From a virus: a stretch of DNA of 64,000 bases. The translations under genes were made by a program, and so were the position numbers. Position 1 is the stretch's first letter, and each line of letters opens with the position of its first letter. Where the stretch lies: IMG/VR virus record IMGVR_UViG_3300046323_000419, positions 36,364 through 100,363 of that record. The stretch is one strand, 5' to 3'. Shown here in pieces: positions 1 through 64,000 of the stretch. Below the pieces are notes generated by a model. It ran no database searches. It saw only the letters and a program-made list of their open reading frames with translations, and was not told the origin of the DNA.

Positions 1-9
1 GTTTAAAAT

Positions 10-38
10 AAATAGGGGGTGTAAAAGCTCCCTATTTA
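10..38 (+). terminator. Rho-independent terminator-like hairpin upstream of first ORF (probably ends the major capsid gene transcript)
   Basis: AAATAGGG(GGT)-GTAAAA-(GCT)CCCTATTT inverted repeat followed by AT-rich tail. Confidence 0.65.
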
Positions 39-82
39 ACTAATTATAAAAATCTTTCGGAAGAAGACAAATAAAAAGAAGA

Positions 83-937
83 ATGGAAAAAACAATTAAA
101 GGTAATTTTACATTACCAAATGAAATAGTTACGCTTAGATATATTCATAGAAATAGAGGAATGGCCGCTAATGTAGATAAAAATCACGTAATTGCAGGTG
201 GTTTATTATCAAAAGCAGTTCGTAAGTTTTGTACACCTCTTATGAGAAATGGGTCAATTGCTAATATTTTAAGTAATGATGAAAAAGAATATTTAGAATC
301 TATTACAGGTTTAAATTTATCTGTATATGGTGATTTTTGGAATACATTTAGAGTAGCTTTACATAAAGAAGATGCTAACAATAGATTAGATTTAAGTAAT
401 GCAATGGATTTTATTTCATATAAAATTTTAGATTCATTAAAGAATGAGATCGCTCCCAATTGGGTTAGTCGTAATTCTAAACAAACTTATCAATTTGCAA
501 TTTGCAGAGAAAATGAAGAAATGTTAGAATCTAAAGGTAAATATGATGCTAAAAAAGAAGCATTTAAAATGTATGGTAAAATCGAGGATGATAAAGAAAA
601 ATTACTTAGTGTTCTTAAATTACTTACAAACAAACCTATTTCACCAGAAGTTAAGTTGGATTGGTTGCAACATAAAGTTGAAGAATTTATTGACAATGAA
701 GCTGTCAAATTTGTTAGTGTAATGAATGATAAAACTCTTTATACAAAAATGTTAATTAATACAGGAATTGATAAAGGTGTAATTGTTAAAAAATCAAATA
801 AATATTCAACGGAAGATGGTTTAGATCTTTGTAATTCAGGAGAAATTGCTACATTTGATAATGCAATCGCTTATTTAGATAATATAAAGAATCAAGATGT
901 TCGCAGTTTGATCGAAGCCAAGATAAATAAAAAATAA
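83..937 (+). CDS. Conserved crAss-like protein encoded immediately downstream of the major capsid protein
   Basis: 284 aa; position at head of the ring/auxiliary capsid block; sequence style resembles crAss-like capsid-module genes. Confidence 0.55.
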   Translation: MEKTIKGNFTLPNEIVTLRYIHRNRGMAANVDKNHVIAGGLLSKAVRKFCTPLMRNGSIANILSNDEKEYLESITGLNLSVYGDFWNTFRVALHKEDANNRLDLSNAMDFISYKILDSLKNEIAPNWVSRNSKQTYQFAICRENEEMLESKGKYDAKKEAFKMYGKIEDDKEKLLSVLKLLTNKPISPEVKLDWLQHKVEEFIDNEAVKFVSVMNDKTLYTKMLINTGIDKGVIVKKSNKYSTEDGLDLCNSGEIATFDNAIAYLDNIKNQDVRSLIEAKINKK

Positions 938-939
938 CT

Positions 940-1686
940 ATGACTAACTTAGAGTTTAAAAATGAATTTTTAATATCTTACAATGCGATTGCAAGTAATT
1001 CGGCACCGGGAATAGATGATTACGAACTTAGTGTTTACTTAACTCGTGCACAATTAGAAATTGTTAAAAATTATTATGATCCTTTAAGTAATCGTAAACA
1101 AAAAGGTTTTGAAGCTACTGAAAAAAGACGTAGAGATTTAAATCAATTAGTAAAAGATTATAAAACAACTGATACAATATTAAATGATTTTAATATCGAT
1201 TCGTTAGCAAAGTTTTATATAGTACCTAATGATTTATTTTTAATAGTTAACGAAAAAGCTAAAGTAACTTCAGAGGATTGTTATAATAGTAAAACTTTAA
1301 CTATTAAACCAATGTCTTATGACGAATATGATATTCAGATTGATAATCCATTTGAAAAACCAAATGAGAAAATTGCTTGGAGATTAGATTTATCAAATGT
1401 TAATAATGTTAAAGTTGTTGAGATTATATCACCTTATAATATTTTAGGATCATTGGAATATCAAATTAGATATATTAAATATCCAAAACCTATTATTATT
1501 ACAAATTTAAACACCACTTTTCCATCAGACAATTTAACAATTGATGGAATTTTTGCAGAAACACCTTGTGAATTAAATGCAGAAATCTGTAGAGAAATAT
1601 TAGATAGAGCTGTACTATTGGCTCTAGCAGATTATCGTCCACAGAATTTACAAGTAAAAGCTCAAATGAGCCAAACAAATGAATAA
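940..1686 (+). CDS. crAss-like tail ring / head-tail connector protein
   Basis: N-term MTNLEFKNEFLISYN..SNSAPGIDDYELSVYLTRAQ and C-term Y.IRYIKYPKPII..CEL..EILDRAV, typical of crAss-like ring proteins. Confidence 0.7.
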   Translation: MTNLEFKNEFLISYNAIASNSAPGIDDYELSVYLTRAQLEIVKNYYDPLSNRKQKGFEATEKRRRDLNQLVKDYKTTDTILNDFNIDSLAKFYIVPNDLFLIVNEKAKVTSEDCYNSKTLTIKPMSYDEYDIQIDNPFEKPNEKIAWRLDLSNVNNVKVVEIISPYNILGSLEYQIRYIKYPKPIIITNLNTTFPSDNLTIDGIFAETPCELNAEICREILDRAVLLALADYRPQNLQVKAQMSQTNE

Positions 1687-1720
1687 ATAAATATTATTAT
1701 AAATTAAAACAAATTAAATT

Positions 1721-2728
1721 ATGTTTACACCAAATATGACAGGTGAGATGATGATTGGAAATGCAGTAGCCACAGAAACAACTTCTGCTACTTTTATTGC
1801 TACAGCATCAGACAAAGAATTAAAAGTAATTTCTAAAGATGGTACTGCTGTTGCAGCTAAAAAACCATTTTATGTTTTACAAAAAGCAGATGGAATTCCT
1901 GGAGGATTTGAATTTTCAGATAAAGTTGACCCTCGATATGTGGAAAAAGTTACAGTTACTACTTATTCTGCTGAAGTATTGGGTTCTTATAAAGTAGATG
2001 GTTTTAACACTGCAGGTGTTGTAGCAGCTAAAAGAACTTATGAAGTTGAAGTTAGATTGGAAGATCAATTATCTCCTGAAAACTTTACAACTATTCAAGG
2101 ATATTATGTAACAGGTCAAGTAATTGGTTCTGATACACCAACAACCGTTAGAGATGGTGTTTTATTATCTTTAAATAAAAATCTATCTAATCGTGGAGCA
2201 GATGAATTTACAGCAGTTGCTGACGGTACTGGAATTTTAATTACAGAAAAATATCAAGCAAACCGTGTTGGTAGAGATACTGGTCGTAAATTACAATTTA
2301 CTGTTAAAGGTAAAGTTTTTGAAAATGTACCTACAAATGGTGAAAGTTCAAATCTTGGACTTTTAATTGCAACTCAAATAACAGTACCGAAACCTGGAAA
2401 TGGAGATGGTAAATGGGTTACTAATGCTGAGTATGTTCTTAAAGGATTTAAATATGATCCATCAAGAGAATACGGATTTCCAGCAAATTTTGGTAATTTA
2501 ACACCAACATATGCTTCTGGATCAGGAGTATATAATCTTATTCATATTAAACATTATATGCCCCGTACAGAAACTTCTGTGGAACGTCAATATAAAGTTT
2601 TAACTATTGCAGTAGATAAAGTAACTGATACATTGGCAAACAATGCTAATACTAACTCCATTCTTACTCAAATTAGAACAGCAGTTGATACATACGCAAC
2701 TGTACCAGCTAACTTAGCAGTAGTATAA
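1721..2728 (+). CDS. crAss-like auxiliary capsid / major structural protein
   Basis: 335 aa, Ala/Thr/Gly-rich, followed by a strong terminator; synteny after ring protein. Confidence 0.6.
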   Translation: MFTPNMTGEMMIGNAVATETTSATFIATASDKELKVISKDGTAVAAKKPFYVLQKADGIPGGFEFSDKVDPRYVEKVTVTTYSAEVLGSYKVDGFNTAGVVAAKRTYEVEVRLEDQLSPENFTTIQGYYVTGQVIGSDTPTTVRDGVLLSLNKNLSNRGADEFTAVADGTGILITEKYQANRVGRDTGRKLQFTVKGKVFENVPTNGESSNLGLLIATQITVPKPGNGDGKWVTNAEYVLKGFKYDPSREYGFPANFGNLTPTYASGSGVYNLIHIKHYMPRTETSVERQYKVLTIAVDKVTDTLANNANTNSILTQIRTAVDTYATVPANLAVV

Positions 2729-2750
2729 TAACACAAATAAATAATAACCT

Positions 2751-2799
2751 AAAAAGGCTGATTGTAAACATTAATTTGTACGCAGTCAGCTTTTTTTTT
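2751..2799 (+). terminator. Rho-independent terminator
   Basis: AAAAGGCTGATTG...CAGTCAGCTTTT stem followed by T9. Confidence 0.85.
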
Positions 2800-2809
2800 A
2801 CACAAAAAT

Positions 2810-3391
2810 ATGGCAGCAGCAGCGATACAGAATTTTGAAATATTAAATGACGGGCAACAACTTGCAATTGATGTAGAAACTATTGAAGGGAGTTTAATAA
2901 CTTCAATCAAATTATGGAATATTGATGCTTTTAAAGATGAATCTTTAAGTATTGATTTAGATTATAAATTAGAACAAATTAATAATAAAGAAGTTTTTAT
3001 AGTTACTGCTACAGAATTAAATATACCTTCTTTTACAGATATTTGGTTCATTGAAATTGAAAGTGATTATGAAGGTACAGAAGGTTGTACAAGTTGTCAA
3101 GACCCTGCATTAGGAATTACTTATAATTTACAACCTTATTATAAATGTATGTTAAATTATTTATTAGAATCAGAAAAATCTATAGATAGTAATTCTATAA
3201 ATGCTTATTCAAATAATTTAACAATTACTGTAAATTTATTAATTGACTCTATTGAAAAATCATTAGATGTTGGATATTATTTACAAGCAATTGAAATGTT
3301 AAATAATCTTAAAAAACTTTGTAATATTTCTAAATGTAAAAATTGTCAAACAGTTATATGTAGTTCTTGTAGTAAATTTATACAACAATAA
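2810..3391 (+). CDS. Virion structural protein (tail hub/fibre-attachment region), Cys-rich C-terminus
   Basis: 193 aa; CTSC and CKNC..CSSC motifs; structural-module position. Confidence 0.45.
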   Translation: MAAAAIQNFEILNDGQQLAIDVETIEGSLITSIKLWNIDAFKDESLSIDLDYKLEQINNKEVFIVTATELNIPSFTDIWFIEIESDYEGTEGCTSCQDPALGITYNLQPYYKCMLNYLLESEKSIDSNSINAYSNNLTITVNLLIDSIEKSLDVGYYLQAIEMLNNLKKLCNISKCKNCQTVICSSCSKFIQQ

Positions 3392-3393
3392 TT

Positions 3394-4104
3394 ATGCAAC
3401 AAATAAATGAAAAATCACATTATTCTACAATAATTAGCTCTTTAAATAAAGAATATAAAAAAACTAAAATTGGTAAATCAATGACTCCAAATGACATTTA
3501 TTTATTAGATGTTATATATAATTTATTACAAGGATGTTGTTTAGAATTAAGTAATATAGAAACTAAAAAGCTTTTAAAAATATATAATACTCTTTCACAT
3601 ACTTCTAAAATAATTTGCAATAATAATTATCAAGAAATTTATCAAATGAGTAAAAAGAATAAATTTATTCAAGCTGAAAAAACAGACTGCAACACAATAC
3701 CATTACAACCAACTATAGATAAAATTTATTATTGGCAAGAAGAATCATATATTACTATAATTGATGATATAATTCCATTAACATACATTGAAAATTATTT
3801 TACAGATAAATTATTTGATAAATATTCTAATTTTAAAGATATAGGTAAAACTATAAATTATGAAAATGTAGGTAGAATTTGTTTTTATGCTACAGAATCA
3901 GATGATCAAAAATTTATAGTTACAGATATATTAAATAATGACGTTACTGATATATTTGATATTGTATATTTAGTCGATTCAAATGATACAATATTTGTAT
4001 CCAAAGATTTTTATACACCTAGCGATATATTTTTTAAATTTACAAAAACAAACAACACAAACGATTCAATATTTGATATTGAATTTAATAACATATTTCA
4101 ATAA
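3394..4104 (+). CDS. Putative tail/fibre-associated structural protein
   Basis: 236 aa ORF tightly coupled to neighbours. Confidence 0.4.
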   Translation: MQQINEKSHYSTIISSLNKEYKKTKIGKSMTPNDIYLLDVIYNLLQGCCLELSNIETKKLLKIYNTLSHTSKIICNNNYQEIYQMSKKNKFIQAEKTDCNTIPLQPTIDKIYYWQEESYITIIDDIIPLTYIENYFTDKLFDKYSNFKDIGKTINYENVGRICFYATESDDQKFIVTDILNNDVTDIFDIVYLVDSNDTIFVSKDFYTPSDIFFKFTKTNNTNDSIFDIEFNNIFQ

Positions 4105-5000
4105 TGAGTAAAGAACAAATAAAAACACAAATAGATACAGATATTACTAATAAAACATCTGTAAAAAGTATTTCACCGTCAAACGTAGGTGGAAATATGA
4201 AAAACGTTGTAGACCTAATTCCAGATGTAAAAACAAATGGAACTGTTCTTGCTGTAAGCGGTTCAAAAGCTACTTTACAATATGATATAAATAATGTAAA
4301 TAAATCAGGAGGTTCAGAAGTTAAATTACCAACAACAATAGAAGTTGGTAAAGAAGTTTTATTTTTAGCAAGTAATTATGCAGGAGCAGTTAGTGTTTAT
4401 GTAAATGATGCAGGAGATATAAAATTATCAGGTGGTGCAAATGGTATATCAGGAAATCAACAAAGTTTACAAATAAATGCAAATGAAGCATATAGATTTA
4501 TATATAGAACTGATAATTATTGGTATTTTGAAAAAATAATAGATATACCTACAAATTTATATCAATTACAGTCTGAAAGAACAACAGATGGAACTTTAGT
4601 TACTAATTCAAATTTCAAATATCCAACAGAACAAGCGGTTAAAACATATGTGGACGCAAAAGATTCAAGACCTTATAAAATTTATACTGCAATTCTTTTT
4701 CAAAATGGAACAAACTCACCAACTGCAATCGTATTGGAAAATACCTATGGAGTAAATTTTAATTGGTCAAGAACAGGAATTGGAAACTATAAAGTTTCAA
4801 ATTCTGAAGGTGTTTTTGTTAATGAAAAGACAATTAGTTTTTTTAATAATTCAGACGACCAAAGATCAATATCTTCTTTTTATGATTCAATAAACGATTA
4901 TTATGTATCTCAGTTTTTAATAAACAGCTCAGGAGACCCAAACATATCACCTTTTGATGGTTTCTATAAAGCAATGATAGAAATTAGAACTTATAATTAA
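4104..5000 (+). CDS. Tail-fibre-associated structural protein
   Basis: YPTEQAVKTYVD fibre linker motif and C-terminal RPYKIYTAIL..VLENT..IEIRTYN beta domain seen in Bacteroidota phage fibres. Confidence 0.55.
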   Translation: MSKEQIKTQIDTDITNKTSVKSISPSNVGGNMKNVVDLIPDVKTNGTVLAVSGSKATLQYDINNVNKSGGSEVKLPTTIEVGKEVLFLASNYAGAVSVYVNDAGDIKLSGGANGISGNQQSLQINANEAYRFIYRTDNYWYFEKIIDIPTNLYQLQSERTTDGTLVTNSNFKYPTEQAVKTYVDAKDSRPYKIYTAILFQNGTNSPTAIVLENTYGVNFNWSRTGIGNYKVSNSEGVFVNEKTISFFNNSDDQRSISSFYDSINDYYVSQFLINSSGDPNISPFDGFYKAMIEIRTYN

Positions 5001-5011
5001 AAATAATAAAT

Positions 5012-6574
5012 ATGGCAAATCAATATAGTGCTGATGTACCTAAAGGATTCAATGTACCTAAGCAGGTACGATTAGATTCAATAACAAGTATTCAAAATGA
5101 AAATACTCTTAAAAATTTAGGCATCGGTAATAATTTAGCATTTAAATATTATGAAGGTTTAAAAGTTTATTGTAAAGATGAAAAAACAGAATATGTTTGG
5201 AGAGAAGTTATAGGTCTTGAAACAGGATTATTAGATATATCTTTTATTTACCCTACTTATAATACAGTAGATGGAATTAATTATTCTGGAAAATCTTTTA
5301 ATTTCTTTAGTACTGATATTATGAATTTAGATCCTTTAGAATTTAATGTTATAAATAAAACTGTATGGAATAATGGATTTAATAATTTACCAGCAAATAC
5401 TTCTTTTGGAGAAAACTCTTTATCAAGTATAACTACAGGTGATTATAATTCTGCATTCGGAATGAGTTGTTTAGAGTTTAATACAACGGGTGGAGGAAAT
5501 GTTGCTGTTGGTATCAGTGCGTTGAGAGAAAATACCACAGGTTCTAATAATACTACTTTAGGTGTAAATGGACTATACTCTAACACTACAGGAAGTTCAA
5601 ATACCGCTATCGGTTCTACAGCTTTGTTTGCGAATACTACAGGGGGTTCAAACACTGCAATAGGGCAATCAACATTATCTGAAAATGTAAATGGTTCTTT
5701 TAATACTGCAATTGGTAGATCAACTTTGTCTGCTAATTCAACTGGTTTAAGAAATACGGCTATTGGATACCTTTCACTATCTACAAATACTACAGGAAAT
5801 GATAATACAGCTATAGGTGTAGATTCACTAACTGCTAATCTAAGTGGAAGTAAAAATACAGCTTTAGGACAATTAGCAGGGCGTTATTTTGGCACAAACT
5901 CTGAATTAACAAATGCAACTAATTCTATTTTTTTAGGAGTACAAACAAGAGCGTTAGTAAATAATTCAAATAATGAAATAGTTATAGGATATGATGCTGT
6001 AGGTGCAGGGAATGATACTATCACATTAGGAAATGTTAATATTGTTAGAACAGTGCTTAGAGGTGTAGTTGCTAATACTACAGCTTATACCGTTTCCACA
6101 TTACCTACTGGAGCTAGAGGAGACAGAGCGTATGTGACAGATGCTTTAACACCAACATCTTTAGAAACTTTGACAGGTGGTGGAAACGTAACTTGCCCAG
6201 TGTTTTATAATGGAGTAAATTGGGTCAGTAATTTATCTTCCAATAATTCAGATTTAACAAATTTACAAAAAACTATTACGTATCCAGCAGACTTTACAGG
6301 TACAAACTATACTATAACAAATGCAGATAATAACTATACAATAATAGTAGATAATACTACCACTGCAGTCACTATAACAGTACCTAGTGGACTAATGTCT
6401 AAAATAGGAGTAGGTTTTATACAAAAAGGAACAGCAGATGTGACATTTGTAGCTTCAGGAACAACAATTCAAAATCCTATAGGGCTAAAAAGCAAAGGTC
6501 AATATTATCAAACATTTATTGAACAAGAACTTGCTACAAACGTAATATATCTATTAGGAAATACTAAAGTATAG
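5012..6574 (+). CDS. Tail fibre / adhesin with YadA-head-like beta-roll repeats
   Basis: About 12 tandem 14-aa repeats NTAIG..(A/S)L..NTTG.. (approx. 5395-5890). Confidence 0.75.
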   Translation: MANQYSADVPKGFNVPKQVRLDSITSIQNENTLKNLGIGNNLAFKYYEGLKVYCKDEKTEYVWREVIGLETGLLDISFIYPTYNTVDGINYSGKSFNFFSTDIMNLDPLEFNVINKTVWNNGFNNLPANTSFGENSLSSITTGDYNSAFGMSCLEFNTTGGGNVAVGISALRENTTGSNNTTLGVNGLYSNTTGSSNTAIGSTALFANTTGGSNTAIGQSTLSENVNGSFNTAIGRSTLSANSTGLRNTAIGYLSLSTNTTGNDNTAIGVDSLTANLSGSKNTALGQLAGRYFGTNSELTNATNSIFLGVQTRALVNNSNNEIVIGYDAVGAGNDTITLGNVNIVRTVLRGVVANTTAYTVSTLPTGARGDRAYVTDALTPTSLETLTGGGNVTCPVFYNGVNWVSNLSSNNSDLTNLQKTITYPADFTGTNYTITNADNNYTIIVDNTTTAVTITVPSGLMSKIGVGFIQKGTADVTFVASGTTIQNPIGLKSKGQYYQTFIEQELATNVIYLLGNTKV

Positions 6575-6577
6575 GAT

Positions 6578-6964
6578 ATGAATAATTTTAAAAAAAACAT
6601 ATTTAAAAGTATGATAGATATAGTTGTAGTTACACCTTCTATAACATTTTCACCTAATACCCCATGTATTTCTGACGCAGGGATATTTGACACTACTCTT
6701 ACAGGAACAGTTACTATTATTGGAGCAAGTTATGAATTTAGAGCTACTGCTTATACATATTCATCGCCTGCAGGAAGTATAAACACAGCAGTTTCTATGA
6801 ACGGATTGACAAATATGATTGCAGAAAGAACAACTATAGGACAGTCTATTTCAGCTTCTTCAGTAACATTAGAACCAGGAATTCATACATATCAAATTAG
6901 AGTAAATTCAAACAGTAGTTTAGGTTCAGGGGGGGGATGTATTGATGTTACACAAGTAGCGTAA
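6578..6964 (+). CDS. Small beta-rich fibre-associated protein
   Basis: 128 aa, Ser/Thr-rich, follows fibre gene. Confidence 0.4.
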   Translation: MNNFKKNIFKSMIDIVVVTPSITFSPNTPCISDAGIFDTTLTGTVTIIGASYEFRATAYTYSSPAGSINTAVSMNGLTNMIAERTTIGQSISASSVTLEPGIHTYQIRVNSNSSLGSGGGCIDVTQVA

Positions 6965-7007
6965 TAATATATTTTTCAATAATAAATTAATATAAAATAT
7001 AAATATA

Positions 7008-7391
7008 ATGATAATAGAATGTAATGCAATATCTCAAAATATTAACGAATTATTAATCGCTTTCCAAGATTGTAAGAAAATTAAAAATTCTGATTTACGA
7101 AAAATGGTAGAATTAATATCTGCTGTTAATATTTGTAATAATGGAGGTCCAAATTATGATACCTTAATTACAAATGTATATAATACAAGTCAAACTGTAA
7201 CATATCCTATTAATAGTTTTCATAGTTTTAGTTTAAGTATAATTTCAGGTAGTATTGTATATAATGGAGTAACCTTACCTGAAGGAGCTGTTAAAAATAT
7301 AGAATACACTACTTTAAATCAAATACCAGTTTCATTTATTGTAAATACTGCAAGTCAGGTATTAGTTGAATATTTAATCGAAACAGTTTAA
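7008..7391 (+). CDS. Hypothetical virion protein
   Basis: 127 aa ORF coupled to downstream spike gene. Confidence 0.4.
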   Translation: MIIECNAISQNINELLIAFQDCKKIKNSDLRKMVELISAVNICNNGGPNYDTLITNVYNTSQTVTYPINSFHSFSLSIISGSIVYNGVTLPEGAVKNIEYTTLNQIPVSFIVNTASQVLVEYLIETV

Positions 7392-7392
7392 A

Positions 7393-9606
7393 ATGGCTAA
7401 AATAACATCAACTTTACCTTCTAAAGGGTTAGGAATTTCGATACATAATAATTTACAAGGTTTAAACGTAGGTGATTATCAACACTTAACCGTTGCAGAA
7501 AAATCAGCGTTGGTTAGTGGTTCAGGAACTACGAATAGAATACCAAAGTTTAATAGTTCAAATACGTTAGTAGATAGTTCTATTTTAGATACGGGGAATA
7601 TATTAATAGGTACTACAACAGATAACGGAGTAGACGCTTTACAAGTTACAGGAAGCGTAGGATTAAATACCGCCCCTACAACAAGCGCAGGGGGGTATGA
7701 CATTCTTACAAGGAATACAAGTACAGGACAGGTTGAGAAAGTGGCTAGTAGTGTAATTGAAAACATAACTTTCCCATCTGATTTACCTATATTACATAGT
7801 ACTGCGAAAAAATTGAAATTCGTAATGTACTGGCCACAATTATCTCCATATATGGATTGGTGGAAAGAATTAGACAACAATATGTTTAATTGGTCAGATA
7901 TTGATAGTGACTTGTATATGATTAAATTTAGTCTAGGTGCTAATGCGGTAAGAATATTTATATATTATGATAACCAATTTAGACAAACCGGAACTTTAGG
8001 CTGGACGGATGGGGCGGGGAATCACAACCCAATTAGACTTGATCAATTAAAACAATTCATTTCGTTAGCCGAAGAATTTGAACTGGATGTCATTGTAACA
8101 ATGTATCAATTACTTCCAGCATTAACTCCAGCTGACAACTGGGATTTCTTGGAAACAGACATTGAACACTATACGTCATTTCATACATGGATTTTAAATG
8201 GGATTAAAGAGCATAAAAACGTAACTTGTTACAATCTAATGAATGAACCTGATGGATATGGAGTATTTGCGGATCCAGCATTGGGTGGTAGAGTATTGAC
8301 ATTTTTAAATATATTAAGAAACGTAGGTAAAACAGTTGCTCCAAATTTAAAATGTATTGTTAATGCAACAACACATGACAATTCATTTAGAAGATTCCCA
8401 AATACACCAGCGGAAGCTAATAGTATCTATGACATCACAGATGTTTTGGCTCATAATTCATTTAGATGGGCAGATACAGGTGATTGGCCTGGAACAAATT
8501 TTCAAACTCAATTGGCTTATTTGAACGCGAAAAACGTTCTGAACAAACCTATTGCAATGATGGAATGCGGTTTTCCGGCTAACTATGCTCAACAATTAGT
8601 AGAAGGGTTTCCATTATTTAACGAATCTGGCGAACTCATTGAAGGTAATGCGAGTTCTACTGATGAAAGCATAGTTCCTCAAGGAAATATATTTGATAGA
8701 CCTATTGGACGAGTAGGTGGTTTACCGCACACACAAGATAACCAAGCCAAAAGTGTTGGAGAAGCAATTGCAATGGCAGAAAGATATGACTTAGATGGTC
8801 TTGGAATTTGGTCAGCATTTGATCATAAAGCAAAATTTCTTATTGGTCCAAATGCCGCACCATACGTGTACCGTGACCCATTTGGACTTATTGATAAAAA
8901 CAGAGTAGTGTTACCAGCAGGTAAACTATTCAAGTACGCTTTAACAGAAAAATATCCATATAATTTAAAACACAAGTTGTCCTTATCATCAGGTACAGTA
9001 GGTGGCGATGCTAGAATTAATGGACTTGGAGGATATAATACAGTAGATACAACTAAAAATACCCCCAATGGTGTTTATCTAGGTGTTGGAGGGTCTTATT
9101 GGAATTCAGAAGCGTTAGCAGTTTCATTTCCAACTAAGATAGTGTTAAATTTTACAATTAGGACAGCTTATACTCACCAAGAGCCTATGATCATAAGTAT
9201 TCTTACTAATGGTAAGCAGCTTGATTTTAGATATAAAGTTTATGGAGTAAATTCTTGGCAACGATTAGATGCGACAAGCGCAGATATTGATAGAGGTTGG
9301 GCAAGCAACTCACCTGTTTTAGGAGTTGGAAATCACTCTTTAATGATAGATTTCTCCACAGTTGACTTAAGTCCTACAATAACTATCGATGGGATATTGT
9401 TAGATTATTCTGCTTCAGGAATCGAACCTTTTGATTTATGGATGTTGGCTGATGGATTTAGAATTGTAGTTAGAAATAACTCAGATTCTCCAATAGATTT
9501 AAAAGAAATCCTTGCACAAGGTACAACAGAGGGAGAAAGTATTGTTATGAACCGAGAATTTGCAAAGCCTATAATTAGAAAAGAACTTATACCAAGAAAA
9601 TTGTAA
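7393..9606 (+). CDS. Tail spike with clan GH-A (GH5-like) glycoside hydrolase domain, putative depolymerase
   Basis: N-terminal fibre motifs (HNNLQGLNVGDYQHLT, GSGTTNRIPKF); TIM-barrel motifs GANAVRIF, YNLMNEPD (acid/base), KPIAMMECGF (nucleophile), GLGIWS. Confidence 0.75.
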   Translation: MAKITSTLPSKGLGISIHNNLQGLNVGDYQHLTVAEKSALVSGSGTTNRIPKFNSSNTLVDSSILDTGNILIGTTTDNGVDALQVTGSVGLNTAPTTSAGGYDILTRNTSTGQVEKVASSVIENITFPSDLPILHSTAKKLKFVMYWPQLSPYMDWWKELDNNMFNWSDIDSDLYMIKFSLGANAVRIFIYYDNQFRQTGTLGWTDGAGNHNPIRLDQLKQFISLAEEFELDVIVTMYQLLPALTPADNWDFLETDIEHYTSFHTWILNGIKEHKNVTCYNLMNEPDGYGVFADPALGGRVLTFLNILRNVGKTVAPNLKCIVNATTHDNSFRRFPNTPAEANSIYDITDVLAHNSFRWADTGDWPGTNFQTQLAYLNAKNVLNKPIAMMECGFPANYAQQLVEGFPLFNESGELIEGNASSTDESIVPQGNIFDRPIGRVGGLPHTQDNQAKSVGEAIAMAERYDLDGLGIWSAFDHKAKFLIGPNAAPYVYRDPFGLIDKNRVVLPAGKLFKYALTEKYPYNLKHKLSLSSGTVGGDARINGLGGYNTVDTTKNTPNGVYLGVGGSYWNSEALAVSFPTKIVLNFTIRTAYTHQEPMIISILTNGKQLDFRYKVYGVNSWQRLDATSADIDRGWASNSPVLGVGNHSLMIDFSTVDLSPTITIDGILLDYSASGIEPFDLWMLADGFRIVVRNNSDSPIDLKEILAQGTTEGESIVMNREFAKPIIRKELIPRKL

Positions 9607-9631
9607 AATAAAATGACAAAAACAATAGAAA

Positions 9632-9724
9632 ATGAGTAAATTTTTAAGCCTTAATTGGCAGGACTTCCGGAAAAATATGTTAATGACACTACTAACATAT
9701 GGTGGTTATTTACAAAAAAACTAA
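9632..9724 (+). pseudogene. Probable internally deleted holin remnant (30 aa)
   Basis: MSKFLSLNWQDFRKNMLMTLLTYGGYLQKN; N- and C-termini resemble a Bacteroidota phage holin-type family but the central TM segments are missing; lies at start of lysis cassette. Confidence 0.4.
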
Positions 9725-9747
9725 ATAAAAACTAAATAAAAACTAAA
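9716..9747 (+). repeat. Short tandem repeat (11-nt unit AAAAACTAAAT, ~2.9 copies)
   Basis: aaaaactaaat aaaaactaaat aaaaactaaa directly upstream of ATG 9750. Confidence 0.7.
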
Positions 9748-9749
9748 AT

Positions 9750-10121
9750 ATGATAGATAGTGAAGATGCTAAAGATGTATTAGTTAAAGTTATTGATACA
9801 GAACCTAATAATAGAAGTTGGGTTTTGTCATTAATTCTAAATATAATTTTAGCAGCAGCCTGTTTTTTTTGTTATTCTAGAATGATAAATGCTGAAAATA
9901 GAGAAGTAAATTTATCTCAAAAATTAGATATTCAAAAATCTTTAAATTTAGCAGATAGTAAAGATTGTTTAAAAGCAATTAGAGAAGCTGAAAAAAATAA
10001 AGATTTAGAATGGTCTATTAAAGTAGATAATTTACAAACTATTTACAATAAAGAATTAAAAGAAAAAGCTGAAAAATTAGAAAGGCAGATTAAAGAAATT
10101 AATAAAAAAGTAGGTAGATGA
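9750..10121 (+). CDS. Lysis-associated membrane protein (holin or i-spanin-like)
   Basis: One TM helix (WVLSLILNIILAAACFFCY) then coiled coil; two genes upstream of endolysin. Confidence 0.5.
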   Translation: MIDSEDAKDVLVKVIDTEPNNRSWVLSLILNIILAAACFFCYSRMINAENREVNLSQKLDIQKSLNLADSKDCLKAIREAEKNKDLEWSIKVDNLQTIYNKELKEKAEKLERQIKEINKKVGR

Positions 10122-10300
10122 AAATATATATATGTTTAATTTTAATGTTTGTAACTACAACAAGTTATAAGAAATCTGATAAAATTTCTTTTATACAAGA
10201 AAGATTTTTAATAGAAAAAAGTTTAAATCATACAGAAAAAGAAATTGAAAAAATTAATAAAATCTTAGATAATAAATATCACAAATTTAAAACTAAATAA
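10118..10300 (+). CDS. Small secreted/membrane protein of lysis cassette
   Basis: 60 aa, signal-peptide-like N-terminus, ATGA overlap with upstream gene. Confidence 0.4.
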   Translation: MKIYICLILMFVTTTSYKKSDKISFIQERFLIEKSLNHTEKEIEKINKILDNKYHKFKTK

Positions 10301-10308
10301 ATATTATC

Positions 10309-10896
10309 ATGGATAAAGCTTTAGAATTAAGTGAAAAATATAAAAGTTTACTAAATAAAAATAATATTAATACATTATTAAGATTATCTCATTTTTTTGC
10401 ACAATTAACTCATGAAAGTGGTTTAAAACCAATTAGCGAAAATTTAAATTATTCTGAAAAAGGTTTATTAACTATTTTTAAAAAATATTTTAATAATATT
10501 ACAGCTAAAAAATATGCTAGAAACTCTGAAGCTATAGCTAATAAAGTTTACGCTAATCGAGGAGGTAATGGTAATGAAAAATCAGGAGATGGTTGGAAAT
10601 ATCGTGGTAAAGGATTTATACAAATAACTCTTAAAGATAATTATAAATCTTTATCTAAAGATACAGGTATTGATTATTTTAATAATCCTAATCTATTATT
10701 GACAGAAGCTGATAGTATGATTTCATCAATATGGTATTGGAATAAAATTAATGGTAATAAATATGCAGATAATGATGATTTAGATACTATTAGTGATTTA
10801 ATAAATATGGGTAAAAAGACAATTAAAATTGGAGATTCGAATGGCTATATAAATAGGCGTAATCATTTGAATAAATTAAAAAAATTATTTAAATAA
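10309..10896 (+). CDS. Endolysin, glycoside hydrolase family 19
   Basis: HFFAQLTHESG, ENLNYS, ANKVYANRGGNG..DGWKYRGKGFIQIT motifs. Confidence 0.92.
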   Translation: MDKALELSEKYKSLLNKNNINTLLRLSHFFAQLTHESGLKPISENLNYSEKGLLTIFKKYFNNITAKKYARNSEAIANKVYANRGGNGNEKSGDGWKYRGKGFIQITLKDNYKSLSKDTGIDYFNNPNLLLTEADSMISSIWYWNKINGNKYADNDDLDTISDLINMGKKTIKIGDSNGYINRRNHLNKLKKLFK

Positions 10897-10902
10897 AAGA
10901 TT

Positions 10903-11535
10903 ATGAATATAAATTTAAAAGAAATTATAATATGGATATTAATATTAATTTTATGTTTTTTTATAGGTAGATGGACATCTCCTGTAGAAACTAAAATTGT
11001 AAAGATAACTATACCATCAACATCAGGTAATTCATCCATTATAAATAACCCTAAACCTATTATAACAATTAAAGATAGCCTAGTCTATAAAGATAGTTTA
11101 ATTTATACTGATAATCCAATTAATAAACAAATCATACAAGATTATCTTGAGTTAGAAAATAGATATACTGGATTAGAATTAAAAACACAGCAGTTATTAA
11201 AATTTGTAAATCTTTCACAAATTAGAAAATATCAAATTCCTTTTGAGAATGATACTATTAAAATTATAGGAGATATAGAAGTTCAAGGTGAATTAAAATC
11301 TTTAAAATATAATTGGATAATTAAAGAAAAAACTTTTGATACTACTGTTGAAATTAAAAAACCAACAATGAATTTATTATTAGGGGGTAGTGTATCAAAT
11401 AATATAGATTTAAATAAGTTTAATATTAATGCTAATATAGGTATTCAACGTAAAAATGGTGACCTTATATTAGGCTCTTATGGAACATTTGATAAAACAA
11501 TTCAAGTTGGATATTTAGTTAATTTAAAACTATAA
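10903..11535 (+). CDS. Membrane-anchored lysis accessory (spanin-like) protein
   Basis: N-terminal TM (IIIWILILILCFFIG), C-terminal amphipathic beta strands; directly after endolysin. Confidence 0.45.
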   Translation: MNINLKEIIIWILILILCFFIGRWTSPVETKIVKITIPSTSGNSSIINNPKPIITIKDSLVYKDSLIYTDNPINKQIIQDYLELENRYTGLELKTQQLLKFVNLSQIRKYQIPFENDTIKIIGDIEVQGELKSLKYNWIIKEKTFDTTVEIKKPTMNLLLGGSVSNNIDLNKFNINANIGIQRKNGDLILGSYGTFDKTIQVGYLVNLKL

Positions 11536-11567
11536 TAAAAATAATTATAAAATAATTGCAATTTTAT

Positions 11568-11598
11568 TAGGTTTTTACAAAAAAATATATTATCTTTG
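11568..11598 (+). promoter_or_regulatory. Promoter TAGG-N19-TATCTTTG (Bacteroidota -33/-7 type variant)
   Basis: TAGG 11568-11571, TATCTTTG 11591-11598; identical spacing in two other copies. Confidence 0.7.
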
Positions 11599-11622
11599 TA
11601 ATTATTAATCAACATATTATAT

Positions 11623-12567
11623 ATGAAGCTGGAAGAAATAAAAGAATTTTTAAGAAATAAACAAGGATATATTAAATTTGGTGCTTATAAATTATCAACA
11701 ATATTAGATGTTGATGAAGATTTATGTTATCAAGCATTAGGTGAAATTCGTAAAGAATTTAAAAATAAATACGAATATAAAAAACCTTTATTTGAAGATT
11801 ATAAAAATAGAACTATCGATAATAAACCTAAAACAACTGAAGACGTTTTTAAAAATGCTTTTAAATATACAACATTATCTAAAACTCCTCATGAAAGTTT
11901 TATTAAAAAATCTAAAACTGGTAAAAATGTTTTAGTTATTGGTGATTTACACGAACCTTTTTGTTTAGATGGTTATTTAGAACATTGTATCAAAACCTAC
12001 AGTAAATATAAATGTAATGAGGTAGTGTTTATAGGCGATATAATAGATAATCATGCTAGTTCGTATCACGAAACTGATCCAGATGGATATAGTGCCGGAA
12101 AAGAACTTAAATTAGCGATACAACGAATAAAACAATGGTATAGTGCTTTTCCAAAAGCAACTATAATCATAGGTAATCACGATAGACTTATAATGCGTAA
12201 AGCACAAACAGCAGGTTTATCGAGAATGTGGATTAAAGACTATGCTGAAGTACTGGGTACACCAGGTTGGAATTTTACAGATTCAATTGAAATAGATGAC
12301 GTATTATATATTCATGGAGAAGGTGGTACTGCTAGAGCAAGGGTGCGTAGAGACTTACAATCTATTGTACAAGGTCATTTACATAGTCAAGCATATATTG
12401 ATTGGTGTGTAGGTGCTAAATTTAAACTATTTGGAATGCAAGTAGGATGTGGAATTAATCATGAATCTTATGCAATGGCATATGGTAAAGAAGGTCCTAA
12501 ACCTGCTATAGCATGTGGGGTAATTCTTCAAGGTGAAGTACCGATAAATATAATGATGAATTTATAA
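11623..12567 (+). CDS. Calcineurin-like metallophosphoesterase with N-terminal extension
   Basis: GDLHEP, GDIID, GNHD, HGEG, GHLH motifs. Confidence 0.88.
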   Translation: MKLEEIKEFLRNKQGYIKFGAYKLSTILDVDEDLCYQALGEIRKEFKNKYEYKKPLFEDYKNRTIDNKPKTTEDVFKNAFKYTTLSKTPHESFIKKSKTGKNVLVIGDLHEPFCLDGYLEHCIKTYSKYKCNEVVFIGDIIDNHASSYHETDPDGYSAGKELKLAIQRIKQWYSAFPKATIIIGNHDRLIMRKAQTAGLSRMWIKDYAEVLGTPGWNFTDSIEIDDVLYIHGEGGTARARVRRDLQSIVQGHLHSQAYIDWCVGAKFKLFGMQVGCGINHESYAMAYGKEGPKPAIACGVILQGEVPINIMMNL

Positions 12568-12579
12568 ATAACAAAATAT

Positions 12580-12609
12580 GACCCCAGCCATAACGGTCTG
12601 GGGTTTTTT
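12580..12609 (+). terminator. Rho-independent terminator
   Basis: ACCCCAG-CC-ATAAC-GG-T-CTGGGGT followed by T-run. Confidence 0.8.
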
Positions 12610-12622
12610 ATTAAATAAACAT

Positions 12623-13303
12623 ATGAAAATAAATAAAATAATTTACGATATTCGTACTGCAATAAGAGATACTGTGGATGATCAACGTTTTTCCGACAGG
12701 TATTTAATTCATCTATACAATTTAAAACGTAGTAAATACTTACGTAATGATGCTAATAATTTACAAAAATTAATAGATAATTCAATATTACAGAAATTCT
12801 GTATGGATATGGAAGAAGTATCCGTTAATGAATGTGGTTTAGACTACGATTGCGACACGATAATGCGTTCAAAGACCATTATACCAATTCCATTAGAATT
12901 ACATCTTAAATCAGCTATAACAGAGGTTAAACCAACTGTTAAAATAAGTAAACCATTTAACTTTGTTAATAAAGAACGAGCTATTTGGAGTCAGTATTCA
13001 CCTTTTGCAGAATCAATCTATGCTTTTTTAGATACAGATAAGTATTTGTATTTAATTAGTAAATCTGAAACAGTTAAATTAATTGACTGTATTACAGTAA
13101 CAGGTATATTTGAAGATCCTTTAGAATTACAAAATTATAAAAATTGTTGTGGTTGTGAAGAACCTAAATCTTGTTTTGATATAGATGACACTGAATACCC
13201 ATTACAATCACATCATATTGATTCAATAAGAGGTGAAATCATACAAACTCTTGTAGGCTCTTTAAAATTACCTCAAGATGAAATAAATAATGCTAATGAT
13301 TAA
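12623..13303 (+). CDS. crAss-like tail ring / tubular protein
   Basis: Start moved to ATG 12623 because upstream in-frame codons are the terminator; D..FSDRYLIH, GIFEDP, YPL motifs. Confidence 0.65.
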   Translation: MKINKIIYDIRTAIRDTVDDQRFSDRYLIHLYNLKRSKYLRNDANNLQKLIDNSILQKFCMDMEEVSVNECGLDYDCDTIMRSKTIIPIPLELHLKSAITEVKPTVKISKPFNFVNKERAIWSQYSPFAESIYAFLDTDKYLYLISKSETVKLIDCITVTGIFEDPLELQNYKNCCGCEEPKSCFDIDDTEYPLQSHHIDSIRGEIIQTLVGSLKLPQDEINNAND

Positions 13304-13808
13304 TCTCAGAGGAGAAGGTCGTATTAATACGGATTTTGGTATTAAAGATTATTACGATTATTATAAATCTAAATCTAAAGAACCTAAATCTAAAACTTTA
13401 TTTGATAAAGTAGTTTATGATTTTAATAAAAGAATTGTAGAAAGTATTATTAATGAGGGTTTAGAATTTACACCTGTTAAAACTAAATTTACATTTTGTA
13501 TTAGAAAGAATAAACGAGGTATTAAATTAGTTGATAATAAAGTTGTGAACACTCATCCTATTGATTGGAAAACTACAACTCAATTATGGGAAAATGATGA
13601 AGAAGCTAAAGATAAAAAGTTAATTATTAGATTTTTAAATAATCATACATCTAAGTATGTATTTAGAATTTTAATGTTAAAGGGTAAAGGTAGTTATTTA
13701 AATAAAAGATTTTTTAGATATAAACCGCCACGTTCTTTTCAAAGAACTTTAGCTAAAAGGATACTAAATCCAAATTTAGAAAATTATGAAGCATATAGAC
13801 AATATTAA
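13290..13808 (+). CDS. IHF/HU-like basic protein of crAss-like tail module
   Basis: Basic 172 aa (alt start 13296); HPIDWKTT..LW and FQRTLAKRI; canonical position between two ring genes. Confidence 0.55.
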   Translation: MLMINLRGEGRINTDFGIKDYYDYYKSKSKEPKSKTLFDKVVYDFNKRIVESIINEGLEFTPVKTKFTFCIRKNKRGIKLVDNKVVNTHPIDWKTTTQLWENDEEAKDKKLIIRFLNNHTSKYVFRILMLKGKGSYLNKRFFRYKPPRSFQRTLAKRILNPNLENYEAYRQY

Positions 13809-13820
13809 ATATATAAAATT

Positions 13821-14531
13821 ATGATGACAGGACGTACTGTAAGTATTGGAAATATACTATGGAAAGTATTAAAACAACCAATTGTACAAGATTTAAAATA
13901 TGAAGATGCTGCAGAATATGCAATTGAATATTTAAGATTAATAGGCGCTTCTTTAGTTTTTGAAGATAAAGTTGAACGTATTAAACTTAATAATTATAAA
14001 GGATTATTACCTGTAAATTTAATCAATATTAAAGGAGTTGCTTATTCAGATTCTGAATGTGAAGGTGGTGTTGCTATGAGATACGCTAGTAACATTTATC
14101 ATACAGATATTCAAAATAATAGAGATTGTGATGTTTTTCAAGAACACACATATATAACTCAAAATAATGTTATAACAACCTCAATGAAAGATGGTTGGGT
14201 TAATATTTCATACAGTGCATTGGCTACAGATGAATTTGGTTACCCTTTAATACCTGATAATGAATCGTTTAAAGTTGCTTTAGAATATTATATTATTCAT
14301 AGAACTTTGGAAGGATTATGGTCAATGGGTAAAATTACAGATAAAGTGTTTCAATATTATGAACAAAAGCGCCATTATTATTCAGCACAAGCTACTAATT
14401 CAATGATTATTAAAAATATGGATCAAATGGAAACTATGATGAATTCAATTAATCGAATGATTTTAGATGTCAATCCACAAGAAACATTTTATAAAAATTT
14501 TGGAATAAAAGAAGTAATTAAACAAAAATAA
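13821..14531 (+). CDS. Tail tubular (ring) protein, P22 gp4-like
   Basis: SYSALATDEFGYPLIPDNESFKVALEYYI motif; directly upstream of muzzle gene. Confidence 0.75.
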   Translation: MMTGRTVSIGNILWKVLKQPIVQDLKYEDAAEYAIEYLRLIGASLVFEDKVERIKLNNYKGLLPVNLINIKGVAYSDSECEGGVAMRYASNIYHTDIQNNRDCDVFQEHTYITQNNVITTSMKDGWVNISYSALATDEFGYPLIPDNESFKVALEYYIIHRTLEGLWSMGKITDKVFQYYEQKRHYYSAQATNSMIIKNMDQMETMMNSINRMILDVNPQETFYKNFGIKEVIKQK

Positions 14532-14533
14532 TT

Positions 14534-17500
14534 ATGACAAATAAATTTATTACACATAGTTATGTAGGAATGCAAAAAGATATTTCAAATAGTAAATATC
14601 AACCAAATTTTTATTATGATGCAAAAAATATAAAGATTAATGCTACAACCGATCAAAGTACTTCATCAATTACAAATGAAAAAGGTAATAGTTTACTATT
14701 TTCAATACCGATTCCTATAATTAATTATGAGACTAATGTAATTAATTACGCTAGTAAAACATTATCTTATACAACTTCTGAAATTATAGGAGATAATCAA
14801 AGTTCAATTCAGTATATAATTGGTAACACTACTTATAGAGAGGGTGCTATATTATTTACAACTGATAATTTAGGGTGTGATTGTGTATGGAAATTTAGAT
14901 TTTCAGATAATGATTTAGAGTTATTGTATTTAAGAAACATGGGCTTTAGTACATCTAGACCCATTCAAGCTATTAATAATTTTGAAAATATAAATATTGA
15001 TAAAGTATATTGGGTAGACGGTTTAAATCAATTAAGATTTATAAATATAGAACATTCAATAATTAATGAAGATTTAGAAGAATTAATTGATATACCATTA
15101 AGTGTTATAAATATGGTTGGTAAATCTACATTAACACAGCCTGTTATAACTAATATATCTGTTGGAGGAATCCACACTTCTGGTAGAATTCAATACGCAT
15201 ATAATTTATATAGATTAAATTCTTCTCAAACTAAAATAAGTCCTTTTAGTGAACTAATATCTTTAGACAAAGGTGCGTTAGGTGGAGGTGAAATAAATGA
15301 ATCAGTTAGTTCAGCACCTATTATAACTATTACTAATATTGATACATCATATACTAATATTAGAATATATGCTATTAAATATACGTCTTATAATGAAATA
15401 CCAAGTATATCATTAATTGATGATAGGGCTATACCATCAACTGGTATTATTGAAATATTTGATGATGGTAATATAATTAGTACATTATCTTTAGAAGAGT
15501 TTATATTTTTAGGTTCGGATATAATAATACCAAAACATATTAACACAAAGTTTAATAGATTATTTTTAGCAAATTATAATGAAATAAATTTTAATGTAGA
15601 TATCGATACTAAAGCATATTCTTTTGCCCCAAGTGGTGAATCTATTATATACAAAGATTTATTCTTAGATGGGAATGTTCCAAATGGAACACCTTTCATA
15701 ATAGTAAATGATATTGATTATGATAACCCAGAACTTATTAAACATGATAGTGTAAACTTAAATTATAATGTTTATAAATACCAAAAAGACGGAATTACAT
15801 TAGGTGGAGAAGGTAAATATTTGAAATATAAATTAACTCAAGATACAGTTTATAATAAAAATAATCAATATTTTAAAGATGATGAAATATATAGAATAGG
15901 TATTGAGTTTTTTAATAATTATGGTCAATTTTCACAACCTAAATGGATTGCTGATTTTAGAGCACCAAGTGGTAATTTAACTGGTAATTATAATACTTTA
16001 GAAGTTACTTTAAAACCAGAATTATTTAGTTGGTTATCTACAAATGTATTTGAATCAGATTATCAAAAACCTATTGGTTATAAAATTATGATAGCTGAAC
16101 GTACAATTAACGATAGAACCATTATAGCCAATGGATTAGTTAGTCCAATGATGGTTAATGATAAATCAAATGAAGATATACCTATTGATTATTCTAGTGT
16201 AAGTGATGTAAATTATGTTAGAGATAAAGCTAAAACATTACCTAAATTACCAAATTTTACAACTAGAAATTGTAATACATTTAGCAATTATGGATTAGTT
16301 CAACCATTATATAAAGCTAAACATTTAAAAGATATGAATACTCTTCGTAATTCACCTGATACTGAAATACAAAGAGCAGATGTTGGTTCAGATACTTCTG
16401 GTAGATTATATCAATTTAATTCAATGTTACAACTATATTCACCAGAAGTAATGTTTGGGAATACAGTTTCAGTTTCTGATAGTACTAAATTAAGGGTTAA
16501 AGGTTCATTGAAAAATAATATAAATAATTCATGGAGTAGGAAATACGAAGCTTCTCAATCTATTATTTTAGATGAAGTTAAAGCATTAGGTGGATTAACT
16601 CAAGCTTATTCAACATCATTTGATCCAATTCTTGGGGAAGCTGCTGCACCATTAAATATGGGGTTGATATCTCATCCAGCGGATTCTAATCCAGATAGAG
16701 TTACTCATACAATGTTTCATAGAGGTTATGGTAATTTAGAACCTGAACTTGGAATTAATGATTTGTTTACACCTTCAATTTCTGAAACAATTTTGGATAT
16801 TTATGGAAAACCAGAAGTGACTGAAAAAGGTCAATCTGGTACAAATTATAATAATGATCCAAATTACAGATATGTAAATTCACTACAAGGTGTATTAACA
16901 GACGCTAATACTTATTTTGATAATGATGGTAAATTTCAAAGAAGAATTGTATCTATAAATAGTTATGGTAATAGATGTATTACAATTGTACCAGGATTAA
17001 ATAATCCATCAATAAATCATTGGGATAGACCTAAATTAGAATCTATATTTTTAAGTACAGGTTTAAGTGGTGACAACAATGGTATAATAGTTGAACTTAT
17101 AAAAAATGATAATGAAATTTATTTAGGTAATATATATGGAGGTAATAGTTATGAAGATAAATTAAGAACTAATTATATTGAAATTGGAACATTTAAAGAA
17201 TTAAATTCATTAGATACAACTATAAATATATCATCACCTGGTGACACATACGTTAATACTTTTACTTTTGCTAGAATTGTTAGAACAGATGTTGATATTA
17301 TGGCGGAAGGAACATATGTATTAGAAGAGATTGTTCAATTTATAACTGAAACAACTATAGATTTAAAAAATAGAAATGATTTAAGTTTGCAACCTTGGGA
17401 TGCTAGATTTCAACCTTATGATTCAGAGTATCACAAATATAATAAAGTTTATTCCCAATTACCAAATTTAGCACAAAGAAGAAGTGTTGATTATAATACA

Positions 17501-18571
17501 AAACGTTTTAATAATTTTGATACAAATGTAATTGCTACTAAAGTCAAATCTGCTGGTGAAATTATTGATAATTGGACTGATATTCAAACTAATGAAGTAA
17601 TTACTTTAGATGGTAAACATGGATCAATTAATTCATTAACTAGTTTTAATGATGAATTATATACCATTCAAGATAAAGCTTTAGCATTTCTTTCTATTAA
17701 CCCTAGAGTTCAAGTTCAGGGTCAAGATGGTTTAGCTATTCAATTGGGTAGTGGTAGTGTATTAGATAGATATAAATATATATCTACTGATTCTGGAACA
17801 TTAAATAAATGGAGTGTGATAACTAGTCCTCAAAGTATGTATTATTATGATACTTTAAATAGTTCAATAATGTCATTTAAAGGTGGTTTAGAGAACTTAA
17901 CTGACTTCAAAGGTCTACATACATTCTTTACAAATAATATATCATCAGAGGTTCTTAAAATTGATAATCCAATATTAAAAACAGGTGTATCTTCAGGGTA
18001 TGATTATAGCAATCATGATTTATTTATGACATTTAATCAAACTGGTAAACCTTCTTTTACATTATCATATAATGAAACTAGAAATCAATTTATATCATAT
18101 CATGATTATTTACCAAGTAATTATATCAGTAAAGGTGATTATACATTTACAACTAATCCTTTAAACACATCTATTTACAGACAAGGTATAGGAAATTATA
18201 ATAATTTTTATGGAGTAAACTATTCATCATATGTCGTATTAAATGTAAATCCTGAAGTTAATATGGATACAGTATTTGACAACATAATGTATAAATCAGA
18301 AGTTTATCTCAATGATGTGGATCAACCTAATAAAACCTTAACTAAAGTTAGGCTTTATAGTGAATATCAAGATTCTGGTTTAATACCGTTAACATTAAGC
18401 AGAACAGGTAATCTTAGAAGAAAGTTTAGAGATTGGAATGCTATTTTACCTAGAAATCAAGGTTCTAGAGAAAGAATTAGAAACCCTTGGGTTAAATTAG
18501 TATTACAATTTGATAATACTTCTAATTATAAATTAATATTACATGATGTGATAATTTCATATTCTGTATAA
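14534..18571 (+). CDS. Tail stabilization / muzzle protein (P22 gp10-like)
   Basis: 1345 aa; GMQKD..NEKG, VYWVDGLNQLRFIN, FKDDEIYRIGIEFF, RRKFRDW..RIRNPW motifs. Confidence 0.8.
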   Translation: MTNKFITHSYVGMQKDISNSKYQPNFYYDAKNIKINATTDQSTSSITNEKGNSLLFSIPIPIINYETNVINYASKTLSYTTSEIIGDNQSSIQYIIGNTTYREGAILFTTDNLGCDCVWKFRFSDNDLELLYLRNMGFSTSRPIQAINNFENINIDKVYWVDGLNQLRFINIEHSIINEDLEELIDIPLSVINMVGKSTLTQPVITNISVGGIHTSGRIQYAYNLYRLNSSQTKISPFSELISLDKGALGGGEINESVSSAPIITITNIDTSYTNIRIYAIKYTSYNEIPSISLIDDRAIPSTGIIEIFDDGNIISTLSLEEFIFLGSDIIIPKHINTKFNRLFLANYNEINFNVDIDTKAYSFAPSGESIIYKDLFLDGNVPNGTPFIIVNDIDYDNPELIKHDSVNLNYNVYKYQKDGITLGGEGKYLKYKLTQDTVYNKNNQYFKDDEIYRIGIEFFNNYGQFSQPKWIADFRAPSGNLTGNYNTLEVTLKPELFSWLSTNVFESDYQKPIGYKIMIAERTINDRTIIANGLVSPMMVNDKSNEDIPIDYSSVSDVNYVRDKAKTLPKLPNFTTRNCNTFSNYGLVQPLYKAKHLKDMNTLRNSPDTEIQRADVGSDTSGRLYQFNSMLQLYSPEVMFGNTVSVSDSTKLRVKGSLKNNINNSWSRKYEASQSIILDEVKALGGLTQAYSTSFDPILGEAAAPLNMGLISHPADSNPDRVTHTMFHRGYGNLEPELGINDLFTPSISETILDIYGKPEVTEKGQSGTNYNNDPNYRYVNSLQGVLTDANTYFDNDGKFQRRIVSINSYGNRCITIVPGLNNPSINHWDRPKLESIFLSTGLSGDNNGIIVELIKNDNEIYLGNIYGGNSYEDKLRTNYIEIGTFKELNSLDTTINISSPGDTYVNTFTFARIVRTDVDIMAEGTYVLEEIVQFITETTIDLKNRNDLSLQPWDARFQPYDSEYHKYNKVYSQLPNLAQRRSVDYNTKRFNNFDTNVIATKVKSAGEIIDNWTDIQTNEVITLDGKHGSINSLTSFNDELYTIQDKALAFLSINPRVQVQGQDGLAIQLGSGSVLDRYKYISTDSGTLNKWSVITSPQSMYYYDTLNSSIMSFKGGLENLTDFKGLHTFFTNNISSEVLKIDNPILKTGVSSGYDYSNHDLFMTFNQTGKPSFTLSYNETRNQFISYHDYLPSNYISKGDYTFTTNPLNTSIYRQGIGNYNNFYGVNYSSYVVLNVNPEVNMDTVFDNIMYKSEVYLNDVDQPNKTLTKVRLYSEYQDSGLIPLTLSRTGNLRRKFRDWNAILPRNQGSRERIRNPWVKLVLQFDNTSNYKLILHDVIISYSV

Positions 18572-18581
18572 AAATAACACT

Positions 18582-18627
18582 AAAGGTATAGGTAATATTT
18601 TAAAGAATATAATCTATACCTTTTTTT
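18582..18627 (+). terminator. Rho-independent terminator
   Basis: AAAGGTATAGG...TCTATACCTTT stem followed by T-run. Confidence 0.75.
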
Positions 18628-18652
18628 GATTATAAAATATACAATAATTTAC

Positions 18653-18683
18653 TAGGAATAATTAATTTGAAATCGTATCTTTG
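18653..18683 (+). promoter_or_regulatory. Promoter TAGG-N19-TATCTTTG
   Basis: TAGG 18653-18656, TATCTTTG 18676-18683, 36 nt upstream of cargo gene ATG. Confidence 0.75.
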
Positions 18684-18719
18684 TAATCCAACAAAGATAA
18701 TCGTAAAATATACATAAAT

Positions 18720-21700
18720 ATGTTACAACCAAAAAAGAAATCAACAAACTCAGAAATTAAAAATAGTGATATTTTTTATAAAGAATATTTATCTTCACCA
18801 AAATATAAAGAAAGATTAATAAAACAAAAATATAATAATCCAGATAAAGTAATAAATGATAGAAAATCACAGTCTTCTAAAACTAAAATAAATGAGATAC
18901 CTTATTTAGGACAATTTACTTCAAAAAATACAGGTTCTTATTTTATTCCAGAAAATAATACAATTGATTATGATGCCTTTGATTTAAAATTATATCCAGG
19001 TTCAAATAAAGAAGATATTATAGTTCACGAACGTTCTCATTCAGCTGGGGCTTTAAAATATAAAAAAAATAATAATTTAACTTTGAATGAAAATGAAACA
19101 AAAGATATAAATAATAAAAATAAAATTAAAGGTGACCACGAAAAGAATGCTTGGGAAGCTAAAGCAGATATGGACGTTTTAAGATATTATTTAAAAAAAG
19201 ATAATATTTATGATACAGGTACTCAAGATTTTACACCTGAGTTATTAAATAAATCTAAAAATAAATATAAAGATAATACAACAATTAAACGATTTTTAGA
19301 TCGATTTTCAGATAAAGACGCTATATATTTAATGAATAATATAGCAATGAATAATGAACAAAAAAATGAACAAGTAATTTCCGCATATGGAGGTGAAATA
19401 AATACAAATATGAATAGATATGCACAAGGTGGAGATCTTACTCAATTTAATACTGGAGGAACTCATGAATCTTCCCCAATAGGTGGAATCCCAATAGGTA
19501 ACAATAACTTTGTAGAACAAGGTGAAACTAAACAGGATAACTTTATTTACAGTAATAGAATATTTTTAGATGAAAATGTAATCTCTCAATATAATCTACC
19601 TAAATCTTTAATTGGTAAATCTGTAGCAGATGCTACTAAATTAATAGATAATAAATTTAAAGGTAGGAATGATAAGATTTCACAATCTACTAAAAACTCA
19701 ATGTTATCTAAAATCGCAGAAGCTCAAGAATCTATGAAACCTCAAGAACCTGAAATGGAACAATCACAAGAGGGTGATGAGCAACAACTTCCTGAAGATA
19801 TGATTGATTCTAATCAAATGGCTTGGGGAGGGTTTACAGATAGTACAATAGGTCAAGGTTTTGGTGAAGAAGCTACTGGTGCACAAAAATCTGCAGCATT
19901 AAGCGCGGGATTAGGTGTAGCAACAACTACTTTGGATTTAGGTAATGTTGCTTTTGGTAAAGCTGCTCAAGATATATCTGGTACGGCTGAATCAGGAAGA
20001 GTTGGCGGAGTTGGAATGATAGGTGGTTCAGCAATTAAAGGTGCTAGTGCTGGTGCAGCATTTGGGCCATTAGGTGCAGGTATCGGAGCAGCTGTAGGAG
20101 GTTTGGCAGGTTTAGCAGGTTTAGGTAAAGCTCGTAAAGCTGAAGCTTTAAATACTCAACGATTTGCGATGAATACTAATAGAAGTTTATCTGATAATTA
20201 TTCTGCAATGGGTGGTAGAATAGATCCTAAAAAACCAACTGAGCAAACTGTAAATACTCTTCAAAGAGGTATAGATGTAGCTCAATTGATTGGTCAAAAA
20301 TTTTTTAAAAAAGGTCCATTATCGATTGTTCCAGGAACTGTTGGTTCAGCATTTGGAGTACTTGATTCTTTTCAAAATAAAAGAAATATTAATCCCGCAG
20401 ATGTAATAGGACTTATTCCAAATCCTGTTACTCAAATATTATCTGAAACAATAGATCAGGGTGCTCGTGAGAAAAGAATGACGCATGAATTTGCAGAAAA
20501 GTCAAGAAAAATAAATCCTAAAATAGAACTTAAAGAGACAGAAAATACAATAAAAGATACTTTTGGAAAAAGAAGTTATGCTGAAGGAGGATTTATTAAG
20601 CAATTTGCATATGATGATAAAATGAATCAAATGGAAGATGGTGGTTATTATGATAAAAATAATCCTTATTTTATGACAAATCCAGGACAAATAATTCCAA
20701 ATAACCAACAAACAGTATCTTCAAGTCAAAAAGTTCCTTTTCCTAAACCACCAACAGCTGATTATGATACTAATATTATTAAAAACGTACATGATGCAAT
20801 AGGAATAACTCCAAGTATGCCAGGATATGGTAAAGAATGGGGTAAAAAAAGTAATCAAGCTTATTATAATAGTGTGATAAACGATAAAGAATCTATGAAA
20901 AATAATCCTTCATTTGGAAAAGATTTTAAAACTATGACACTTACAAAAAACCAAATGTTACAACCAAATTTTCCAGAATCAGCACAAAAAAGATTTGGAT
21001 TAACAAAAGAAGGTTATAAATTTACTCCAGAAACTCCAATCATTCCTCAAAGAGAAGATCCTATTATAACTCCAACTCAAACTAAAGCTGGATTTGAAGC
21101 TTACTACGCTAACGCTAAACAAATTGAAGATACTAAGAAAAATAGAACACTTGTAGGTAAAGGTTTAAGTTATGCAAATGATAATCTTGGTAATTTAGCA
21201 AGATATGCTCCAATTGCAGCAAATGCTTTACAATTAGCACAACTTAAAAAACCTCAAGGTGAAAGATTAGATAGATTAGGTAATCGTTATAAACCTGAAT
21301 ATGTAGATGAAGCACAATTGCAAAATATTGCAAATCAAACTATGAATAATTCAGTTAATGCTATTGGTCAATCTGGTGCATCTCAAGGTCAATTAAGGTC
21401 TTCTATTATAGGTTCTCAATTACAACGAACTAAAGCATTATCTGATAGTTACGGTCAAGCTGCAGCTCAAAATAGAGCTACTAATGATAGAGCTCAAACA
21501 TTTAATTTAGGTGTAGATAGTGCTAATTTACAACAATCTAATTCTGAAAAAGATATTAATGCTAGAGACCAAGCTGCTTATAGAAATGCTAAAAGAGAAT
21601 ATATAACAGGTATTGGTGAAGGAATTGGAGATATTGGTAAAGAACAGACTCAAAAAAAGATAATTGCTAAAACATTGGGTTATAAATGGGATGGAGAATA

Positions 21701-21839
21701 TGTTAAAAGTCCCGATGGAACAGTTGTAACAGATCCTGATACTGGTAAACCTATGACTGGAGAAAAATTAAAAGAATTACAATCAACTAAGGATAAAAAA
21801 GCATTAGGTGGTTATTTAATAAAAAATAAAGTAAAATAA
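18720..21839 (+). CDS. Virion cargo (ejection) protein with N-terminal zincin-like domain, glycine-zipper segment and repeated AxGG motifs
   Basis: HERSH..WEAKAD; GGTHESSPIGGIPIG..VEQGET crAss-like cargo motif; GASAGAAFGPLGAGIGAAVGGLAGL hydrophobic hairpin. Confidence 0.7.
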   Translation: MLQPKKKSTNSEIKNSDIFYKEYLSSPKYKERLIKQKYNNPDKVINDRKSQSSKTKINEIPYLGQFTSKNTGSYFIPENNTIDYDAFDLKLYPGSNKEDIIVHERSHSAGALKYKKNNNLTLNENETKDINNKNKIKGDHEKNAWEAKADMDVLRYYLKKDNIYDTGTQDFTPELLNKSKNKYKDNTTIKRFLDRFSDKDAIYLMNNIAMNNEQKNEQVISAYGGEINTNMNRYAQGGDLTQFNTGGTHESSPIGGIPIGNNNFVEQGETKQDNFIYSNRIFLDENVISQYNLPKSLIGKSVADATKLIDNKFKGRNDKISQSTKNSMLSKIAEAQESMKPQEPEMEQSQEGDEQQLPEDMIDSNQMAWGGFTDSTIGQGFGEEATGAQKSAALSAGLGVATTTLDLGNVAFGKAAQDISGTAESGRVGGVGMIGGSAIKGASAGAAFGPLGAGIGAAVGGLAGLAGLGKARKAEALNTQRFAMNTNRSLSDNYSAMGGRIDPKKPTEQTVNTLQRGIDVAQLIGQKFFKKGPLSIVPGTVGSAFGVLDSFQNKRNINPADVIGLIPNPVTQILSETIDQGAREKRMTHEFAEKSRKINPKIELKETENTIKDTFGKRSYAEGGFIKQFAYDDKMNQMEDGGYYDKNNPYFMTNPGQIIPNNQQTVSSSQKVPFPKPPTADYDTNIIKNVHDAIGITPSMPGYGKEWGKKSNQAYYNSVINDKESMKNNPSFGKDFKTMTLTKNQMLQPNFPESAQKRFGLTKEGYKFTPETPIIPQREDPIITPTQTKAGFEAYYANAKQIEDTKKNRTLVGKGLSYANDNLGNLARYAPIAANALQLAQLKKPQGERLDRLGNRYKPEYVDEAQLQNIANQTMNNSVNAIGQSGASQGQLRSSIIGSQLQRTKALSDSYGQAAAQNRATNDRAQTFNLGVDSANLQQSNSEKDINARDQAAYRNAKREYITGIGEGIGDIGKEQTQKKIIAKTLGYKWDGEYVKSPDGTVVTDPDTGKPMTGEKLKELQSTKDKKALGGYLIKNKVK

Positions 21840-23668
21840 TGAATAGATACGATACCGCAAGTGTTGCTAAATTTTCACCATTATCTTTTCAGGAATTATC
21901 TGCTGCACCATTAGCAATGCGTCAAAAACACGATAGTTTAGATGCTCAAAGAGAATTATTAAGACAAGGATTAGCTAAAACTAATCCTCACGAAAAATAT
22001 TATGAAGAAGCAGTTAGATTAAAAGATGAATTAAATAATCAAATAACCTCTCAAGCTGAATTATTAGCTAAAGAAGGTGTTAATCCAAATAGTCAAGCTG
22101 ATTTTTTAAAATTAAATCGCGATTATCAAGAAACAATGTCACCTACTGGTAAATTAGGTATGATAAATGCTCACAATGTTAATTTACAATCTACTTATAA
22201 AAATTATATTGATGAAGCAATTAAAGCTAATCAATCTCCAGCAATGGCTAAATTACACGCAGATATGGCAATTAAAAAACATCTTCAACAACCTTTATAT
22301 GATGAAAGAGGTAGAGTAGTTGATTTTAGTGCTGGTAATGCTGCTCCAGAATATATGGATAATATTAAATGGATCAATGATTTAGCCGCCAATGTTGGTT
22401 TTGACAAAACTAGCTGGGCTCAAGCTAGTAGTGGCTTAAGTAAAAGTAATGACGGTACTAGATTTGTAGTTAATTCTAGTGCTAAAGGATTAACTAAAGA
22501 CAATGTTGAAAGATTAAATAGATTAGCAGAAAGAGCTAATAGTGAAGTATCAAATCCTACTAGTAGAATTAGACAAAATATTGATTATAATTTTCAAAAT
22601 CCACAAACAGAATTAAACAATATGTTAAATCATTTATATTCTAAACGTGAAAGAGAAGATGGTGTAACAGATAGAAGTTATTCTAAAGATAATCTTAATT
22701 GGAGTGATAAAGGAAAAGATAAGTTTAAAGATTCAGAATTACAAGGTTATAATTTAAGTGATGGTAAAACATTTGCAACAAATACTAATTTAATGAAAGA
22801 GGCTGGTTTAATTGGTGGAGGGTTTGATCAATTTACACCTGAAGAAAGAGCTAAACAAAGTGGTATTAATGCTCCATTATTTAAAGTTAATCCTACAGCT
22901 CAGTCTACGTCTACAACTAGATCCCCTGAATGGAAAAAATTAGCAAGTTCTATAAATAGAACGCTACCTTCTAATCAACGTTTTAAAGAAGGTTCTAAAG
23001 AGGAAGAGTCTGCAGTTAAAAAGTATTTAACTAAGTATGGTAATACCACAATTCAAAATAGAGTTGTAGACCCTTATAGTCACAACACAGGATTAATGTT
23101 TGCTGATGAAACTTTAAAAGACGTTACAAAAGCTCAACAAAATCTATGGAAAAGAGTTAAAAATGGTTCTTCTACATTAGTAGATGATGAAGGTAAAGAA
23201 TACACTAAAGACGAAATTGCAAAAATTTCTAAATTTTCGTATGACGGAGATTTAACAGCAGACTCAAACGTAAGCGTATTTACAAAAGATAAACGAAAAA
23301 ATTATATACCTCATTTTGGAACAATAGTTATAGGTACTGGAGATGATGCTAAACTTAAAAATGTTTATGTTTCTAGAAATTCTGATGATTTTGAAAAACC
23401 TCAATACAAGGGAGCGGTTGATAAAAATAAAATTAACAATATTGTAAAATCTGGACCAAATAGATACCATACTTTTAAAGTAGACGGTATAAAAGCTTTT
23501 AAAAATTATGGAATGAAAAATGTGGAAATGAAATATAATGAAGAAAGTAAATCTTATGATTTAAGTTTTATTGATCATAAAGGTCAAAATAGGGATTTAA
23601 AATTTCAAGACGATGAAAATGGTACTGCGGAAGCTCGTTTAAGTGAATTTTTAATAGAAGGTAATTAA
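21839..23668 (+). CDS. Virion cargo protein
   Basis: N-term MNRYD..FSPLSFQEL..PL..RQK typical of crAss-like second cargo gene; Cys-free. Confidence 0.6.
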   Translation: MNRYDTASVAKFSPLSFQELSAAPLAMRQKHDSLDAQRELLRQGLAKTNPHEKYYEEAVRLKDELNNQITSQAELLAKEGVNPNSQADFLKLNRDYQETMSPTGKLGMINAHNVNLQSTYKNYIDEAIKANQSPAMAKLHADMAIKKHLQQPLYDERGRVVDFSAGNAAPEYMDNIKWINDLAANVGFDKTSWAQASSGLSKSNDGTRFVVNSSAKGLTKDNVERLNRLAERANSEVSNPTSRIRQNIDYNFQNPQTELNNMLNHLYSKREREDGVTDRSYSKDNLNWSDKGKDKFKDSELQGYNLSDGKTFATNTNLMKEAGLIGGGFDQFTPEERAKQSGINAPLFKVNPTAQSTSTTRSPEWKKLASSINRTLPSNQRFKEGSKEEESAVKKYLTKYGNTTIQNRVVDPYSHNTGLMFADETLKDVTKAQQNLWKRVKNGSSTLVDDEGKEYTKDEIAKISKFSYDGDLTADSNVSVFTKDKRKNYIPHFGTIVIGTGDDAKLKNVYVSRNSDDFEKPQYKGAVDKNKINNIVKSGPNRYHTFKVDGIKAFKNYGMKNVEMKYNEESKSYDLSFIDHKGQNRDLKFQDDENGTAEARLSEFLIEGN

Positions 23669-23670
23669 TT

Positions 23671-26600
23671 ATGTTAAATAATAGAAAAAATATATATCCT
23701 AAAAAAGATTTAGATGCGGCTCTAGAAAAAATTCACAAAGTAGATAAAAAAACTAAACTAGATGCTTATTTAAATGAATCAGAAAACAAAACTTTCAGAA
23801 GTAATACAATTGGTAAATCTGATTATGATAAAAATTTAAATTTAGAAAATATTGATACTACTAATGAACAAACTATTGACACATCTATTAATGAACACCG
23901 CGCTAACGAACAATCTTGGCAAGCTCATTTAGGAATTGGTGCAGTTAGAACTGTTGCTAAAGCAGCTACAGAAGTAGCTAAACTTCCTGGAGTAATTGGT
24001 GGTATTGCAATGTCACCATTTGCTGATGAAAACGAAGGTTTTGAAACAGCATTTAACAATCAATGGATTAAATTCTTTGATGGTTTAAATGAAGATGTTA
24101 AAGAAGCTTTACCTGTTTATATAAAAGAGTCTGTTAAAAATGGTGATTTCTTTACAAAAATAGGTTCTTCTGCGTTTTATGCCACAGAAGGTGCTGATGG
24201 TGCGGGATTTATGTTAGGGGCTATGGCCCCTGGTGCATTATTTAAATTGTTTGGTGGTGCAAACGCATTATTTGGAGCATCTATTAAAGCTGCTAAATTA
24301 GCTAAATATGGTGAAGGAATTGAAGCTGGTAGAAAAGCTTTAAAAGCTGCTAATATTACTATTAAAAATATTGACCAATATATGATACCTGCTTTTAATA
24401 CCATTGCTGAATCTGGCGCAGAATCTAAAGGAGTTTGGGATGGTATGGAATCTAGAAAAGGTGACGCTCATAAAGAATATATGAGTAAATTAGATCCAAA
24501 TAATTCTAGATACCAACAAGCAATATCTTTAAAAAATGAACAGTTAGATCAATTAAGACGTTCTGGTGAAATATCAATAGAAGAATATAATCAACAATCT
24601 GCAAATATAGGTACGGTTGTAGCTGAAGAAATGTTTGAAAAAGATTTTAAAGAACAAAAAGCTTTAGCTGCTCAAAATTCATTTTTTAAAAACGTAGTTA
24701 TAGTAGCAGGTCCTAACTATATCCAAGCTAAGTTATTATTTGGTAAAACCCCATCTAAAGTTTTATTAGATAAAATTGGTGGTCTTGGTGAAAAAACTAT
24801 TAAAAATACTGTTAAACAAGGTGTTAAGAATTTTGCTAAAGGATTTGCATCAGAAGGAGCTGAAGAAGTTGGTCAAACAGCAGTTGAACATAGAAATATT
24901 GAACAAGGTTTAAAATTTAAACTTGGTGATGATATGGGTGATGATTATAATCCGTTAACCTTTGGGGAAGACTTTATTAAAACTTTAGGAACTACAGAAG
25001 GTCAAATTGCTGGATTTTTAGGTGGTATAATGGGAGCACCAATGTCAGCAGTAGGTGGTTATAAACAAGATGTTCGTGATAGAAAACAAACTGAAAGACT
25101 TCGTGAAAAAATCAATGGTGCTTCTACAGCTTACGCAGATATTAAGAATACTAATATTTACGAACAGGAAGAATATACTAATCCTGAAACAGGTGAAGTT
25201 GATTTTAGAGATAAAGAAGTTGATGGTAAAAAAGTATTTATACCTGAAAATGTTGCAAAAGTTAAAAAAGCTTTAGATTTAATTGAAAGAGACTCTCAAA
25301 TTTATGATAAAGCAATTGAAGAAGGTGATACTGAAACAATTGAAATGTTAAAAGGTAAAGCTGAGTTCAATCTTATTAATAAATTTATAGGTGAAGATGA
25401 AGTTACATTAGATGCTTTAGGTGAATATTTAAAAGTAGCATTTCCTACTCAAAAATCTGAAAATATTTCTGAAGAACAGATTAAATTAAATAAGGAAAAT
25501 CTTGAAAGAGTTGATAAAATAATGAAAAAAGCAACCTCTCTTCAAAAAGATTTAACTTCTTATAAAGATATGGCTGCTTCACTTATTAGAATTAATAATC
25601 CAGAAGTTACAGAAAAACATCTTACAGATTTTATGAATAGAGTAGCTAATACTTTTATATCTGAAAGAGCTGAAGAATTTGATGCTAAAGATAAATTAAA
25701 TAAGTTAGAAAAACAAAAATCGGATTTATTATCTAATTCTACAGTAATTGAAATTGATAATCCTAATTATATTGAAGGAATAAGTTCTGAATTAGATAAA
25801 ACAACTAAAACTAGAAGTAATAATCCTAGATTAGATTTAATTAATTCTCAAATCGCTAAAGTTAAAGAACAACTTAAAGATTTTGAAGAAGCTACAAATA
25901 GTACTATATGGGATAATGAATATTTAAATAATAAAATTAGTAATGAAGTTAAAGTTAGACAAAAACTTCAAAAAGCTACATCTCCAGAAGTAGTTGAAAA
26001 AGCTGATGAAGTTTTGCAAACAATTAATAATGCAACAACTCCTGAAGAATTAAATAATCTTCCTAAAACTAATACTCCAGCAGATACAGTAATTCAACAA
26101 AAAGCTGATAAAAAGAAAACTGAATTAAAAGCTGCTAAAGAAGCTGAAGAAGCTGGTGTTATAACTAATGCTAAAGAAGATGATAATGCTTTTAATGGTA
26201 CATCTACAACAGAAACTCATTCAACAGAAGGTTCTGATATATCTGATGAATTAACTCCTCAAACAGGTGAAAATACAACAGAAGAAGATGATAAGGAATC
26301 TAAATTAATAAATCCAACACAAGGTAAAGGTGTAAAACTTATTAGTTATGATAGGAAAAATAATGAAGTTTTTAGTTGGATTAAAGAACAATTTCCTGAA
26401 GGTTTAGCTTTTGAAAGAAATCCAATTAATAAAATAGGACAAGAAGTTAGTTTTGAAATTAATGAAAATCCTACTGGTAATAGTTCTGTTTTAGAAATTG
26501 AAAAAAGAAGAAAAAATGATATTGAAAGATATGATGAAAGTGATAAAAGAGGAATAGAAAAAATAAATCCTGATGCGGAAAGTACTAAAGGTTCACCTTT

Positions 26601-29532
26601 TAAAGTTGGAGCTAAATGGAATGATGGATATAAAGTAATTATTAATAGTAGTACTGCTGATGAAAACTATATTGGAAGGGATGACCCTTATATTGTTATT
26701 TCTAAAATAATAAAACCTGCACAATTTGACGAATCTGGAATAATGACAAAAGCTCCAGTTGTTGATGTAATGTTATTTAATACTAAAGAAGAAGCTGATA
26801 AATTTATAAAAGAAAGATTAGAAAAAGTAAAACTTTCAGCAGGGAAAAGACAAATTAAAGCAAATGAAAAATATGATGCAGAAATTAAAGCTTTACCTCA
26901 AAATAAATCTAAAGTATCTGAAGCTTTAACTGCTTTTAGTAATAAAGATTTTTCTAATATTCAATTATTGATAGATTACCTTCCAATTAACATTAAGTTA
27001 GCTGAAGGAGCTTATTTACCTATTGAAACAAGACGTGTTAATGGTGAAATGAATCCTGAAACAGAAATGTTAAGAAAATCATTAATAACTAATCTTATTA
27101 ATGGTATTCCTATTGAAAGTATGAATTCTACTATAACAGGTCAATATAAAGGTGTATTACAAGTTGAATCTCCAATTGCTGAAAATAGTCTTTTAGATTT
27201 AACTGGTGTTACAGATTTAAAGTATATTAAAGAAAATACTTATTTTGTAAATATTCACGGTCAATTAGAAAATATATTAACAGGTCAAACTAGAGCTTTT
27301 CAAAATAAATTTACTAAAGATTTAGATAGAACTAAAAATTATGCTGCTGGAGAAATCTATTTAATGATCCCACAAGCAGATGGCATATCTCAGTTTCCTT
27401 TAAAACTTAATATCAGTAAATTATCTATTGAAGAATCTGAAGGTTTATTTGAAATTTATAGAGAAATTTTAACACAAGATAAAGGTTCTAATACAACACT
27501 ATCTGAAATTAGTCCTGAATTGTTATCTATAATTCAAAATGTATTTGGAGAAGAATTAAAAGTAATTACAACACCTGCTAAACAAAAGGATATTAAATTA
27601 GGTGAAATTATAGATTTATTAGTTTATGAATCTGATAAAATTAAATCTAGAATTAATGTCACAGAAGGTATTTTATACTTTGGTGATAAATCTGCACATT
27701 CTGGTGAAATTGATGCTTTAAAAGAAGATATTATGTATTTCTTACATACTCAGAAAAGACATCAAATTAAGATTAGACCTAAATCTGCTGAAGATAATCA
27801 AAGAACTAACTTATCTGCAAATTCTGCAGATTATATTAAATATTTAGTAGAAAGTAAAATATTATCTACTAACGCAGTTGTTAATCAACCATTATTTCAA
27901 GGTTATACCAATTTATTTATAAGTCCTGCAATTACTACTAAAGGTGTTGAAATAAAATCTTCAAATATAAAAAATATTAACGATAAAATTGAAGAAATTG
28001 TAAATAGAGGTGAATCTGAAAAAATTTATAGAGATACTATTACAGAAGAAGATCGTAATAAAAAAATAGATTTTGATAGTTTAATGTCAAATATAAGTAA
28101 ATCTTTAACTGGTGAAAAAGAAGAAGAAATTTTAAAAGCCAATAAACTATTAAAACAATATTTAAAAGAAATTCATCCTGATAAAATTCAAAATTTAAAC
28201 AATAAAGAACTTTCAGAAGTAATAACTACAGCAATGATAATTGTTGCTAAAAAAGGAAATATTTCAAAAATAAACGAATTATATAATTTATATAATAATT
28301 CTTTATTAAAATCAAAACCCTCTACAAAAGTTAAAGAATATACAGAAACTGAAGTTATAGAAAGAATTAAAGGTATTAGAACTATTGATGAATTAAAAGA
28401 AGGTTATGAATCACTTTCTAAATCTGAACAAGATTTATATAAACCTTTATTTACAGAAAAAAGAATTAAAATTGAAAATAAAGGTGAAGTATCTAATTTG
28501 ATCATTGAAACTAAATTAGATATAAATGAAAATAAAGTTTTTATTCTTCAAACTGAATTAAATCAAAAACTAAAAGAACTTGAAAAAGAAAAAAACGAAA
28601 TAGAAAATTATTTAGTTAATAGATTTAGTCAGTCTCATAGTCTTAATAAGAACAATCCTCAAATAATTAATGCTTTTACGAGTAATTATCAAAGTTATTT
28701 AGAATCTAGTGATAAAGCTATTCAAGAACTTGGTAATAAAATGGAAACTTATTATGAATATGAAAACAATAAAAAATATTTAGAGCGTTCTTATTCTGGA
28801 AAAATAAAGGATATTAAAATTGAACTTGAAAAGGAATCATTTAAAGTATCTGATTCAGGTGCTGAAATAGCTAGTAATAACTTTGAAGGTTTAGATTTTG
28901 GTGATAATAAAGTTATTATTCAACCTATAGTAATTGAAAAAGATGATATAAAATCAATTCGTAAAATCATTCTTGAAGAAGAAGATTACCATTTAGCATC
29001 ATTAGAAATAGTAATTAATCGAGAATTAGAAAAAGGTATTTCAGAATATAATGTGATAAAAGCATTACTTAACGCAAGTAAATTAAATGATAAACAAGAT
29101 TCTTTTGGTGAAATATTACATTCAATAAAAATGAGAGATAATAATGAACGTAAAACACCTGGTGAAAAAAGAAAAAATGCTAAATATGACACTGAATTAG
29201 CTGCTTTAGAAAATAATTCAGATAATACTAGGAATATTGAAAATAATTCCGTATCTTTGCCAGAATCAACAACTGTAATAGAAGATTTAAGTGATTCTAA
29301 TAAATTTGTATCATCTTCAGATATCCCAAATACAGTTGAAAATAAACAGCAAATGGATAAACAAAATCAAGTGTTTAAAGAACCTAAAGGTTTAGAAGGT
29401 CAAAAAGATACTAAAACAATAGTTATGTTAAATGATAAAGTTGAAAAAGGAACTGCTACTGAAGCTAATCTTAAACAATTAGAAAGTCTTAAAGATAAAT
29501 ACGGAGAAGAATACATAAAAAAATGTAAATAA
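23671..29532 (+). CDS. Giant virion cargo/ejection protein (RNAP-associated)
   Basis: 1953 aa; Gly/Ala-rich membrane-like segments, SEGAEEVGQ motif; immediately upstream of virion RNAP. Confidence 0.7.
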   Translation: MLNNRKNIYPKKDLDAALEKIHKVDKKTKLDAYLNESENKTFRSNTIGKSDYDKNLNLENIDTTNEQTIDTSINEHRANEQSWQAHLGIGAVRTVAKAATEVAKLPGVIGGIAMSPFADENEGFETAFNNQWIKFFDGLNEDVKEALPVYIKESVKNGDFFTKIGSSAFYATEGADGAGFMLGAMAPGALFKLFGGANALFGASIKAAKLAKYGEGIEAGRKALKAANITIKNIDQYMIPAFNTIAESGAESKGVWDGMESRKGDAHKEYMSKLDPNNSRYQQAISLKNEQLDQLRRSGEISIEEYNQQSANIGTVVAEEMFEKDFKEQKALAAQNSFFKNVVIVAGPNYIQAKLLFGKTPSKVLLDKIGGLGEKTIKNTVKQGVKNFAKGFASEGAEEVGQTAVEHRNIEQGLKFKLGDDMGDDYNPLTFGEDFIKTLGTTEGQIAGFLGGIMGAPMSAVGGYKQDVRDRKQTERLREKINGASTAYADIKNTNIYEQEEYTNPETGEVDFRDKEVDGKKVFIPENVAKVKKALDLIERDSQIYDKAIEEGDTETIEMLKGKAEFNLINKFIGEDEVTLDALGEYLKVAFPTQKSENISEEQIKLNKENLERVDKIMKKATSLQKDLTSYKDMAASLIRINNPEVTEKHLTDFMNRVANTFISERAEEFDAKDKLNKLEKQKSDLLSNSTVIEIDNPNYIEGISSELDKTTKTRSNNPRLDLINSQIAKVKEQLKDFEEATNSTIWDNEYLNNKISNEVKVRQKLQKATSPEVVEKADEVLQTINNATTPEELNNLPKTNTPADTVIQQKADKKKTELKAAKEAEEAGVITNAKEDDNAFNGTSTTETHSTEGSDISDELTPQTGENTTEEDDKESKLINPTQGKGVKLISYDRKNNEVFSWIKEQFPEGLAFERNPINKIGQEVSFEINENPTGNSSVLEIEKRRKNDIERYDESDKRGIEKINPDAESTKGSPFKVGAKWNDGYKVIINSSTADENYIGRDDPYIVISKIIKPAQFDESGIMTKAPVVDVMLFNTKEEADKFIKERLEKVKLSAGKRQIKANEKYDAEIKALPQNKSKVSEALTAFSNKDFSNIQLLIDYLPINIKLAEGAYLPIETRRVNGEMNPETEMLRKSLITNLINGIPIESMNSTITGQYKGVLQVESPIAENSLLDLTGVTDLKYIKENTYFVNIHGQLENILTGQTRAFQNKFTKDLDRTKNYAAGEIYLMIPQADGISQFPLKLNISKLSIEESEGLFEIYREILTQDKGSNTTLSEISPELLSIIQNVFGEELKVITTPAKQKDIKLGEIIDLLVYESDKIKSRINVTEGILYFGDKSAHSGEIDALKEDIMYFLHTQKRHQIKIRPKSAEDNQRTNLSANSADYIKYLVESKILSTNAVVNQPLFQGYTNLFISPAITTKGVEIKSSNIKNINDKIEEIVNRGESEKIYRDTITEEDRNKKIDFDSLMSNISKSLTGEKEEEILKANKLLKQYLKEIHPDKIQNLNNKELSEVITTAMIIVAKKGNISKINELYNLYNNSLLKSKPSTKVKEYTETEVIERIKGIRTIDELKEGYESLSKSEQDLYKPLFTEKRIKIENKGEVSNLIIETKLDINENKVFILQTELNQKLKELEKEKNEIENYLVNRFSQSHSLNKNNPQIINAFTSNYQSYLESSDKAIQELGNKMETYYEYENNKKYLERSYSGKIKDIKIELEKESFKVSDSGAEIASNNFEGLDFGDNKVIIQPIVIEKDDIKSIRKIILEEEDYHLASLEIVINRELEKGISEYNVIKALLNASKLNDKQDSFGEILHSIKMRDNNERKTPGEKRKNAKYDTELAALENNSDNTRNIENNSVSLPESTTVIEDLSDSNKFVSSSDIPNTVENKQQMDKQNQVFKEPKGLEGQKDTKTIVMLNDKVEKGTATEANLKQLESLKDKYGEEYIKKCK
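29229..29259 (+). promoter_or_regulatory. Intragenic promoter TAGG-N19-TATCTTTG upstream of RNAP gene
   Basis: TAGG 29229-29232, TATCTTTG 29252-29259; shares ACTAGGAATA...CGTATCTTTG with the 18653 copy. Confidence 0.6.
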
Positions 29533-29534
29533 TT

Positions 29535-32500
29535 ATGAGTTGTAAGTTTATAGTAAACGGTACAGAATCAAAACTGTATGATAAAATATTAACAGCATTT
29601 AATGGAGATGAGGAGTTATCAAAAACTCTTCATTCTTCTTTTGCTAAAGATGATAAATTCATTAAAGAGTTTGGTGATTGGGATGATGCTTATAAAAATA
29701 GTTATGAAAATTTAGAAACCAAGTTATCTTATATAGACAGAACTGAAGATAATGGTGAACCAATGTTATATCAAAATGATAAAACTGGTGATTGGTATTA
29801 TTTAGATAAAGATTATAATAAAGTAATTCTTGTTGAGAATAAGAAAAGTTTAAATTCTTTATTTGAATATCAAGAAATTCAACAACTTACTAAAGTTTTA
29901 ACTAATGATTATTTTAAAAATCATTTAAAAGTTGATTTTAACAATATTGATTTAGAAAAAGAAACTGTTTCTATTAAAATGGCAGTTATTGCTAAACTTA
30001 GAGAAAGAATTGAATTTCTAAAAACTTCTGATGATGTTTATTTTGAAGATGTTGCAGATAGATTAGAAATAGCATTAAAAGATAATTTAAATGAAATTGT
30101 TGAAAATGTTAAAACTATTTTTGAACAAAATAAAATTAGTTATAAAGATAATTTAGATTCTGATGAAGATTCTAATTTATCTGAAATTGAGATTATAGAG
30201 AATCAAAAAGACCCTTCATATAATACTCAATCTAATGAAAAAAGTAGTAAAGAAGGTGTTACAGCTAATATTAAATTTAGATTATCATTAATTGAAGATG
30301 TTGAAAATTCAGATTATTTTTTAAATGATAAAGTATATATTGATTTTAATGTAATTCATAATGATTTATTAAGTCAATTATCAAATATTGTAGCATTAGA
30401 AAAAGATGGTGTACAAGAAGATAGATTTGAATTATTAAAAGCAGAAGTTTTAAAATTTGTAGGTAAAAAACCTTATTTTAAAGAACTTTATAGAATGTTA
30501 TCTGATCCAGATTTATCTGAAGAAATTAAAAATGAATTTTCATCTGCATTTAATTTACATCAAGGTAATTTAAATACATCTAAATTTAAAAGAGATAAAG
30601 ATGGTAATATAGAATGGTCTAATATTAATGCTGCACAATCTGCAAAGAAAGAAAATGATGTTTTATACGTTTGGGGAAATAATTTTAAAACTGATTTTGT
30701 TACTATTGATGGTGATAAATCATTTATAACTCCAGAGAATAAGAAAGTATTAAAATCTTATTCTGATAAACTTAATAAAATTAATGTACTTCAAGAAACT
30801 GCAGTAAATGATTTTATTGAAATATTAAGAGATTTAGGTGTTGAATCAACTATTCAAGGTTTTAATCATTATCTAGATGATTTAAAGCTAATTGGAAATG
30901 ATCCTGAAATATCTAATAAAATATTTAATAAAACTATAACAGGTTTAAAATATTTCTTTAAATCAATTGAAGATAATAAAATTTCTAATTTAGATGAAGC
31001 TTTTAATACTCAAACTATATTTAAAAATTTAGCTAGAGCTGAAGTATTTTATATGGCTGAAAATGCAGATTTTTCTGTATTTACAGGTGGTAAACAAAAA
31101 TGGACATTTTCATATCCGTCATTTTTATCAAATACAATAGAAGCTTGGAAAAAAGATAGAAATATATTATTAAATCATTATCAAGCATCTGAATATAATT
31201 CAGGTTCTTATAAGATGAAATATTTACTAGCATTTGGAGATACTTATGAAGTTGATGAATTAACTTTACCAGAAGCTCAAGAAGCAGCTAGAGTTGAAGA
31301 ATCTAAGAAAAGAATTAATGATATTAGTTTAGGTAGTTTTAATGTATTTCAAGAAGAAAAGGAAACTACTACAGAATCTGCAAATGTTAAAGAAATAAAT
31401 GAAAATCTATATATTTTAGATAATGTTAATAAAACTGTAGCTTTCATTAATGGTGGTTTATCTTACCATAGAGGTACTACACCTGCGGAAAAAGGTACTC
31501 AGTATGAAATATCTATGGGTGGAAATATATCCACAAATGCAAGATATGGTGGTGAATTTGGTATAGATTTTAATGAAGAAGCTTTAGATATAGTATTTGA
31601 ATACTTTGATTCTGAATATAGAAGAATGAGAGTTGAAAATGCTTTTATGGCTGATGAAAATAATAGTAATAAATTAATTACTTATTATCATTTGGGTGCA
31701 AAAAATGTTTTTAAATCACAGTTATTTCCATCATTAAGTCCTAATGAAATTGCTAATGCTGCTAAAGATTTTGGTAGCAATTTTCATTTAATATATGAAA
31801 ATGGTAATGCTTATTTAGAAACCTTAAAAGGTTCTGATTTTGAAGCAGATATTAAACGTTATATTAAAAAAGCATTAGTAGAAGATATTATAGATGTGGA
31901 TGGTACTTTAAGTAGTTTAGTAAAAGCTGGACTATTTGAACAAAATGCAGATAGTTCTTATAAAAATTTAGGAATTGATTCTAAAGTTTGGGATAAATAT
32001 GGTCAAGATCAAGCGCTTAAAGTAGCTACAGATTATTATATTAATTCTTTAATAGCACAAGTTGAATATTCTAAAATGTTTGCTGGAGATGTAGCTTATT
32101 ATAAAAATGGAGTTGATTATAAAAAACGTATTCCCGCTACATATACAGATGGTATTTATCAAAGACTTAATGATAAAAATAAGAATTTTACAATTGCAGT
32201 TATTGAAAGTGTAAATATCGCTAGTCCATTTCATCCAGCTATTGAAGAATTAGTTGGTGAAAAGATTGCAAAATATTATACAGATATTAATTCTGCTGAT
32301 GCTCAAGCTTGGATTACACCTGCTAGATGGAAAAATCTTATTGAAAGTTTAGGTAAATGGAATTCAATATATCAATCAGCTTATGATAAATTAGAAGGTA
32401 TTAATAATGAACCTTTTACTGAAAAAGAGTTAAAGAAAGTAGCTCAACCTTTAAAAGGTGTTTACTTTCAAAATATTAATGGACAACCTGTGTTTTTAAA

Positions 32501-35500
32501 ATATTCACAAGCTGTCTTAACACCACGATTACGTAAAGGTAATGATTTAGAAAAACTTTATGATAAGATGGTTAATTCGGGTGTTGATGAATTATTAACA
32601 TTTGACGCAATTAAAGTAGGTTCTAATCGACCAACTCGTACTTATGATGATAATGGTGCTCTTTTAGAAAATTTTGTATTAAATCCAATGATATTACCTT
32701 CTAATGGTTGGAAGTTACAACAAGACTTACCAACTAAGACAATGCACGCTACTGAATTAGGTTCTCAATTACAAAAAAATATTTTTCAAGGTTTAGCTTT
32801 TAATAAAGCTGAGGAATTTGAAGTAAATGATGAAGAATTATTTACTGGTGATCAAATGATTGAGAATATTGCAAATGTTGTAGGAGATTTATCAGATTTA
32901 GGTTATCAAGGTGTATTAGAAGAATTTGGAGTTGATGCTACTGGTAAAATTAATAATTTAGATACTTTTTATAATTCAATTATTTCTGAATTAAAATCTA
33001 GAAATGGTTCTAGAAATATAATTAAAGCTTTAGAATCTGAAGTTTCTATTTATGGATTACCACAAGTTCAAAAGAAATTACAAAATATATTTGGTGCAAT
33101 TATGACTAAACGTATTTTGAAAATTCAAACTAATGGTGGTTCATTTATACAAATGTCTAATTATGGTTTAAATAGTGAAAATGCAGAAAGTCAAAATGTA
33201 ATATGGAGTCCAAACGCATTAGCTACTACACACGAACCACAGTTTTTAAAAGATGATAAAGGTGAATTTATATTATCTAAAAATGGTAAAAAGATTGTTA
33301 GACCTGGTGGAGTATTAATATCAGGTTCATTTATTGCTAAATATATTCCTGATTATGCTACGAAATCACCTAAAGAATTATTTGGTTATACAAATGAAGA
33401 AGGTGAATTTATTAAAGGTGTAATTGATGATAGAATTCTTAACAATATAATAGGATATAGAATTCCTAATCAAGGTTTATCATCTAATGATGCTTTACAA
33501 ATAGTAGGCATTCTTCCTGAAGAAAATGGAGATACAATTGTAGCTTATACAGGTATTACTACTAAAACAGGTTCTGATTTTGATATTGATAAAATGTATA
33601 TAATGTTTCCATCATTCAATCACAATGTCGAATCGAACAATTTAGAATATATTAATTATAATTCTGAAAATAAAACTAAAGAAGGTTTACAAAATAGATT
33701 AATTGAATTATACAAATCTGTTTTATTAAATGAAAAAGTTATACCAGATGTAATGACACCTATTGACTTTGATTTTATGAAAAATGATATTAGGAGTATA
33801 TTTAAACAACCTGCAATAACTAATTTAAGTTTATTTAACCCATTAAAAGATATTAATATTCGTTATGGGTTCTTAGCTGGGCAAGCTGGTGTAGGACAAC
33901 AAGCTAATGCGTTAATGTCATATGTATTAGGCAGTATGTCTGATATGTCACTAACTAACTTTAGCGTACCTAATTCTAATAATAAATTAGACCAAGAATA
34001 TTCTAATAATTTATCTAATGAAGATATTAATTATTATAAGAAATTTTTAAAACTTAGTGATGAACAAGTTAAAGAAATTAAATCTATTAAAATTGGTAAT
34101 TCATTATCAGCAGTATTAAATGCTTTTGTGGATATTGCAAAAGATCCATATATTACAGAAGCTGGTTGGACAACTATGACAACTAATACAGGTAACTTAT
34201 TATTAAGATATGGTGTACATCCTTTTTATGTAAATGCTTTATTATCACAAACTGTAATTCAAGATTATGTTAAATTTAGTCAAAAATATGAAAAGTCTAA
34301 TGACCAAAGTTTAAGTACATTAGATGCTTTTATTGAACAGGAATTTGGTAAAGATACTTATAAAGATTATAATAAAAAGAATGTTTTAAATAATTCATTA
34401 GAATCTTTAAGAGATCAAATTGGTAAACAAGGTTCAGATGAACACAGAATGAATACTTTATATTCATTTCTATATTTTCAAGATGGTTCTAAAGTTTTAC
34501 AAAAAGCTGTTAATGCTTCTAAATTTATGGTTAATGGTGCTGGTAAGAATATAACATCTTTACAAATATCTAAAAATTCTGTAGATTCTATATTAGAAAA
34601 TGAAACTAAACATAATGATAAACAAATTGTATTAAATGGGTTTCAAAGTTTATTTCAAAATCCTAATGGTAGTGAATCAATGTTTTCAAGATATTATACA
34701 AATGTTGTCTTAGGAGTTGATAAAATTGTTAAAGCTAATCCTAAATTATTCTTATCTGCAAATTCTGTTATACAAAATTCATTTAATGAAATAGCATATG
34801 ATTTAAGTAACGATAAACTTTTAGATAATGAATTAGGTGATGAATTAGAAATACACGCTTATAGTTACTTAATGTCAGGATTTCAACCTTTAAATATATC
34901 AATTGCTGAAAAAACAGAGTTACTTACAAATTTTGTAAATGAATTTAAAAAATTTCAAACGGATAATAAAGAACTATATTCTATTGTTGATTCATTAGTT
35001 GTTAAACCTGGAAGTGGTAAAATTGATTATATTACATTAAATAACAGAATTAAAAGTCCAGAAATTGAAGAATCTTTAACTAATTCATTCTCAGATTTAT
35101 TAGATAAAGAACCTGAATTTACTGAAAAGTTAATTAAATATTCATTTTTAACATCAGGATTTTCAATGAATCCTAATCAGTTTTTTACTCATATACCATC
35201 TCAATGGATGATGAGAAATAATATAAATAGATATATTATTGATACTAATGATAATTATAATAATAATGAAGTTAATGATTTTAATATGATTGACCAATTT
35301 TATTTATCAAATATAGATAATACTAAATATGTTAAAAATGTAACTGAAGGTCAAATTGATGTTTTAGTTAAAGTATTAAATGACTCTGGAGAACTTCAAA
35401 CATTTGATATTAGAAAAAATGGTTTTGTAATGAAAAAAACTGGTAAACAAGGTTATTTTAAAGTTAAATCTACAGAATCTGGTGTAATTTATTATAAACT

Positions 35501-36038
35501 ATTAGGTTATACATTTGATGGTAAAGGAGTTTATACTAGATTTATCACTAATACTCAAGGTAAATTTGTCGATATTCAACCTCTTAATAAAAAAGATAAA
35601 AAAGGTAATCGTATTTATGGTTATAGTAGAGAAGGTATTATTTTAAAATCATCTTCAGAAACTATTGGTAATTTAGCAACTGTAAGAGGTCAAAAGATAT
35701 TAAATGATTTAGCCGTAATACCTAGAGATGCTGAATATCATAATGAAGTTATTCCAAATGAAGTGAAAGTTGATAATATTATTATAGAACCTAAGTTAGA
35801 AATTAAATCTGAAATAGATATAACTAATCAAACTGAAATAAAAGTTGATAATATTATGGAAAATAATAATCTAATTGAAAAAGAAGTTATTTTTGAACCT
35901 TTAAATTTTAACTTTAAATTTGTAGATAATAAAACATTAGTGGATAGTGATTCACCTATAGATAATAAAACTTTACAGGATAAACTTAAAAAAACATATA
36001 AAGAATTAGATTTACTTATAAAATGTATAGGATTATGA
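29535..36038 (+). CDS. Virion-packaged single-chain two-barrel RNA polymerase (phi14:2 gp66-like)
   Basis: 2167 aa; catalytic GSDFDIDK (DxDxD), GYRIPNQG, ADAQAW, NAFVDIAKDP, KRI..T motifs. Confidence 0.92.
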   Translation: MSCKFIVNGTESKLYDKILTAFNGDEELSKTLHSSFAKDDKFIKEFGDWDDAYKNSYENLETKLSYIDRTEDNGEPMLYQNDKTGDWYYLDKDYNKVILVENKKSLNSLFEYQEIQQLTKVLTNDYFKNHLKVDFNNIDLEKETVSIKMAVIAKLRERIEFLKTSDDVYFEDVADRLEIALKDNLNEIVENVKTIFEQNKISYKDNLDSDEDSNLSEIEIIENQKDPSYNTQSNEKSSKEGVTANIKFRLSLIEDVENSDYFLNDKVYIDFNVIHNDLLSQLSNIVALEKDGVQEDRFELLKAEVLKFVGKKPYFKELYRMLSDPDLSEEIKNEFSSAFNLHQGNLNTSKFKRDKDGNIEWSNINAAQSAKKENDVLYVWGNNFKTDFVTIDGDKSFITPENKKVLKSYSDKLNKINVLQETAVNDFIEILRDLGVESTIQGFNHYLDDLKLIGNDPEISNKIFNKTITGLKYFFKSIEDNKISNLDEAFNTQTIFKNLARAEVFYMAENADFSVFTGGKQKWTFSYPSFLSNTIEAWKKDRNILLNHYQASEYNSGSYKMKYLLAFGDTYEVDELTLPEAQEAARVEESKKRINDISLGSFNVFQEEKETTTESANVKEINENLYILDNVNKTVAFINGGLSYHRGTTPAEKGTQYEISMGGNISTNARYGGEFGIDFNEEALDIVFEYFDSEYRRMRVENAFMADENNSNKLITYYHLGAKNVFKSQLFPSLSPNEIANAAKDFGSNFHLIYENGNAYLETLKGSDFEADIKRYIKKALVEDIIDVDGTLSSLVKAGLFEQNADSSYKNLGIDSKVWDKYGQDQALKVATDYYINSLIAQVEYSKMFAGDVAYYKNGVDYKKRIPATYTDGIYQRLNDKNKNFTIAVIESVNIASPFHPAIEELVGEKIAKYYTDINSADAQAWITPARWKNLIESLGKWNSIYQSAYDKLEGINNEPFTEKELKKVAQPLKGVYFQNINGQPVFLKYSQAVLTPRLRKGNDLEKLYDKMVNSGVDELLTFDAIKVGSNRPTRTYDDNGALLENFVLNPMILPSNGWKLQQDLPTKTMHATELGSQLQKNIFQGLAFNKAEEFEVNDEELFTGDQMIENIANVVGDLSDLGYQGVLEEFGVDATGKINNLDTFYNSIISELKSRNGSRNIIKALESEVSIYGLPQVQKKLQNIFGAIMTKRILKIQTNGGSFIQMSNYGLNSENAESQNVIWSPNALATTHEPQFLKDDKGEFILSKNGKKIVRPGGVLISGSFIAKYIPDYATKSPKELFGYTNEEGEFIKGVIDDRILNNIIGYRIPNQGLSSNDALQIVGILPEENGDTIVAYTGITTKTGSDFDIDKMYIMFPSFNHNVESNNLEYINYNSENKTKEGLQNRLIELYKSVLLNEKVIPDVMTPIDFDFMKNDIRSIFKQPAITNLSLFNPLKDINIRYGFLAGQAGVGQQANALMSYVLGSMSDMSLTNFSVPNSNNKLDQEYSNNLSNEDINYYKKFLKLSDEQVKEIKSIKIGNSLSAVLNAFVDIAKDPYITEAGWTTMTTNTGNLLLRYGVHPFYVNALLSQTVIQDYVKFSQKYEKSNDQSLSTLDAFIEQEFGKDTYKDYNKKNVLNNSLESLRDQIGKQGSDEHRMNTLYSFLYFQDGSKVLQKAVNASKFMVNGAGKNITSLQISKNSVDSILENETKHNDKQIVLNGFQSLFQNPNGSESMFSRYYTNVVLGVDKIVKANPKLFLSANSVIQNSFNEIAYDLSNDKLLDNELGDELEIHAYSYLMSGFQPLNISIAEKTELLTNFVNEFKKFQTDNKELYSIVDSLVVKPGSGKIDYITLNNRIKSPEIEESLTNSFSDLLDKEPEFTEKLIKYSFLTSGFSMNPNQFFTHIPSQWMMRNNINRYIIDTNDNYNNNEVNDFNMIDQFYLSNIDNTKYVKNVTEGQIDVLVKVLNDSGELQTFDIRKNGFVMKKTGKQGYFKVKSTESGVIYYKLLGYTFDGKGVYTRFITNTQGKFVDIQPLNKKDKKGNRIYGYSREGIILKSSSETIGNLATVRGQKILNDLAVIPRDAEYHNEVIPNEVKVDNIIIEPKLEIKSEIDITNQTEIKVDNIMENNNLIEKEVIFEPLNFNFKFVDNKTLVDSDSPIDNKTLQDKLKKTYKELDLLIKCIGL

Positions 36039-36358
36039 ACGAAGATTTAGAATTTGAAAGATTACTTATTGAAAAAAGACATTCTGAGTTAATAGTTTTA
36101 TTAACTAAAATGTTAAATAAACCATCTTCTACTACAGATTTAAAAAAAATAGAAAGTCTTTTAACTTTATTATCTGAAAAAAAAGAAGATAATATTCCAA
36201 AAAGTATTCAAATATTAAGTGAAAGTATTATTAAAAGTCAAAATAAATTAATTTCAACAATTGAAGAACTTAAAAATAAAAAAGGTGAATGGACATTTGA
36301 AATTATAAGAAATACTTATGGTAATATATATGAAGTTAAAGCAATTCAAAATAAATAA
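36035..36358 (+). CDS. Hypothetical coiled-coil protein, first gene of inserted cassette
   Basis: ATG overlaps RNAP TGA; C-term WTFEIIRNTYGNIYEVKA. Confidence 0.55.
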   Translation: MNEDLEFERLLIEKRHSELIVLLTKMLNKPSSTTDLKKIESLLTLLSEKKEDNIPKSIQILSESIIKSQNKLISTIEELKNKKGEWTFEIIRNTYGNIYEVKAIQNK

Positions 36359-36424
36359 AAATGGTAGCATTTACAATAACTACATTCAGAACTTTAGAAA
36401 TTATAACAGTAAAAAAAATAAATT

Positions 36425-38770
36425 ATGCCAGCAATAAGAGATTCATCATTTAACTTTAATACAGCTACAGCAGCTTCCTTAGTCTTACCTGCGGTGAATT
36501 TGGTAGCAAACGATTTATTGATAGCGTTTATATCTATAGATACAGGTACGGCTGCGGTCACTTCAACAGGATGGACAGAACTATTCCGTACTACATCAAC
36601 ATCACAGTTGGTGTGTATGTATAAAATAAGCAACGGAACTGAAGGAGATATTACTTTTGCGTACACGACAGAAACAGCAGTGGGTTGTTTAATAGCTATC
36701 AAAGACGTTAATACTACCAATCCATTTGGAGCAACTCCAGTTTTTAATAGTGCAGCATCAGCCACGACGGCTAAAATTACTATGCAACAAATTACTACTA
36801 CTATTCCAAACTCATTAGTATTATACGCTAATGGTCGTTCAGCAGTAGGTATTCCATCGTTTTTAGAAGGTGCAGTAACAAGTTTATTTGCAGGTGATGG
36901 AGGTGCAGAATCATTAGCAGTAGGTTGGGGGTTTCAACCAACGGCAGGATTAACTCCAAACAATATAGTATCATCAGCTTTAGCAGCAGTTGCAGGAGTT
37001 AGAGCAGTTATACAAATTGCTCCGCCAAGTGGAGGTGCTACCGTGATACCTACATATTGTGCTTCGGATTTATCAATTTATGTAGACCCTATTAACGGAA
37101 CAAGTGCTTACAATGCAAATACTGCATTGGCAGCTACGGCAGATACAGGATTTAGTACATCATTAGGAGGTTTAGTTGCAGCAGACGCAACAGTTGCAGC
37201 CGTTACAGATGTTGGAATTAACTCGTTTCACTCCGTAGGAAGATTGACATCAATATCAGCTAGTAAAAACTTATCTGGTGCAGAATTAGTTTTATTGGAT
37301 GCTAATAGACCAAATATTACAGGAAAAAACATATTAGTGCATTTAGGAGCAAGTACAGAGGGACAACTTCAAAGGTTTTCAAGTGTTGCGTCAGGCAGAG
37401 GAATATGGTTTGGTGTTCGTAGTGGAGCTGCAAGTAACTGGAAAATATGGCAGGTTTACGGTGCGGAAAATGGTATTGGTAGACATAAACCTGTAATTAT
37501 AAATTCATCAGCTTTAAACGTAAAATCAACAAATGGAACATTAGACACGACATTAGCTAAAGCATTTGGATTTTGGGTGTCAGGTTCTGGAGTTACAACG
37601 ACTATTTGGGATTTCGCTTCCTTATGGGTTTTAGATACGTGTGCTGTAGCAGGTGGTATTGTTGCTTTTCCTATGGATATTTCAGGAATAACAAACGCAG
37701 CGGCTACAGGAAAAGAAAGAAAAAACATTCTACAACAAGGTGAAAAACAAGCATTATTATTAAGCCATATACAGATAGGAAACGGTGGGACATACCCTGT
37801 TTATTTAAACTTAGATGGTACAGCTATTGAGTTTCCTAAACAATATGATGAAAGTATTGCGCAAGCGAGCTACAATAGTGTTGATAATGTATGTGGACTC
37901 ACTTACTATGCAGGTGCTAATGATGTTATAAAACACATAAATTCAGTTGTTTCTTCTTCTTCTCGGTATAAATGGGGTTTACATGCTTCAAGTTCAGCAA
38001 GTGCAAGTTATGATTTTTCAGGGCTTTCTGTAATTGGGGCAGGGACAATAACATTAGCAATTGCAATTACTATTACGGAGTTGACAATAAACAACTACTC
38101 TACTTTAGATATATCTAGTGCAGATTTAGTTAACTGCACAATTTTAAACGTTCCAAGTGCAAACGATAGTATGACTTCCAACGCTTCAACTTCTATTACA
38201 GGAAGTACTATAAACGTTACAGGTGTTACTGCTGGAAATAGATGGTGTTCAGTAGCAAACCCTTCAATATTTAGTAATTCAACATTTATAGGGTCTGGAA
38301 CTACAGGACACGCAATAAGAATTACAACTCCAGGGACATACAGTCTAAGTAATTTAATATTTACATCATTTGGCGCAAACGCTACGAATTTTTCGGCTAT
38401 TCATAACGATAGTGGAGGACTAGTAACATTGAATATATCAGGAGGGACAACTCCTACAATTAGAAATGGAGCAGGTGCATCAACAGTTGTAAACAATAGC
38501 GTATCAATAACCATTGAAGGTAATGTTAGTTTATTAGGTGCAGAGGTTAGAATATATGACTTAGATAACGCACCCGCAGGAAGTTTAGGGACTGAATTAT
38601 CAGGAACGGAATCTAATGTCTCAGCAAACTATGTTTACAGTGGTGGGGCAGGAAATTTAATATTTATACAAATTATGAAAACAGGATACGTGGAATACGG
38701 ACAGTCTATAACTATTCCATCTTCAAATACAACAATTGACATTATTTTAACGAAAGACAATAACATATAA
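36425..38770 (+). CDS. Putative virion surface/fibre protein (beta-rich, beta-helix-like)
   Basis: 781 aa, Ala/Ser/Thr/Gly-rich, higher GC than flanks; C-term GAEVRIY..GTE motif. Confidence 0.55.
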   Translation: MPAIRDSSFNFNTATAASLVLPAVNLVANDLLIAFISIDTGTAAVTSTGWTELFRTTSTSQLVCMYKISNGTEGDITFAYTTETAVGCLIAIKDVNTTNPFGATPVFNSAASATTAKITMQQITTTIPNSLVLYANGRSAVGIPSFLEGAVTSLFAGDGGAESLAVGWGFQPTAGLTPNNIVSSALAAVAGVRAVIQIAPPSGGATVIPTYCASDLSIYVDPINGTSAYNANTALAATADTGFSTSLGGLVAADATVAAVTDVGINSFHSVGRLTSISASKNLSGAELVLLDANRPNITGKNILVHLGASTEGQLQRFSSVASGRGIWFGVRSGAASNWKIWQVYGAENGIGRHKPVIINSSALNVKSTNGTLDTTLAKAFGFWVSGSGVTTTIWDFASLWVLDTCAVAGGIVAFPMDISGITNAAATGKERKNILQQGEKQALLLSHIQIGNGGTYPVYLNLDGTAIEFPKQYDESIAQASYNSVDNVCGLTYYAGANDVIKHINSVVSSSSRYKWGLHASSSASASYDFSGLSVIGAGTITLAIAITITELTINNYSTLDISSADLVNCTILNVPSANDSMTSNASTSITGSTINVTGVTAGNRWCSVANPSIFSNSTFIGSGTTGHAIRITTPGTYSLSNLIFTSFGANATNFSAIHNDSGGLVTLNISGGTTPTIRNGAGASTVVNNSVSITIEGNVSLLGAEVRIYDLDNAPAGSLGTELSGTESNVSANYVYSGGAGNLIFIQIMKTGYVEYGQSITIPSSNTTIDIILTKDNNI

Positions 38771-38780
38771 ATAAACACAA

Positions 38781-40283
38781 ATGGCTTTAATTACACACTT
38801 AAATTTTACAACTACTTTAAAACAAAGTACTTCGCCTCGTGGCGCAACTCCAAATGGAAATTTCTATTTTGACGTAGCTAATAATGAAATTCAACTTATA
38901 GGAGTTGATGAACTACCCACTGTCGACTTTGGTGGCGGTGCAGTTACCAATCCTTTGAACAATGCGGATGGACTCACAATGAGAGCTATCTACAACTTCG
39001 AAAACCAAGAAAGAAGACTTGACGAAAATCTAAGAAAGTACTTAAGAGGTACGGATGGAGATTACCGTTTTGCGGGTGCATTCTCTTTTGTGAATGGTGT
39101 GAAATTAGACGGTACAGACAGGAATAAAATTAGAGGGTCTGGTTTTATTGAGTATGCAGATACGCAAGACGGACAAACAGACGTAGATAGAATCTATCAT
39201 GGTGTACTATCATTGGTATCTATTCAGCCTGGTACAACAACAAGGTTTGCATTAGTTACAGATACAACTGAAACTACATTACAGTCCGCTACATGGGAGA
39301 GTTTTGTTAGACTTGGCGACGTTAATGAGGTAGTACAAGTTTACGGAAGTACTTCTTTTGGTGATGCAGGCGCAGGGAATTTCGATTACACTACAAGAAC
39401 ATTGATTGTTCGTGTACGTTCTTGGGGTTACAATGCAGGTGAAACAACTTCTGTATTAACTGGTATTTCTGAGTTCTCAGGATTCTCCGCAGGTTATGGT
39501 GTTGGTGAATCTATCAATCCTTCAAACTCGTACACATTAGCCAATGTTTTTGGAGGTGCGCAAATTGCTCCGTGGACAGGAATGACATTAGAAAAATTAG
39601 CTGCTCCGCAAGTGGAGTCAGGATTTAATGAAGCAAATGGTAACTTTACATGGGTTTTAAACAACACATTAGGCGGTACGGTACAAGAATGTGCAGCGTA
39701 CTTGGATGCTGTTGCTTTGCAAAATTTAGATATTGATTCAGGCGCAGGAACTTACAACGGATTAAAAGGACGAGTTTGGTACAGTAGGAATGCGGCAGGT
39801 AAAGTTGTGACATCTTCTATAAGTGGTGCAGGTTTATTTATTGAGAATTTAAGTACAGCAGAAAAGCAAAATGTTATAATGACAGATAACGCTGGAGCTA
39901 CTAAAACATATCCATTTTACCCTGAAGTACAAATAACAGTTGGTTCAGCGGCAGTTGCAGATGCGAACGCTTGGTATCACGCATTTTATGTGGATGGTGC
40001 AGCAGCAGCAGATTTTGATGCAAATGGAGCGGTTACAGTTAATGATTCATTAGGTAATCCTGTAAAAGGAAATGTATCAGCGGATCATGTAGCAGGAAAA
40101 ATAAGTTTCCCTTATGATTATGATGGTAATACACAAGCGGGATTGGCAGCAGGAATAGATAAGTCAGTTGTTGTGGTTGTTGAAGGAGATGGGATAGCGT
40201 CGCAAGCTATTACCTATTTCACAATTACAAGAAGTACGATTGTTTCGGTTACTTGCGCACCTTCACTTGATACAAATGCTTAA
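38781..40283 (+). CDS. Putative virion structural protein
   Basis: 500 aa, Gly/Ala/Thr-rich, same cassette. Confidence 0.5.
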   Translation: MALITHLNFTTTLKQSTSPRGATPNGNFYFDVANNEIQLIGVDELPTVDFGGGAVTNPLNNADGLTMRAIYNFENQERRLDENLRKYLRGTDGDYRFAGAFSFVNGVKLDGTDRNKIRGSGFIEYADTQDGQTDVDRIYHGVLSLVSIQPGTTTRFALVTDTTETTLQSATWESFVRLGDVNEVVQVYGSTSFGDAGAGNFDYTTRTLIVRVRSWGYNAGETTSVLTGISEFSGFSAGYGVGESINPSNSYTLANVFGGAQIAPWTGMTLEKLAAPQVESGFNEANGNFTWVLNNTLGGTVQECAAYLDAVALQNLDIDSGAGTYNGLKGRVWYSRNAAGKVVTSSISGAGLFIENLSTAEKQNVIMTDNAGATKTYPFYPEVQITVGSAAVADANAWYHAFYVDGAAAADFDANGAVTVNDSLGNPVKGNVSADHVAGKISFPYDYDGNTQAGLAAGIDKSVVVVVEGDGIASQAITYFTITRSTIVSVTCAPSLDTNA

Positions 40284-40286
40284 TAT

Positions 40287-41609
40287 ATGTCGATACTCAA
40301 TCCTATAATAGACTCTATAGATGGAGCTACAAGAAGGATATATCTAAAGTCGGGAGTAGCTAACTACTTCCCGATTGATGATTTATACCAAGAATATAAA
40401 AGACTGAGAGCAACTGATGAAAACCTAAGAAAATATTACCCTTTGTTAAGAGCAGAGGGTAATATTCCTAAAGGGAGCGGTGCATTTACCCCTAGATATG
40501 TAGTTTTGATTAATGGAACTAAAATAGTACCGTTTAACGAAAGTTTGCAAATAAATCAGTTAGGAGATATGATTACGGACAATCCTGCGGTAGATGCTAC
40601 ATTATACGACATTAGCACTTTGACTGTCGCAAAACCAATCTTTATAAAACCATCGGAGGCGGAAACGATACAGTTAAATAGCACGCAAATAGAATACGCA
40701 TCGTATAACGGTGGTGTTACAATAGATGCTGTAAATGGTACAGATAGCTCAGCATATCCTTATGGTACACCTTTATTTCCATGTAAAACAACAGCAAATT
40801 CTTATGCAATTCGAGTTGCGAGAGGATTTAAAAAAGTATATCTAAGGAGTGATTTAAACTTAATAGGAATCCCTGACGGAATTTTAAATGGTTTAGATAT
40901 AATAGGTGAAACAGGGAATAGAAGACATACATTGACAGTGACTAACGTATTGGTAACTGATTGTAAAGCTACTAATATAAAGGTTAATGGAACATTTAAA
41001 AACGGCTCTACTACGCAAGCATCAGATTGTGAAATATTCGGGTCTTCAAATGTGAACTTACGAGCTGAAAATTGCAGTATATCTTCGGGGGTGTATGAAA
41101 GTACAAGCTTGACAAATTGTGTTTTGGATGGAGATATTAAGATAAAGACAGGTGGGAGCATGAGTGGAATAGGGATAATTTTTGAAGGTGATTTTACAAC
41201 TATCGATATGCAAAGTGCAGTTTCAACCGTTTCTATGGATGTAGACTCAGGATATTTTAAGTTGATGAATGCTGTTACAGGATGTTTAGCAGAATTTAAT
41301 TTAAGGGGTGGCGAAATAGAAATTGATACAACTTGTACAGGTGGAGAATATTATTTAGAAGGTTATGGTGTATTGTATAATGGGGGTACTATGATTGAAA
41401 AGGCAAATAATTTACAATCAGTTATTATTTCTGAAACAGTTGTGTCGGAAATGGATAACAATAGTGTTAAATTAGGTGAATTATATCAAATAGAAGGTTT
41501 AGATATTAATAATCCTGTTGTAATCACAGAAACATCTAAAACTACAGGTAGTATTAATTTGGAAATATCTGGAAATGGTGAAACTCTATCAGTTATAACA
41601 AGACAGTAA
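40287..41609 (+). CDS. Putative virion structural protein with beta-helix-like region
   Basis: 440 aa; short Cys-spaced beta repeats (DCEIF, NCSIS, NCVLD). Confidence 0.5.
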   Translation: MSILNPIIDSIDGATRRIYLKSGVANYFPIDDLYQEYKRLRATDENLRKYYPLLRAEGNIPKGSGAFTPRYVVLINGTKIVPFNESLQINQLGDMITDNPAVDATLYDISTLTVAKPIFIKPSEAETIQLNSTQIEYASYNGGVTIDAVNGTDSSAYPYGTPLFPCKTTANSYAIRVARGFKKVYLRSDLNLIGIPDGILNGLDIIGETGNRRHTLTVTNVLVTDCKATNIKVNGTFKNGSTTQASDCEIFGSSNVNLRAENCSISSGVYESTSLTNCVLDGDIKIKTGGSMSGIGIIFEGDFTTIDMQSAVSTVSMDVDSGYFKLMNAVTGCLAEFNLRGGEIEIDTTCTGGEYYLEGYGVLYNGGTMIEKANNLQSVIISETVVSEMDNNSVKLGELYQIEGLDINNPVVITETSKTTGSINLEISGNGETLSVITRQ

Positions 41610-41875
41610 TGATGAAAACATTATCTAGAGCTACAAAAGGTTATTTATGTAAATCAAGTTTAACATTAAGTATTGCTACAAAAGGTTATTTATGTATTAA
41701 TAAATCTGTTGAAATTATAGATAAACCTTTTAAATATAAAAATAATTCTAGTAATACAAAATCACCTATTTTAAAATCACCTATTTTAAACAGATATGAT
41801 TTAGTAAGACAAGAGAATGATGATACAATATTATTAATAATTAAAATATTTATAGAATGTCAAGAAAATGCTTAG
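41609..41875 (+). CDS. Small hypothetical protein with internal duplications
   Basis: ATKGYLC twice and KSPIL twice; ends QENDDTILLIIKIFIEC. Confidence 0.5.
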   Translation: MMKTLSRATKGYLCKSSLTLSIATKGYLCINKSVEIIDKPFKYKNNSSNTKSPILKSPILNRYDLVRQENDDTILLIIKIFIECQENA

Positions 41876-42198
41876 AGCAATTAAATAATAAAAATGTTTT
41901 AGATGAATTTGATTCTAAAATAAAAAACGGAATATCTGAAAAAGTTGCTGTATTAGAAATTTTGAATAAACAAATTAGCAGTTTTAAAAATGAATATACA
42001 TTATTTATTAATGAGTTTAAAGATTTTAAACCAGAAATAAATAAATTTAAAATTATTGAAGATAATATTAATAATCAAATTCAAGAATTATCTAAAATAA
42101 AAGTTGATAATGTTGTAGAAGTTGATACTATTGTGGAAAATAAAATTGAAGATGATTGGCAAAATGAAGATAATGATGATACCTGTGTACCATTTTAA
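41857..42198 (+). CDS. 113-aa protein with terminal cysteines; putative cargo-chain adaptor
   Basis: Cys only at positions 5 and 110; C-terminal KVDN..ENK segment similar to RNAP tail. Confidence 0.55.
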   Translation: MSRKCLEQLNNKNVLDEFDSKIKNGISEKVAVLEILNKQISSFKNEYTLFINEFKDFKPEINKFKIIEDNINNQIQELSKIKVDNVVEVDTIVENKIEDDWQNEDNDDTCVPF

Positions 42199-42207
42199 TA
42201 AAAAAAT

Positions 42208-45200
42208 ATGAGTTGTAAAGATAAACAAAAATTTAAAACCTCGGAAGCCTCATCAAAGGCTTCCATGAGGTCTAAAGGAGCTATTGATAAATTTTTAAAT
42301 ATATTAGATATTAATGTATTTAACAAACTTAATAAAAAATGGACTGTAGATGCTAAAGAGAGATTTAATATTGATGGTAACCTATTTCGTAATGATGACG
42401 GTAAAGCCACCCCTAATAAAGCTGCGTTTAAACAAATAGATGCTGTTAAAGGAATTATTTATCCTAATAAAATAGATTTCAACGATCTTATAGGGTCTAA
42501 AAAAAATGAATTAGTTTCTGACGAATCTCAAAAAACACCTTCTGTCGATAATAATTCTAATTTGGAATCAAATAAATCTATGTTATTTGGTAGTAAATCT
42601 TTAAAAGATTCTTTTACTTCAACAGAAGTGTTACAAAATATTATAGATTCTAATTTAGATTTATCAGATTCCGCACTAGATTTAGTTGGAAAAGCTACAA
42701 AATTATTAAGAAATTCTAGAACTAGAGTTAAAATAATTAGTCAAGAACAGTTTGATAAAATGACTAAAAATTCTAAAGGTAAAGGTACCGCTGTAATGGC
42801 TTATAATTACGATTTAGGAAGTGTCATTTATATGCCAGAAAGTTCATTAACTAATTTTTCAAATGTTGAAATTGTAAGTTCATTTTTGCACGAAGTTGCT
42901 CACGAATTAAGTCTTAAGGCTGTTCTAGATCCAAAAACTATGGCTGAAAAGTCATTTAATGAATTTATTACAAAAGCTTTTGAACAGTATGAATATTTAG
43001 GAAAAGGTTTAAATAAAAGTGATAGTTATGGTTTTACAAATGTTCAAGAATTTGTAGCAGAATTATATTCTAATGATAAATTTCAAGAAGAAATTAAAAA
43101 TTTAGATAAAAACTTTTGGCAAAGATTTATAACTGAACTTAGAAGATTAGTAGGATTACCAAAATCTTTACAAAATGATAATTTAATTGAAAGTTTATTA
43201 TTAATTAAAACTGTCGAAGATTTTGTAAATGATAATGAAATTCAACTTAATAATCATAAAATCACAACTTCAGAAAGTAATAAAGTTTTATTAAAAAGAA
43301 TTGAAAGTGATTCACAATATAGTAGTTTAGAATCTAAATTAGATAATTTTATTGATAAAGCTAAAAAAGCAATGCAAGTTATTCAAGAAAAAACTATTAG
43401 ATCTAATAGAAAAAAATCTACTGAATCTAAAGAGGATCGTATTAGAGAAAATAAAGAATTAATAGATACTTTAAATAAATACGAAAAATCTCAAAAATGG
43501 AAAGCTATAATAGGTTATACACAATCTTTTAATAACACTATTAATCACGTTGAAAAATTATTAAATAATTTATTAAATACTAAAAATATTTATGAAGATA
43601 AACTCGATGATGTAATCAAATCATATAAAGATTATTTATCAGCTTATGATTTACTTCCTGAAATTAAAGAGTTGATGAGTCAAGCTGATTTAAAACAATT
43701 TGAATTAACTGAAGAAGAATTAGAAGATTATCAACAAATAAAAAATTTTTTAACTAAAGCTAAAGAAAAACATGATGCTATTGAAAGTAAATTTTTAGCA
43801 ATTAGCAAAGCTCAAATATTACAAGATTTTAGCAACCCGTTATATAATACAGAAGTTGAAACTAAACAACGTAATGAATTAATTAAAGAATATAATAGTT
43901 TATCTGATAAAGGTGGGTTAACTGTAGATCAATATATATCTAAAATGTTAAATACTAGAGACTTAGATGATTATAAAGCTGATTTAAAAGCATCTGCAGA
44001 AAAGATATTAAATGACCCATCACAAGATATTAGTGGTTTTTCAGCTAAATATGAAGATAATTTAAATACTAAAAGTAAATTTATTCAAGTTGTTAATCAA
44101 ATATTAATTGAATCTTTTGATAAAGTTAAAAGTTTAACTGTTGCAAAAGTTCATCAAATGGCTAAAACTTTTGATAAATTTATTAAAGAAAAGGGTAATG
44201 TTAAATTATCAGAACTTAATAAAAATTTAATTGAAAGAGATTCAGAAGGTAATGTTTATTTAAAAGGTAAATATAGTATTAAATTTAAAGAATCTTTTAC
44301 TAAACTTTTAAATAATATTGAAGATTCTTATGAAAATAGTTTTAAAAAATTACAAGTTCAAGATATTAATTTAGACTCTTTAAGAAAAGATAAGAAAACT
44401 ATTTCTTTACGTAAATCTGGCGAACATAATTTCATTGATAATGATATAGCTGTAGTTACTGTTAATGGTATTAATACTGGTATAAAAGTTCAAATAGATC
44501 AACTTAAAACTTTTAGTAACTTTAATAGTTTAAGTGATGAACGTAAAAATGATTTTGCAAAAGCAGTAGGTAATTATAAAGATTTTGAAGATTTTAAAAA
44601 TTCAAATGATTATGCCAAAGAAGATTCTAAAAAATCTCAAATGTATCCTGAAATTTATAATTTTATAAATAATTCTGGTTCAATGGATATTATATCCTAT
44701 GTTAAAGTAGAAGAAGATTCTAAAACATCTACTACATTTAAAAATAGGAATAAAATGTATAAAGCTTGGTTTAAAGAAAATACTATTAAAAATGAAAAAG
44801 GTAAAACAATACCAAATCCAAAATTTTTAAATAAAGAATTAATTGGAATTGAAAAAGAAGTTTTAGATAATTATATTAAAATTAATCAAGAAAACGATAA
44901 TATTGAAGGTTTTGATTCATTAATAACTAATATCATTGGTGCTGAATTTCATAAATTACCATCTCAAAGTAAATCTGATTTAGAAAGAGCTTTGGAGTTA
45001 GATATTAAAGGTTTAACTAAAGATAAATGGAATGATTTAACTAAAGTTAGAACTGATGATATTGGTATTGAAACTGGTAATGAGAATAAAAATAGTCAAG
45101 GTGAAATTATAAGACGTGTTAAAACAGCTTATAGAGGTAAAATTGACCCTAAAGAACAATCTTTAGATTTAGAAACAATGTTTAGAAATGAATATTGGAA

Positions 45201-46755
45201 TGGTCAAAACTTTAAGGAAAAAAGTAGACTTGAACCTAAGTTATTAATGATTACAGATATTGCTTTAAATAATGACTATTATACTGGTAAAAATAAAGAT
45301 GTTGTTCCAGGTTTAAGTAATACTTATAATAGACTTGTAGGTATTATGGAGCGTAATGTTTACGATATTATGAGTAAACACGGTGGTAATTGGGGTCAAG
45401 TTGATATTAATAAAGTTACAAATGCTTTAAATGGGTATGCTGCAAGTTTAGCTATGACACTTAACAAAGCTGCAAGTTTTACAAACGTTACTGGTGGTTT
45501 AACAGATATTTTTATAGAAGCTGTTGGAAGTCATAGATTTAATGTTGCAACTTTTGCTAAAGCTGAAGTTAAATACACAAAAGAATTACCTAATTTACTT
45601 TTAGATACAACTAAATCTGTTAAAACTTCTTATTTTAATCAACTTCTCGATATGTTTGATGTAATGGGTGGTCTTGGTCAAAATGAACAAGAAGCATTGC
45701 GTAATAATATACTTAGAAAATTTGGAACTACTCAATCTGGTAATATTTTAAATGATATGGGTGAACATGCAATGCATTCAATACTTACACAGTCTATATT
45801 AGATGGTATTAAAGCAATGGATGAAAATAACAATTATTTAGATAAAGATGGTAATGTTACAACTGAAACTAAAGGTGCGTCATTGGCAGATATGTTATAT
45901 TTTGATAATGAAGGTATATTAAAAATGAATTCTAAAGTTGCTTATTCTGGATTTAATTTAACTACTAAATATCACGAAGGTGGTAAATCTCAAGTCAATG
46001 CTTTAATTAAACATAAAGTAATGAATTTATTTGGTGTATATGATATTAAATATCAAAGTGAGTTTTCTAAAACAGTTGCTGGTAAATGGGTAATGTTGTT
46101 TAAAAAATTCTTTTTAAGTAAAGCGGCTTATAGATACACAGGATTTACAACTTCTTATAAAAAGAAATCTGAATTAACAGAAGATGATAGATTTTATAAT
46201 TCTGCTGAAAAAGAATATATTGAAGGTACTTATACTACATTAGTAAGATTTTTAAGAGAAACAGGTATTCCTAATTTACAAATGTTACAAACAATGTATA
46301 TGAATTGGAAAAATCTTAGTGAATATGAAAAATCTAATCTTAAAAAAGCTACTATGGAAATAATGTTAACGTCTGTTATATTACCATCGTTAGGTTTATT
46401 AATGGCTGGTATGGATGATGACGATGACGAAAACAATTTATTGTGGTTTTTCATATACGTAAATAGACGATTAACTAGAGAACTTGCTCAATTTAGAAAT
46501 CCGTTAGAGGCTGCTAAAATGATTGCAAATCCAGTTGCAGGTATTAGATTTATTCAAAATGGATTAAATTTTATATATGATGTTACAACACCAGTTAATT
46601 TTGTTCCAGGTGAAAATGAATCTGTATTTGGATATTTAGATGAAAATTCTAAAGGTGAAAATAAAATGTGGAATCACGCAAAAAAACTTGTTCCAATTAT
46701 ACCACAAATAGGTATTGATTATAAACAAAGATATGGTTTAGAATTTGCAAAATAA
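42208..46755 (+). CDS. Giant virion cargo protein with zincin metallopeptidase-like motif
   Basis: 1515 aa; FLHEVAH..QEFVAE; C-terminal hydrophobic segments; last gene of the late arm. Confidence 0.75.
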   Translation: MSCKDKQKFKTSEASSKASMRSKGAIDKFLNILDINVFNKLNKKWTVDAKERFNIDGNLFRNDDGKATPNKAAFKQIDAVKGIIYPNKIDFNDLIGSKKNELVSDESQKTPSVDNNSNLESNKSMLFGSKSLKDSFTSTEVLQNIIDSNLDLSDSALDLVGKATKLLRNSRTRVKIISQEQFDKMTKNSKGKGTAVMAYNYDLGSVIYMPESSLTNFSNVEIVSSFLHEVAHELSLKAVLDPKTMAEKSFNEFITKAFEQYEYLGKGLNKSDSYGFTNVQEFVAELYSNDKFQEEIKNLDKNFWQRFITELRRLVGLPKSLQNDNLIESLLLIKTVEDFVNDNEIQLNNHKITTSESNKVLLKRIESDSQYSSLESKLDNFIDKAKKAMQVIQEKTIRSNRKKSTESKEDRIRENKELIDTLNKYEKSQKWKAIIGYTQSFNNTINHVEKLLNNLLNTKNIYEDKLDDVIKSYKDYLSAYDLLPEIKELMSQADLKQFELTEEELEDYQQIKNFLTKAKEKHDAIESKFLAISKAQILQDFSNPLYNTEVETKQRNELIKEYNSLSDKGGLTVDQYISKMLNTRDLDDYKADLKASAEKILNDPSQDISGFSAKYEDNLNTKSKFIQVVNQILIESFDKVKSLTVAKVHQMAKTFDKFIKEKGNVKLSELNKNLIERDSEGNVYLKGKYSIKFKESFTKLLNNIEDSYENSFKKLQVQDINLDSLRKDKKTISLRKSGEHNFIDNDIAVVTVNGINTGIKVQIDQLKTFSNFNSLSDERKNDFAKAVGNYKDFEDFKNSNDYAKEDSKKSQMYPEIYNFINNSGSMDIISYVKVEEDSKTSTTFKNRNKMYKAWFKENTIKNEKGKTIPNPKFLNKELIGIEKEVLDNYIKINQENDNIEGFDSLITNIIGAEFHKLPSQSKSDLERALELDIKGLTKDKWNDLTKVRTDDIGIETGNENKNSQGEIIRRVKTAYRGKIDPKEQSLDLETMFRNEYWNGQNFKEKSRLEPKLLMITDIALNNDYYTGKNKDVVPGLSNTYNRLVGIMERNVYDIMSKHGGNWGQVDINKVTNALNGYAASLAMTLNKAASFTNVTGGLTDIFIEAVGSHRFNVATFAKAEVKYTKELPNLLLDTTKSVKTSYFNQLLDMFDVMGGLGQNEQEALRNNILRKFGTTQSGNILNDMGEHAMHSILTQSILDGIKAMDENNNYLDKDGNVTTETKGASLADMLYFDNEGILKMNSKVAYSGFNLTTKYHEGGKSQVNALIKHKVMNLFGVYDIKYQSEFSKTVAGKWVMLFKKFFLSKAAYRYTGFTTSYKKKSELTEDDRFYNSAEKEYIEGTYTTLVRFLRETGIPNLQMLQTMYMNWKNLSEYEKSNLKKATMEIMLTSVILPSLGLLMAGMDDDDDENNLLWFFIYVNRRLTRELAQFRNPLEAAKMIANPVAGIRFIQNGLNFIYDVTTPVNFVPGENESVFGYLDENSKGENKMWNHAKKLVPIIPQIGIDYKQRYGLEFAK

Positions 46756-46775
46756 ATAAAGGGTCTTAAAAAAAT

Positions 46776-46819
46776 AAAGGCGATAACAAAACCGTAATTG
46801 GTAATGTTATCGCCTTTTT
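46776..46819. terminator. Bidirectional terminator between convergent genome arms
   Basis: AAAGGCGATAAC...GTTATCGCCTTT 12-bp stem with A-run and T-run on either side. Confidence 0.88.
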
Positions 46820-46823
46820 GTAT

Positions 46824-46967
46824 TTAATCTCCAAATGGAGTATCTACCCATTCATTACAATGAGGACAACTGTCTCCAGTATGAATGTCAACTTTTACTA
46901 TTTTATTACAATTTTCACATTCTGTTGCAATTGTACCTTCCTCTAAATCTAAACTTTCTAATATCAT
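46824..46967 (-). CDS. Small zinc-ribbon protein (47 aa)
   Basis: Read manually: MILESLDLEEGTIATECENC..CPHC..; CxxC..CxxC. Confidence 0.6.
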   Translation of the reverse strand: MILESLDLEEGTIATECENCNKIVKVDIHTGDSCPHCNEWVDTPFGD

Positions 46968-46969
46968 AA

Positions 46970-47149
46970 TTAAAAAGTCATAAATTCAGCATTAAATGGT
47001 ACAAATACTTTTTGATAAAAATATTCAGTTTCTTTACCATCAACTATTTCTCTAAATGCGTAAATCCATCCACCTGGAACTCTTAAAATATCTAAAAATT
47101 CATCAACCTTAAAATATTCTCCAAATTTTAATTTATATATTTCTTCCAT
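46970..47149 (-). CDS. Small hypothetical phage protein (59 aa)
   Basis: Read manually: MEEIYKLKFGE..LRVPGGWIY..VFVPF. Confidence 0.6.
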   Translation of the reverse strand: MEEIYKLKFGEYFKVDEFLDILRVPGGWIYAFREIVDGKETEYFYQKVFVPFNAEFMTF

Positions 47150-47152
47150 AAT

Positions 47153-47251
47153 TTAATTATGTGCTCTACAATAAGGATTACTACACGTTTCTGGATGTTG
47201 ATTACAGTGTTCATTATCACCATCATCTCTTAACATATCTTTTCTTTTCAT
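47153..47251 (-). CDS. Tiny Cys/His-rich protein (32 aa)
   Basis: MKRKDMLRDDGDNEHCNQHPETCSNPYCRAHN; fills the gap exactly. Confidence 0.4.
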   Translation of the reverse strand: MKRKDMLRDDGDNEHCNQHPETCSNPYCRAHN

Positions 47252-47252
47252 A

Positions 47253-47540
47253 TTAATTATTTTTTATAATTGTTGTTATATTCTTAGGTTTTTCAAAATA
47301 TTTCATAGCAATATAATGCATGCTAATACTTCCAATAACAGCACCTACTAAATAAGTAATCATTAGTATCCAATTATCAAAGTTAGTAACTACTTGTCTA
47401 ATTACCAATAACCAAATACCGTTTGACAATACTGAAGCAATTGTGTGGTATAATATACTATTTCTAGCTCTACTAACTAAAGTAAAACTTGCATTTTGTA
47501 GGATTGTTAATCCTAACATTATTAAAATTTGTTCTATCAT
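47253..47540 (-). CDS. Small multi-TM membrane protein
   Basis: Three hydrophobic segments; QNASFTLVSRARNS; start at MIEQ. Confidence 0.6.
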   Translation of the reverse strand: MIEQILIMLGLTILQNASFTLVSRARNSILYHTIASVLSNGIWLLVIRQVVTNFDNWILMITYLVGAVIGSISMHYIAMKYFEKPKNITTIIKNN

Positions 47541-47545
47541 ATATT

Positions 47546-48241
47546 TTATAAAAATAATCCATTTCGCCAATTTATTGTTGACATAATTTCAGGAAGTTCC
47601 TTTTCTAGTTCTTCACCAATTCTGGTAGCAATATCTCGTACCTCTTTTTGAGCATGTAAATCCATTCTTACATTTAAAAATCCTAACAAATCTCTTAATG
47701 TTCCAGTAATATGAATTGTAGTTTTAGTACATAAAGGTAATATATCTCTAGCACATTCTTTTGCAACACCTTGTAGTATAAGAGTATTATATAAAACTTC
47801 AGTAGCTGCTAAATATTCTTTAATCGCAGATTTTCCATTTTGAATATATGTTTCCCCATCATGTATTCCTCCCCAAATATAATCTTCCCATTCAGGATTA
47901 AATACTTCAGTACTACTTTGTCTATTAGTAGGATGTTCTTTACGTAATTCAATTTCTTCAAAACCTAATGGTTCAGCATATCTTAAACTCCATTCTTGAC
48001 CATTTAAACTTCTATGTCTAAATATTTGCGCAGATATACTACGTCTAGTTTCTATTTTAAATCCAAATGAAATATGTTGAAGTGGTGACCAGTGAGCATT
48101 GTCCATTAAATATTTAACAAGTTTACCACCATTTTCTTTTACTGTACCATGTCTAGCAATAGCTGCAATTATTTCATTATTATCTAATTTTTCATAACTA
48201 TTTAACCCAATAGTTTTTGATATTAACTCTACTTTACTCAT
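47546..48241 (-). CDS. thyX: Flavin-dependent thymidylate synthase
   Basis: HWSPLQH, QIFRHRS..EWSLRY, ECARDILP, R...HAQKEVR. Confidence 0.93.
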   Translation of the reverse strand: MSKVELISKTIGLNSYEKLDNNEIIAAIARHGTVKENGGKLVKYLMDNAHWSPLQHISFGFKIETRRSISAQIFRHRSLNGQEWSLRYAEPLGFEEIELRKEHPTNRQSSTEVFNPEWEDYIWGGIHDGETYIQNGKSAIKEYLAATEVLYNTLILQGVAKECARDILPLCTKTTIHITGTLRDLLGFLNVRMDLHAQKEVRDIATRIGEELEKELPEIMSTINWRNGLFL

Positions 48242-48368
48242 TAAATAATTTTCTTAATTGATCTTTTAAATTTTCAATAGAAATACATTCCACTTCATCA
48301 CCTTCTGTAGTTTCTAACCATTCTTTCCAAACATCAAGACTTTCTAAAAATTCTTCTGTTTTATTCAT
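48234..48368 (-). CDS. Small acidic hypothetical protein (44 aa)
   Basis: Read manually: MNKTEEFLESLDVWKEWLETTEGDEVECISIENLKDQLRKLFNE. Confidence 0.5.
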   Translation of the reverse strand: MNKTEEFLESLDVWKEWLETTEGDEVECISIENLKDQLRKLFNE

Positions 48369-48873
48369 ATCCTCTTTCACCATTATAGTAAATTAATTCT
48401 TTTAATGTTCTGGGTTTATATTTTATTACTTCCGCTGATACATTTATATATCTTTTATCTGGATAGGTATTTTCATGTACGTGACCGTGAATATTAAAAT
48501 CTAATCTATATTCAAATTCTTGGGGGTGAATAGGAATATGACTTAATAAAATATTACCGTATTCAGCTTCTTTAATTAATTTAGATGAGCAAACACTATT
48601 CACATAAGTTAATAATGATGGTACGTGTTGAGGTTCATCGTGATTTCCTAATATTATTTTTTTAATACCGTTTAAACGATCTAAATTGTAATAAGGAAAT
48701 GATTTTTCCATCGTTATATCTCCAAGAATCCAGGTTACATCTTTTTTATTAACAATTTTATTCCATTCATTAACAATATAATCATCCATTTCAAATTCAT
48801 CTTTAAATCCACGTCTTATCGCCATATTTCTATGAGAAAAATGTGGATCCGAATAATACCTAACTATTGACAT
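48361..48873 (-). CDS. Calcineurin-like metallophosphoesterase
   Basis: SDPHFSH, LGDI, LGNHD, SHIP, IHGHVH. Confidence 0.9.
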   Translation of the reverse strand: MSIVRYYSDPHFSHRNMAIRRGFKDEFEMDDYIVNEWNKIVNKKDVTWILGDITMEKSFPYYNLDRLNGIKKIILGNHDEPQHVPSLLTYVNSVCSSKLIKEAEYGNILLSHIPIHPQEFEYRLDFNIHGHVHENTYPDKRYINVSAEVIKYKPRTLKELIYYNGERGYE

Positions 48874-48875
48874 AA

Positions 48876-49226
48876 CTATATTTCTTTATAAGATATATCT
48901 TCTTCATACTCTTCAATTTTATCAATTATAGACGCTTTTTTTAATATTAAATATATTAAATTATCTCCAAACTTTTCTTCAACTGTTCCAATTTTAGGTA
49001 AAATACCATTTTCCAAATCATTAGTCATATCAGCAATGGATATTTCGTGTTTTAATAACATACCATCTAATACTTTTTCTCTAATTAATCCAGTAATTTT
49101 ACTACCTTGGTCAAAGTTGTGAAATGGATTCTGATTTCTACGATATTCCGTTCCTTTTTTAATTAAAACCTTCTTAATCTGATTTAAAGTTTCATCAACA
49201 ATTTGTTCAAATCTAATTTCTGTCAT
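48876..49226 (-). CDS. DUF1599 / nucleotide-modification-associated domain-like protein
   Basis: KKGTEY..PFHNF..KH..EKFGDNLIYLIL helical pattern. Confidence 0.55.
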   Translation of the reverse strand: MTEIRFEQIVDETLNQIKKVLIKKGTEYRRNQNPFHNFDQGSKITGLIREKVLDGMLLKHEISIADMTNDLENGILPKIGTVEEKFGDNLIYLILKKASIIDKIEEYEEDISYKEI

Positions 49227-49457
49227 TTATTCAAAAAATTTATCAATGTTTAATAATACTTTTTCATTTTTAGACTTTTGAATATTTAAAATTTCTACTT
49301 CAGTATTTAAAGATCTAATTTTGTCTAATCTATCTACAGCTTCTGTTTCAATTTCATTATTTACAGCAATAATGTCATTTTTTGTTTTCTCAAATATTGA
49401 GAAAATATTCTCACTTTTACTGATTAATGATTGTAATTTTGTTTTTCCTAATGTCAT
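49227..49457 (-). CDS. Hypothetical coiled-coil protein
   Basis: 76 aa ORF in tightly packed operon. Confidence 0.5.
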   Translation of the reverse strand: MTLGKTKLQSLISKSENIFSIFEKTKNDIIAVNNEIETEAVDRLDKIRSLNTEVEILNIQKSKNEKVLLNIDKFFE

Positions 49458-49458
49458 T

Positions 49459-49935
49459 TTATTTATTTAAATTGTTAATTCTTCTATTAAAATATTTTAA
49501 ATAGTCTTTATTTAATTTATCTAAACTATTATATTTTTCAAAGAATATAATAATATTTTTAATATGGTCAGTATCTAAATCTTTTAATAATTTAAATTTA
49601 GTTGTTTTACGTTGTTTACCATTTTTATAGTAATTAACTCCCCAAAATTTAATATCTTCAAATTTTATATAACCATTATCTATTAACCATCTATCTTCTT
49701 CAATATTCCAAATAATATTTTCAACTTCTTTGTCTACAAAACCCAAATTAGATAATAATTGTCCAAAACGACAATCAGGATATTTAACCCATTCTTTTTC
49801 AATTAATTCCCAATTTTGATGTATTATATTAATCGATTCTACTTTTTTAGTAGTTTTTGTATTTAAAAAATGATGTAAAATTTTATTTTTAAATAATAAT
49901 TTTAAACAAATTGGTATTCTTTTATGTTGTCTCAT
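49459..49935 (-). CDS. Hypothetical phage protein
   Basis: W.KYPDCRFGQLL and DLDTDHIKNII motifs. Confidence 0.55.
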   Translation of the reverse strand: MRQHKRIPICLKLLFKNKILHHFLNTKTTKKVESINIIHQNWELIEKEWVKYPDCRFGQLLSNLGFVDKEVENIIWNIEEDRWLIDNGYIKFEDIKFWGVNYYKNGKQRKTTKFKLLKDLDTDHIKNIIIFFEKYNSLDKLNKDYLKYFNRRINNLNK

Positions 49936-50129
49936 TTATTTAAATTCCCTCTATTTTGATGAACTTCTTTATTCATTATTTCATAATGTTTAGTTAAAAC
50001 ATCGTTTAATTTACTTTGACATTTATCACAATAAAACCTTTCTACTTTTTTACCAGTAGCCATTATTGTTCTACATTCATTGCAGATTGTAGCACCATTA
50101 CCGTTATTAAATTTATAAATTACTTTCAT
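49932..50129 (-). CDS. Small zinc-finger protein
   Basis: KFNNGNGATICNEC..YCDKC. Confidence 0.6.
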   Translation of the reverse strand: MKVIYKFNNGNGATICNECRTIMATGKKVERFYCDKCQSKLNDVLTKHYEIMNKEVHQNRGNLNK

Positions 50130-50130
50130 A

Positions 50131-50349
50131 TTATTTAATATTTTCTAGTGGATAAGCGTTTAAAATTGAATTATCATAATTTCCTTCACAATCAAAATCT
50201 ATTGCTATTTCTTCAGCTTTTTTTAAAGCTTTTGTAATATGTAATTTAGTAAATTCAATTGCAATATTTAAGTAATTTGAATGCGTATTATTAACTCCCT
50301 TTTGAATATGTTGTTCAAAAAATTCTTCTATTGTTAGTATGTTTTTCAT
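50131..50349 (-). CDS. Hypothetical protein, paralog of neighbour
   Basis: IEFTKLHITKALKKA..SILNAYPLENIK. Confidence 0.6.
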   Translation of the reverse strand: MKNILTIEEFFEQHIQKGVNNTHSNYLNIAIEFTKLHITKALKKAEEIAIDFDCEGNYDNSILNAYPLENIK

Positions 50350-50634
50350 TTATTTAATGTTTTTTAAAGAATAACTATTTAAAATAGAATGTTCATTAAC
50401 AACTATTTCATATTCATCTTTATCACTTGGAATTGTTGTATAACTTTTAACTGTCAAACCACCTTCTCCACAAAATACTTGAATTTTAGCTTTTTCACTA
50501 GCTTCTTTTAAAGCTGCTTCTACATGTAATTTTGCAAATTCAATCATTGCTTCTAAAGCGTCGTGTTTTGAAACTGTAGAATAATCTTTATCGTAAGTTT
50601 CTTTTCCTGTTAATATTAATTTTGCTGTTATCAT
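50350..50634 (-). CDS. Hypothetical protein, paralog of neighbour
   Basis: IEFAKLHVEAALKEA..SILNSYSLKNIK; start placed at MITAK. Confidence 0.6.
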   Translation of the reverse strand: MITAKLILTGKETYDKDYSTVSKHDALEAMIEFAKLHVEAALKEASEKAKIQVFCGEGGLTVKSYTTIPSDKDEYEIVVNEHSILNSYSLKNIK

Positions 50635-50635
50635 A

Positions 50636-51361
50636 TCATCTAATTTTTTTAATAAATCCATCAATTCCAAAATTATGAATTAAACCAGGATTACCCTCTT
50701 TCACTAAACTATAACTATTATAATCTGGATTAATAAATTTACTTTTATTATTTAAATACATTTCATAAAAATCAATACAAGGTTTTTTCATCATAGAGTC
50801 AGCATTAATGAATGGTATGTTTTCTTTAAGGTTATCAATAGTGAGTTTATTTTCTGTTAAATCAATATTAAAATAACATCTAATCAATAATGTATAAACA
50901 CTAATTAATGGTGTTGATTTAACCCAAAATTTAGAACATTTTATAATTAGTGCATTTTCATCTAATTCAATTTTTGTTTTAATTTTAATATTTAAATCTG
51001 TTTCAATTTTATTTAAAAATATTTCTAAATGTATATAATTATTAATTAATATGTCTTGAAGTTCGTCAAGTTTATTATATACACCATCATTTCTATTATA
51101 ATCTAAAGCTTTTACACCAAAATATACAACATTTTTCTTATTAAAACAGTTTAATAATTTATGGTTATATCCATATATTTTACCTATTTCTTTCTTAGTA
51201 GATTCTACATAAGCAAAATCATTTAAATAATCTCTACAAGCTGTAAATGGCAAATAGGTTTCAAATTTACCACCTATTTTATTTAAAATAGTAAATCCTA
51301 CACCATAATTTCTACCTTCATTAAGTTTAGATCTTTCTTGTAATTCTTTAATTTTTTTCAT
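50636..51361 (-). CDS. Hypothetical protein
   Basis: 241 aa; PFTACRDYLND motif. Confidence 0.55.
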   Translation of the reverse strand: MKKIKELQERSKLNEGRNYGVGFTILNKIGGKFETYLPFTACRDYLNDFAYVESTKKEIGKIYGYNHKLLNCFNKKNVVYFGVKALDYNRNDGVYNKLDELQDILINNYIHLEIFLNKIETDLNIKIKTKIELDENALIIKCSKFWVKSTPLISVYTLLIRCYFNIDLTENKLTIDNLKENIPFINADSMMKKPCIDFYEMYLNNKSKFINPDYNSYSLVKEGNPGLIHNFGIDGFIKKIR

Positions 51362-51557
51362 TTATTTTTCGTTCTCTATTCATAATATAAACATCCATTT
51401 CAGATTTAGTTCCTTTATATCCTGTAACAGGATGATAAAATTGTTCTTCTTTTTCTCGATAATCTTTACGCCAATTTAAATCATCATTTTCTAAATCTTC
51501 ATCATTTTTGTTAAAAGCAATTAAAAATATAAAAAATAATATAACTAATATTTCCAT
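51348..51557 (-). CDS. Small membrane-anchored protein
   Basis: N-terminal hydrophobic helix ILVILFFIFLIAF. Confidence 0.5.
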   Translation of the reverse strand: MEILVILFFIFLIAFNKNDEDLENDDLNWRKDYREKEEQFYHPVTGYKGTKSEMDVYIMNRERKINEKN

Positions 51558-51559
51558 TT

Positions 51560-52645
51560 TTATATATATTTATAACTTATTCTATCAGGATTGATAGATT
51601 TTAAACTCGATTCTAACCACTTCATTTGGAAGTTTTCTGTACTACAAAAAATATGAATAATAGATTCTTTATCTTCTTCAAATAATAAACTTCTACCACA
51701 TCTTTGTTCTAATGTTTCAGAGTTAGAGTTAATATCTGTAATCAATATAGTGTCTAGACCTTCATATGTCACTCCTGTGCCACCTTTTTTAATAAGACAT
51801 AAACTATTACTACGATACTCTTGAAAGTCTTTTAAAACGTCGTTATTTTTACTCTTTGAATTAAACATTGGTATATTGTAATTCATTCCAACTTTTTCAT
51901 CACCTGTAAATAATATAAATCGTTTATTAGGGTTATTTTCAATCCATTTTTTAACATTTCTAACTAATGATTGACAACTATTTATCATTTTCATTCTAAA
52001 TAAAGCTATCATCATTTTGTCTTTTCCAAATGACTCATCAACTCTTTTAGACATTCTCTGACATTCTTTATAATCTGTTGAATACCATTTCTTTAATCCT
52101 CCAAATTGTACAGATTTAATATCATCTAATTTAAATAAATGAACTTCAATTTTAAAATTATTAACAATACCATCTTTAATTGCATTATCTGTACTATAAT
52201 CTACAATTTGTTGTAAATCTGTTGAAAACTTTAAGTTTAATAAAGTATCTTCACTATATGTACCTGACGCTAATATAACTTTATCATTATTTTTAACAAT
52301 TTTAGATACAATTGGTAAAATATTATCAGGTGGTATAGCGTGAGATTCATCAAACACTATATAATCGTATTTATTATCTTGAATTTTATGTAATGATTTA
52401 AAATTACAATATTCAATTTTAGGATAATATTCTAATTTTTCACATTCATCAACCCAACTATGCATTATATCAATTTGAGGTGTACTTACTAATATACTAA
52501 TATCTAAATCATTGTCAGATATTTCTCTAATTGCAGTAAGTAAAATTCTAGTTTTACCTCCTCTGACAGAAACTAAGATTATTCCTCTAAAATAAGCTTT
52601 TTTAATTTTATCAATTATTATTCTCTGAATTTCATTTCTATTCAT
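51560..52645 (-). CDS. Superfamily 2 helicase (compact)
   Basis: Walker A SVRGGKT, Walker B DESH, SGT, EQRCGR. Confidence 0.85.
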   Translation of the reverse strand: MNRNEIQRIIIDKIKKAYFRGIILVSVRGGKTRILLTAIREISDNDLDISILVSTPQIDIMHSWVDECEKLEYYPKIEYCNFKSLHKIQDNKYDYIVFDESHAIPPDNILPIVSKIVKNNDKVILASGTYSEDTLLNLKFSTDLQQIVDYSTDNAIKDGIVNNFKIEVHLFKLDDIKSVQFGGLKKWYSTDYKECQRMSKRVDESFGKDKMMIALFRMKMINSCQSLVRNVKKWIENNPNKRFILFTGDEKVGMNYNIPMFNSKSKNNDVLKDFQEYRSNSLCLIKKGGTGVTYEGLDTILITDINSNSETLEQRCGRSLLFEEDKESIIHIFCSTENFQMKWLESSLKSINPDRISYKYI

Positions 52646-52670
52646 TCATTGTTTTATTTATTAAAATAAA

Positions 52671-52742
52671 GAGAAAGGTTAAGGAATCGAACCTTAATTC
52701 TCAGCTAGGCTTGGCGTCTTACCATTCAGACCAACAATCTCT
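52671..52742 (-). tRNA. Degenerate tRNA / tRNA-like element
   Basis: Minus strand has D arm GTCT-GAATGGTA-AGAC and perfect T arm TAAGG-TTCGATT-CCTTA, but a shortened anticodon arm (AGC-CTA-GCT) and mismatched acceptor stem. Confidence 0.55.
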
Positions 52743-52750
52743 ATTATTAA

Positions 52751-52957
52751 AAGATACCTTACAGCTTCACTATAAAGTTTGTGGTCACTCATCCACATTA
52801 CACGTTGTTTTAAGGTTTAATTCTGTTACCGGAATACAGCACACGTATTACCTTAGCCGACAAGTGTTTTTAACTTACTCTATTTCGGGTCTACTCTATA
52901 GCCTACCGAGTTATCAGTTACGGGGCTTGTATAGGATCAGGCATTCTGAGGTATCTT
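52751..52957 (-). ncRNA. Unknown structured ncRNA (~205 nt)
   Basis: GC-enriched intergenic island closed by AAGATACCT/AGGTATCTT (+CAG/CTG) stem, with internal stems TAAGGT/ACCTTA, GTGG/CCAC, TCGG/CCGA, AATAC/GTATT; strand inferred from neighbours. Confidence 0.6.
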
Positions 52958-52994
52958 AAATTTGTGCTATTACAATGCCTTTTTCACACTTTTA

Positions 52995-53216
52995 TCATTT
53001 CTTTTTAACTCTTTCTTTAGCTTCTGCAATTCCTCTCTTAAAAGCATCAGATGCAGCTTGATCTTTTCTAGCATTTTCCATTAATATTTGAGAAGTGCTA
53101 AAATTTTTAGCTTGATAACCAGCCTGTTGTTTACTAGAAGCTTCATAAGATAAAGAATCTCTTTTTTTCTCAGCTTGTTCCATTGTAAAACCTTTTTTCT
53201 TTTTTGGTTGTTCCAT
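52995..53216 (-). CDS. Small basic helical protein
   Basis: 73 aa, MEQPKKKK..KKK. Confidence 0.55.
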   Translation of the reverse strand: MEQPKKKKGFTMEQAEKKRDSLSYEASSKQQAGYQAKNFSTSQILMENARKDQAASDAFKRGIAEAKERVKKK

Positions 53217-53242
53217 TTTATAATATATTTAATTATTAATTT

Positions 53243-53461
53243 TTAAAATAAAGATTTAATAAAATCTTCTCTAGCTTTAACAGCTTCTTTTAAAGTTTCA
53301 TATAAACCTACATAAATAGATTTAGTTATTTTACGACTTAAACTTTTATGTGAAACTTGAACTTCAAATTGACCACGTTCTTTATCAAAGTAAATACCTT
53401 TATATCCAGTATTACTTTTTATTGATTTACTATTTTCTATATTTAAATTTATCCAGCACAA
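53243..53461 (-). pseudogene. AP2 DNA-binding domain only; probable HNH-AP2 homing endonuclease remnant
   Basis: NTGYKGIYFDK..FEVQV..YVGLYETLKEAVKARE; no HNH domain; directly behind nrdA. Confidence 0.55.
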
Positions 53462-55134
53462 CTATCACATTCCAATAAAGATTTCCTTAATTGCTGTGCA
53501 GCATTTGTACCATGTTGATAATATAATGTTTTAATTCCAAGTTCAGCAGCTTTATACAATAACGCATTAACTTCTTTATAACCAACCTTTTGATTAATCA
53601 TTAAATTTAATGATTGAGATTGATCTATAAATTGTTGTCTTTGTGCTGCCTGAATCAATATTTCCATTGGAGATATTTCTTGAAATGTTTTAAATACATT
53701 CTTTTGATGTTCATTAAGTTCTGCTAAATGTGATACTGATCCATCATTTTGTGCAATACTATTCCAAACACCTCTATTATTAATACCTAATTCTTCTAAT
53801 AACTTTTCTAAACTAGGATTTTTAATTACATGTTTACCACCTGCAATATCTTTAATATAGTAATTACTAAATATAGGTTCAATACCTTGAGATACTTGAC
53901 CTAGTATAAAAGCAGAAGATGTATTTGGTGCTACAGCATTCATTAAACAATTTCTTCTACCATATCCTTCAAGCATTTTAGGTTCACCATATAATAAAGC
54001 TAATTCTTGAGATGATTTTAAAGTATGTTCTTGAATTTTTTTAAATAATTTTGCATTAATATATTTAGCATCCATTGATTCAAAAGCAATATCATTATTT
54101 TGCAATAAAGTATGATAACCTGTACAACCTACACCAATATCTCTAAAATCATGTGATGAATTATAAGCTTTTTTTAAGAAAAACCATTTATAATTATCTT
54201 CTTTTTTGTCACTATGTTTCCAACTTAATAAAGTTCTTTGATAAATAGTATGTAAACCATCTAATGCTTGAGCAAGAACTTCAACAGCTCTTCCAAATTC
54301 AGGATGATCTATAAAAATTGCATTCATTGCTGCAATATCACAAACAAATGAATATTTATCATCAGAAACCTCTAATATTTCGGTACAAAGATTTGAAGAT
54401 TTGATTGTAAAATTATTATCTCTATACACATCTGGTTTAGCATTATTTACATTATCTTTAAAGAATATATAAGGTAATCCTGTTAAAAATCTAGATTCAT
54501 GAACTTTTAATAATACTTCTCTAGCTTTTTCATCACCATTTGCAGCTTTATCTAAGAAATCTTGACCAATGCAAACCCCATAGTTAATTTTATCTAAAGG
54601 ATTATTATCTCTTTGAATATCTAAAACTTCTAAAATATCAGCATGATCAATATCCCAGTATAGTGCCATATAACCTCTTCTAACACCTTGATTAACTTCT
54701 TTAATAATATCATTAAATCCTCCTGCAAAATATAAAGAACCTGGTGAAGGAATACCACTGTTTGTTATAGAAGCCCCGGCGCCTCTTAAATCCATATATC
54801 CAGAGCAACCTTTACCAACTTTTGTCATTATAGCAGATTCTCCTTTAGCAAAAGCAATTTCACCCATTGAATCTCCAATATGTTGATTACTACAACTAAA
54901 TGGTAATGCACTTTTTCTACCTATACTTGTAATAAATGGTGTCGATAATGCATACATTCCAATATCTAAATATTTTAAAAATTCTTCTTTAAAAGTAGGA
55001 TTTTTTGGTAACACTTCTTGTATTGTAGTTGCTATAATTTCAAATCTAACTTCAGGAGTTTCTCCCGGTAGTAAATAACCACTTTTTCCGTCATTTAAAT
55101 AGGCTGACGAAGCCTGATTTATCCAATTATACAT
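53449..55134 (-). CDS. nrdA: Ribonucleotide reductase class I alpha subunit (short, no ATP cone)
   Basis: PFSCS, SNLCTEI, APNTSS, QFIDQSQSLN, KTLYY, C-terminal CDSCAG. Confidence 0.93.
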   Translation of the reverse strand: MYNWINQASSAYLNDGKSGYLLPGETPEVRFEIIATTIQEVLPKNPTFKEEFLKYLDIGMYALSTPFITSIGRKSALPFSCSNQHIGDSMGEIAFAKGESAIMTKVGKGCSGYMDLRGAGASITNSGIPSPGSLYFAGGFNDIIKEVNQGVRRGYMALYWDIDHADILEVLDIQRDNNPLDKINYGVCIGQDFLDKAANGDEKAREVLLKVHESRFLTGLPYIFFKDNVNNAKPDVYRDNNFTIKSSNLCTEILEVSDDKYSFVCDIAAMNAIFIDHPEFGRAVEVLAQALDGLHTIYQRTLLSWKHSDKKEDNYKWFFLKKAYNSSHDFRDIGVGCTGYHTLLQNNDIAFESMDAKYINAKLFKKIQEHTLKSSQELALLYGEPKMLEGYGRRNCLMNAVAPNTSSAFILGQVSQGIEPIFSNYYIKDIAGGKHVIKNPSLEKLLEELGINNRGVWNSIAQNDGSVSHLAELNEHQKNVFKTFQEISPMEILIQAAQRQQFIDQSQSLNLMINQKVGYKEVNALLYKAAELGIKTLYYQHGTNAAQQLRKSLLECDSCAG

Positions 55135-55139
55135 ATATA

Positions 55140-56156
55140 TTAAAATAAGTCGTTAGTTGTTGCTACGTGTGCGTGTTTATTATAATTTGGTGAAGTTTTA
55201 TGAAAAAAGTCTACATGTATTGTAGAAGCTTGTTCTAATTCAAAAAAATCAAATTTTTCAATATCTTCATCTTTAATATCAAATATTTTATCTATATTTA
55301 ATAATTCTAATGAATAATTAATTCTAAATTTAATATAATTTTTAATTTGTTCAGCTTTTAAATACTCTAAATCTCCATGTTCAAACACCCAATCAACAAT
55401 CCTAGATTCTGATTCATAAGATTTTATCATTGCATTTTTTACAATATTATTGAAATCTTCTGGAAATATTTCAGGATTTTCTTCTTTTAAAAGATTAATA
55501 ATGTATATACCAAATAAGGCATGAATATTTTCTTCTTTTGTAGTATCCATAATAACATTGTCTGTATCTTTTAAATATCCTTTTTCTTTATTAATAACTT
55601 TTAATATAGAAAATAATCCAAATAACGAACTGTTTTCAATTGCTAAAGAAAATAATGTTAAAGCCATTATATGGTCTGTTGAATTACCTTCTTTAATTTT
55701 TAATAAATATTTTTCAAGATATTTAACTCTATCTGCGATACATGCAACATTTTCCAAGTCTTCAAATTCTTCTTGTAAACCAAATACTTCAATAGGTTTT
55801 CTATATCCACGAGCATGACGAACTTCACTTTCCGCAAAACTAACACCAATTGCATCAATTTCAGGTTTTGGAAACATATTATATAAATCTGCCCAAAATC
55901 TTTTAACTTTAATTTCAACTTGTGCAATTGCTAATAAAGCTCTCTTAGCAATCATTTTTTCTTTAAATGACATAAAATTATTAAAGTCATTCTTATCTGC
56001 AGAAAAATCCCATTTATTTACAAACCACATTGTTTTATTAATTGATAATAAAAATGTTTCTAATTCTGGATATTCTTCAGGTAAAACACTTGTTCGTTTA
56101 ACCAACAAACTTCTTTTTAACATATTATTATTTAAATTATTATTATTTATTTCCAT
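55140..56156 (-). CDS. nrdB: Ribonucleotide reductase class I beta subunit
   Basis: Di-metal ligands AQVE, ESEVRHARGY, IENSSLF, KEENIH; C-term DFF..Y. Confidence 0.92.
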   Translation of the reverse strand: MEINNNNLNNNMLKRSLLVKRTSVLPEEYPELETFLLSINKTMWFVNKWDFSADKNDFNNFMSFKEKMIAKRALLAIAQVEIKVKRFWADLYNMFPKPEIDAIGVSFAESEVRHARGYRKPIEVFGLQEEFEDLENVACIADRVKYLEKYLLKIKEGNSTDHIMALTLFSLAIENSSLFGLFSILKVINKEKGYLKDTDNVIMDTTKEENIHALFGIYIINLLKEENPEIFPEDFNNIVKNAMIKSYESESRIVDWVFEHGDLEYLKAEQIKNYIKFRINYSLELLNIDKIFDIKDEDIEKFDFFELEQASTIHVDFFHKTSPNYNKHAHVATTNDLF

Positions 56157-56731
56157 ACTTTCCCCCCAACTTCTGTTAGTATTAGTACTTCATTATGAGG
56201 ATTAACGTAATCCCCTAACTCTTGGTTACTATCTAAAATAACCCCCAACTCCTTTTGCAACCTCTCTTTTAGTTTTATATCTTTGTAAAGTATTTGTTTT
56301 ATTTTTAGTAGAAAGTTTACACCTGCAGAATTACCAGAATATACTTCCGCCCAAAATCTTAAAATTAATTGTTTAGCGTCATCTCCAAATTTAGAGTATT
56401 GACTATTTAATAAACAATTATATTCATTAAGATATTCTTCTGGGAATTTAAATATATATACTACTTTATCATCTATATCAATATGTTTTACAAATAATTC
56501 ATTATTTGTAAGTTTATGCTCATATTTAGTGAATTCAGGATTTTTAAAATTGAATTCGTGTAATATAAATATACAATTTTCATATTCATTATTTTCGTCA
56601 AATAAATATGTATTGATAAGATATGGTAAAAATTTGATATTTAAATCTAGTACTTCTGATAATAATGGTAATAAGTAAGTCTTCGATTTATTGAAACGAA
56701 GCTTCTTTGTGTTTTCTATTTCTCTACTCAT
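56147..56731 (-). CDS. Conserved hypothetical protein of crAss-like replication module
   Basis: KTYLLPLL, YIFKFPEEY..SQYSK, E..LGV..QEL. Confidence 0.55.
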   Translation of the reverse strand: MSREIENTKKLRFNKSKTYLLPLLSEVLDLNIKFLPYLINTYLFDENNEYENCIFILHEFNFKNPEFTKYEHKLTNNELFVKHIDIDDKVVYIFKFPEEYLNEYNCLLNSQYSKFGDDAKQLILRFWAEVYSGNSAGVNFLLKIKQILYKDIKLKERLQKELGVILDSNQELGDYVNPHNEVLILTEVGGKVWK

Positions 56732-56735
56732 TAAT

Positions 56736-57143
56736 TTATTCTTCTTTCTGTTTATTATAAAAGTTAATAAATCTTAATACTGCATTATATACAGATTCTA
56801 TTTTATTATCTAAAACAACAGTATCATAATAATGTGGTGAATTTGGAATTGGTTTATCAGGTCTAAAATTAGTTGATTGTATTGTACAACTATTTGAACT
56901 AATATAAATTCCAAATCTTCCGTGATATGGATATTTTATAGATTCAATTTTTTCAACAACTGGTATTAATATATTCCAATCTGAATGATAATTAAATTCT
57001 CTTAAAGATGCTTCCCAATTACATTCAGAATACCACGGTAAGTTAACTCTATCTTTAGATTTATTTATTAAATACTTATCACCGTGTTTAGGATGTATTG
57101 ACCATCCCATAAATTCTGCAATAATTCTATTATTTTCTTCCAT
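56736..57143 (-). CDS. Hypothetical phage protein
   Basis: NNRIIAEFMGW..YHSDWNILIPVVEKIE..AVLRFI. Confidence 0.6.
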   Translation of the reverse strand: MEENNRIIAEFMGWSIHPKHGDKYLINKSKDRVNLPWYSECNWEASLREFNYHSDWNILIPVVEKIESIKYPYHGRFGIYISSNSCTIQSTNFRPDKPIPNSPHYYDTVVLDNKIESVYNAVLRFINFYNKQKEE

Positions 57144-58178
57144 TTAATTTACTTCTATAAAATCATCATTTAATATTAAACTTCCATTATTTTCATAAAC
57201 TTCTTGACTGAAATCATAAAGTTTATTTTTCCAATGGTAATAAATTAAGTCTAAATTTTCATCTAATCCTTTATATTTATAACCTGCTTTTGTTGTAAAA
57301 CCATTAATTGCAGCATTATGCCATTTATCACTTATTTCAAATACGTGAGGAACTTTTTCACCTCTACCTATGAATATGAATTTAAATGGTGCTAATGTAT
57401 AACCAACTAATCCTAATTGTTCACAAATACTATCAAATGCTTTTGAATAAACTGCTTCTTGAAAATAATAACAATATTTTATAAAACTTTTTGTGAATTC
57501 ATCAGCTCTTGATGAACCAGTTTTAATATCTTCCATATAAACAATTTTATTTGTATGATCAATTGACATTTTATCAATTATACCTCTTAAATGAAATCCC
57601 TTATATCCATATTCAAATTTATATTGATAATGATTTTCAAAATTATTATTAAATAGATGATAAGTATGTTTATGATTTAATAATAAACCTACACATTCTT
57701 CAGCATCTTGTGATTCTTTTTGAGTAACTACAATTTTATTCTTTGTTTCAAGTTTAATTTTAATATAATCCCAAAATTCAGGTTTATCAAAATTAGATAT
57801 TAACTTATCTTCAGTTTTAATATTGCTCCAAAATCCATTATGTTTTACAATTTTTAAAACTGTATTTACATTGGGAACTTTATCATAATTATCTATAATA
57901 ATATCGCATAATACACCTAATGTAGCAGTTGGTTTATTATCATCATAAATTACATATAATTCTTTACATAGATTATTATTTGTAATTTTATCTACCAATA
58001 AATCATCCACATAAGAACCAAATCTTAGACCATCTCCTTCTGGGTTTGATGGTCTAATTAATGCTTTTGGTCCATTCCTATCGAAGTCACTAATTCTGCT
58101 ATAACTTAGCTTTAAGTCTATAACTTCTTCGTTATTGAGTAATTGTTCTAACCTGTTCGTTTCTTTTTTCTCTTTCAT
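57144..58178 (-). CDS. PD-(D/E)XK exonuclease (RecE/ExoVIII-like)
   Basis: LSYS, FGSYVD, RGIIDK..EDIKTG, Y.FQEAVY. Confidence 0.8.
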   Translation of the reverse strand: MKEKKETNRLEQLLNNEEVIDLKLSYSRISDFDRNGPKALIRPSNPEGDGLRFGSYVDDLLVDKITNNNLCKELYVIYDDNKPTATLGVLCDIIIDNYDKVPNVNTVLKIVKHNGFWSNIKTEDKLISNFDKPEFWDYIKIKLETKNKIVVTQKESQDAEECVGLLLNHKHTYHLFNNNFENHYQYKFEYGYKGFHLRGIIDKMSIDHTNKIVYMEDIKTGSSRADEFTKSFIKYCYYFQEAVYSKAFDSICEQLGLVGYTLAPFKFIFIGRGEKVPHVFEISDKWHNAAINGFTTKAGYKYKGLDENLDLIYYHWKNKLYDFSQEVYENNGSLILNDDFIEVN

Positions 58179-58422
58179 TTACAATTATTAGTTCTATTAC
58201 TAAATTCATTAGTTCGTTAGAATGTTTTAATTGATATTTTAAATCATTATCATCTTCATCAAATGATAATCTCCATTCAATATCTTCAATAATTTTATCC
58301 AAATATATCCTAGCTGATGTGTAATCTTCTAATATTAAATATGTTTGTAATTTAATACATTCTTTATCGTTTACTGCAAAACAACATAATCCACTAATTT
58401 TTTGTAATAGTTCTTTTTTCAT
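58132..58422 (-). CDS. Hypothetical protein
   Basis: 96 aa ORF in operon. Confidence 0.45.
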   Translation of the reverse strand: MKKELLQKISGLCCFAVNDKECIKLQTYLILEDYTSARIYLDKIIEDIEWRLSFDEDDNDLKYQLKHSNELMNLVIELIIVNEREKRNEQVRTITQ

Positions 58423-58432
58423 TTTTATTTAA

Positions 58433-58876
58433 TTAAATTATTTTTATATATACTCCAGGATCATCTTTATTTACACTATAAAATCCTTGTCCTATTTTCA
58501 ACGCAAAAGGTATTGCACAATCCATGTTATCGTCGATAATAATATCATGTGCAGTTAGTAAATCTAAACTAATCTGCACGATATTATGGAAATCAAATTT
58601 TCGTTTTGAATCTCTAACAAAGTGAAACCCTATTTGTAATGGTAGTTTTTTACCTTCAATTTGTTTTAAAAAATCTTCTCTTAATTCTTCAATTAGATTA
58701 GGTCTATTAACATAACCTTTCACTATCTTTTTACTTGATGAATAAGATTGTATTCCTAAACTATTTAAATATCTTTTAACAGTTATAGATGCAAAACTTC
58801 CTTTAGTCGTATTTATACGAGAATTTTTTGAACTTGGAACATTTCCAGGTATAAAGATTAATTCATTTTCTACCAT
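58433..58876 (-). CDS. RusA-like Holliday junction resolvase
   Basis: IPGNVPSSKNS, RKFDFHN..DLL..IIDDN, PGVYIKI. Confidence 0.7.
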   Translation of the reverse strand: MVENELIFIPGNVPSSKNSRINTTKGSFASITVKRYLNSLGIQSYSSSKKIVKGYVNRPNLIEELREDFLKQIEGKKLPLQIGFHFVRDSKRKFDFHNIVQISLDLLTAHDIIIDDNMDCAIPFALKIGQGFYSVNKDDPGVYIKII

Positions 58877-59574
58877 ATTACACTATTAAATTGTGGATAA
58901 TTTTTCTCCATATATTCATCCAATTCTGTAAATATTGTAGAATAACTCATTAACATTGGATATGGATTTATAATTACTTTATTTTTACTTTCGTCAATAT
59001 ATTCACGTAAATCTAAATTATCTCCTGTTAAAAACAGATACACAATATTCTTTTTTCTTTTATTAATTTCTTGAATTACATTACGAATAAAATTTTTCCA
59101 AATAATTGTATAATCTTTATCTTTTTCAGTACACATCGAACAATTTAAAAACAACATATCATTATCACAATAATCATCAAGACTATTATCAAAATTAGTT
59201 ATACTATGCTGATTACCATATATTGTTTCATAAATACAATCTCTAAACTGTCTTAATTCTAAAGGTAAATTTTCAATTAAAATAGATTTATCTATTATTC
59301 CTCTACCTATACCTGAAGATCTAACATCTTTAGCGGGTCTATTATCAATTATTACAATTTTTACATCCTTAAAAGAGCATTTTTTAAAAGAATTAAATAA
59401 TCTACTTTTTATAGGATAAACTTTCTTATCGGATAAATAAATTTGTTCTATAAAATCATTCAGATGATTTGAATATTCAAGAGATGTTAAATTGCATAAA
59501 ATAGTTGACCACTCAAAACCTATTTCATTTGTCCAATTATAAGATGTTTTATTTTTAGAAGAGGTTATCATCAA
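58870..59574 (-). CDS. Uracil-DNA glycosylase-like protein, catalytically degenerate
   Basis: Family-1 UDG scaffold (VYP..LFNSF..KDVKIVII, MLFLNCSM, W..F) but GQDPY replaced by DNRPA and HPSP by YPML. Confidence 0.65.
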   Translation of the reverse strand: MMITSSKNKTSYNWTNEIGFEWSTILCNLTSLEYSNHLNDFIEQIYLSDKKVYPIKSRLFNSFKKCSFKDVKIVIIDNRPAKDVRSSGIGRGIIDKSILIENLPLELRQFRDCIYETIYGNQHSITNFDNSLDDYCDNDMLFLNCSMCTEKDKDYTIIWKNFIRNVIQEINKRKKNIVYLFLTGDNLDLREYIDESKNKVIINPYPMLMSYSTIFTELDEYMEKNYPQFNSVIW

Positions 59575-61285
59575 CTTGTATTTTAAAGTTATCTATTTGA
59601 TTTATTATTTTAGAAGTATCTATATCTTTGTAATAAACCTGATTATCAAAACTTACAGTATTAATACCAACTTTAGTACTTTGCCATAGATTTATCAATT
59701 CATTAGTTTCTTTAGAAGTATAAATAAATTTTGGCAAAGAGCATTCAATGAAACTATCTAAATCAATATTTTTTTTAACCTCTTGGTAATTTAACCAATT
59801 AATATTATTTGGTGCAGGTATTTCAGATTCAGTACCTAAAATATTACCTTTTAAAATCTGTTTTTCACAATAATTTTTTCTTTTATCGATATAATTATAC
59901 ATTAAATCTCTAAATTGACTTTTGTATGGAATATTGTGAATATCAATTTGATTAGATAAAACAGAAAATAAATCAAATTGATTTAAAAAGCTTTTATTTT
60001 TTAAAATAGAATCTTGATGTTTTATTGTAAAATTAACTATTAAACTATTCATAAATATAAATGGAAATATTTTATTTATATCATATGTAGGAGTATGAAT
60101 TCTAAATTCTATAGTCTGTTTATTACCAAATATCAAAGGGATTATATTATATAGAAAATAACGATATTTTATATTCCATTTTTGATTACCATTTGGGTCT
60201 GCTGGATGACTTAAAACATTACTAAGGTCATTATTAACTGATTTAAAGTCTTGACCCATTGATAAGTATTTATATAATATTCCAAAATTATCGTCTATAT
60301 TATTAGAATTAATAATGGGATCTAATTGAGATAAAATTTCAAATGTTGGTAATGGTGCAGAATAATTTTTATTTTTAATATGATAATTATACTTTTTATA
60401 TAAAGGAAACATTTGAAACATTTCATCTTGTATTTTCATACCTACTTTAAAAAACGCTAATATAAATTCCTTTGTTCTTGGAATATTACCTAAATGTAAA
60501 TGTAATGAACAAGTTTCGTCATTATATTCAGTTCTTTCACTTAATATTTTAAGAATATCAGAAGTACATTGTAACCCTTTTTCACCTTGCATAGGAACAG
60601 TAACATATTCAATACCTGATATAGAACCGTCTCTTAAGGGAATTAATCCATATTTATCAAGAATTCTATTTGGGATAAAACCTTTAGTTGTTTCAAATTC
60701 TAAACCAAATGATAAATTTTTTAATAAAGGTGCATAATTTTTAATAGTTTTAGAAATTTCAGGATTATAATTTTCATTATAATTTTTTAAATTATTTCCA
60801 ATAATTCCCTTAGAGTCATAAGGTAAACTATATTTGTAATCTTTACTTGGAAATATTATTGCATTAAGTTTACACGATGAAAGTTTTGATATATGATAAA
60901 AATTTCCAGTAGATAACTGTTCTCGGTATTCTTTATTATTTTTAAAAATTTCTGGGTTGAATAAATAATATTTATTATGATTTTTATCTGTAATTATTGA
61001 ATATTTTAAATTACTATTAAAATAACCTAAAATTAAATTATCATCTATTATATCAACAACTCCTTTAATCAATGTATTATCTAAAATAACATATTGTTTT
61101 ACACTATAGTTATAAATAACTAAACCTGTTTCTTCTCGAAAACATTTCCCATTAATTAAATAACAATCTCCTGAATTTTGAATATTTATATCTCCTAGTT
61201 TATAATAAAATTTATTAAATTTTCTACATTGAGAAATGGGTAACTCTTCTCCTTTTATTGTAATTACTTTTTTTTCAGCACTCAT
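59555..61285 (-). CDS. Putative amidoligase (COOH-NH2 ligase superfamily)
   Basis: FGLEFET, RDGSISGIEYV, CSLHLHLG, TIEFRIH; start placed at MSAEKK. Confidence 0.82.
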   Translation of the reverse strand: MSAEKKVITIKGEELPISQCRKFNKFYYKLGDINIQNSGDCYLINGKCFREETGLVIYNYSVKQYVILDNTLIKGVVDIIDDNLILGYFNSNLKYSIITDKNHNKYYLFNPEIFKNNKEYREQLSTGNFYHISKLSSCKLNAIIFPSKDYKYSLPYDSKGIIGNNLKNYNENYNPEISKTIKNYAPLLKNLSFGLEFETTKGFIPNRILDKYGLIPLRDGSISGIEYVTVPMQGEKGLQCTSDILKILSERTEYNDETCSLHLHLGNIPRTKEFILAFFKVGMKIQDEMFQMFPLYKKYNYHIKNKNYSAPLPTFEILSQLDPIINSNNIDDNFGILYKYLSMGQDFKSVNNDLSNVLSHPADPNGNQKWNIKYRYFLYNIIPLIFGNKQTIEFRIHTPTYDINKIFPFIFMNSLIVNFTIKHQDSILKNKSFLNQFDLFSVLSNQIDIHNIPYKSQFRDLMYNYIDKRKNYCEKQILKGNILGTESEIPAPNNINWLNYQEVKKNIDLDSFIECSLPKFIYTSKETNELINLWQSTKVGINTVSFDNQVYYKDIDTSKIINQIDNFKIQVDDNLF

Positions 61286-61286
61286 T

Positions 61287-63203
61287 TTATTTTTTATTAG
61301 GTTTTTCAACAAAGTCTTTTAATGTATGACTTATTAAATTTAATGTATTTAATGCGGTTTTAACAGTTTCATTTTCTTTCCAATCAGAAAGTTCAATAAT
61401 AGTTTCAGATACTTCTTCAGAATGTCTTTCAAAAGATTCTAAAATTAACTCTTTAATAAATTTTTCGTCTTCTAATTCTTTAATAGCAACTTCTATCTTA
61501 ACATTTTTTTCAAAATCTTCAATAGATTTGATAGAATTATTAAATATTTCTTTATCAAATTTATTTACATCTGTAGTAGCTGGTAATATTATTACTGGAG
61601 ATTCTTTTTCAACTACTAAATCTTCTCTTTTAACCCATTTTGTTAATATACCATTATTAAAATAATATATTTTTTCAAAACCTAACTCTGTTATATTTCC
61701 AGTAAATGGTTTTCCATCAAACATTGCAATAGATACTGTTTTTGCAGGATCCATATCGATTACAGGATGTTTGGAAATATAAGATAATATTTGATGATCA
61801 ATATGTTTAATTGGCGGTTTTAATCCTTTTTGTATAATAACTGCTTTATTATAATCTTCAGAAGTTTTTAATAAAACACCATTTATAAAATAATGAAATT
61901 GTATATTATCAACCTCTTTTTTAAATGGGATAAATCCTTCTGTGTTTAATGCATTAAAATTAAAACAACCCTCTTTATAATTAAAAGCTAAACCTTTTAT
62001 ATTTTTAACATAAAGACTTGATGTAACAGAATCTATACCTGCGAATTTAAAACCCCAATTTTTTATATAAATATAAATACCGTTTATAAGAGACCCCTTT
62101 TCCCAATATCTTAAACTTTTAGAATAAACTTTACCATTATAATCTACAATAGTATGAATTGTTTTATCTTCATGTAAATTAGTCATTGAATATTTTTTAG
62201 TTTCTAAATTAGTATTAGTTGCTACTTCTTTTGGTGTTATACAATTTTCCCAATCACAATACTCATCCATATAACCACGTCGATTATACTTGGTATTATA
62301 TATAATTTCTTCACTTTGTCCAGCTTGCAGCCGACTAACTTTATGTTTTTCAGCATTTGCAAAATCACCATCTGTAATAATATAAACAGTATTATAATCT
62401 ATTTGTAAGTCATCTTTTTTAGAAGCACCTAAAACAGTTAAACTATTTTGTATAGATGAAAAAAACATACTGTTTTCATTTTTACAATAAACATTCATAG
62501 GTCTTTCTTCCATTTCAGTAACTATCATAGAACCTTTTGTTTGTTTGGAAGCACCTGACCATAAATATAATTTATTTGGTTCATCAATCCAAGTCCAAGC
62601 TAAAGCAGCTGCCCCAATATATTCACTTAAAACGTGAAACTTTTTTGTTTTATATAATATTTCACCTAATATTTCACTATCAATTTTATCACGAGTTGTT
62701 TCATAAGAGTGTCCACCATGTGTTAATTTTGTAATTTTTTCAGACAATTCAATATCATATTTTTTAGCTAATTCTTTATGATTTTTTAAAGTACCATTAT
62801 GACAAAAAATCATTTCATAACCTTCTTTATTTTTACTTGTACCAAATCCAAATGGATGAGCATTATCTTCTGTAATTGCAAAACCATAACTAGGTTGCCT
62901 AGTATGACCAATCATAATAGGGATTTTAGTAGGTTTAATTTCTCTATCTACAATAAAATCTGTATATAATTTGTCAAAACCAAGACCATATTGCACATCC
63001 CCATCCCACGATAACCCACAAGACATTTTACCTCTTTCTATATTGTAAATACCTAAGATATGTACACCATTAATATCTAAATTTTCAGGTTTATTTGTAG
63101 CCATTCCAAAAATTCCACAACTTAAAATATTTGATTTATAACCAAATAAAAAGTTACTTATATATTGTAATAATGCTAATATTAGAACTATTTTTACTAT
63201 CAT
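61287..63203 (-). CDS. Class II (Ntn) glutamine amidotransferase with N-terminal hydrophobic leader
   Basis: CGIFG (Cys29), GHTR, NAHPF, HNGT, IDSE, ERPM. Confidence 0.85.
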   Translation of the reverse strand: MIVKIVLILALLQYISNFLFGYKSNILSCGIFGMATNKPENLDINGVHILGIYNIERGKMSCGLSWDGDVQYGLGFDKLYTDFIVDREIKPTKIPIMIGHTRQPSYGFAITEDNAHPFGFGTSKNKEGYEMIFCHNGTLKNHKELAKKYDIELSEKITKLTHGGHSYETTRDKIDSEILGEILYKTKKFHVLSEYIGAAALAWTWIDEPNKLYLWSGASKQTKGSMIVTEMEERPMNVYCKNENSMFFSSIQNSLTVLGASKKDDLQIDYNTVYIITDGDFANAEKHKVSRLQAGQSEEIIYNTKYNRRGYMDEYCDWENCITPKEVATNTNLETKKYSMTNLHEDKTIHTIVDYNGKVYSKSLRYWEKGSLINGIYIYIKNWGFKFAGIDSVTSSLYVKNIKGLAFNYKEGCFNFNALNTEGFIPFKKEVDNIQFHYFINGVLLKTSEDYNKAVIIQKGLKPPIKHIDHQILSYISKHPVIDMDPAKTVSIAMFDGKPFTGNITELGFEKIYYFNNGILTKWVKREDLVVEKESPVIILPATTDVNKFDKEIFNNSIKSIEDFEKNVKIEVAIKELEDEKFIKELILESFERHSEEVSETIIELSDWKENETVKTALNTLNLISHTLKDFVEKPNKK

Positions 63204-63205
63204 TT

Positions 63206-64000
63206 TTATTTATTTAAAATTTCTATTTTAATATTATTAATTATTTCAATTTTATTTAACAATTCTTGAGCTAAATCTTTATTGTTAGTGTTAATTGCTT
63301 CTACAATATAAACACCTAATTCTTTAACTTCTTCAATTTTACTAGAATTAACTAAATCAATAGCTTTCATTGTAGTATTCCAAGCCCATTGTAAAGAGTT
63401 ATCAGTTTTAATCCAAAAATTAGATAAACTGCGATATTCAATTCCATATTCCCTAAATCTAAAACAACCTGCTTTACCATATAATTTTTTACGTTCTGTA
63501 TCAAAATCTAATAATACAGATTCTAAACCAACTGTAGCATCCATTGCTTTAACCATATCAAGTTGTTGTTCTTGAGTAGGGTTATCCCAACCTATTGAAA
63601 TATGTCCTCCAGCACTTCTTAGACTAGTTAAACTTAAATCTGCGGGTTCATTAATACATTCATTCCATACATCGAAATCTGGTTCACAACCTGCAAGACG
63701 CGCAATATCGTTGTCTAACTCAGATTCATCTAATATTGCAGAAGGTTGAATTGCTAATGTGTAACCCATTCCAGATACTAATACTTCTAAATAATCTTTA
63801 ACAAAATTATTATGATATACCCAATCAGTAACTGTATTACAAGGTGGAATATTATATTCAATTGCAACATTATCTTCTTGAATAAAATGACCATCTTTAG
63901 AAATGGCTTGAGGCTCTGATTTAGAGCCTCCTATTTTACCAATTGCTGAAATAATTTTATTATCTTTTTGTAGAAATAATTCTGGATCTGTACCTAAAGT
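63206..64000 (-). CDS. phiEco32-like COOH-NH2 ligase type 2 (5' partial; extends beyond window)
   Basis: In-frame upstream of annotated ATG: TLGTDPELFL..GGSK..QEDNVAIEYNIPP; then GCEPDF, RSAGGHI, LYGKAG.FR..YGIEYRSLSNFW. Confidence 0.88.
   Translation of the reverse strand, partial: TLGTDPELFLQKDNKIISAIGKIGGSKSEPQAISKDGHFIQEDNVAIEYNIPPCNTVTDWVYHNNFVKDYLEVLVSGMGYTLAIQPSAILDESELDNDIARLAGCEPDFDVWNECINEPADLSLTSLRSAGGHISIGWDNPTQEQQLDMVKAMDATVGLESVLLDFDTERKKLYGKAGCFRFREYGIEYRSLSNFWIKTDNSLQWAWNTTMKAIDLVNSSKIEEVKELGVYIVEAINTNNKDLAQELLNKIEIINNIKIEILNK

Follow-up and report, generated by a model that had tools for sequence, protein, structure and literature searches.

How crAss-like phages pack ~0.7 MDa of RNA polymerase proteins and feed them in order through a narrow tail is an open question. 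Cargo order has been described as "likely controlled by packing and interactions" (Bayfield 2023, PMC10172136). We examined the predicted cargo genes in a 64,000-nucleotide stretch of DNA (the window) from a marine crAss-like phage; when phages were searched at near identity, none proved closely related to it. An earlier note on this DNA had proposed that cysteines at protein termini connect successive cargo proteins in a linear chain, A-C~C-RNAP-C~C-adaptor-C~C-D. On balance, sequence comparisons lead us to consider it likely that terminal cysteines join consecutive ejected proteins C-terminal end to N-terminal end, most likely through a disulfide.

The cargo set consists of six ORFs, all on the plus strand. 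The first encodes a cargo protein 1-like protein of 1039 aa (nt 18720–21839), which scored 77.3 bits against Pfam PF25725 (crAss_CARG1; curated cut-off, 27). The second, of 609 aa (nt 21839–23668), gave no match in a family search and was assigned to the cargo protein 2 position by synteny with phi14:2 gp079 and crAss001 gp46. Both lie outside the cysteine chain and have no cysteine, as is also true of the 1039-aa homologs in contigs L003 to L016 and of the two syntenic counterparts of the 609-aa ORF. Protein A (1953 aa, nt 23671–29532) has a single cysteine, residue 1952 (nt 29524–29526), in the tail ..EEYIKKCK. The adjoining gene encodes a virion-type RNA polymerase (RNAP; 2167 aa, nt 29535–36038) with Cys3 (nt 29541–29543) and Cys2164 (nt 36024–36026). 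Farther downstream, a 113-aa ORF that we call the adaptor (nt 41857–42198) contains Cys5 (nt 41869–41871) and Cys110 (nt 42184–42186). Protein D (1515 aa, nt 42208–46755), which carries an HExxH motif at residue 228, has Cys3 alone (nt 42214–42216), in the head MSCKDKQKF.

Altogether, these six ORFs span 7,396 residues and contain six cysteines, every one of them within five residues of a terminus: at the C-terminal end only in A, at both ends in RNAP and the 113-aa ORF, and at the N-terminal end only in D. Each cysteine count and coordinate that the earlier note gave for the six ORFs was reproduced by our exact recount. The same note had held that many internal cysteines would speak against a chain, and the recount found zero in the interior of all six. 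At the cysteine frequency of the other window ORFs (1.1%), ~82 cysteines are predicted for 7,396 residues and the probability of having none in the interior is ~4e-36. If six cysteines were placed at random, the probability that all would lie within five residues of an end is ~3e-13.

The RNAP assignment rests on residues 8–1368, which match PDB 6VR4 (phi14:2 gp66 type; E = 7.9e-206); identity to phi14:2 gp077 is 29% across 1282 aa. The protein contains the DxDxD sequence DFDID at residue 1348, in a conserved context, which we take to be the catalytic motif of this polymerase family. Searches of A, RNAP, the adaptor, and the cassette ORFs described below against PHROGs and Pfam gave no match. 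Only by homology to the phi14:2 and crAss001 proteins would the window RNAP be virion-borne and ejected. The window set resembles phi14:2 gp078-gp077-gp076 (gp077 is PDB 6VR4) and crAss001 gp47-gp50-gp49, which are homologous, virion-borne in those phages, and show the same terminal-cysteine pattern. In phi14:2, gp078 has Cys1797 of 1797 residues, gp077 has Cys3 and Cys2179, and gp076 has Cys3; all three were detected by mass spectrometry as virion structural proteins. The crAss001 proteins gp47, gp49, and gp50 have likewise been detected in virions (PMC10172136). There, gp47 ends in ..LRCNS with Cys2339, and gp50 begins with MSKRC, its cysteine at position 5. The phi14:2 and crAss001 cargo blocks have three members and no adaptor, whereas the window has a small fourth member and a foreign cassette between the genes.

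We then counted cysteine positions in orthologs, as the earlier note had suggested, and found the terminal cysteines retained. Full-length RNAP homologs have cysteine at both ends in 94 of 97 cases. Homologs of A have it at the C terminus in 52/54 and at the N terminus in 0/54, with five interior cysteines in 91,437 residues; D homologs show the reverse (N terminus, 55/58; C terminus, 0/58), with 12 interior cysteines in 90,883 residues. This polarity persists down to ~27–35% identity with interior cysteine at 0.003–0.013%; a few homologs have one interior cysteine, and gut crassviruses have several. The pattern is present in phi14:2, crAss001, DAC15, crAssphage, and FpV4, and the C-terminal cysteine persists even where the A-type gene lies on the opposite strand, as it does in crAss001 and DAC15. 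Across >200 homologs the cysteine itself is kept while its position (1 to 7 residues from the C-terminal end, positions 2–8 from the N-terminal end) and the junction DNA vary. CaaX-type prenylation, suggested by CIGL and CVPF, and a lipobox were ruled out because the distance from cysteine to end varies and signal peptides are absent.

Cysteines on the two sides of a junction occur together. Viral contigs supplied 38 distinct junctions, of which 32 have both cysteines, six have neither, and none is one-sided. Three of the six that have neither are RNAP genes in which a group I intron interrupts the DFDID motif between DFD and ID. In L003 this intron scores 85 bits against RF00028, and L004 and L033 gave two half-matches. 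Fused genes lose exactly the facing junction pair. The FpV4 A+RNAP fusion, gp32 (4287 aa), has one cysteine, residue 4286, and gp33 has Cys3; in the crAssphage RNAP+D fusion, gp44 (4070 aa), Cys3 is present but the C terminus is without cysteine, and gp45 has Cys1956 of 1957 residues. Tails are conserved beyond the cysteine, as portable peptides rather than lone cysteines, and a 16-aa tag that ends the adaptor (..DDWQNEDNDDTCVPF) was found on unrelated C termini. In ~25 contigs, one head class follows each tail class. Since a tail and the following head usually adjoin in the DNA, this covariation could be explained by genetic linkage.

A precedent for such a junction exists outside the crAss-like phages. 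In Cyanopodophage A4 (Anabaena phage A-4L), cryo-EM revealed the C-terminal helix of gp27 docked in gp26, with a cysteine pair disulfide-bonded inside the capsid (PMC12002296). The single cysteine of gp27 is residue 1715 of 1717, and that of gp26 is Cys5, in the head MSKHC. As in the window, these are consecutive giant internal proteins with single cysteines within about five residues of the facing ends. A4 belongs to another family (Saffermanviridae, 41.7 kb), and its chain has one junction only and includes neither an RNA polymerase nor an adaptor; proteins A and D had no relevant match among PDB chains at E up to 1, A4 gp26 and gp27 included. Thus, the window proteins appear to work like this pair without being members of its family. 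The A4 study presents the bond as a local stabilizer, not as a general rule (PMC12002296). In crAss001 virions, proteins of the tail and of the portal vertex do form intermolecular disulfides, and Bayfield et al. make no mention of a bond between crAss cargo proteins (PMC10172136). Our literature searches found no paper describing terminal cysteines in crAss cargo. The N4-like Schitoviridae provide a contrast: their giant ejected proteins, including the virion RNAP, are nearly cysteine-free, a feature proposed to keep unwanted disulfides from forming as the proteins pass through (PMC11445570). Where cysteine is wholly absent in that family, the window cargo has one conserved cysteine per facing end.

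Because of the conservation, the strict parity, the loss of pairs in fusions, and the solved A-4L disulfide, we consider the head-to-tail, probably disulfide-linked chain well supported by comparison. The order would be A (..KKCK) to RNAP (MSCK.. at its head, ..IKCIGL at its tail), RNAP to adaptor (MSRKC.., ..DTCVPF), and adaptor to D (MSCKDK..), giving a single thread of ~5,750 residues with uniform N-to-C polarity. Each disulfide would form beside a short docking peptide, in the assembled or released particle, and purging of interior cysteines would leave the thread unable to branch or mis-pair. After ejection, the disulfides would presumably be reduced in the host cytoplasm. We infer the bond itself, its chemistry, the time of its formation, and any role in co-packaging and ejection order. 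The reducing state of that cytoplasm also counts against oxidation there, as does the outcome of a search of the phage genome for thioredoxin and glutaredoxin, which found neither; in a search for an Erv1 sulfhydryl oxidase, the control gave no signal.

The earlier note's reading is partly supported: its linear order agrees with conservation, both-or-neither pairing, pair loss in fusions, and the A-4L precedent. It overlooked that the chain genes do not adjoin, since RNAP and the adaptor are separated by 5.8 kb of non-cargo genes. This interval contains ORFs of 111, 781, 500, 440, and 88 aa, with 19 cysteines in all. The 111-aa ORF (nt 36023–36358) has no cysteine; its ATG at 36023 overlaps the codon for RNAP Cys2164, a second possible ATG lies at 36035, and family and homolog searches found nothing. 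A programmed frameshift from RNAP into this ORF was ruled out because the ORF has no homolog among RNAP C termini. The 781-, 500-, and 440-aa ORFs (16 cysteines) form a foreign, GC-rich cassette (nt 36425–41609) with a GC content of 0.30–0.43, against 0.19–0.25 in the flanks. The 500-aa protein shares 60% identity with a Paraglaciecola virus protein and also matches "structural proteins" of other phages; the cassette probably encodes tail fibers or other outer structures and not cargo. The 88-aa ORF (nt 41609–41875) runs at its 3′ end into the beginning of the adaptor gene, its Cys84 codon coinciding in part with the adaptor ATG.

The adaptor is predicted to consist of the head MSRKC, a helical body (residues 3–88), and a disordered acidic tail that carries the 16-aa tag. 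It would be a free-standing connector: its head resembles those found after ..LI[KE]C[IY]G.. tails, and its tail is the portable tag preceding MSCKDK-type D heads. Only three homologs were detectable. P0121 (110 aa, 65% identity) keeps the length, both cysteines, the cysteine-free interior, and the tag; P0122 has the same head but a different cysteine tail, with cysteine at both termini; and P0123 (88 aa) lacks the C-terminal cysteine. In an ORF of the 1.5-kb metagenome contig L018, residues 1–106 resemble the adaptor (E = 3e-11), residues 110–174 resemble D-family bodies, and the only cysteine is Cys5, so that the adaptor module is fused to a D-family body without cysteine at the joint; this contig shows the same overlapping ORF pair as the 88-aa ORF and the adaptor gene. 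L018 was the only hit in a metagenome pattern scan. Searches of viral contigs gave a tail-only match for the adaptor and nothing useful for the DNA pattern of the MSRKC head, for P0166 alone, or for the RNAP tail module, the last ~50 residues ending in ..LLIKCIGL, which RNAP has in common with P0009. Complex prediction with the C-terminal 150 residues of RNAP, residues 1–400 of D, and the adaptor was accompanied by a control in which D was replaced, and the control scored nearly as high as the complex, so that the prediction carries no weight for or against the chain. Most probably, the adaptor arose through recombination that imported a foreign RNAP tail, the fiber-like cassette, and a foreign D-type head. 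What is new in the window is the free-standing adaptor, the portable cysteine tail tags, and the 5-kb GC-rich fiber-like cassette.

Several other readings of the terminal cysteines were weighed. The termini could dock with the cysteines held by a shared metal ion, a Cys-Lys bridge, or a cluster bridging junction copies. The counts, polarity, and parity would fit any thiol link between two partners, lysine makes up 67% of the residues flanking the cysteine in A tails compared to a background of 10%, and some heads contain histidine (MAKHCVNHK, for example). However, one cysteine per end supplies only two ligands, most tails and heads have no conserved histidine, aspartate, or second cysteine alongside it, and the sole solved case with this signature, A-4L, is a disulfide; we regard a non-disulfide link as quite unlikely. 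Terminal targeting peptides direct capsid cargo in other systems, among them the T4 capsid targeting sequence and encapsulin cargo-loading peptides. Each cysteine peptide could therefore be an independent packaging or anchoring tag, for the portal, the capsid interior, a scaffold, or a cofactor, without any link between cargo proteins. Conservation of the tails beyond the cysteine fits such tags, as do the orphan terminal cysteines of crAssphage gp47 and FpV4 gp30, but tags of this kind do not predict the strict polarity of A and D, the 32 paired junctions with no orphan, or the loss of facing pairs in fusions, and we find this reading very unlikely. Cysteine counts alone would also permit other pairings, such as an RNAP closed on itself through Cys3 and Cys2164 with A joined to D, and the codon overlaps at ATG 36023 and at the adaptor ATG might hint that the cysteines are by-products of junction DNA, for example of overlapping start codons. 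Both ideas are extremely improbable: the former does not predict that an A/RNAP or RNAP/D fusion removes precisely the two cysteines that face each other while sparing the other pair, and the latter is at odds with the opposite-strand A-type genes and the >200 homologs. Judged from sequence, the terminal-cysteine pattern is not a gene-junction artefact.

The adaptor raises a narrower doubt. With the general chain real, the 113-aa ORF could nevertheless be a recombination scar, a foreign D-type N-terminal stub joined to the old RNAP tail tag, that is dispensable or never packaged, in which case RNAP would either join D without an intermediary or have no link to it. Its position at the right edge of the imported block, the match of its head and body to the N terminus of the D-family protein in L018, and its few homologs are what a scar would leave. 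Against this stand the features that P0121 and P0122 retain, and the persistence of the adaptor through 35% divergence argues for selection. Moreover, without the adaptor, the cysteines of the RNAP tail and the D head would belong to non-matching classes. We therefore judge a scar unlikely, and treat the 113-aa ORF as a putative packaged member of the proposed disulfide-linked chain.

An end-to-end tether is a concrete hypothesis that can be tested on existing phage stocks with gels and mass spectrometry, and portable tags together with a natural adaptor could provide building blocks with which to load phage particles with foreign proteins. More tentatively, Crassvirales cargo might form an addressable thread in which each C-terminal tag is specific for a single N-terminal head class and a disulfide locks the two together. 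Genes could then be split, fused, moved between strands, or swapped between phages as long as tags and heads match, small adaptors would restore compatibility after recombination, and the thread would fix both stoichiometry and N-to-C exit order; we see this broader scheme as possible, if doubtful. A tether between consecutive proteins would explain why these giant proteins are purged of cysteine, why their genes tolerate splits and fusions, and why a C-terminal module and the gene that follows it are exchanged jointly.

The virus record, of which the window is a part, is 100,363 bp long with 26% GC. Three features assign the window to a crAss-like phage. One is the crAss cargo-protein-1 Pfam domain in the 1039-aa ORF. 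The second is the match of the 2167-aa ORF, which carries a DFDID motif at residue 1348, to the Cellulophaga phage phi14:2 virion RNA polymerase, whose structure is solved (PDB 6VR4; E = 7.9e-206, 29% identity across 1282 aa). The third is a gene order shared with phi14:2. Zincin-like HExxH motifs occur in the 1039-aa cargo protein (HERSH at residue 103, 19026-19040) and in the 1515-aa cargo protein D (HEVAH at residue 228, 42889-42903), the latter being kept in D homologs.

We examined the cysteines of the cargo genes. Cargo protein A (23671-29532, 1953 aa) has a single cysteine, residue 1952; the polymerase, RNAP (29535-36038, 2167 aa), has Cys3 and Cys2164; a 113-aa ORF (41857-42198) has Cys5 and Cys110; and D (42208-46755) has Cys3. 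The 1039-aa and 609-aa ORFs have none. At the 1.1% cysteine content of the window's remaining ORFs, these 7,396 residues would contain ~82 cysteines. The probability of zero interior cysteines is ~4e-36, and that of six randomly placed cysteines all lying within 5 residues of an end is ~3e-13. An earlier note had reported these ORFs and cysteines, and every coordinate proved exact on rechecking. It had also proposed that facing terminal cysteines link A, RNAP, the 113-aa ORF (the adaptor) and D into a chain. The cysteines are as described, but the note left out the five ORFs (111, 781, 500, 440, and 88 aa), with 19 cysteines, that separate RNAP from the adaptor.

The terminal cysteines are conserved. 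Among 120 RNAP homologs, with identity down to 34%, 94 of the 97 that are full-length have a cysteine at both ends, inside the first 8 and last 7 residues; all 120 together contain 8 interior cysteines per 272,774 residues. The 54 A homologs have the C-terminal cysteine in 52 cases and an N-terminal one in none (5 interior cysteines per 91,437 residues), and the 58 D homologs have the N-terminal cysteine in 55 and a C-terminal one in none (12 per 90,883 residues). Many RNAP homologs of 2,700-3,400 aa (P0054, P0063-P0087, and others) have extra domains fused near the C-terminal end, either helicase (AAA_30, UvrD_C), AlkB-like or DUF1768, and possess the two terminal cysteines and no others.

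Cultured phages share the arrangement. In phi14:2, gp078 (Cys1797 of 1797), gp077 (Cys3 and Cys2179), and gp076 (Cys3) were all detected in virions by mass spectrometry. In crAss001, gp47 has only Cys2339 of 2341, gp50 has Cys5 and Cys2404, and gp49 has only Cys5; DAC15 is arranged likewise. Since the A-type gene of crAss001 and DAC15 lies on the strand opposite to the other two, gene adjacency does not maintain the cysteines. Two of the smaller cargo-block proteins carry an orphan terminal cysteine with no obvious partner, crAssphage gp47 (857 aa, only Cys856) and FpV4 gp30 (598 aa, only Cys5); these may link to some other component.

Some of the codons lie in gene overlaps. The TGT codon of RNAP Cys2164 overlaps the ATG at 36023, and the codon for Cys84 of the 88-aa ORF overlaps the adaptor ATG. 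That the terminal cysteines are by-products of such start-codon overlaps is excluded by their conservation in homologs. The 88-aa ORF runs 19 nt into the MSRKC gene in the window (41857-41875), and in the metagenome contig L018 the overlap is 28 nt (1035-1062); the cysteine close to the C terminus of the 88-aa protein is the next gene's ATG read out of frame.

In 38 viral-contig loci, we scored 38 distinct junctions at which one large cysteine-poor ORF follows another. Cysteines were present on both sides of 32 junctions, on neither side of six and on a single side of none. In three of the six, the junction is a break within the catalytic motif of RNAP (..GSDFD | IDKMY..). In locus L003, the gap (14007-14284) is a full-length group I intron (RF00028; 85 bits and E = 2e-22 in a permissive run) that the fast filters of the default Rfam gathering run missed. 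In L004 (14137-15040) and L033 (4605-5507), two RF00028 half-matches surround an endonuclease-sized ORF. As the breaks are group I introns, these three junctions are not protein ends. Two RNAP introns hold a cysteine-rich ORF of 214-217 aa that probably encodes a homing endonuclease. The remaining three cysteine-free junctions are A's outer N-terminal end.

In natural fusions, precisely the facing pair is gone. FpV4 gp32, an A+RNAP fusion of 4287 aa, has a single cysteine at 4286, and gp33 has Cys3; crAssphage gp44, an RNAP+D fusion of 4070 aa, has Cys3 and lacks the C-terminal cysteine, and gp45 has Cys1956 of 1957. Both the parity of the junctions and the fusions fit pairing of the C-terminal end of one chain member with the N-terminal end of the next. 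They are inconsistent with an RNAP closed on itself through its two cysteines, and equally with terminal cysteines that serve as independent tags. An ORF of 117-167 aa, with interior rather than terminal cysteines, often lies between the RNAP and D genes (loci L003, L011, L013, L023-L026, L030, L031, L033, L035, and L038-L040); the RNAP/D cysteine pair is thus kept even when the genes are non-adjacent.

The cysteine-bearing C-terminal tails are whole peptides rather than single cysteines. The adaptor's final 16 residues (..DDWQNEDNDDTCVPF) recur near-unchanged at the C termini of many RNAPs with unrelated upstream sequence, and the A tail (..EEYIKKCK) is an RNAP tail in other phages. RNAPs with bodies 84-87% identical to that of the window end in three different C-terminal modules, while the window's module (..LLIKCIGL) is common to the homolog P0009, whose body is only ~54% identical, indicating that modules are swapped among phages. 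Across ~25 contigs, the N-terminal head that comes next is of one class per tail class: DTCVPF is followed by M[SN]CKDK, LLKKICK by M(S)ISCPNK, VIK.CL by MSCIN, NP.DM.CI by MSC[ST]F.YVE, LKKYCNPS by MVCPNK, and LIECYGK by MAIHCVN (Cys5). As a sign of matched pairing this covariation is suggestive only, since tail and head usually adjoin in DNA and linkage could explain it.

Among all 1.84 billion representative proteins, the search recovered three relatives of the adaptor. P0121 (110 aa, 65% identity) retains MSRKC.. and ..DTCVPF and lacks interior cysteines. P0122 (322 aa) retains the adaptor head and has a different cysteine tail (..DIPPTSNC) and an additional domain that, in other phages, lies within extensions of the RNAP C terminus (41% identity, E = 1e-43). 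P0123 (88 aa) has only the head. For the adaptor, AlphaFold2 predicted with confidence that residues 3-88 form a helical body, and gave a tail (86-113) that is disordered. The 1.5-kb contig L018 encodes a fibre-like ORF, an 88-aa ORF homolog and, overlapping its end, an ORF starting MSRKCFEK. The latter aligns with the adaptor over its residues 1-106 (36% identity, E = 3e-11) and with D-family residues ~53-115 over its residues 110-174 (identity up to 73%), and its sole cysteine is Cys5; it is thus an adaptor module fused to a D body, without the junction pair. On all this evidence, the adaptor is a free-standing piece of the RNAP-D stretch, which has a cysteine pair wherever it is cut.

The region between RNAP and the adaptor has a distinct composition, with GC of 0.30-0.43 at ~36.3-41.4 kb (36300-41400) versus 0.19-0.25 in the flanks. 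This island holds three cysteine-containing ORFs. The 500-aa ORF shares 60% identity with a Paraglaciecola Antarctic GD virus 1 protein and is similar to "structural proteins" of unrelated phages, including a T7-like cyanophage; the 781-aa ORF matches Virus Rctr197k over its C-terminal 225 aa; the third is the 440-aa ORF. The island is probably a fibre or host-range module gained by horizontal transfer. The likeness of the RNAP body to its closest relatives ends ~80 residues short of the C-terminal end. On the simplest reading, recombination brought in a foreign RNAP tail, the fibre-like cassette, the 88-aa ORF and a foreign D-type head, the last fused in frame to the resident ..DTCVPF tag. 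The island and module boundaries are confirmed; they do not establish the direction of the recombination events.

The best precedent for the pairing is cyanopodophage A4, in which cryo-EM revealed gp27 docked in gp26 by its C-terminal helix, with the terminal cysteines of the two joined by a disulfide within the capsid (PMC12002296). In the A-4L genome (KF356198), the sole cysteine of gp27 is residue 1715 of 1717 and that of gp26 is Cys5 (head MSKHC). The window's proteins would work alike but do not share a family with this pair, as no sequence similarity to any solved chain is detectable for A or D. Structural intermolecular disulfides are present in crAss001 virions, and cysteines are suppressed in the ejected proteins of N4-like phages. 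Searches of the genome detected neither a thioredoxin nor a glutaredoxin gene, and we found no description in the literature of a terminal-cysteine rule in crAss-like phages. Specific to the window are the proposed four-member chain, which includes a natural adaptor, as well as portable tags, a foreign cassette that separates the RNAP gene from that of the adaptor, and the L018 fusion. Given the A4, crAss001 and N4-like precedents, we favour, with moderate confidence, head-to-tail disulfides between the cargo proteins. The bonds would form within the particle, beside the docking peptides; the uniform N-to-C polarity of the chain would let it pass through the tail like a single polypeptide, and the cytoplasm would then reduce it.

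Follow-up and report, generated by a model that had tools for sequence, protein, structure and literature searches.

The RNAP cargo block and its interruption

The window, by which we mean the whole 64,000-nucleotide stretch analysed, derives from a crAss-like phage closely related to Cellulophaga phage phi14:2. It encodes three giant cargo proteins, the central one being the virion RNA polymerase (RNAP), in the same order as phi14:2 g067-g066-g065, in which a DFDxD RNAP is also central.

23671..29532, plus strand: first giant cargo protein, 1953 aa, homologue of phi14:2 g067 (tblastn to phi14:2 and to relative L006)
29535..36038, plus strand: virion RNAP, 2167 aa, homologue of phi14:2 gp66, with DFDID motif
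42208..46755, plus strand: third giant cargo protein, 1515 aa, homologue of phi14:2 g065

Cargo proteins of the Crassvirales RNAP block are packaged in the virion (bioRxiv 10.1101/2020.03.07.982082; PMC10172136). The window RNAP aligns to gp66 over 87% of its length with 28.5% identity (tblastn, E 1e-170) and to the L006 RNAP with 84-88% identity through residue 2115 (tblastn); its translation contains DFDID, an instance of the DFDxD motif of the Crassvirales virion RNAP block. The g067 and g065 homologues that flank it on the same strand match the phi14:2 genes at E 4e-50 and 7e-79, respectively (tblastn). The preliminary description of this DNA had reported that the usual adjacency of the RNAP and third cargo genes is broken, and this is the case: 6.2 kb separate them in the window, against 2 nt between g066 and g065 in phi14:2 and 9 nt past the end of the RNAP ORF in L008. 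The two genes also adjoin in L026 but not in L006, L007 and L003, where other small genes occupy the position between them. What sets the window apart from the phi14:2 and crAss001 blocks is the content of its 6.2 kb, in which a foreign module is flanked by a small ORF on the left and by a spacer and a two-cysteine 113-aa ORF on the right.

A putative tailspike or fibre module

Three of the intervening genes form the module.

36425..38770, plus strand: module gene 1, 781 aa, tailspike-like (AF2, VIA, homologue search)
38781..40283, plus strand: module gene 2, 500 aa, highly conserved multi-β-sandwich protein (AF2, homologue search, BFVD)
40287..41609, plus strand: module gene 3, 440 aa, spike-like

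The 781-aa protein, which has at least 238 homologues, is predicted with high confidence (AF2 pLDDT 92.6) to comprise N-terminal β-sandwiches, a right-handed β-helix and a C-terminal β-sandwich. VIA matches the model to CBA120 TSP2 (Z 14.8, rmsd 3.4, 233 residues aligned), to an Acinetobacter phage tailspike (Z 14.6) and to polysaccharide lyases, all at Z 14-15, values that need caution for a repeat fold and that come from a match list made up mostly of β-helix proteins. The modelled fold is the right-handed parallel β-helix of phage tailspikes and depolymerases.

The 500-aa protein has at least 733 homologues, the best 120 of them at 72-90% identity, and gives 267 clusters; its model (pLDDT 94.4) has a C-terminal CnaB/transthyretin-like domain. 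Its distant relatives include two annotated virion structural proteins, STIP28_56 of the T7-like cyanophage S-TIP28 (24.6% identity over 96% of the query) and A4ZRD5 of Syn5 (BFVD match, Foldseek E 2e-7, probability 1.0); identities are low, and so are TM-scores, the latter because the chains are long and multi-domain. In the 440-aa protein the N-terminal ~130 aa are conserved with a ~200-aa third module gene found elsewhere, whereas the C-terminal part differs from those genes and reads as repetitive and spike-like. The module is thus a putative tailspike or fibre set, whose products would be located in the virion.

Foreign origin of the module

The genes at 36425-41609 had been described as GC-rich relative to their flanks, and both GC and third-position GC (GC3) bear this out. 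GC is 0.34-0.42 over 36500-41500 and 0.19-0.28 in the flanks. An abundance of Ala, Gly, Ser and Thr in the module proteins raises GC1 and GC2, but GC3 of the three genes (0.196, 0.234 and 0.222, against 0.06-0.16 in native genes) is also about twice the native value, so the rise is not only an amino-acid effect. Within gene 3, GC3 is 0.31 in the N-terminal part and 0.19 in the C-terminal part.

36413..40672, plus strand: foreign segment starting at the left edge of the foreign DNA, 87.35% DNA identity to L009 4301-8561

This match extends over 4261 nt of an unrelated myovirus-like contig, L009, whose other genes encode a baseplate J-like protein, a tail fibre, an endolysin, a helicase and a primase; beyond the module segment we found no sequence common to L009 and the window. 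The homology begins 12 nt upstream of the first module start codon and stops past the conserved N-terminal domain of gene 3. Substitution counts are symmetric between the copies (184 versus 186), so no AT drift is detectable in the window copy; a recent transfer would fit.

All relatives examined are without the module: no homologues were found in G001 and G004 (97% and 99% complete), phi14:2, L007 or L008. A search for the cassette genes in unrelated phages, as the preliminary description had suggested, found the module in many, with the 500-aa protein as its core. It sits between the genes for portal and major head protein in L014, has a tape-measure gene downstream of it in L020 and is surrounded by replication genes in Paraglaciecola GD virus 1. 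In most sampled contigs the 500-aa protein is 71-76% identical, at a GC of 0.39-0.58 (overall ranges 60-95% and 0.35-0.65). The module is therefore foreign in origin, and the proposed foreign structural cassette is upheld by elevated GC3, identity to L009, absence from relatives and tailspike-like folds.

Edges of the foreign DNA and the 17-nt repeat

35761..35777, plus strand: first KVDN unit of the RNAP tail, a copy of the 17-mer with two mismatches
35836..35852, plus strand: left exact 17-nt repeat, encoding EIKVDN, RNAP residues 2101-2106
42095..42111, plus strand: right exact 17-nt repeat, encoding KIKVDN, residues 79-84 of the 113-aa ORF

The direct repeat from which the preliminary description had delimited its block is exact at both sites, and both copies are in frame, encoding (E/K)IKVDN as claimed. 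It had been cautioned that an AT-rich repeat can arise by chance in such a genome. This is unlikely here: among 300 Markov simulations none gave two 700-nt flanks sharing an exact run of at least 17 nt, and among 300 randomly drawn pairs of native segments 2 did.

The foreign DNA itself runs from 36413 to ~41609 (5.2 kb), with edges lying 561 nt (left) and 486 nt (right) inside the repeats. Thus, the 6.3-kb foreign block proposed at 35836-42111 is foreign in its 5.2-kb core but not from repeat to repeat. The stretches between the repeats and the foreign DNA, which hold what had been called the new tail and the new head, have native GC3 (0.06-0.09), so they did not come from the donor of the cassette. 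Because the cysteine-bearing pieces share this native composition, the proposal that the cassette brought its own cysteine pair is not sustained. What the 17-nt repeat reflects is paralogy among the KVDN units of RNAP tails, not the edge of foreign DNA, although it may have served in recombination.

Insertion of a transposon or IS element with target-site duplication was rejected: the repeats are not flush with the foreign DNA, Pfam and PHROGs gave no transposase or integrase in the block, and no terminal inverted repeats were found. An insertion borne by a homing endonuclease or intron likewise finds no support from Pfam and PHROGs, which gave no match to an endonuclease family in the block. 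The L006 RNAP, by contrast, carries a group I intron.

Native flanks of the module

35853..36038, plus strand: RNAP tail past the repeat, native and AT-rich, ending ..LLIKCIGL
36023..36358, plus strand: small AT-rich ORF, 111 aa
41610..41856, plus strand: AT-rich spacer containing tandem 15-mers and a pair of 35-nt direct repeats (22 nt exact)
41857..42198, plus strand: 113-aa ORF, head MSRKC.., tail ..DDTCVPF
42146..42469, plus strand: tail-end and head module, in which the final 17 codons of the 113-aa ORF and the initial 87 of the third cargo gene lie 9 nt apart
42466..42521, plus strand: ~50-nt block with 91-96% identity in all relatives, bounding the variable junction region on the right

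On the left, DNA homology of 90% to L006 stops at 35781, within the RNAP tail. The present tail had been attributed to the cassette. Its GC3 is native, and its end, ..ELDLLIKCIGL, is like the ..ELLKKICK of L006 and L007, which are cassette-free, so the kind of relative that the preliminary description had named as contrary evidence is found in part. Similarity to the L006 and L007 tails is weak, collinear over the first ~40 residues and not significant (E 0.11 and 1.1); the E 0.11 alignment crosses the repeat and stops before the tail ends. The small ORF would be shorter if it starts at the ATG at 36035, which overlaps the stop codon of the RNAP gene; it had no relatives in our searches.

On the right, the spacer contains an 88-aa ORF whose exact translation is absent from the protein collection and which is probably not a gene. 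In DNA, the segment 42146..42469 is 84% identical to the L008 junction between the RNAP end and the third cargo gene, where the RNAP ends ..EDDWQNEDNDDTCVPF and adjoins the MSCKDK.. gene with no cassette. This is the original arrangement that had been postulated, with a ..CVPF-like RNAP end next to MSCKDK, although it is seen in L008 and not in a cassette-free copy of the window lineage, the closest relative found being L006. By homology, the last 17 residues of the 113-aa ORF correspond to an orphaned RNAP tail of the type that ends the L008 RNAP. The L008 match is limited to these residues, and no diverged relatives of the 113-aa ORF were found. The conserved ~50-nt block is a likely crossover point.

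A proposed chain of terminal cysteines

The g067 homologue has a single cysteine, at residue 1952 of 1953 (codon 29524-29526); the RNAP has cysteines only at residues 3 and 2164 of 2167 (the second at codon 36024-36026); the 113-aa ORF only at residue 5 (codon 41869-41871) and at residue 110 of 113, fourth from the end (codon 42184-42186); and the third cargo protein only at residue 3 of 1515 (codon 42214-42216). These 6 cysteines in 5748 residues, against 55 expected at the background rate, are all terminal, with a pair at each gene break and at facing ends only. Of 36 other proteins in the window, only 1 carries a cysteine within its first six residues, and only 1 within its last six.

The same pattern is found in Crassvirales cargo proteins of phi14:2, L006, L007, L008, L026 and crAss001 (gp47, gp50 and gp49, with gp47 on the opposite strand). 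The MSRKC head of the 113-aa ORF matches cargo heads such as MSKRC (crAss001 gp50), MAKKC (crAss001 gp49) and MSKEC (L007), and L003 has an analogous 423-aa link with two cysteines, whose head is 80% identical to that of the L026 third cargo protein. The break made by the group I intron in the L006 RNAP has no cysteine pair. The terminal cysteines are not mentioned in two accounts of these cargo proteins (bioRxiv 10.1101/2020.03.07.982082; PMC10172136), and we found no published account of such a rule.

We propose that facing cargo ends would be joined by disulfide bonds. In the cyanopodophage A4, cryo-EM shows a disulfide between ejection proteins, from Cys1715 of gp27, next to the gp27 C-terminal helix, to Cys5 of gp26 (PMC12002296). 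This is the geometry proposed here at each chain break, although A4 belongs to another phage family and has a single bond in a ring-shaped pre-ejectosome, whereas a linear chain of three or four proteins is proposed for the window. The 113-aa protein, with a single cysteine near each terminus and no internal ones, is most likely an extra link, and it appears to keep the cysteine-tipped chain unbroken.

Origin of the arrangement

All four observations of the preliminary description (GC, adjacency, repeat and frame) hold. Of its interpretation, the foreign structural cassette and the orphaned RNAP tail stand, whereas the block limits, the imported cysteine pair and the new RNAP tail are not supported in the form proposed. 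The reading we favour, with a probability of about 0.55, is that of a horizontally gained three-gene module in a recombination hot spot, with the 113-aa ORF as an additional chain link. The 5.2-kb module (~36413-41609), acquired from an unrelated tailed-phage lineage, now sits in a variable region between the virion RNAP and third cargo genes, embedded in ~1.1 kb of DNA of native composition: on the left the native-type RNAP tail (..KC..) and the small ORF, on the right the repeat-bearing spacer and the 113-aa ORF. We infer the order of events, in which an L008-type RNAP tail would have been separated from the polymerase and have gained the cargo-type head MSRKC, giving a chain that runs from the g067 homologue through the RNAP and the 113-aa protein to the third cargo protein. 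Counting against this reading are the non-chance 17-nt repeat, between whose copies a deletion would give a tidy RNAP ..CVPF end, and the weakness of the RNAP-tail similarity to L006 and L007.

The same repeat lends its weight to a one-step insertion of a 6.26-kb block into the RNAP tail, duplicating the 17-mer and bringing both a new cysteine tail and a cysteine-bearing head: deletion between the copies restores ..CVPF next to MSCKDK as in L008, and L006 homology stops near the repeat units, at 35781. We consider this improbable, given the position of the foreign edges, the native GC3 outside them and the lack of transposase, integrase and terminal inverted repeats; moreover, the RNAP end motif occurs in cassette-free relatives, the weak L006 alignment spans the supposed insertion point, and only a crAss-like phage with the module already in place could have been the donor. 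A somewhat better, if still doubtful, prospect is that the whole variable region (~35782-42465) came as a finished unit from a crAss-like phage not yet sampled, through homologous recombination at conserved sequence in the 3' part of the RNAP gene and at the ~50-nt third-cargo block, the module and the 113-aa gene having arisen in another lineage. The mosaic character of the region fits, with 90% identity to L006 up to 35781, 84% to L008 over 42146-42469 and closest similarity to L003, L004 and L007 thereafter; so do the position of the ~50-nt block exactly at the right edge and the 84% nucleotide identity of the tail-end and head module to L008, against 35-50% amino-acid identity for the flanking genes. 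No such donor was found in viral or metagenome collections. This route is compatible with the favoured reading.

The 113-aa ORF might alternatively be a decaying leftover without a role, with no link between RNAP Cys2164 and its partner, Cys3 of the third cargo protein; this is how the two would pair in L006 and L007, where unrelated intervening genes have no terminal cysteines and stand outside the pattern. That the ORF has relatives only for its last 17 residues agrees with this; its intact frame, its cargo-type head, the rarity of near-end cysteines in other window proteins and the comparable L003 link speak against it, and a free protein exposing two cysteines would, if packaged, compete with the chain, so that we hold a leftover to be possible but unlikely. 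Scarcely credible is an account with no transfer at all, in which the block is a vertically inherited, highly expressed structural region or an assembly chimera. Its Ala/Gly/Ser/Thr richness would explain GC1 and GC2, but the doubled GC3, the L009 identity and the absence of the module from nearly complete relatives contradict it, and the 113-aa and the 500-aa protein are each recorded in identical form from 4 contigs (up to 100,456 bp), which argues against a chimera.

The gain of the module resembles the modular exchange of tailspikes and tail fibres known from morons and mosaic genomes, including the CBA120 tailspikes and Klebsiella phage depolymerases: swaps occur at gene or domain borders, and a β-helix tailspike-like protein is combined with a conserved adaptor part and variable parts. 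Unlike in the usual exchange, the module lies in an operon for ejected cargo and not among tail genes, and the same module occurs in very different genome contexts and phage types.

A cargo operon split between its polymerase and third cargo genes

The 2167-aa ORF at 29535-36038 is a homologue of gp66, the virion RNA polymerase (RNAP) of Cellulophaga phage phi14:2 (28.5% identity, 87% of length, E 1e-170), and has many weaker crAss-like matches besides. The source virus record is 100,363 bp long and is rated complete. The phi14:2 genes for three virion proteins, g067, g066 (the RNAP) and g065, follow one another directly, separated by gaps of 2 nt. The window has homologues of all three, and six ORFs, of 111, 781, 500, 440, 88 and 113 aa, lie between the RNAP gene and the homologue of g065, here called the third cargo gene.

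Cargo-chain and cassette genes of the window, with the cysteines of the cargo-chain proteins
23671-29532: homologue of g067, 1953 aa; Cys 1952
29535-36038: RNAP, homologue of g066, 2167 aa; Cys 3 and 2164
36425-38770: cassette gene, 781 aa
38781-40283: cassette gene, 500 aa
40287-41609: cassette gene, 440 aa
41857-42198: 113-aa ORF, beginning MSRKC and ending DDTCVPF; Cys 5 and 110
42208-46755: third cargo, homologue of g065, 1515 aa; Cys 3

The cassette is foreign and encodes a tailspike-like module

GC content is 0.34-0.42 across 36500-41500, compared with 0.19-0.28 in the surroundings. Third-position GC (GC3) of the three large cassette genes is 0.196, 0.234 and 0.222, compared with 0.06-0.16 in native genes; the 111-, 88- and 113-aa ORFs have values of 0.06-0.09. 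Because GC3 is also raised, the rise in the cassette is not solely an amino-acid effect.

Searches with the 500-aa protein identified 16 viral contigs carrying a homologue (60-95% identity, contig GC 0.35-0.65), which have no other gene in common with the window at E 1e-5, save for one weak match in L016. The closest of these contigs, L009, is 87.35% identical to the window at the DNA level over 4261 nt (window 36413-40672, L009 4301-8561), with homology beginning 12 nt upstream of the first start codon and stopping past codon ~130 in the third gene. L009 is a different kind of phage, its other genes encoding a baseplate J-like protein, tail and tail-fibre proteins, an endolysin, a helicase and a primase, and its GC3 (0.21-0.27) is in line with that of the cassette. 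The two copies differ by symmetric substitutions (184 AT in the window, 186 in the opposite direction; GC 0.380 in both copies), so that an amelioration test detected no AT-ward bias in the window copy. This absence of drift towards the composition of the host phage would fit a recent acquisition.

We found no homologue of the 500-aa protein in the contig of the closest relative (G001, 97% complete), in a further relative (G004, 99% complete), or in phi14:2, L007 or L008, and megablast found nothing similar to window 34000-44000 among GenBank phages. Four contigs, of up to 100,456 bp, are recorded as carrying the exact 500-aa protein, and four the exact 113-aa protein, which counts against a chimeric assembly.

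The three cassette proteins have no match in Pfam, PHROGs or PDB sequence searches; Pfam and PHROGs searches with all eight ORFs gave nothing useful, and a search of the ESM Atlas returned solely unnamed viral clusters. The AlphaFold2 model of the 781-aa protein (40-sequence alignment, pLDDT 92.6) consists of N-terminal beta-sandwiches, a right-handed beta-helix (approximately residues 405-745) and a C-terminal beta-sandwich. It aligns with CBA120 tailspike 2, an Acinetobacter phage tailspike, Klebsiella phage depolymerases and polysaccharide lyases at VIA-align Z values of 14-15 over ~235 residues, values that for repeat folds indicate fold and not function. The 500-aa model (pLDDT 94.4) is a chain of beta-sandwich domains with a CnaB/transthyretin-like C-terminal domain (Z 6-8). 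Its best viral structural matches include the Syn5 'structural protein', and a distant homologue in cyanophage S-TIP28 is likewise annotated as structural; a Foldseek search against the PDB gave Ig/CnaB-like matches at the domain level only. The preliminary description had proposed that the cassette is foreign and structural, and both parts are well supported by the raised GC3, the identity to L009, the absence from relatives and the tailspike-like folds.

Full-length relatives of the 781-aa protein (~50% identity) are present on contigs of 131-597 kb, some of them named Candidatus Roizmanbacteria or Levybacteria, a hint that CPR bacteria may have such prophages or phages. Large contigs (68-82 kb) with copies of the 500-aa protein that are 80-84% identical are also on record.

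The 500-aa family has at least 733 relatives (267 clusters at 50% identity), the best 120 listed being 72-90% identical, and it carries no annotation anywhere (window 38781-40283 and loci L009-L024). Identity is 71-76% in most of the sampled contigs, at GC 0.39-0.58. The family recurs as the middle member of a three-gene module, preceded by a large protein whose C-terminus is conserved and followed by a small protein of ~200 aa. These flanking genes are constant in the unrelated genome contexts of L009-L024. In the window, only the first ~130 residues of the third gene are common to the usual ~180-230-aa third gene of the module, and the remainder is different. In L009 the module follows the baseplate, fibre and endolysin genes; in L014 it lies between the genes for portal and major head proteins, and in L020 upstream of a tape-measure gene. 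In Paraglaciecola GD virus 1 it is found among replication genes, with gp104, gp105 and gp107 as its members. Its wide spread, steady identity and unrelated contexts suggest a self-sufficient surface appendage, and we read it as a self-contained tailspike or fibre appendage that moves between phages, with a virion location that we infer. This very widespread and uncharacterised three-gene unit is worth characterising.

Swapping of tailspike genes among phages is ordinary. The locus is such an ordinary modular transfer with two less ordinary features, namely that the tailspike module landed in an operon for ejected cargo and that a small two-cysteine link is present which tests the chain rule described below.

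Terminal cysteines of the cargo proteins and a candidate coupler

The four cargo-chain proteins of the window contain 6 cysteines in 5748 residues, compared with 55 expected from the window background of 0.96%. Among the other proteins of the window, cysteine is found within the first six residues in 1 of 36 and within the last six in 1 of 36. The terminal-cysteine pattern is also present in phi14:2 and in the crAss-like relatives L006, L007, L008 and L026, and crAss001 fits it as well (gp47, Cys2339/2341; gp50, Cys5 and Cys2404/2412, plus one internal cysteine; gp49, Cys5). Because crAss001 gp47 is encoded on the opposite strand, the pattern belongs to the proteins and not to gene junctions. 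Non-cargo genes at the junction have internal cysteines instead. We found the rule in neither the phi14:2 RNAP paper (bioRxiv 10.1101/2020.03.07.982082) nor the crAss001 atlas, which reports that crassvirus virions use inter-protein disulfides (PMC10172136). The nearest experimental precedent for the predicted pairing is the Cys1715-Cys5 disulfide between the ejection proteins gp27 and gp26 of cyanopodophage A4 (PMC12002296).

The 113-aa ORF fits this rule as an extra link, and we assign a probability of roughly 0.35-0.5 to its being a coupler. A fuller proposal, less likely than not, is that the ORF would be a working two-cysteine coupler, preserving the continuity of a predicted disulfide-linked ejection train at the point where an RNAP tail came away from the polymerase, and that tail-end and head would be co-adapted docking modules traded whole among crassviruses. 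The ORF may instead be an inert leftover.

Two relatives have divided cargo genes. The RNAP gene of L006 is split exactly inside the catalytic DFDID motif, at 6628-6905, and has no cysteine pair there; the insert is a group I intron (full-model match to RF00028, 85 bits), so the RNAP protein is not truly broken at this point. In L003, a 423-aa protein (154-1425) has cysteines only at positions 3 and 420, and its N-terminal 55 residues match the head of the undivided third cargo of L026 (12110-14539) at 80% identity. This gives a second instance in which a divided cargo gene carries paired cysteines where it is broken. The 423-aa protein has no similarity to the 113-aa ORF or to the N-terminus of an ORF in the relative L004. 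If the coupler reading is true, the locus would be a natural experiment showing that the cargo chain, wherever it is broken, needs a new pair of cysteines. Lying exactly at cargo-gene breaks, the 113-aa and 423-aa proteins allow evolution to test the terminal-cysteine chain rule independently, and both are short, tractable targets for non-reducing mass spectrometry of the predicted bonds.

The junction is a hot spot in relatives

The junction between the RNAP and third cargo genes is a hot spot, with different extra genes in each relative.

Content of the junction in relatives
phi14:2, L008 and L026: nothing between RNAP and third cargo
L006: one 167-aa gene (9322-9825)
L007: a 164-aa homologue of the L006 gene (8302-8796) and a 243-aa ORF (8800-9531)
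L003: the 423-aa protein directly upstream of the third cargo; the contig ends and the RNAP is off the locus

The N-terminus of the 243-aa ORF of L007 reads like that of a candidate GIY-YIG homing endonuclease. L006 is the closest relative (RNAP 84-88% identical), and its 90% DNA homology to the window extends to 35781 and then ends.

Window 42146-42469 comprises the last 17 codons of the 113-aa ORF, the 9 nt that follow it and codons 1-87 of the third cargo, and is 84% identical in nucleotide sequence to L008 1180-1503. In L008 the corresponding tail, ..EDDWQNEDNDDTCVPF, forms the C-terminus of the RNAP ORF and adjoins the third cargo. The end of the 113-aa ORF is therefore an RNAP tail separated from a polymerase, which strongly supports the earlier proposal of an orphaned tail, and L008 provides the empty-site-type arrangement that this proposal had predicted. 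The flanking L008 genes are only 35-50% identical to those of the window, so tail-end and head have moved together as a unit, as would be expected of docking modules.

A block of ~50 nt at 42466-42521 (third-cargo residues 87-105) is 91-96% identical in all relatives, with surroundings at 60-70%. It marks the right edge of the variable region and may act either as an anchor for recombination or as a functional motif. The L008 third cargo (2237 aa) has ~2.5 kb of extra sequence (1503-4048) between the shared head and this block. Neither metagenome scans nor viral-contig searches with the 111-aa ORF or a degenerate IKVDNVVEVD pattern yielded loci representing a closer relative or an empty site; when viral contigs were searched for the 113-aa ORF and for the junction pattern, the contig of L008 alone was recovered.

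Origin of the locus

The preliminary description had the cassette inserted in one step at a 17-nt repeat, bringing its own cysteine pair. The repeat itself is real: exact copies are present at 35836 and 42095, both in frame and encoding (E/K)IKVDN, and a copy with two mismatches lies at 35761. None of 300 Markov simulations gave an exact run of at least 17 nt common to both AT-rich flanks, and of 300 random pairs of native segments 2 did, which makes chance an unlikely source. Similarity outside the 17-mer is weak (upstream p 0.08-0.2, downstream p 0.01-0.05), too weak an extension for us to claim a long duplication.

One-step insertion at the repeat is nevertheless not established and is partly contradicted. 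By homology and GC3 the foreign DNA runs from 36413 to ~41609, and the repeats lie 561 nt and 486 nt farther out. The stretches in between, which hold the present RNAP tail, the 111-aa ORF, the spacer with its direct repeats and the N-terminal part of the 113-aa ORF, are native in composition and have no relatives in the collections searched. The block contains no transposase or integrase (Pfam, PHROGs) and no terminal inverted repeat. KVDN-like units are native to RNAP tails (35761 and 35836 in the window; KDDN, KVDN and IIDN in L006), so the 17-mer may mark paralogy or gene conversion among tail units rather than a target-site duplication. The present RNAP tail, supposedly created by the insertion, ends in ELDLLIKCIGL, and the RNAPs of the cassette-free L006 and L007 end in the similar ELLKKICK. 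This comes near the outcome that the preliminary description had named as counting against it, although the collinear alignment with the L006 tail is weak (37% over 60 residues, E 0.11) and, while spanning the repeat, stops before the ends.

The simplest account has two steps. An RNAP tail would have been duplicated or recombined off the polymerase and gained a cargo head; in a separate step, the 5.2-kb module would have landed among the small ORFs. Alternatively, recombination at the conserved blocks would have brought in the whole 6.7-kb region, already assembled, from a crAss-like phage that has not been sampled.

Within the block we found none of the three sites of the phage promoter motif TAGG-N19-TATCTTTG and no TAnnTTTG just upstream of 36425 or 41857. 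A simple terminator scan did no better than shuffled sequence. The tail-end/head junction seems to recur at 41796-41826, but we rejected this copy as evidence because its 11-nt seed is at chance level in such flanks. The spacer after the module contains two direct repeats of 35 nt, 22 nt of them exact and spaced 45 nt apart (41617-41696), as well as 15-mers in tandem (41760-41790), none of which occurs elsewhere in the window; the exact translation of the 88-aa ORF, which overlaps the spacer repeats, is unrecorded in the protein collection. Elsewhere in the window, a second gene of foreign-like composition lies at 7393-9606 (GC3 0.226, compared with 0.06-0.16 in native genes).
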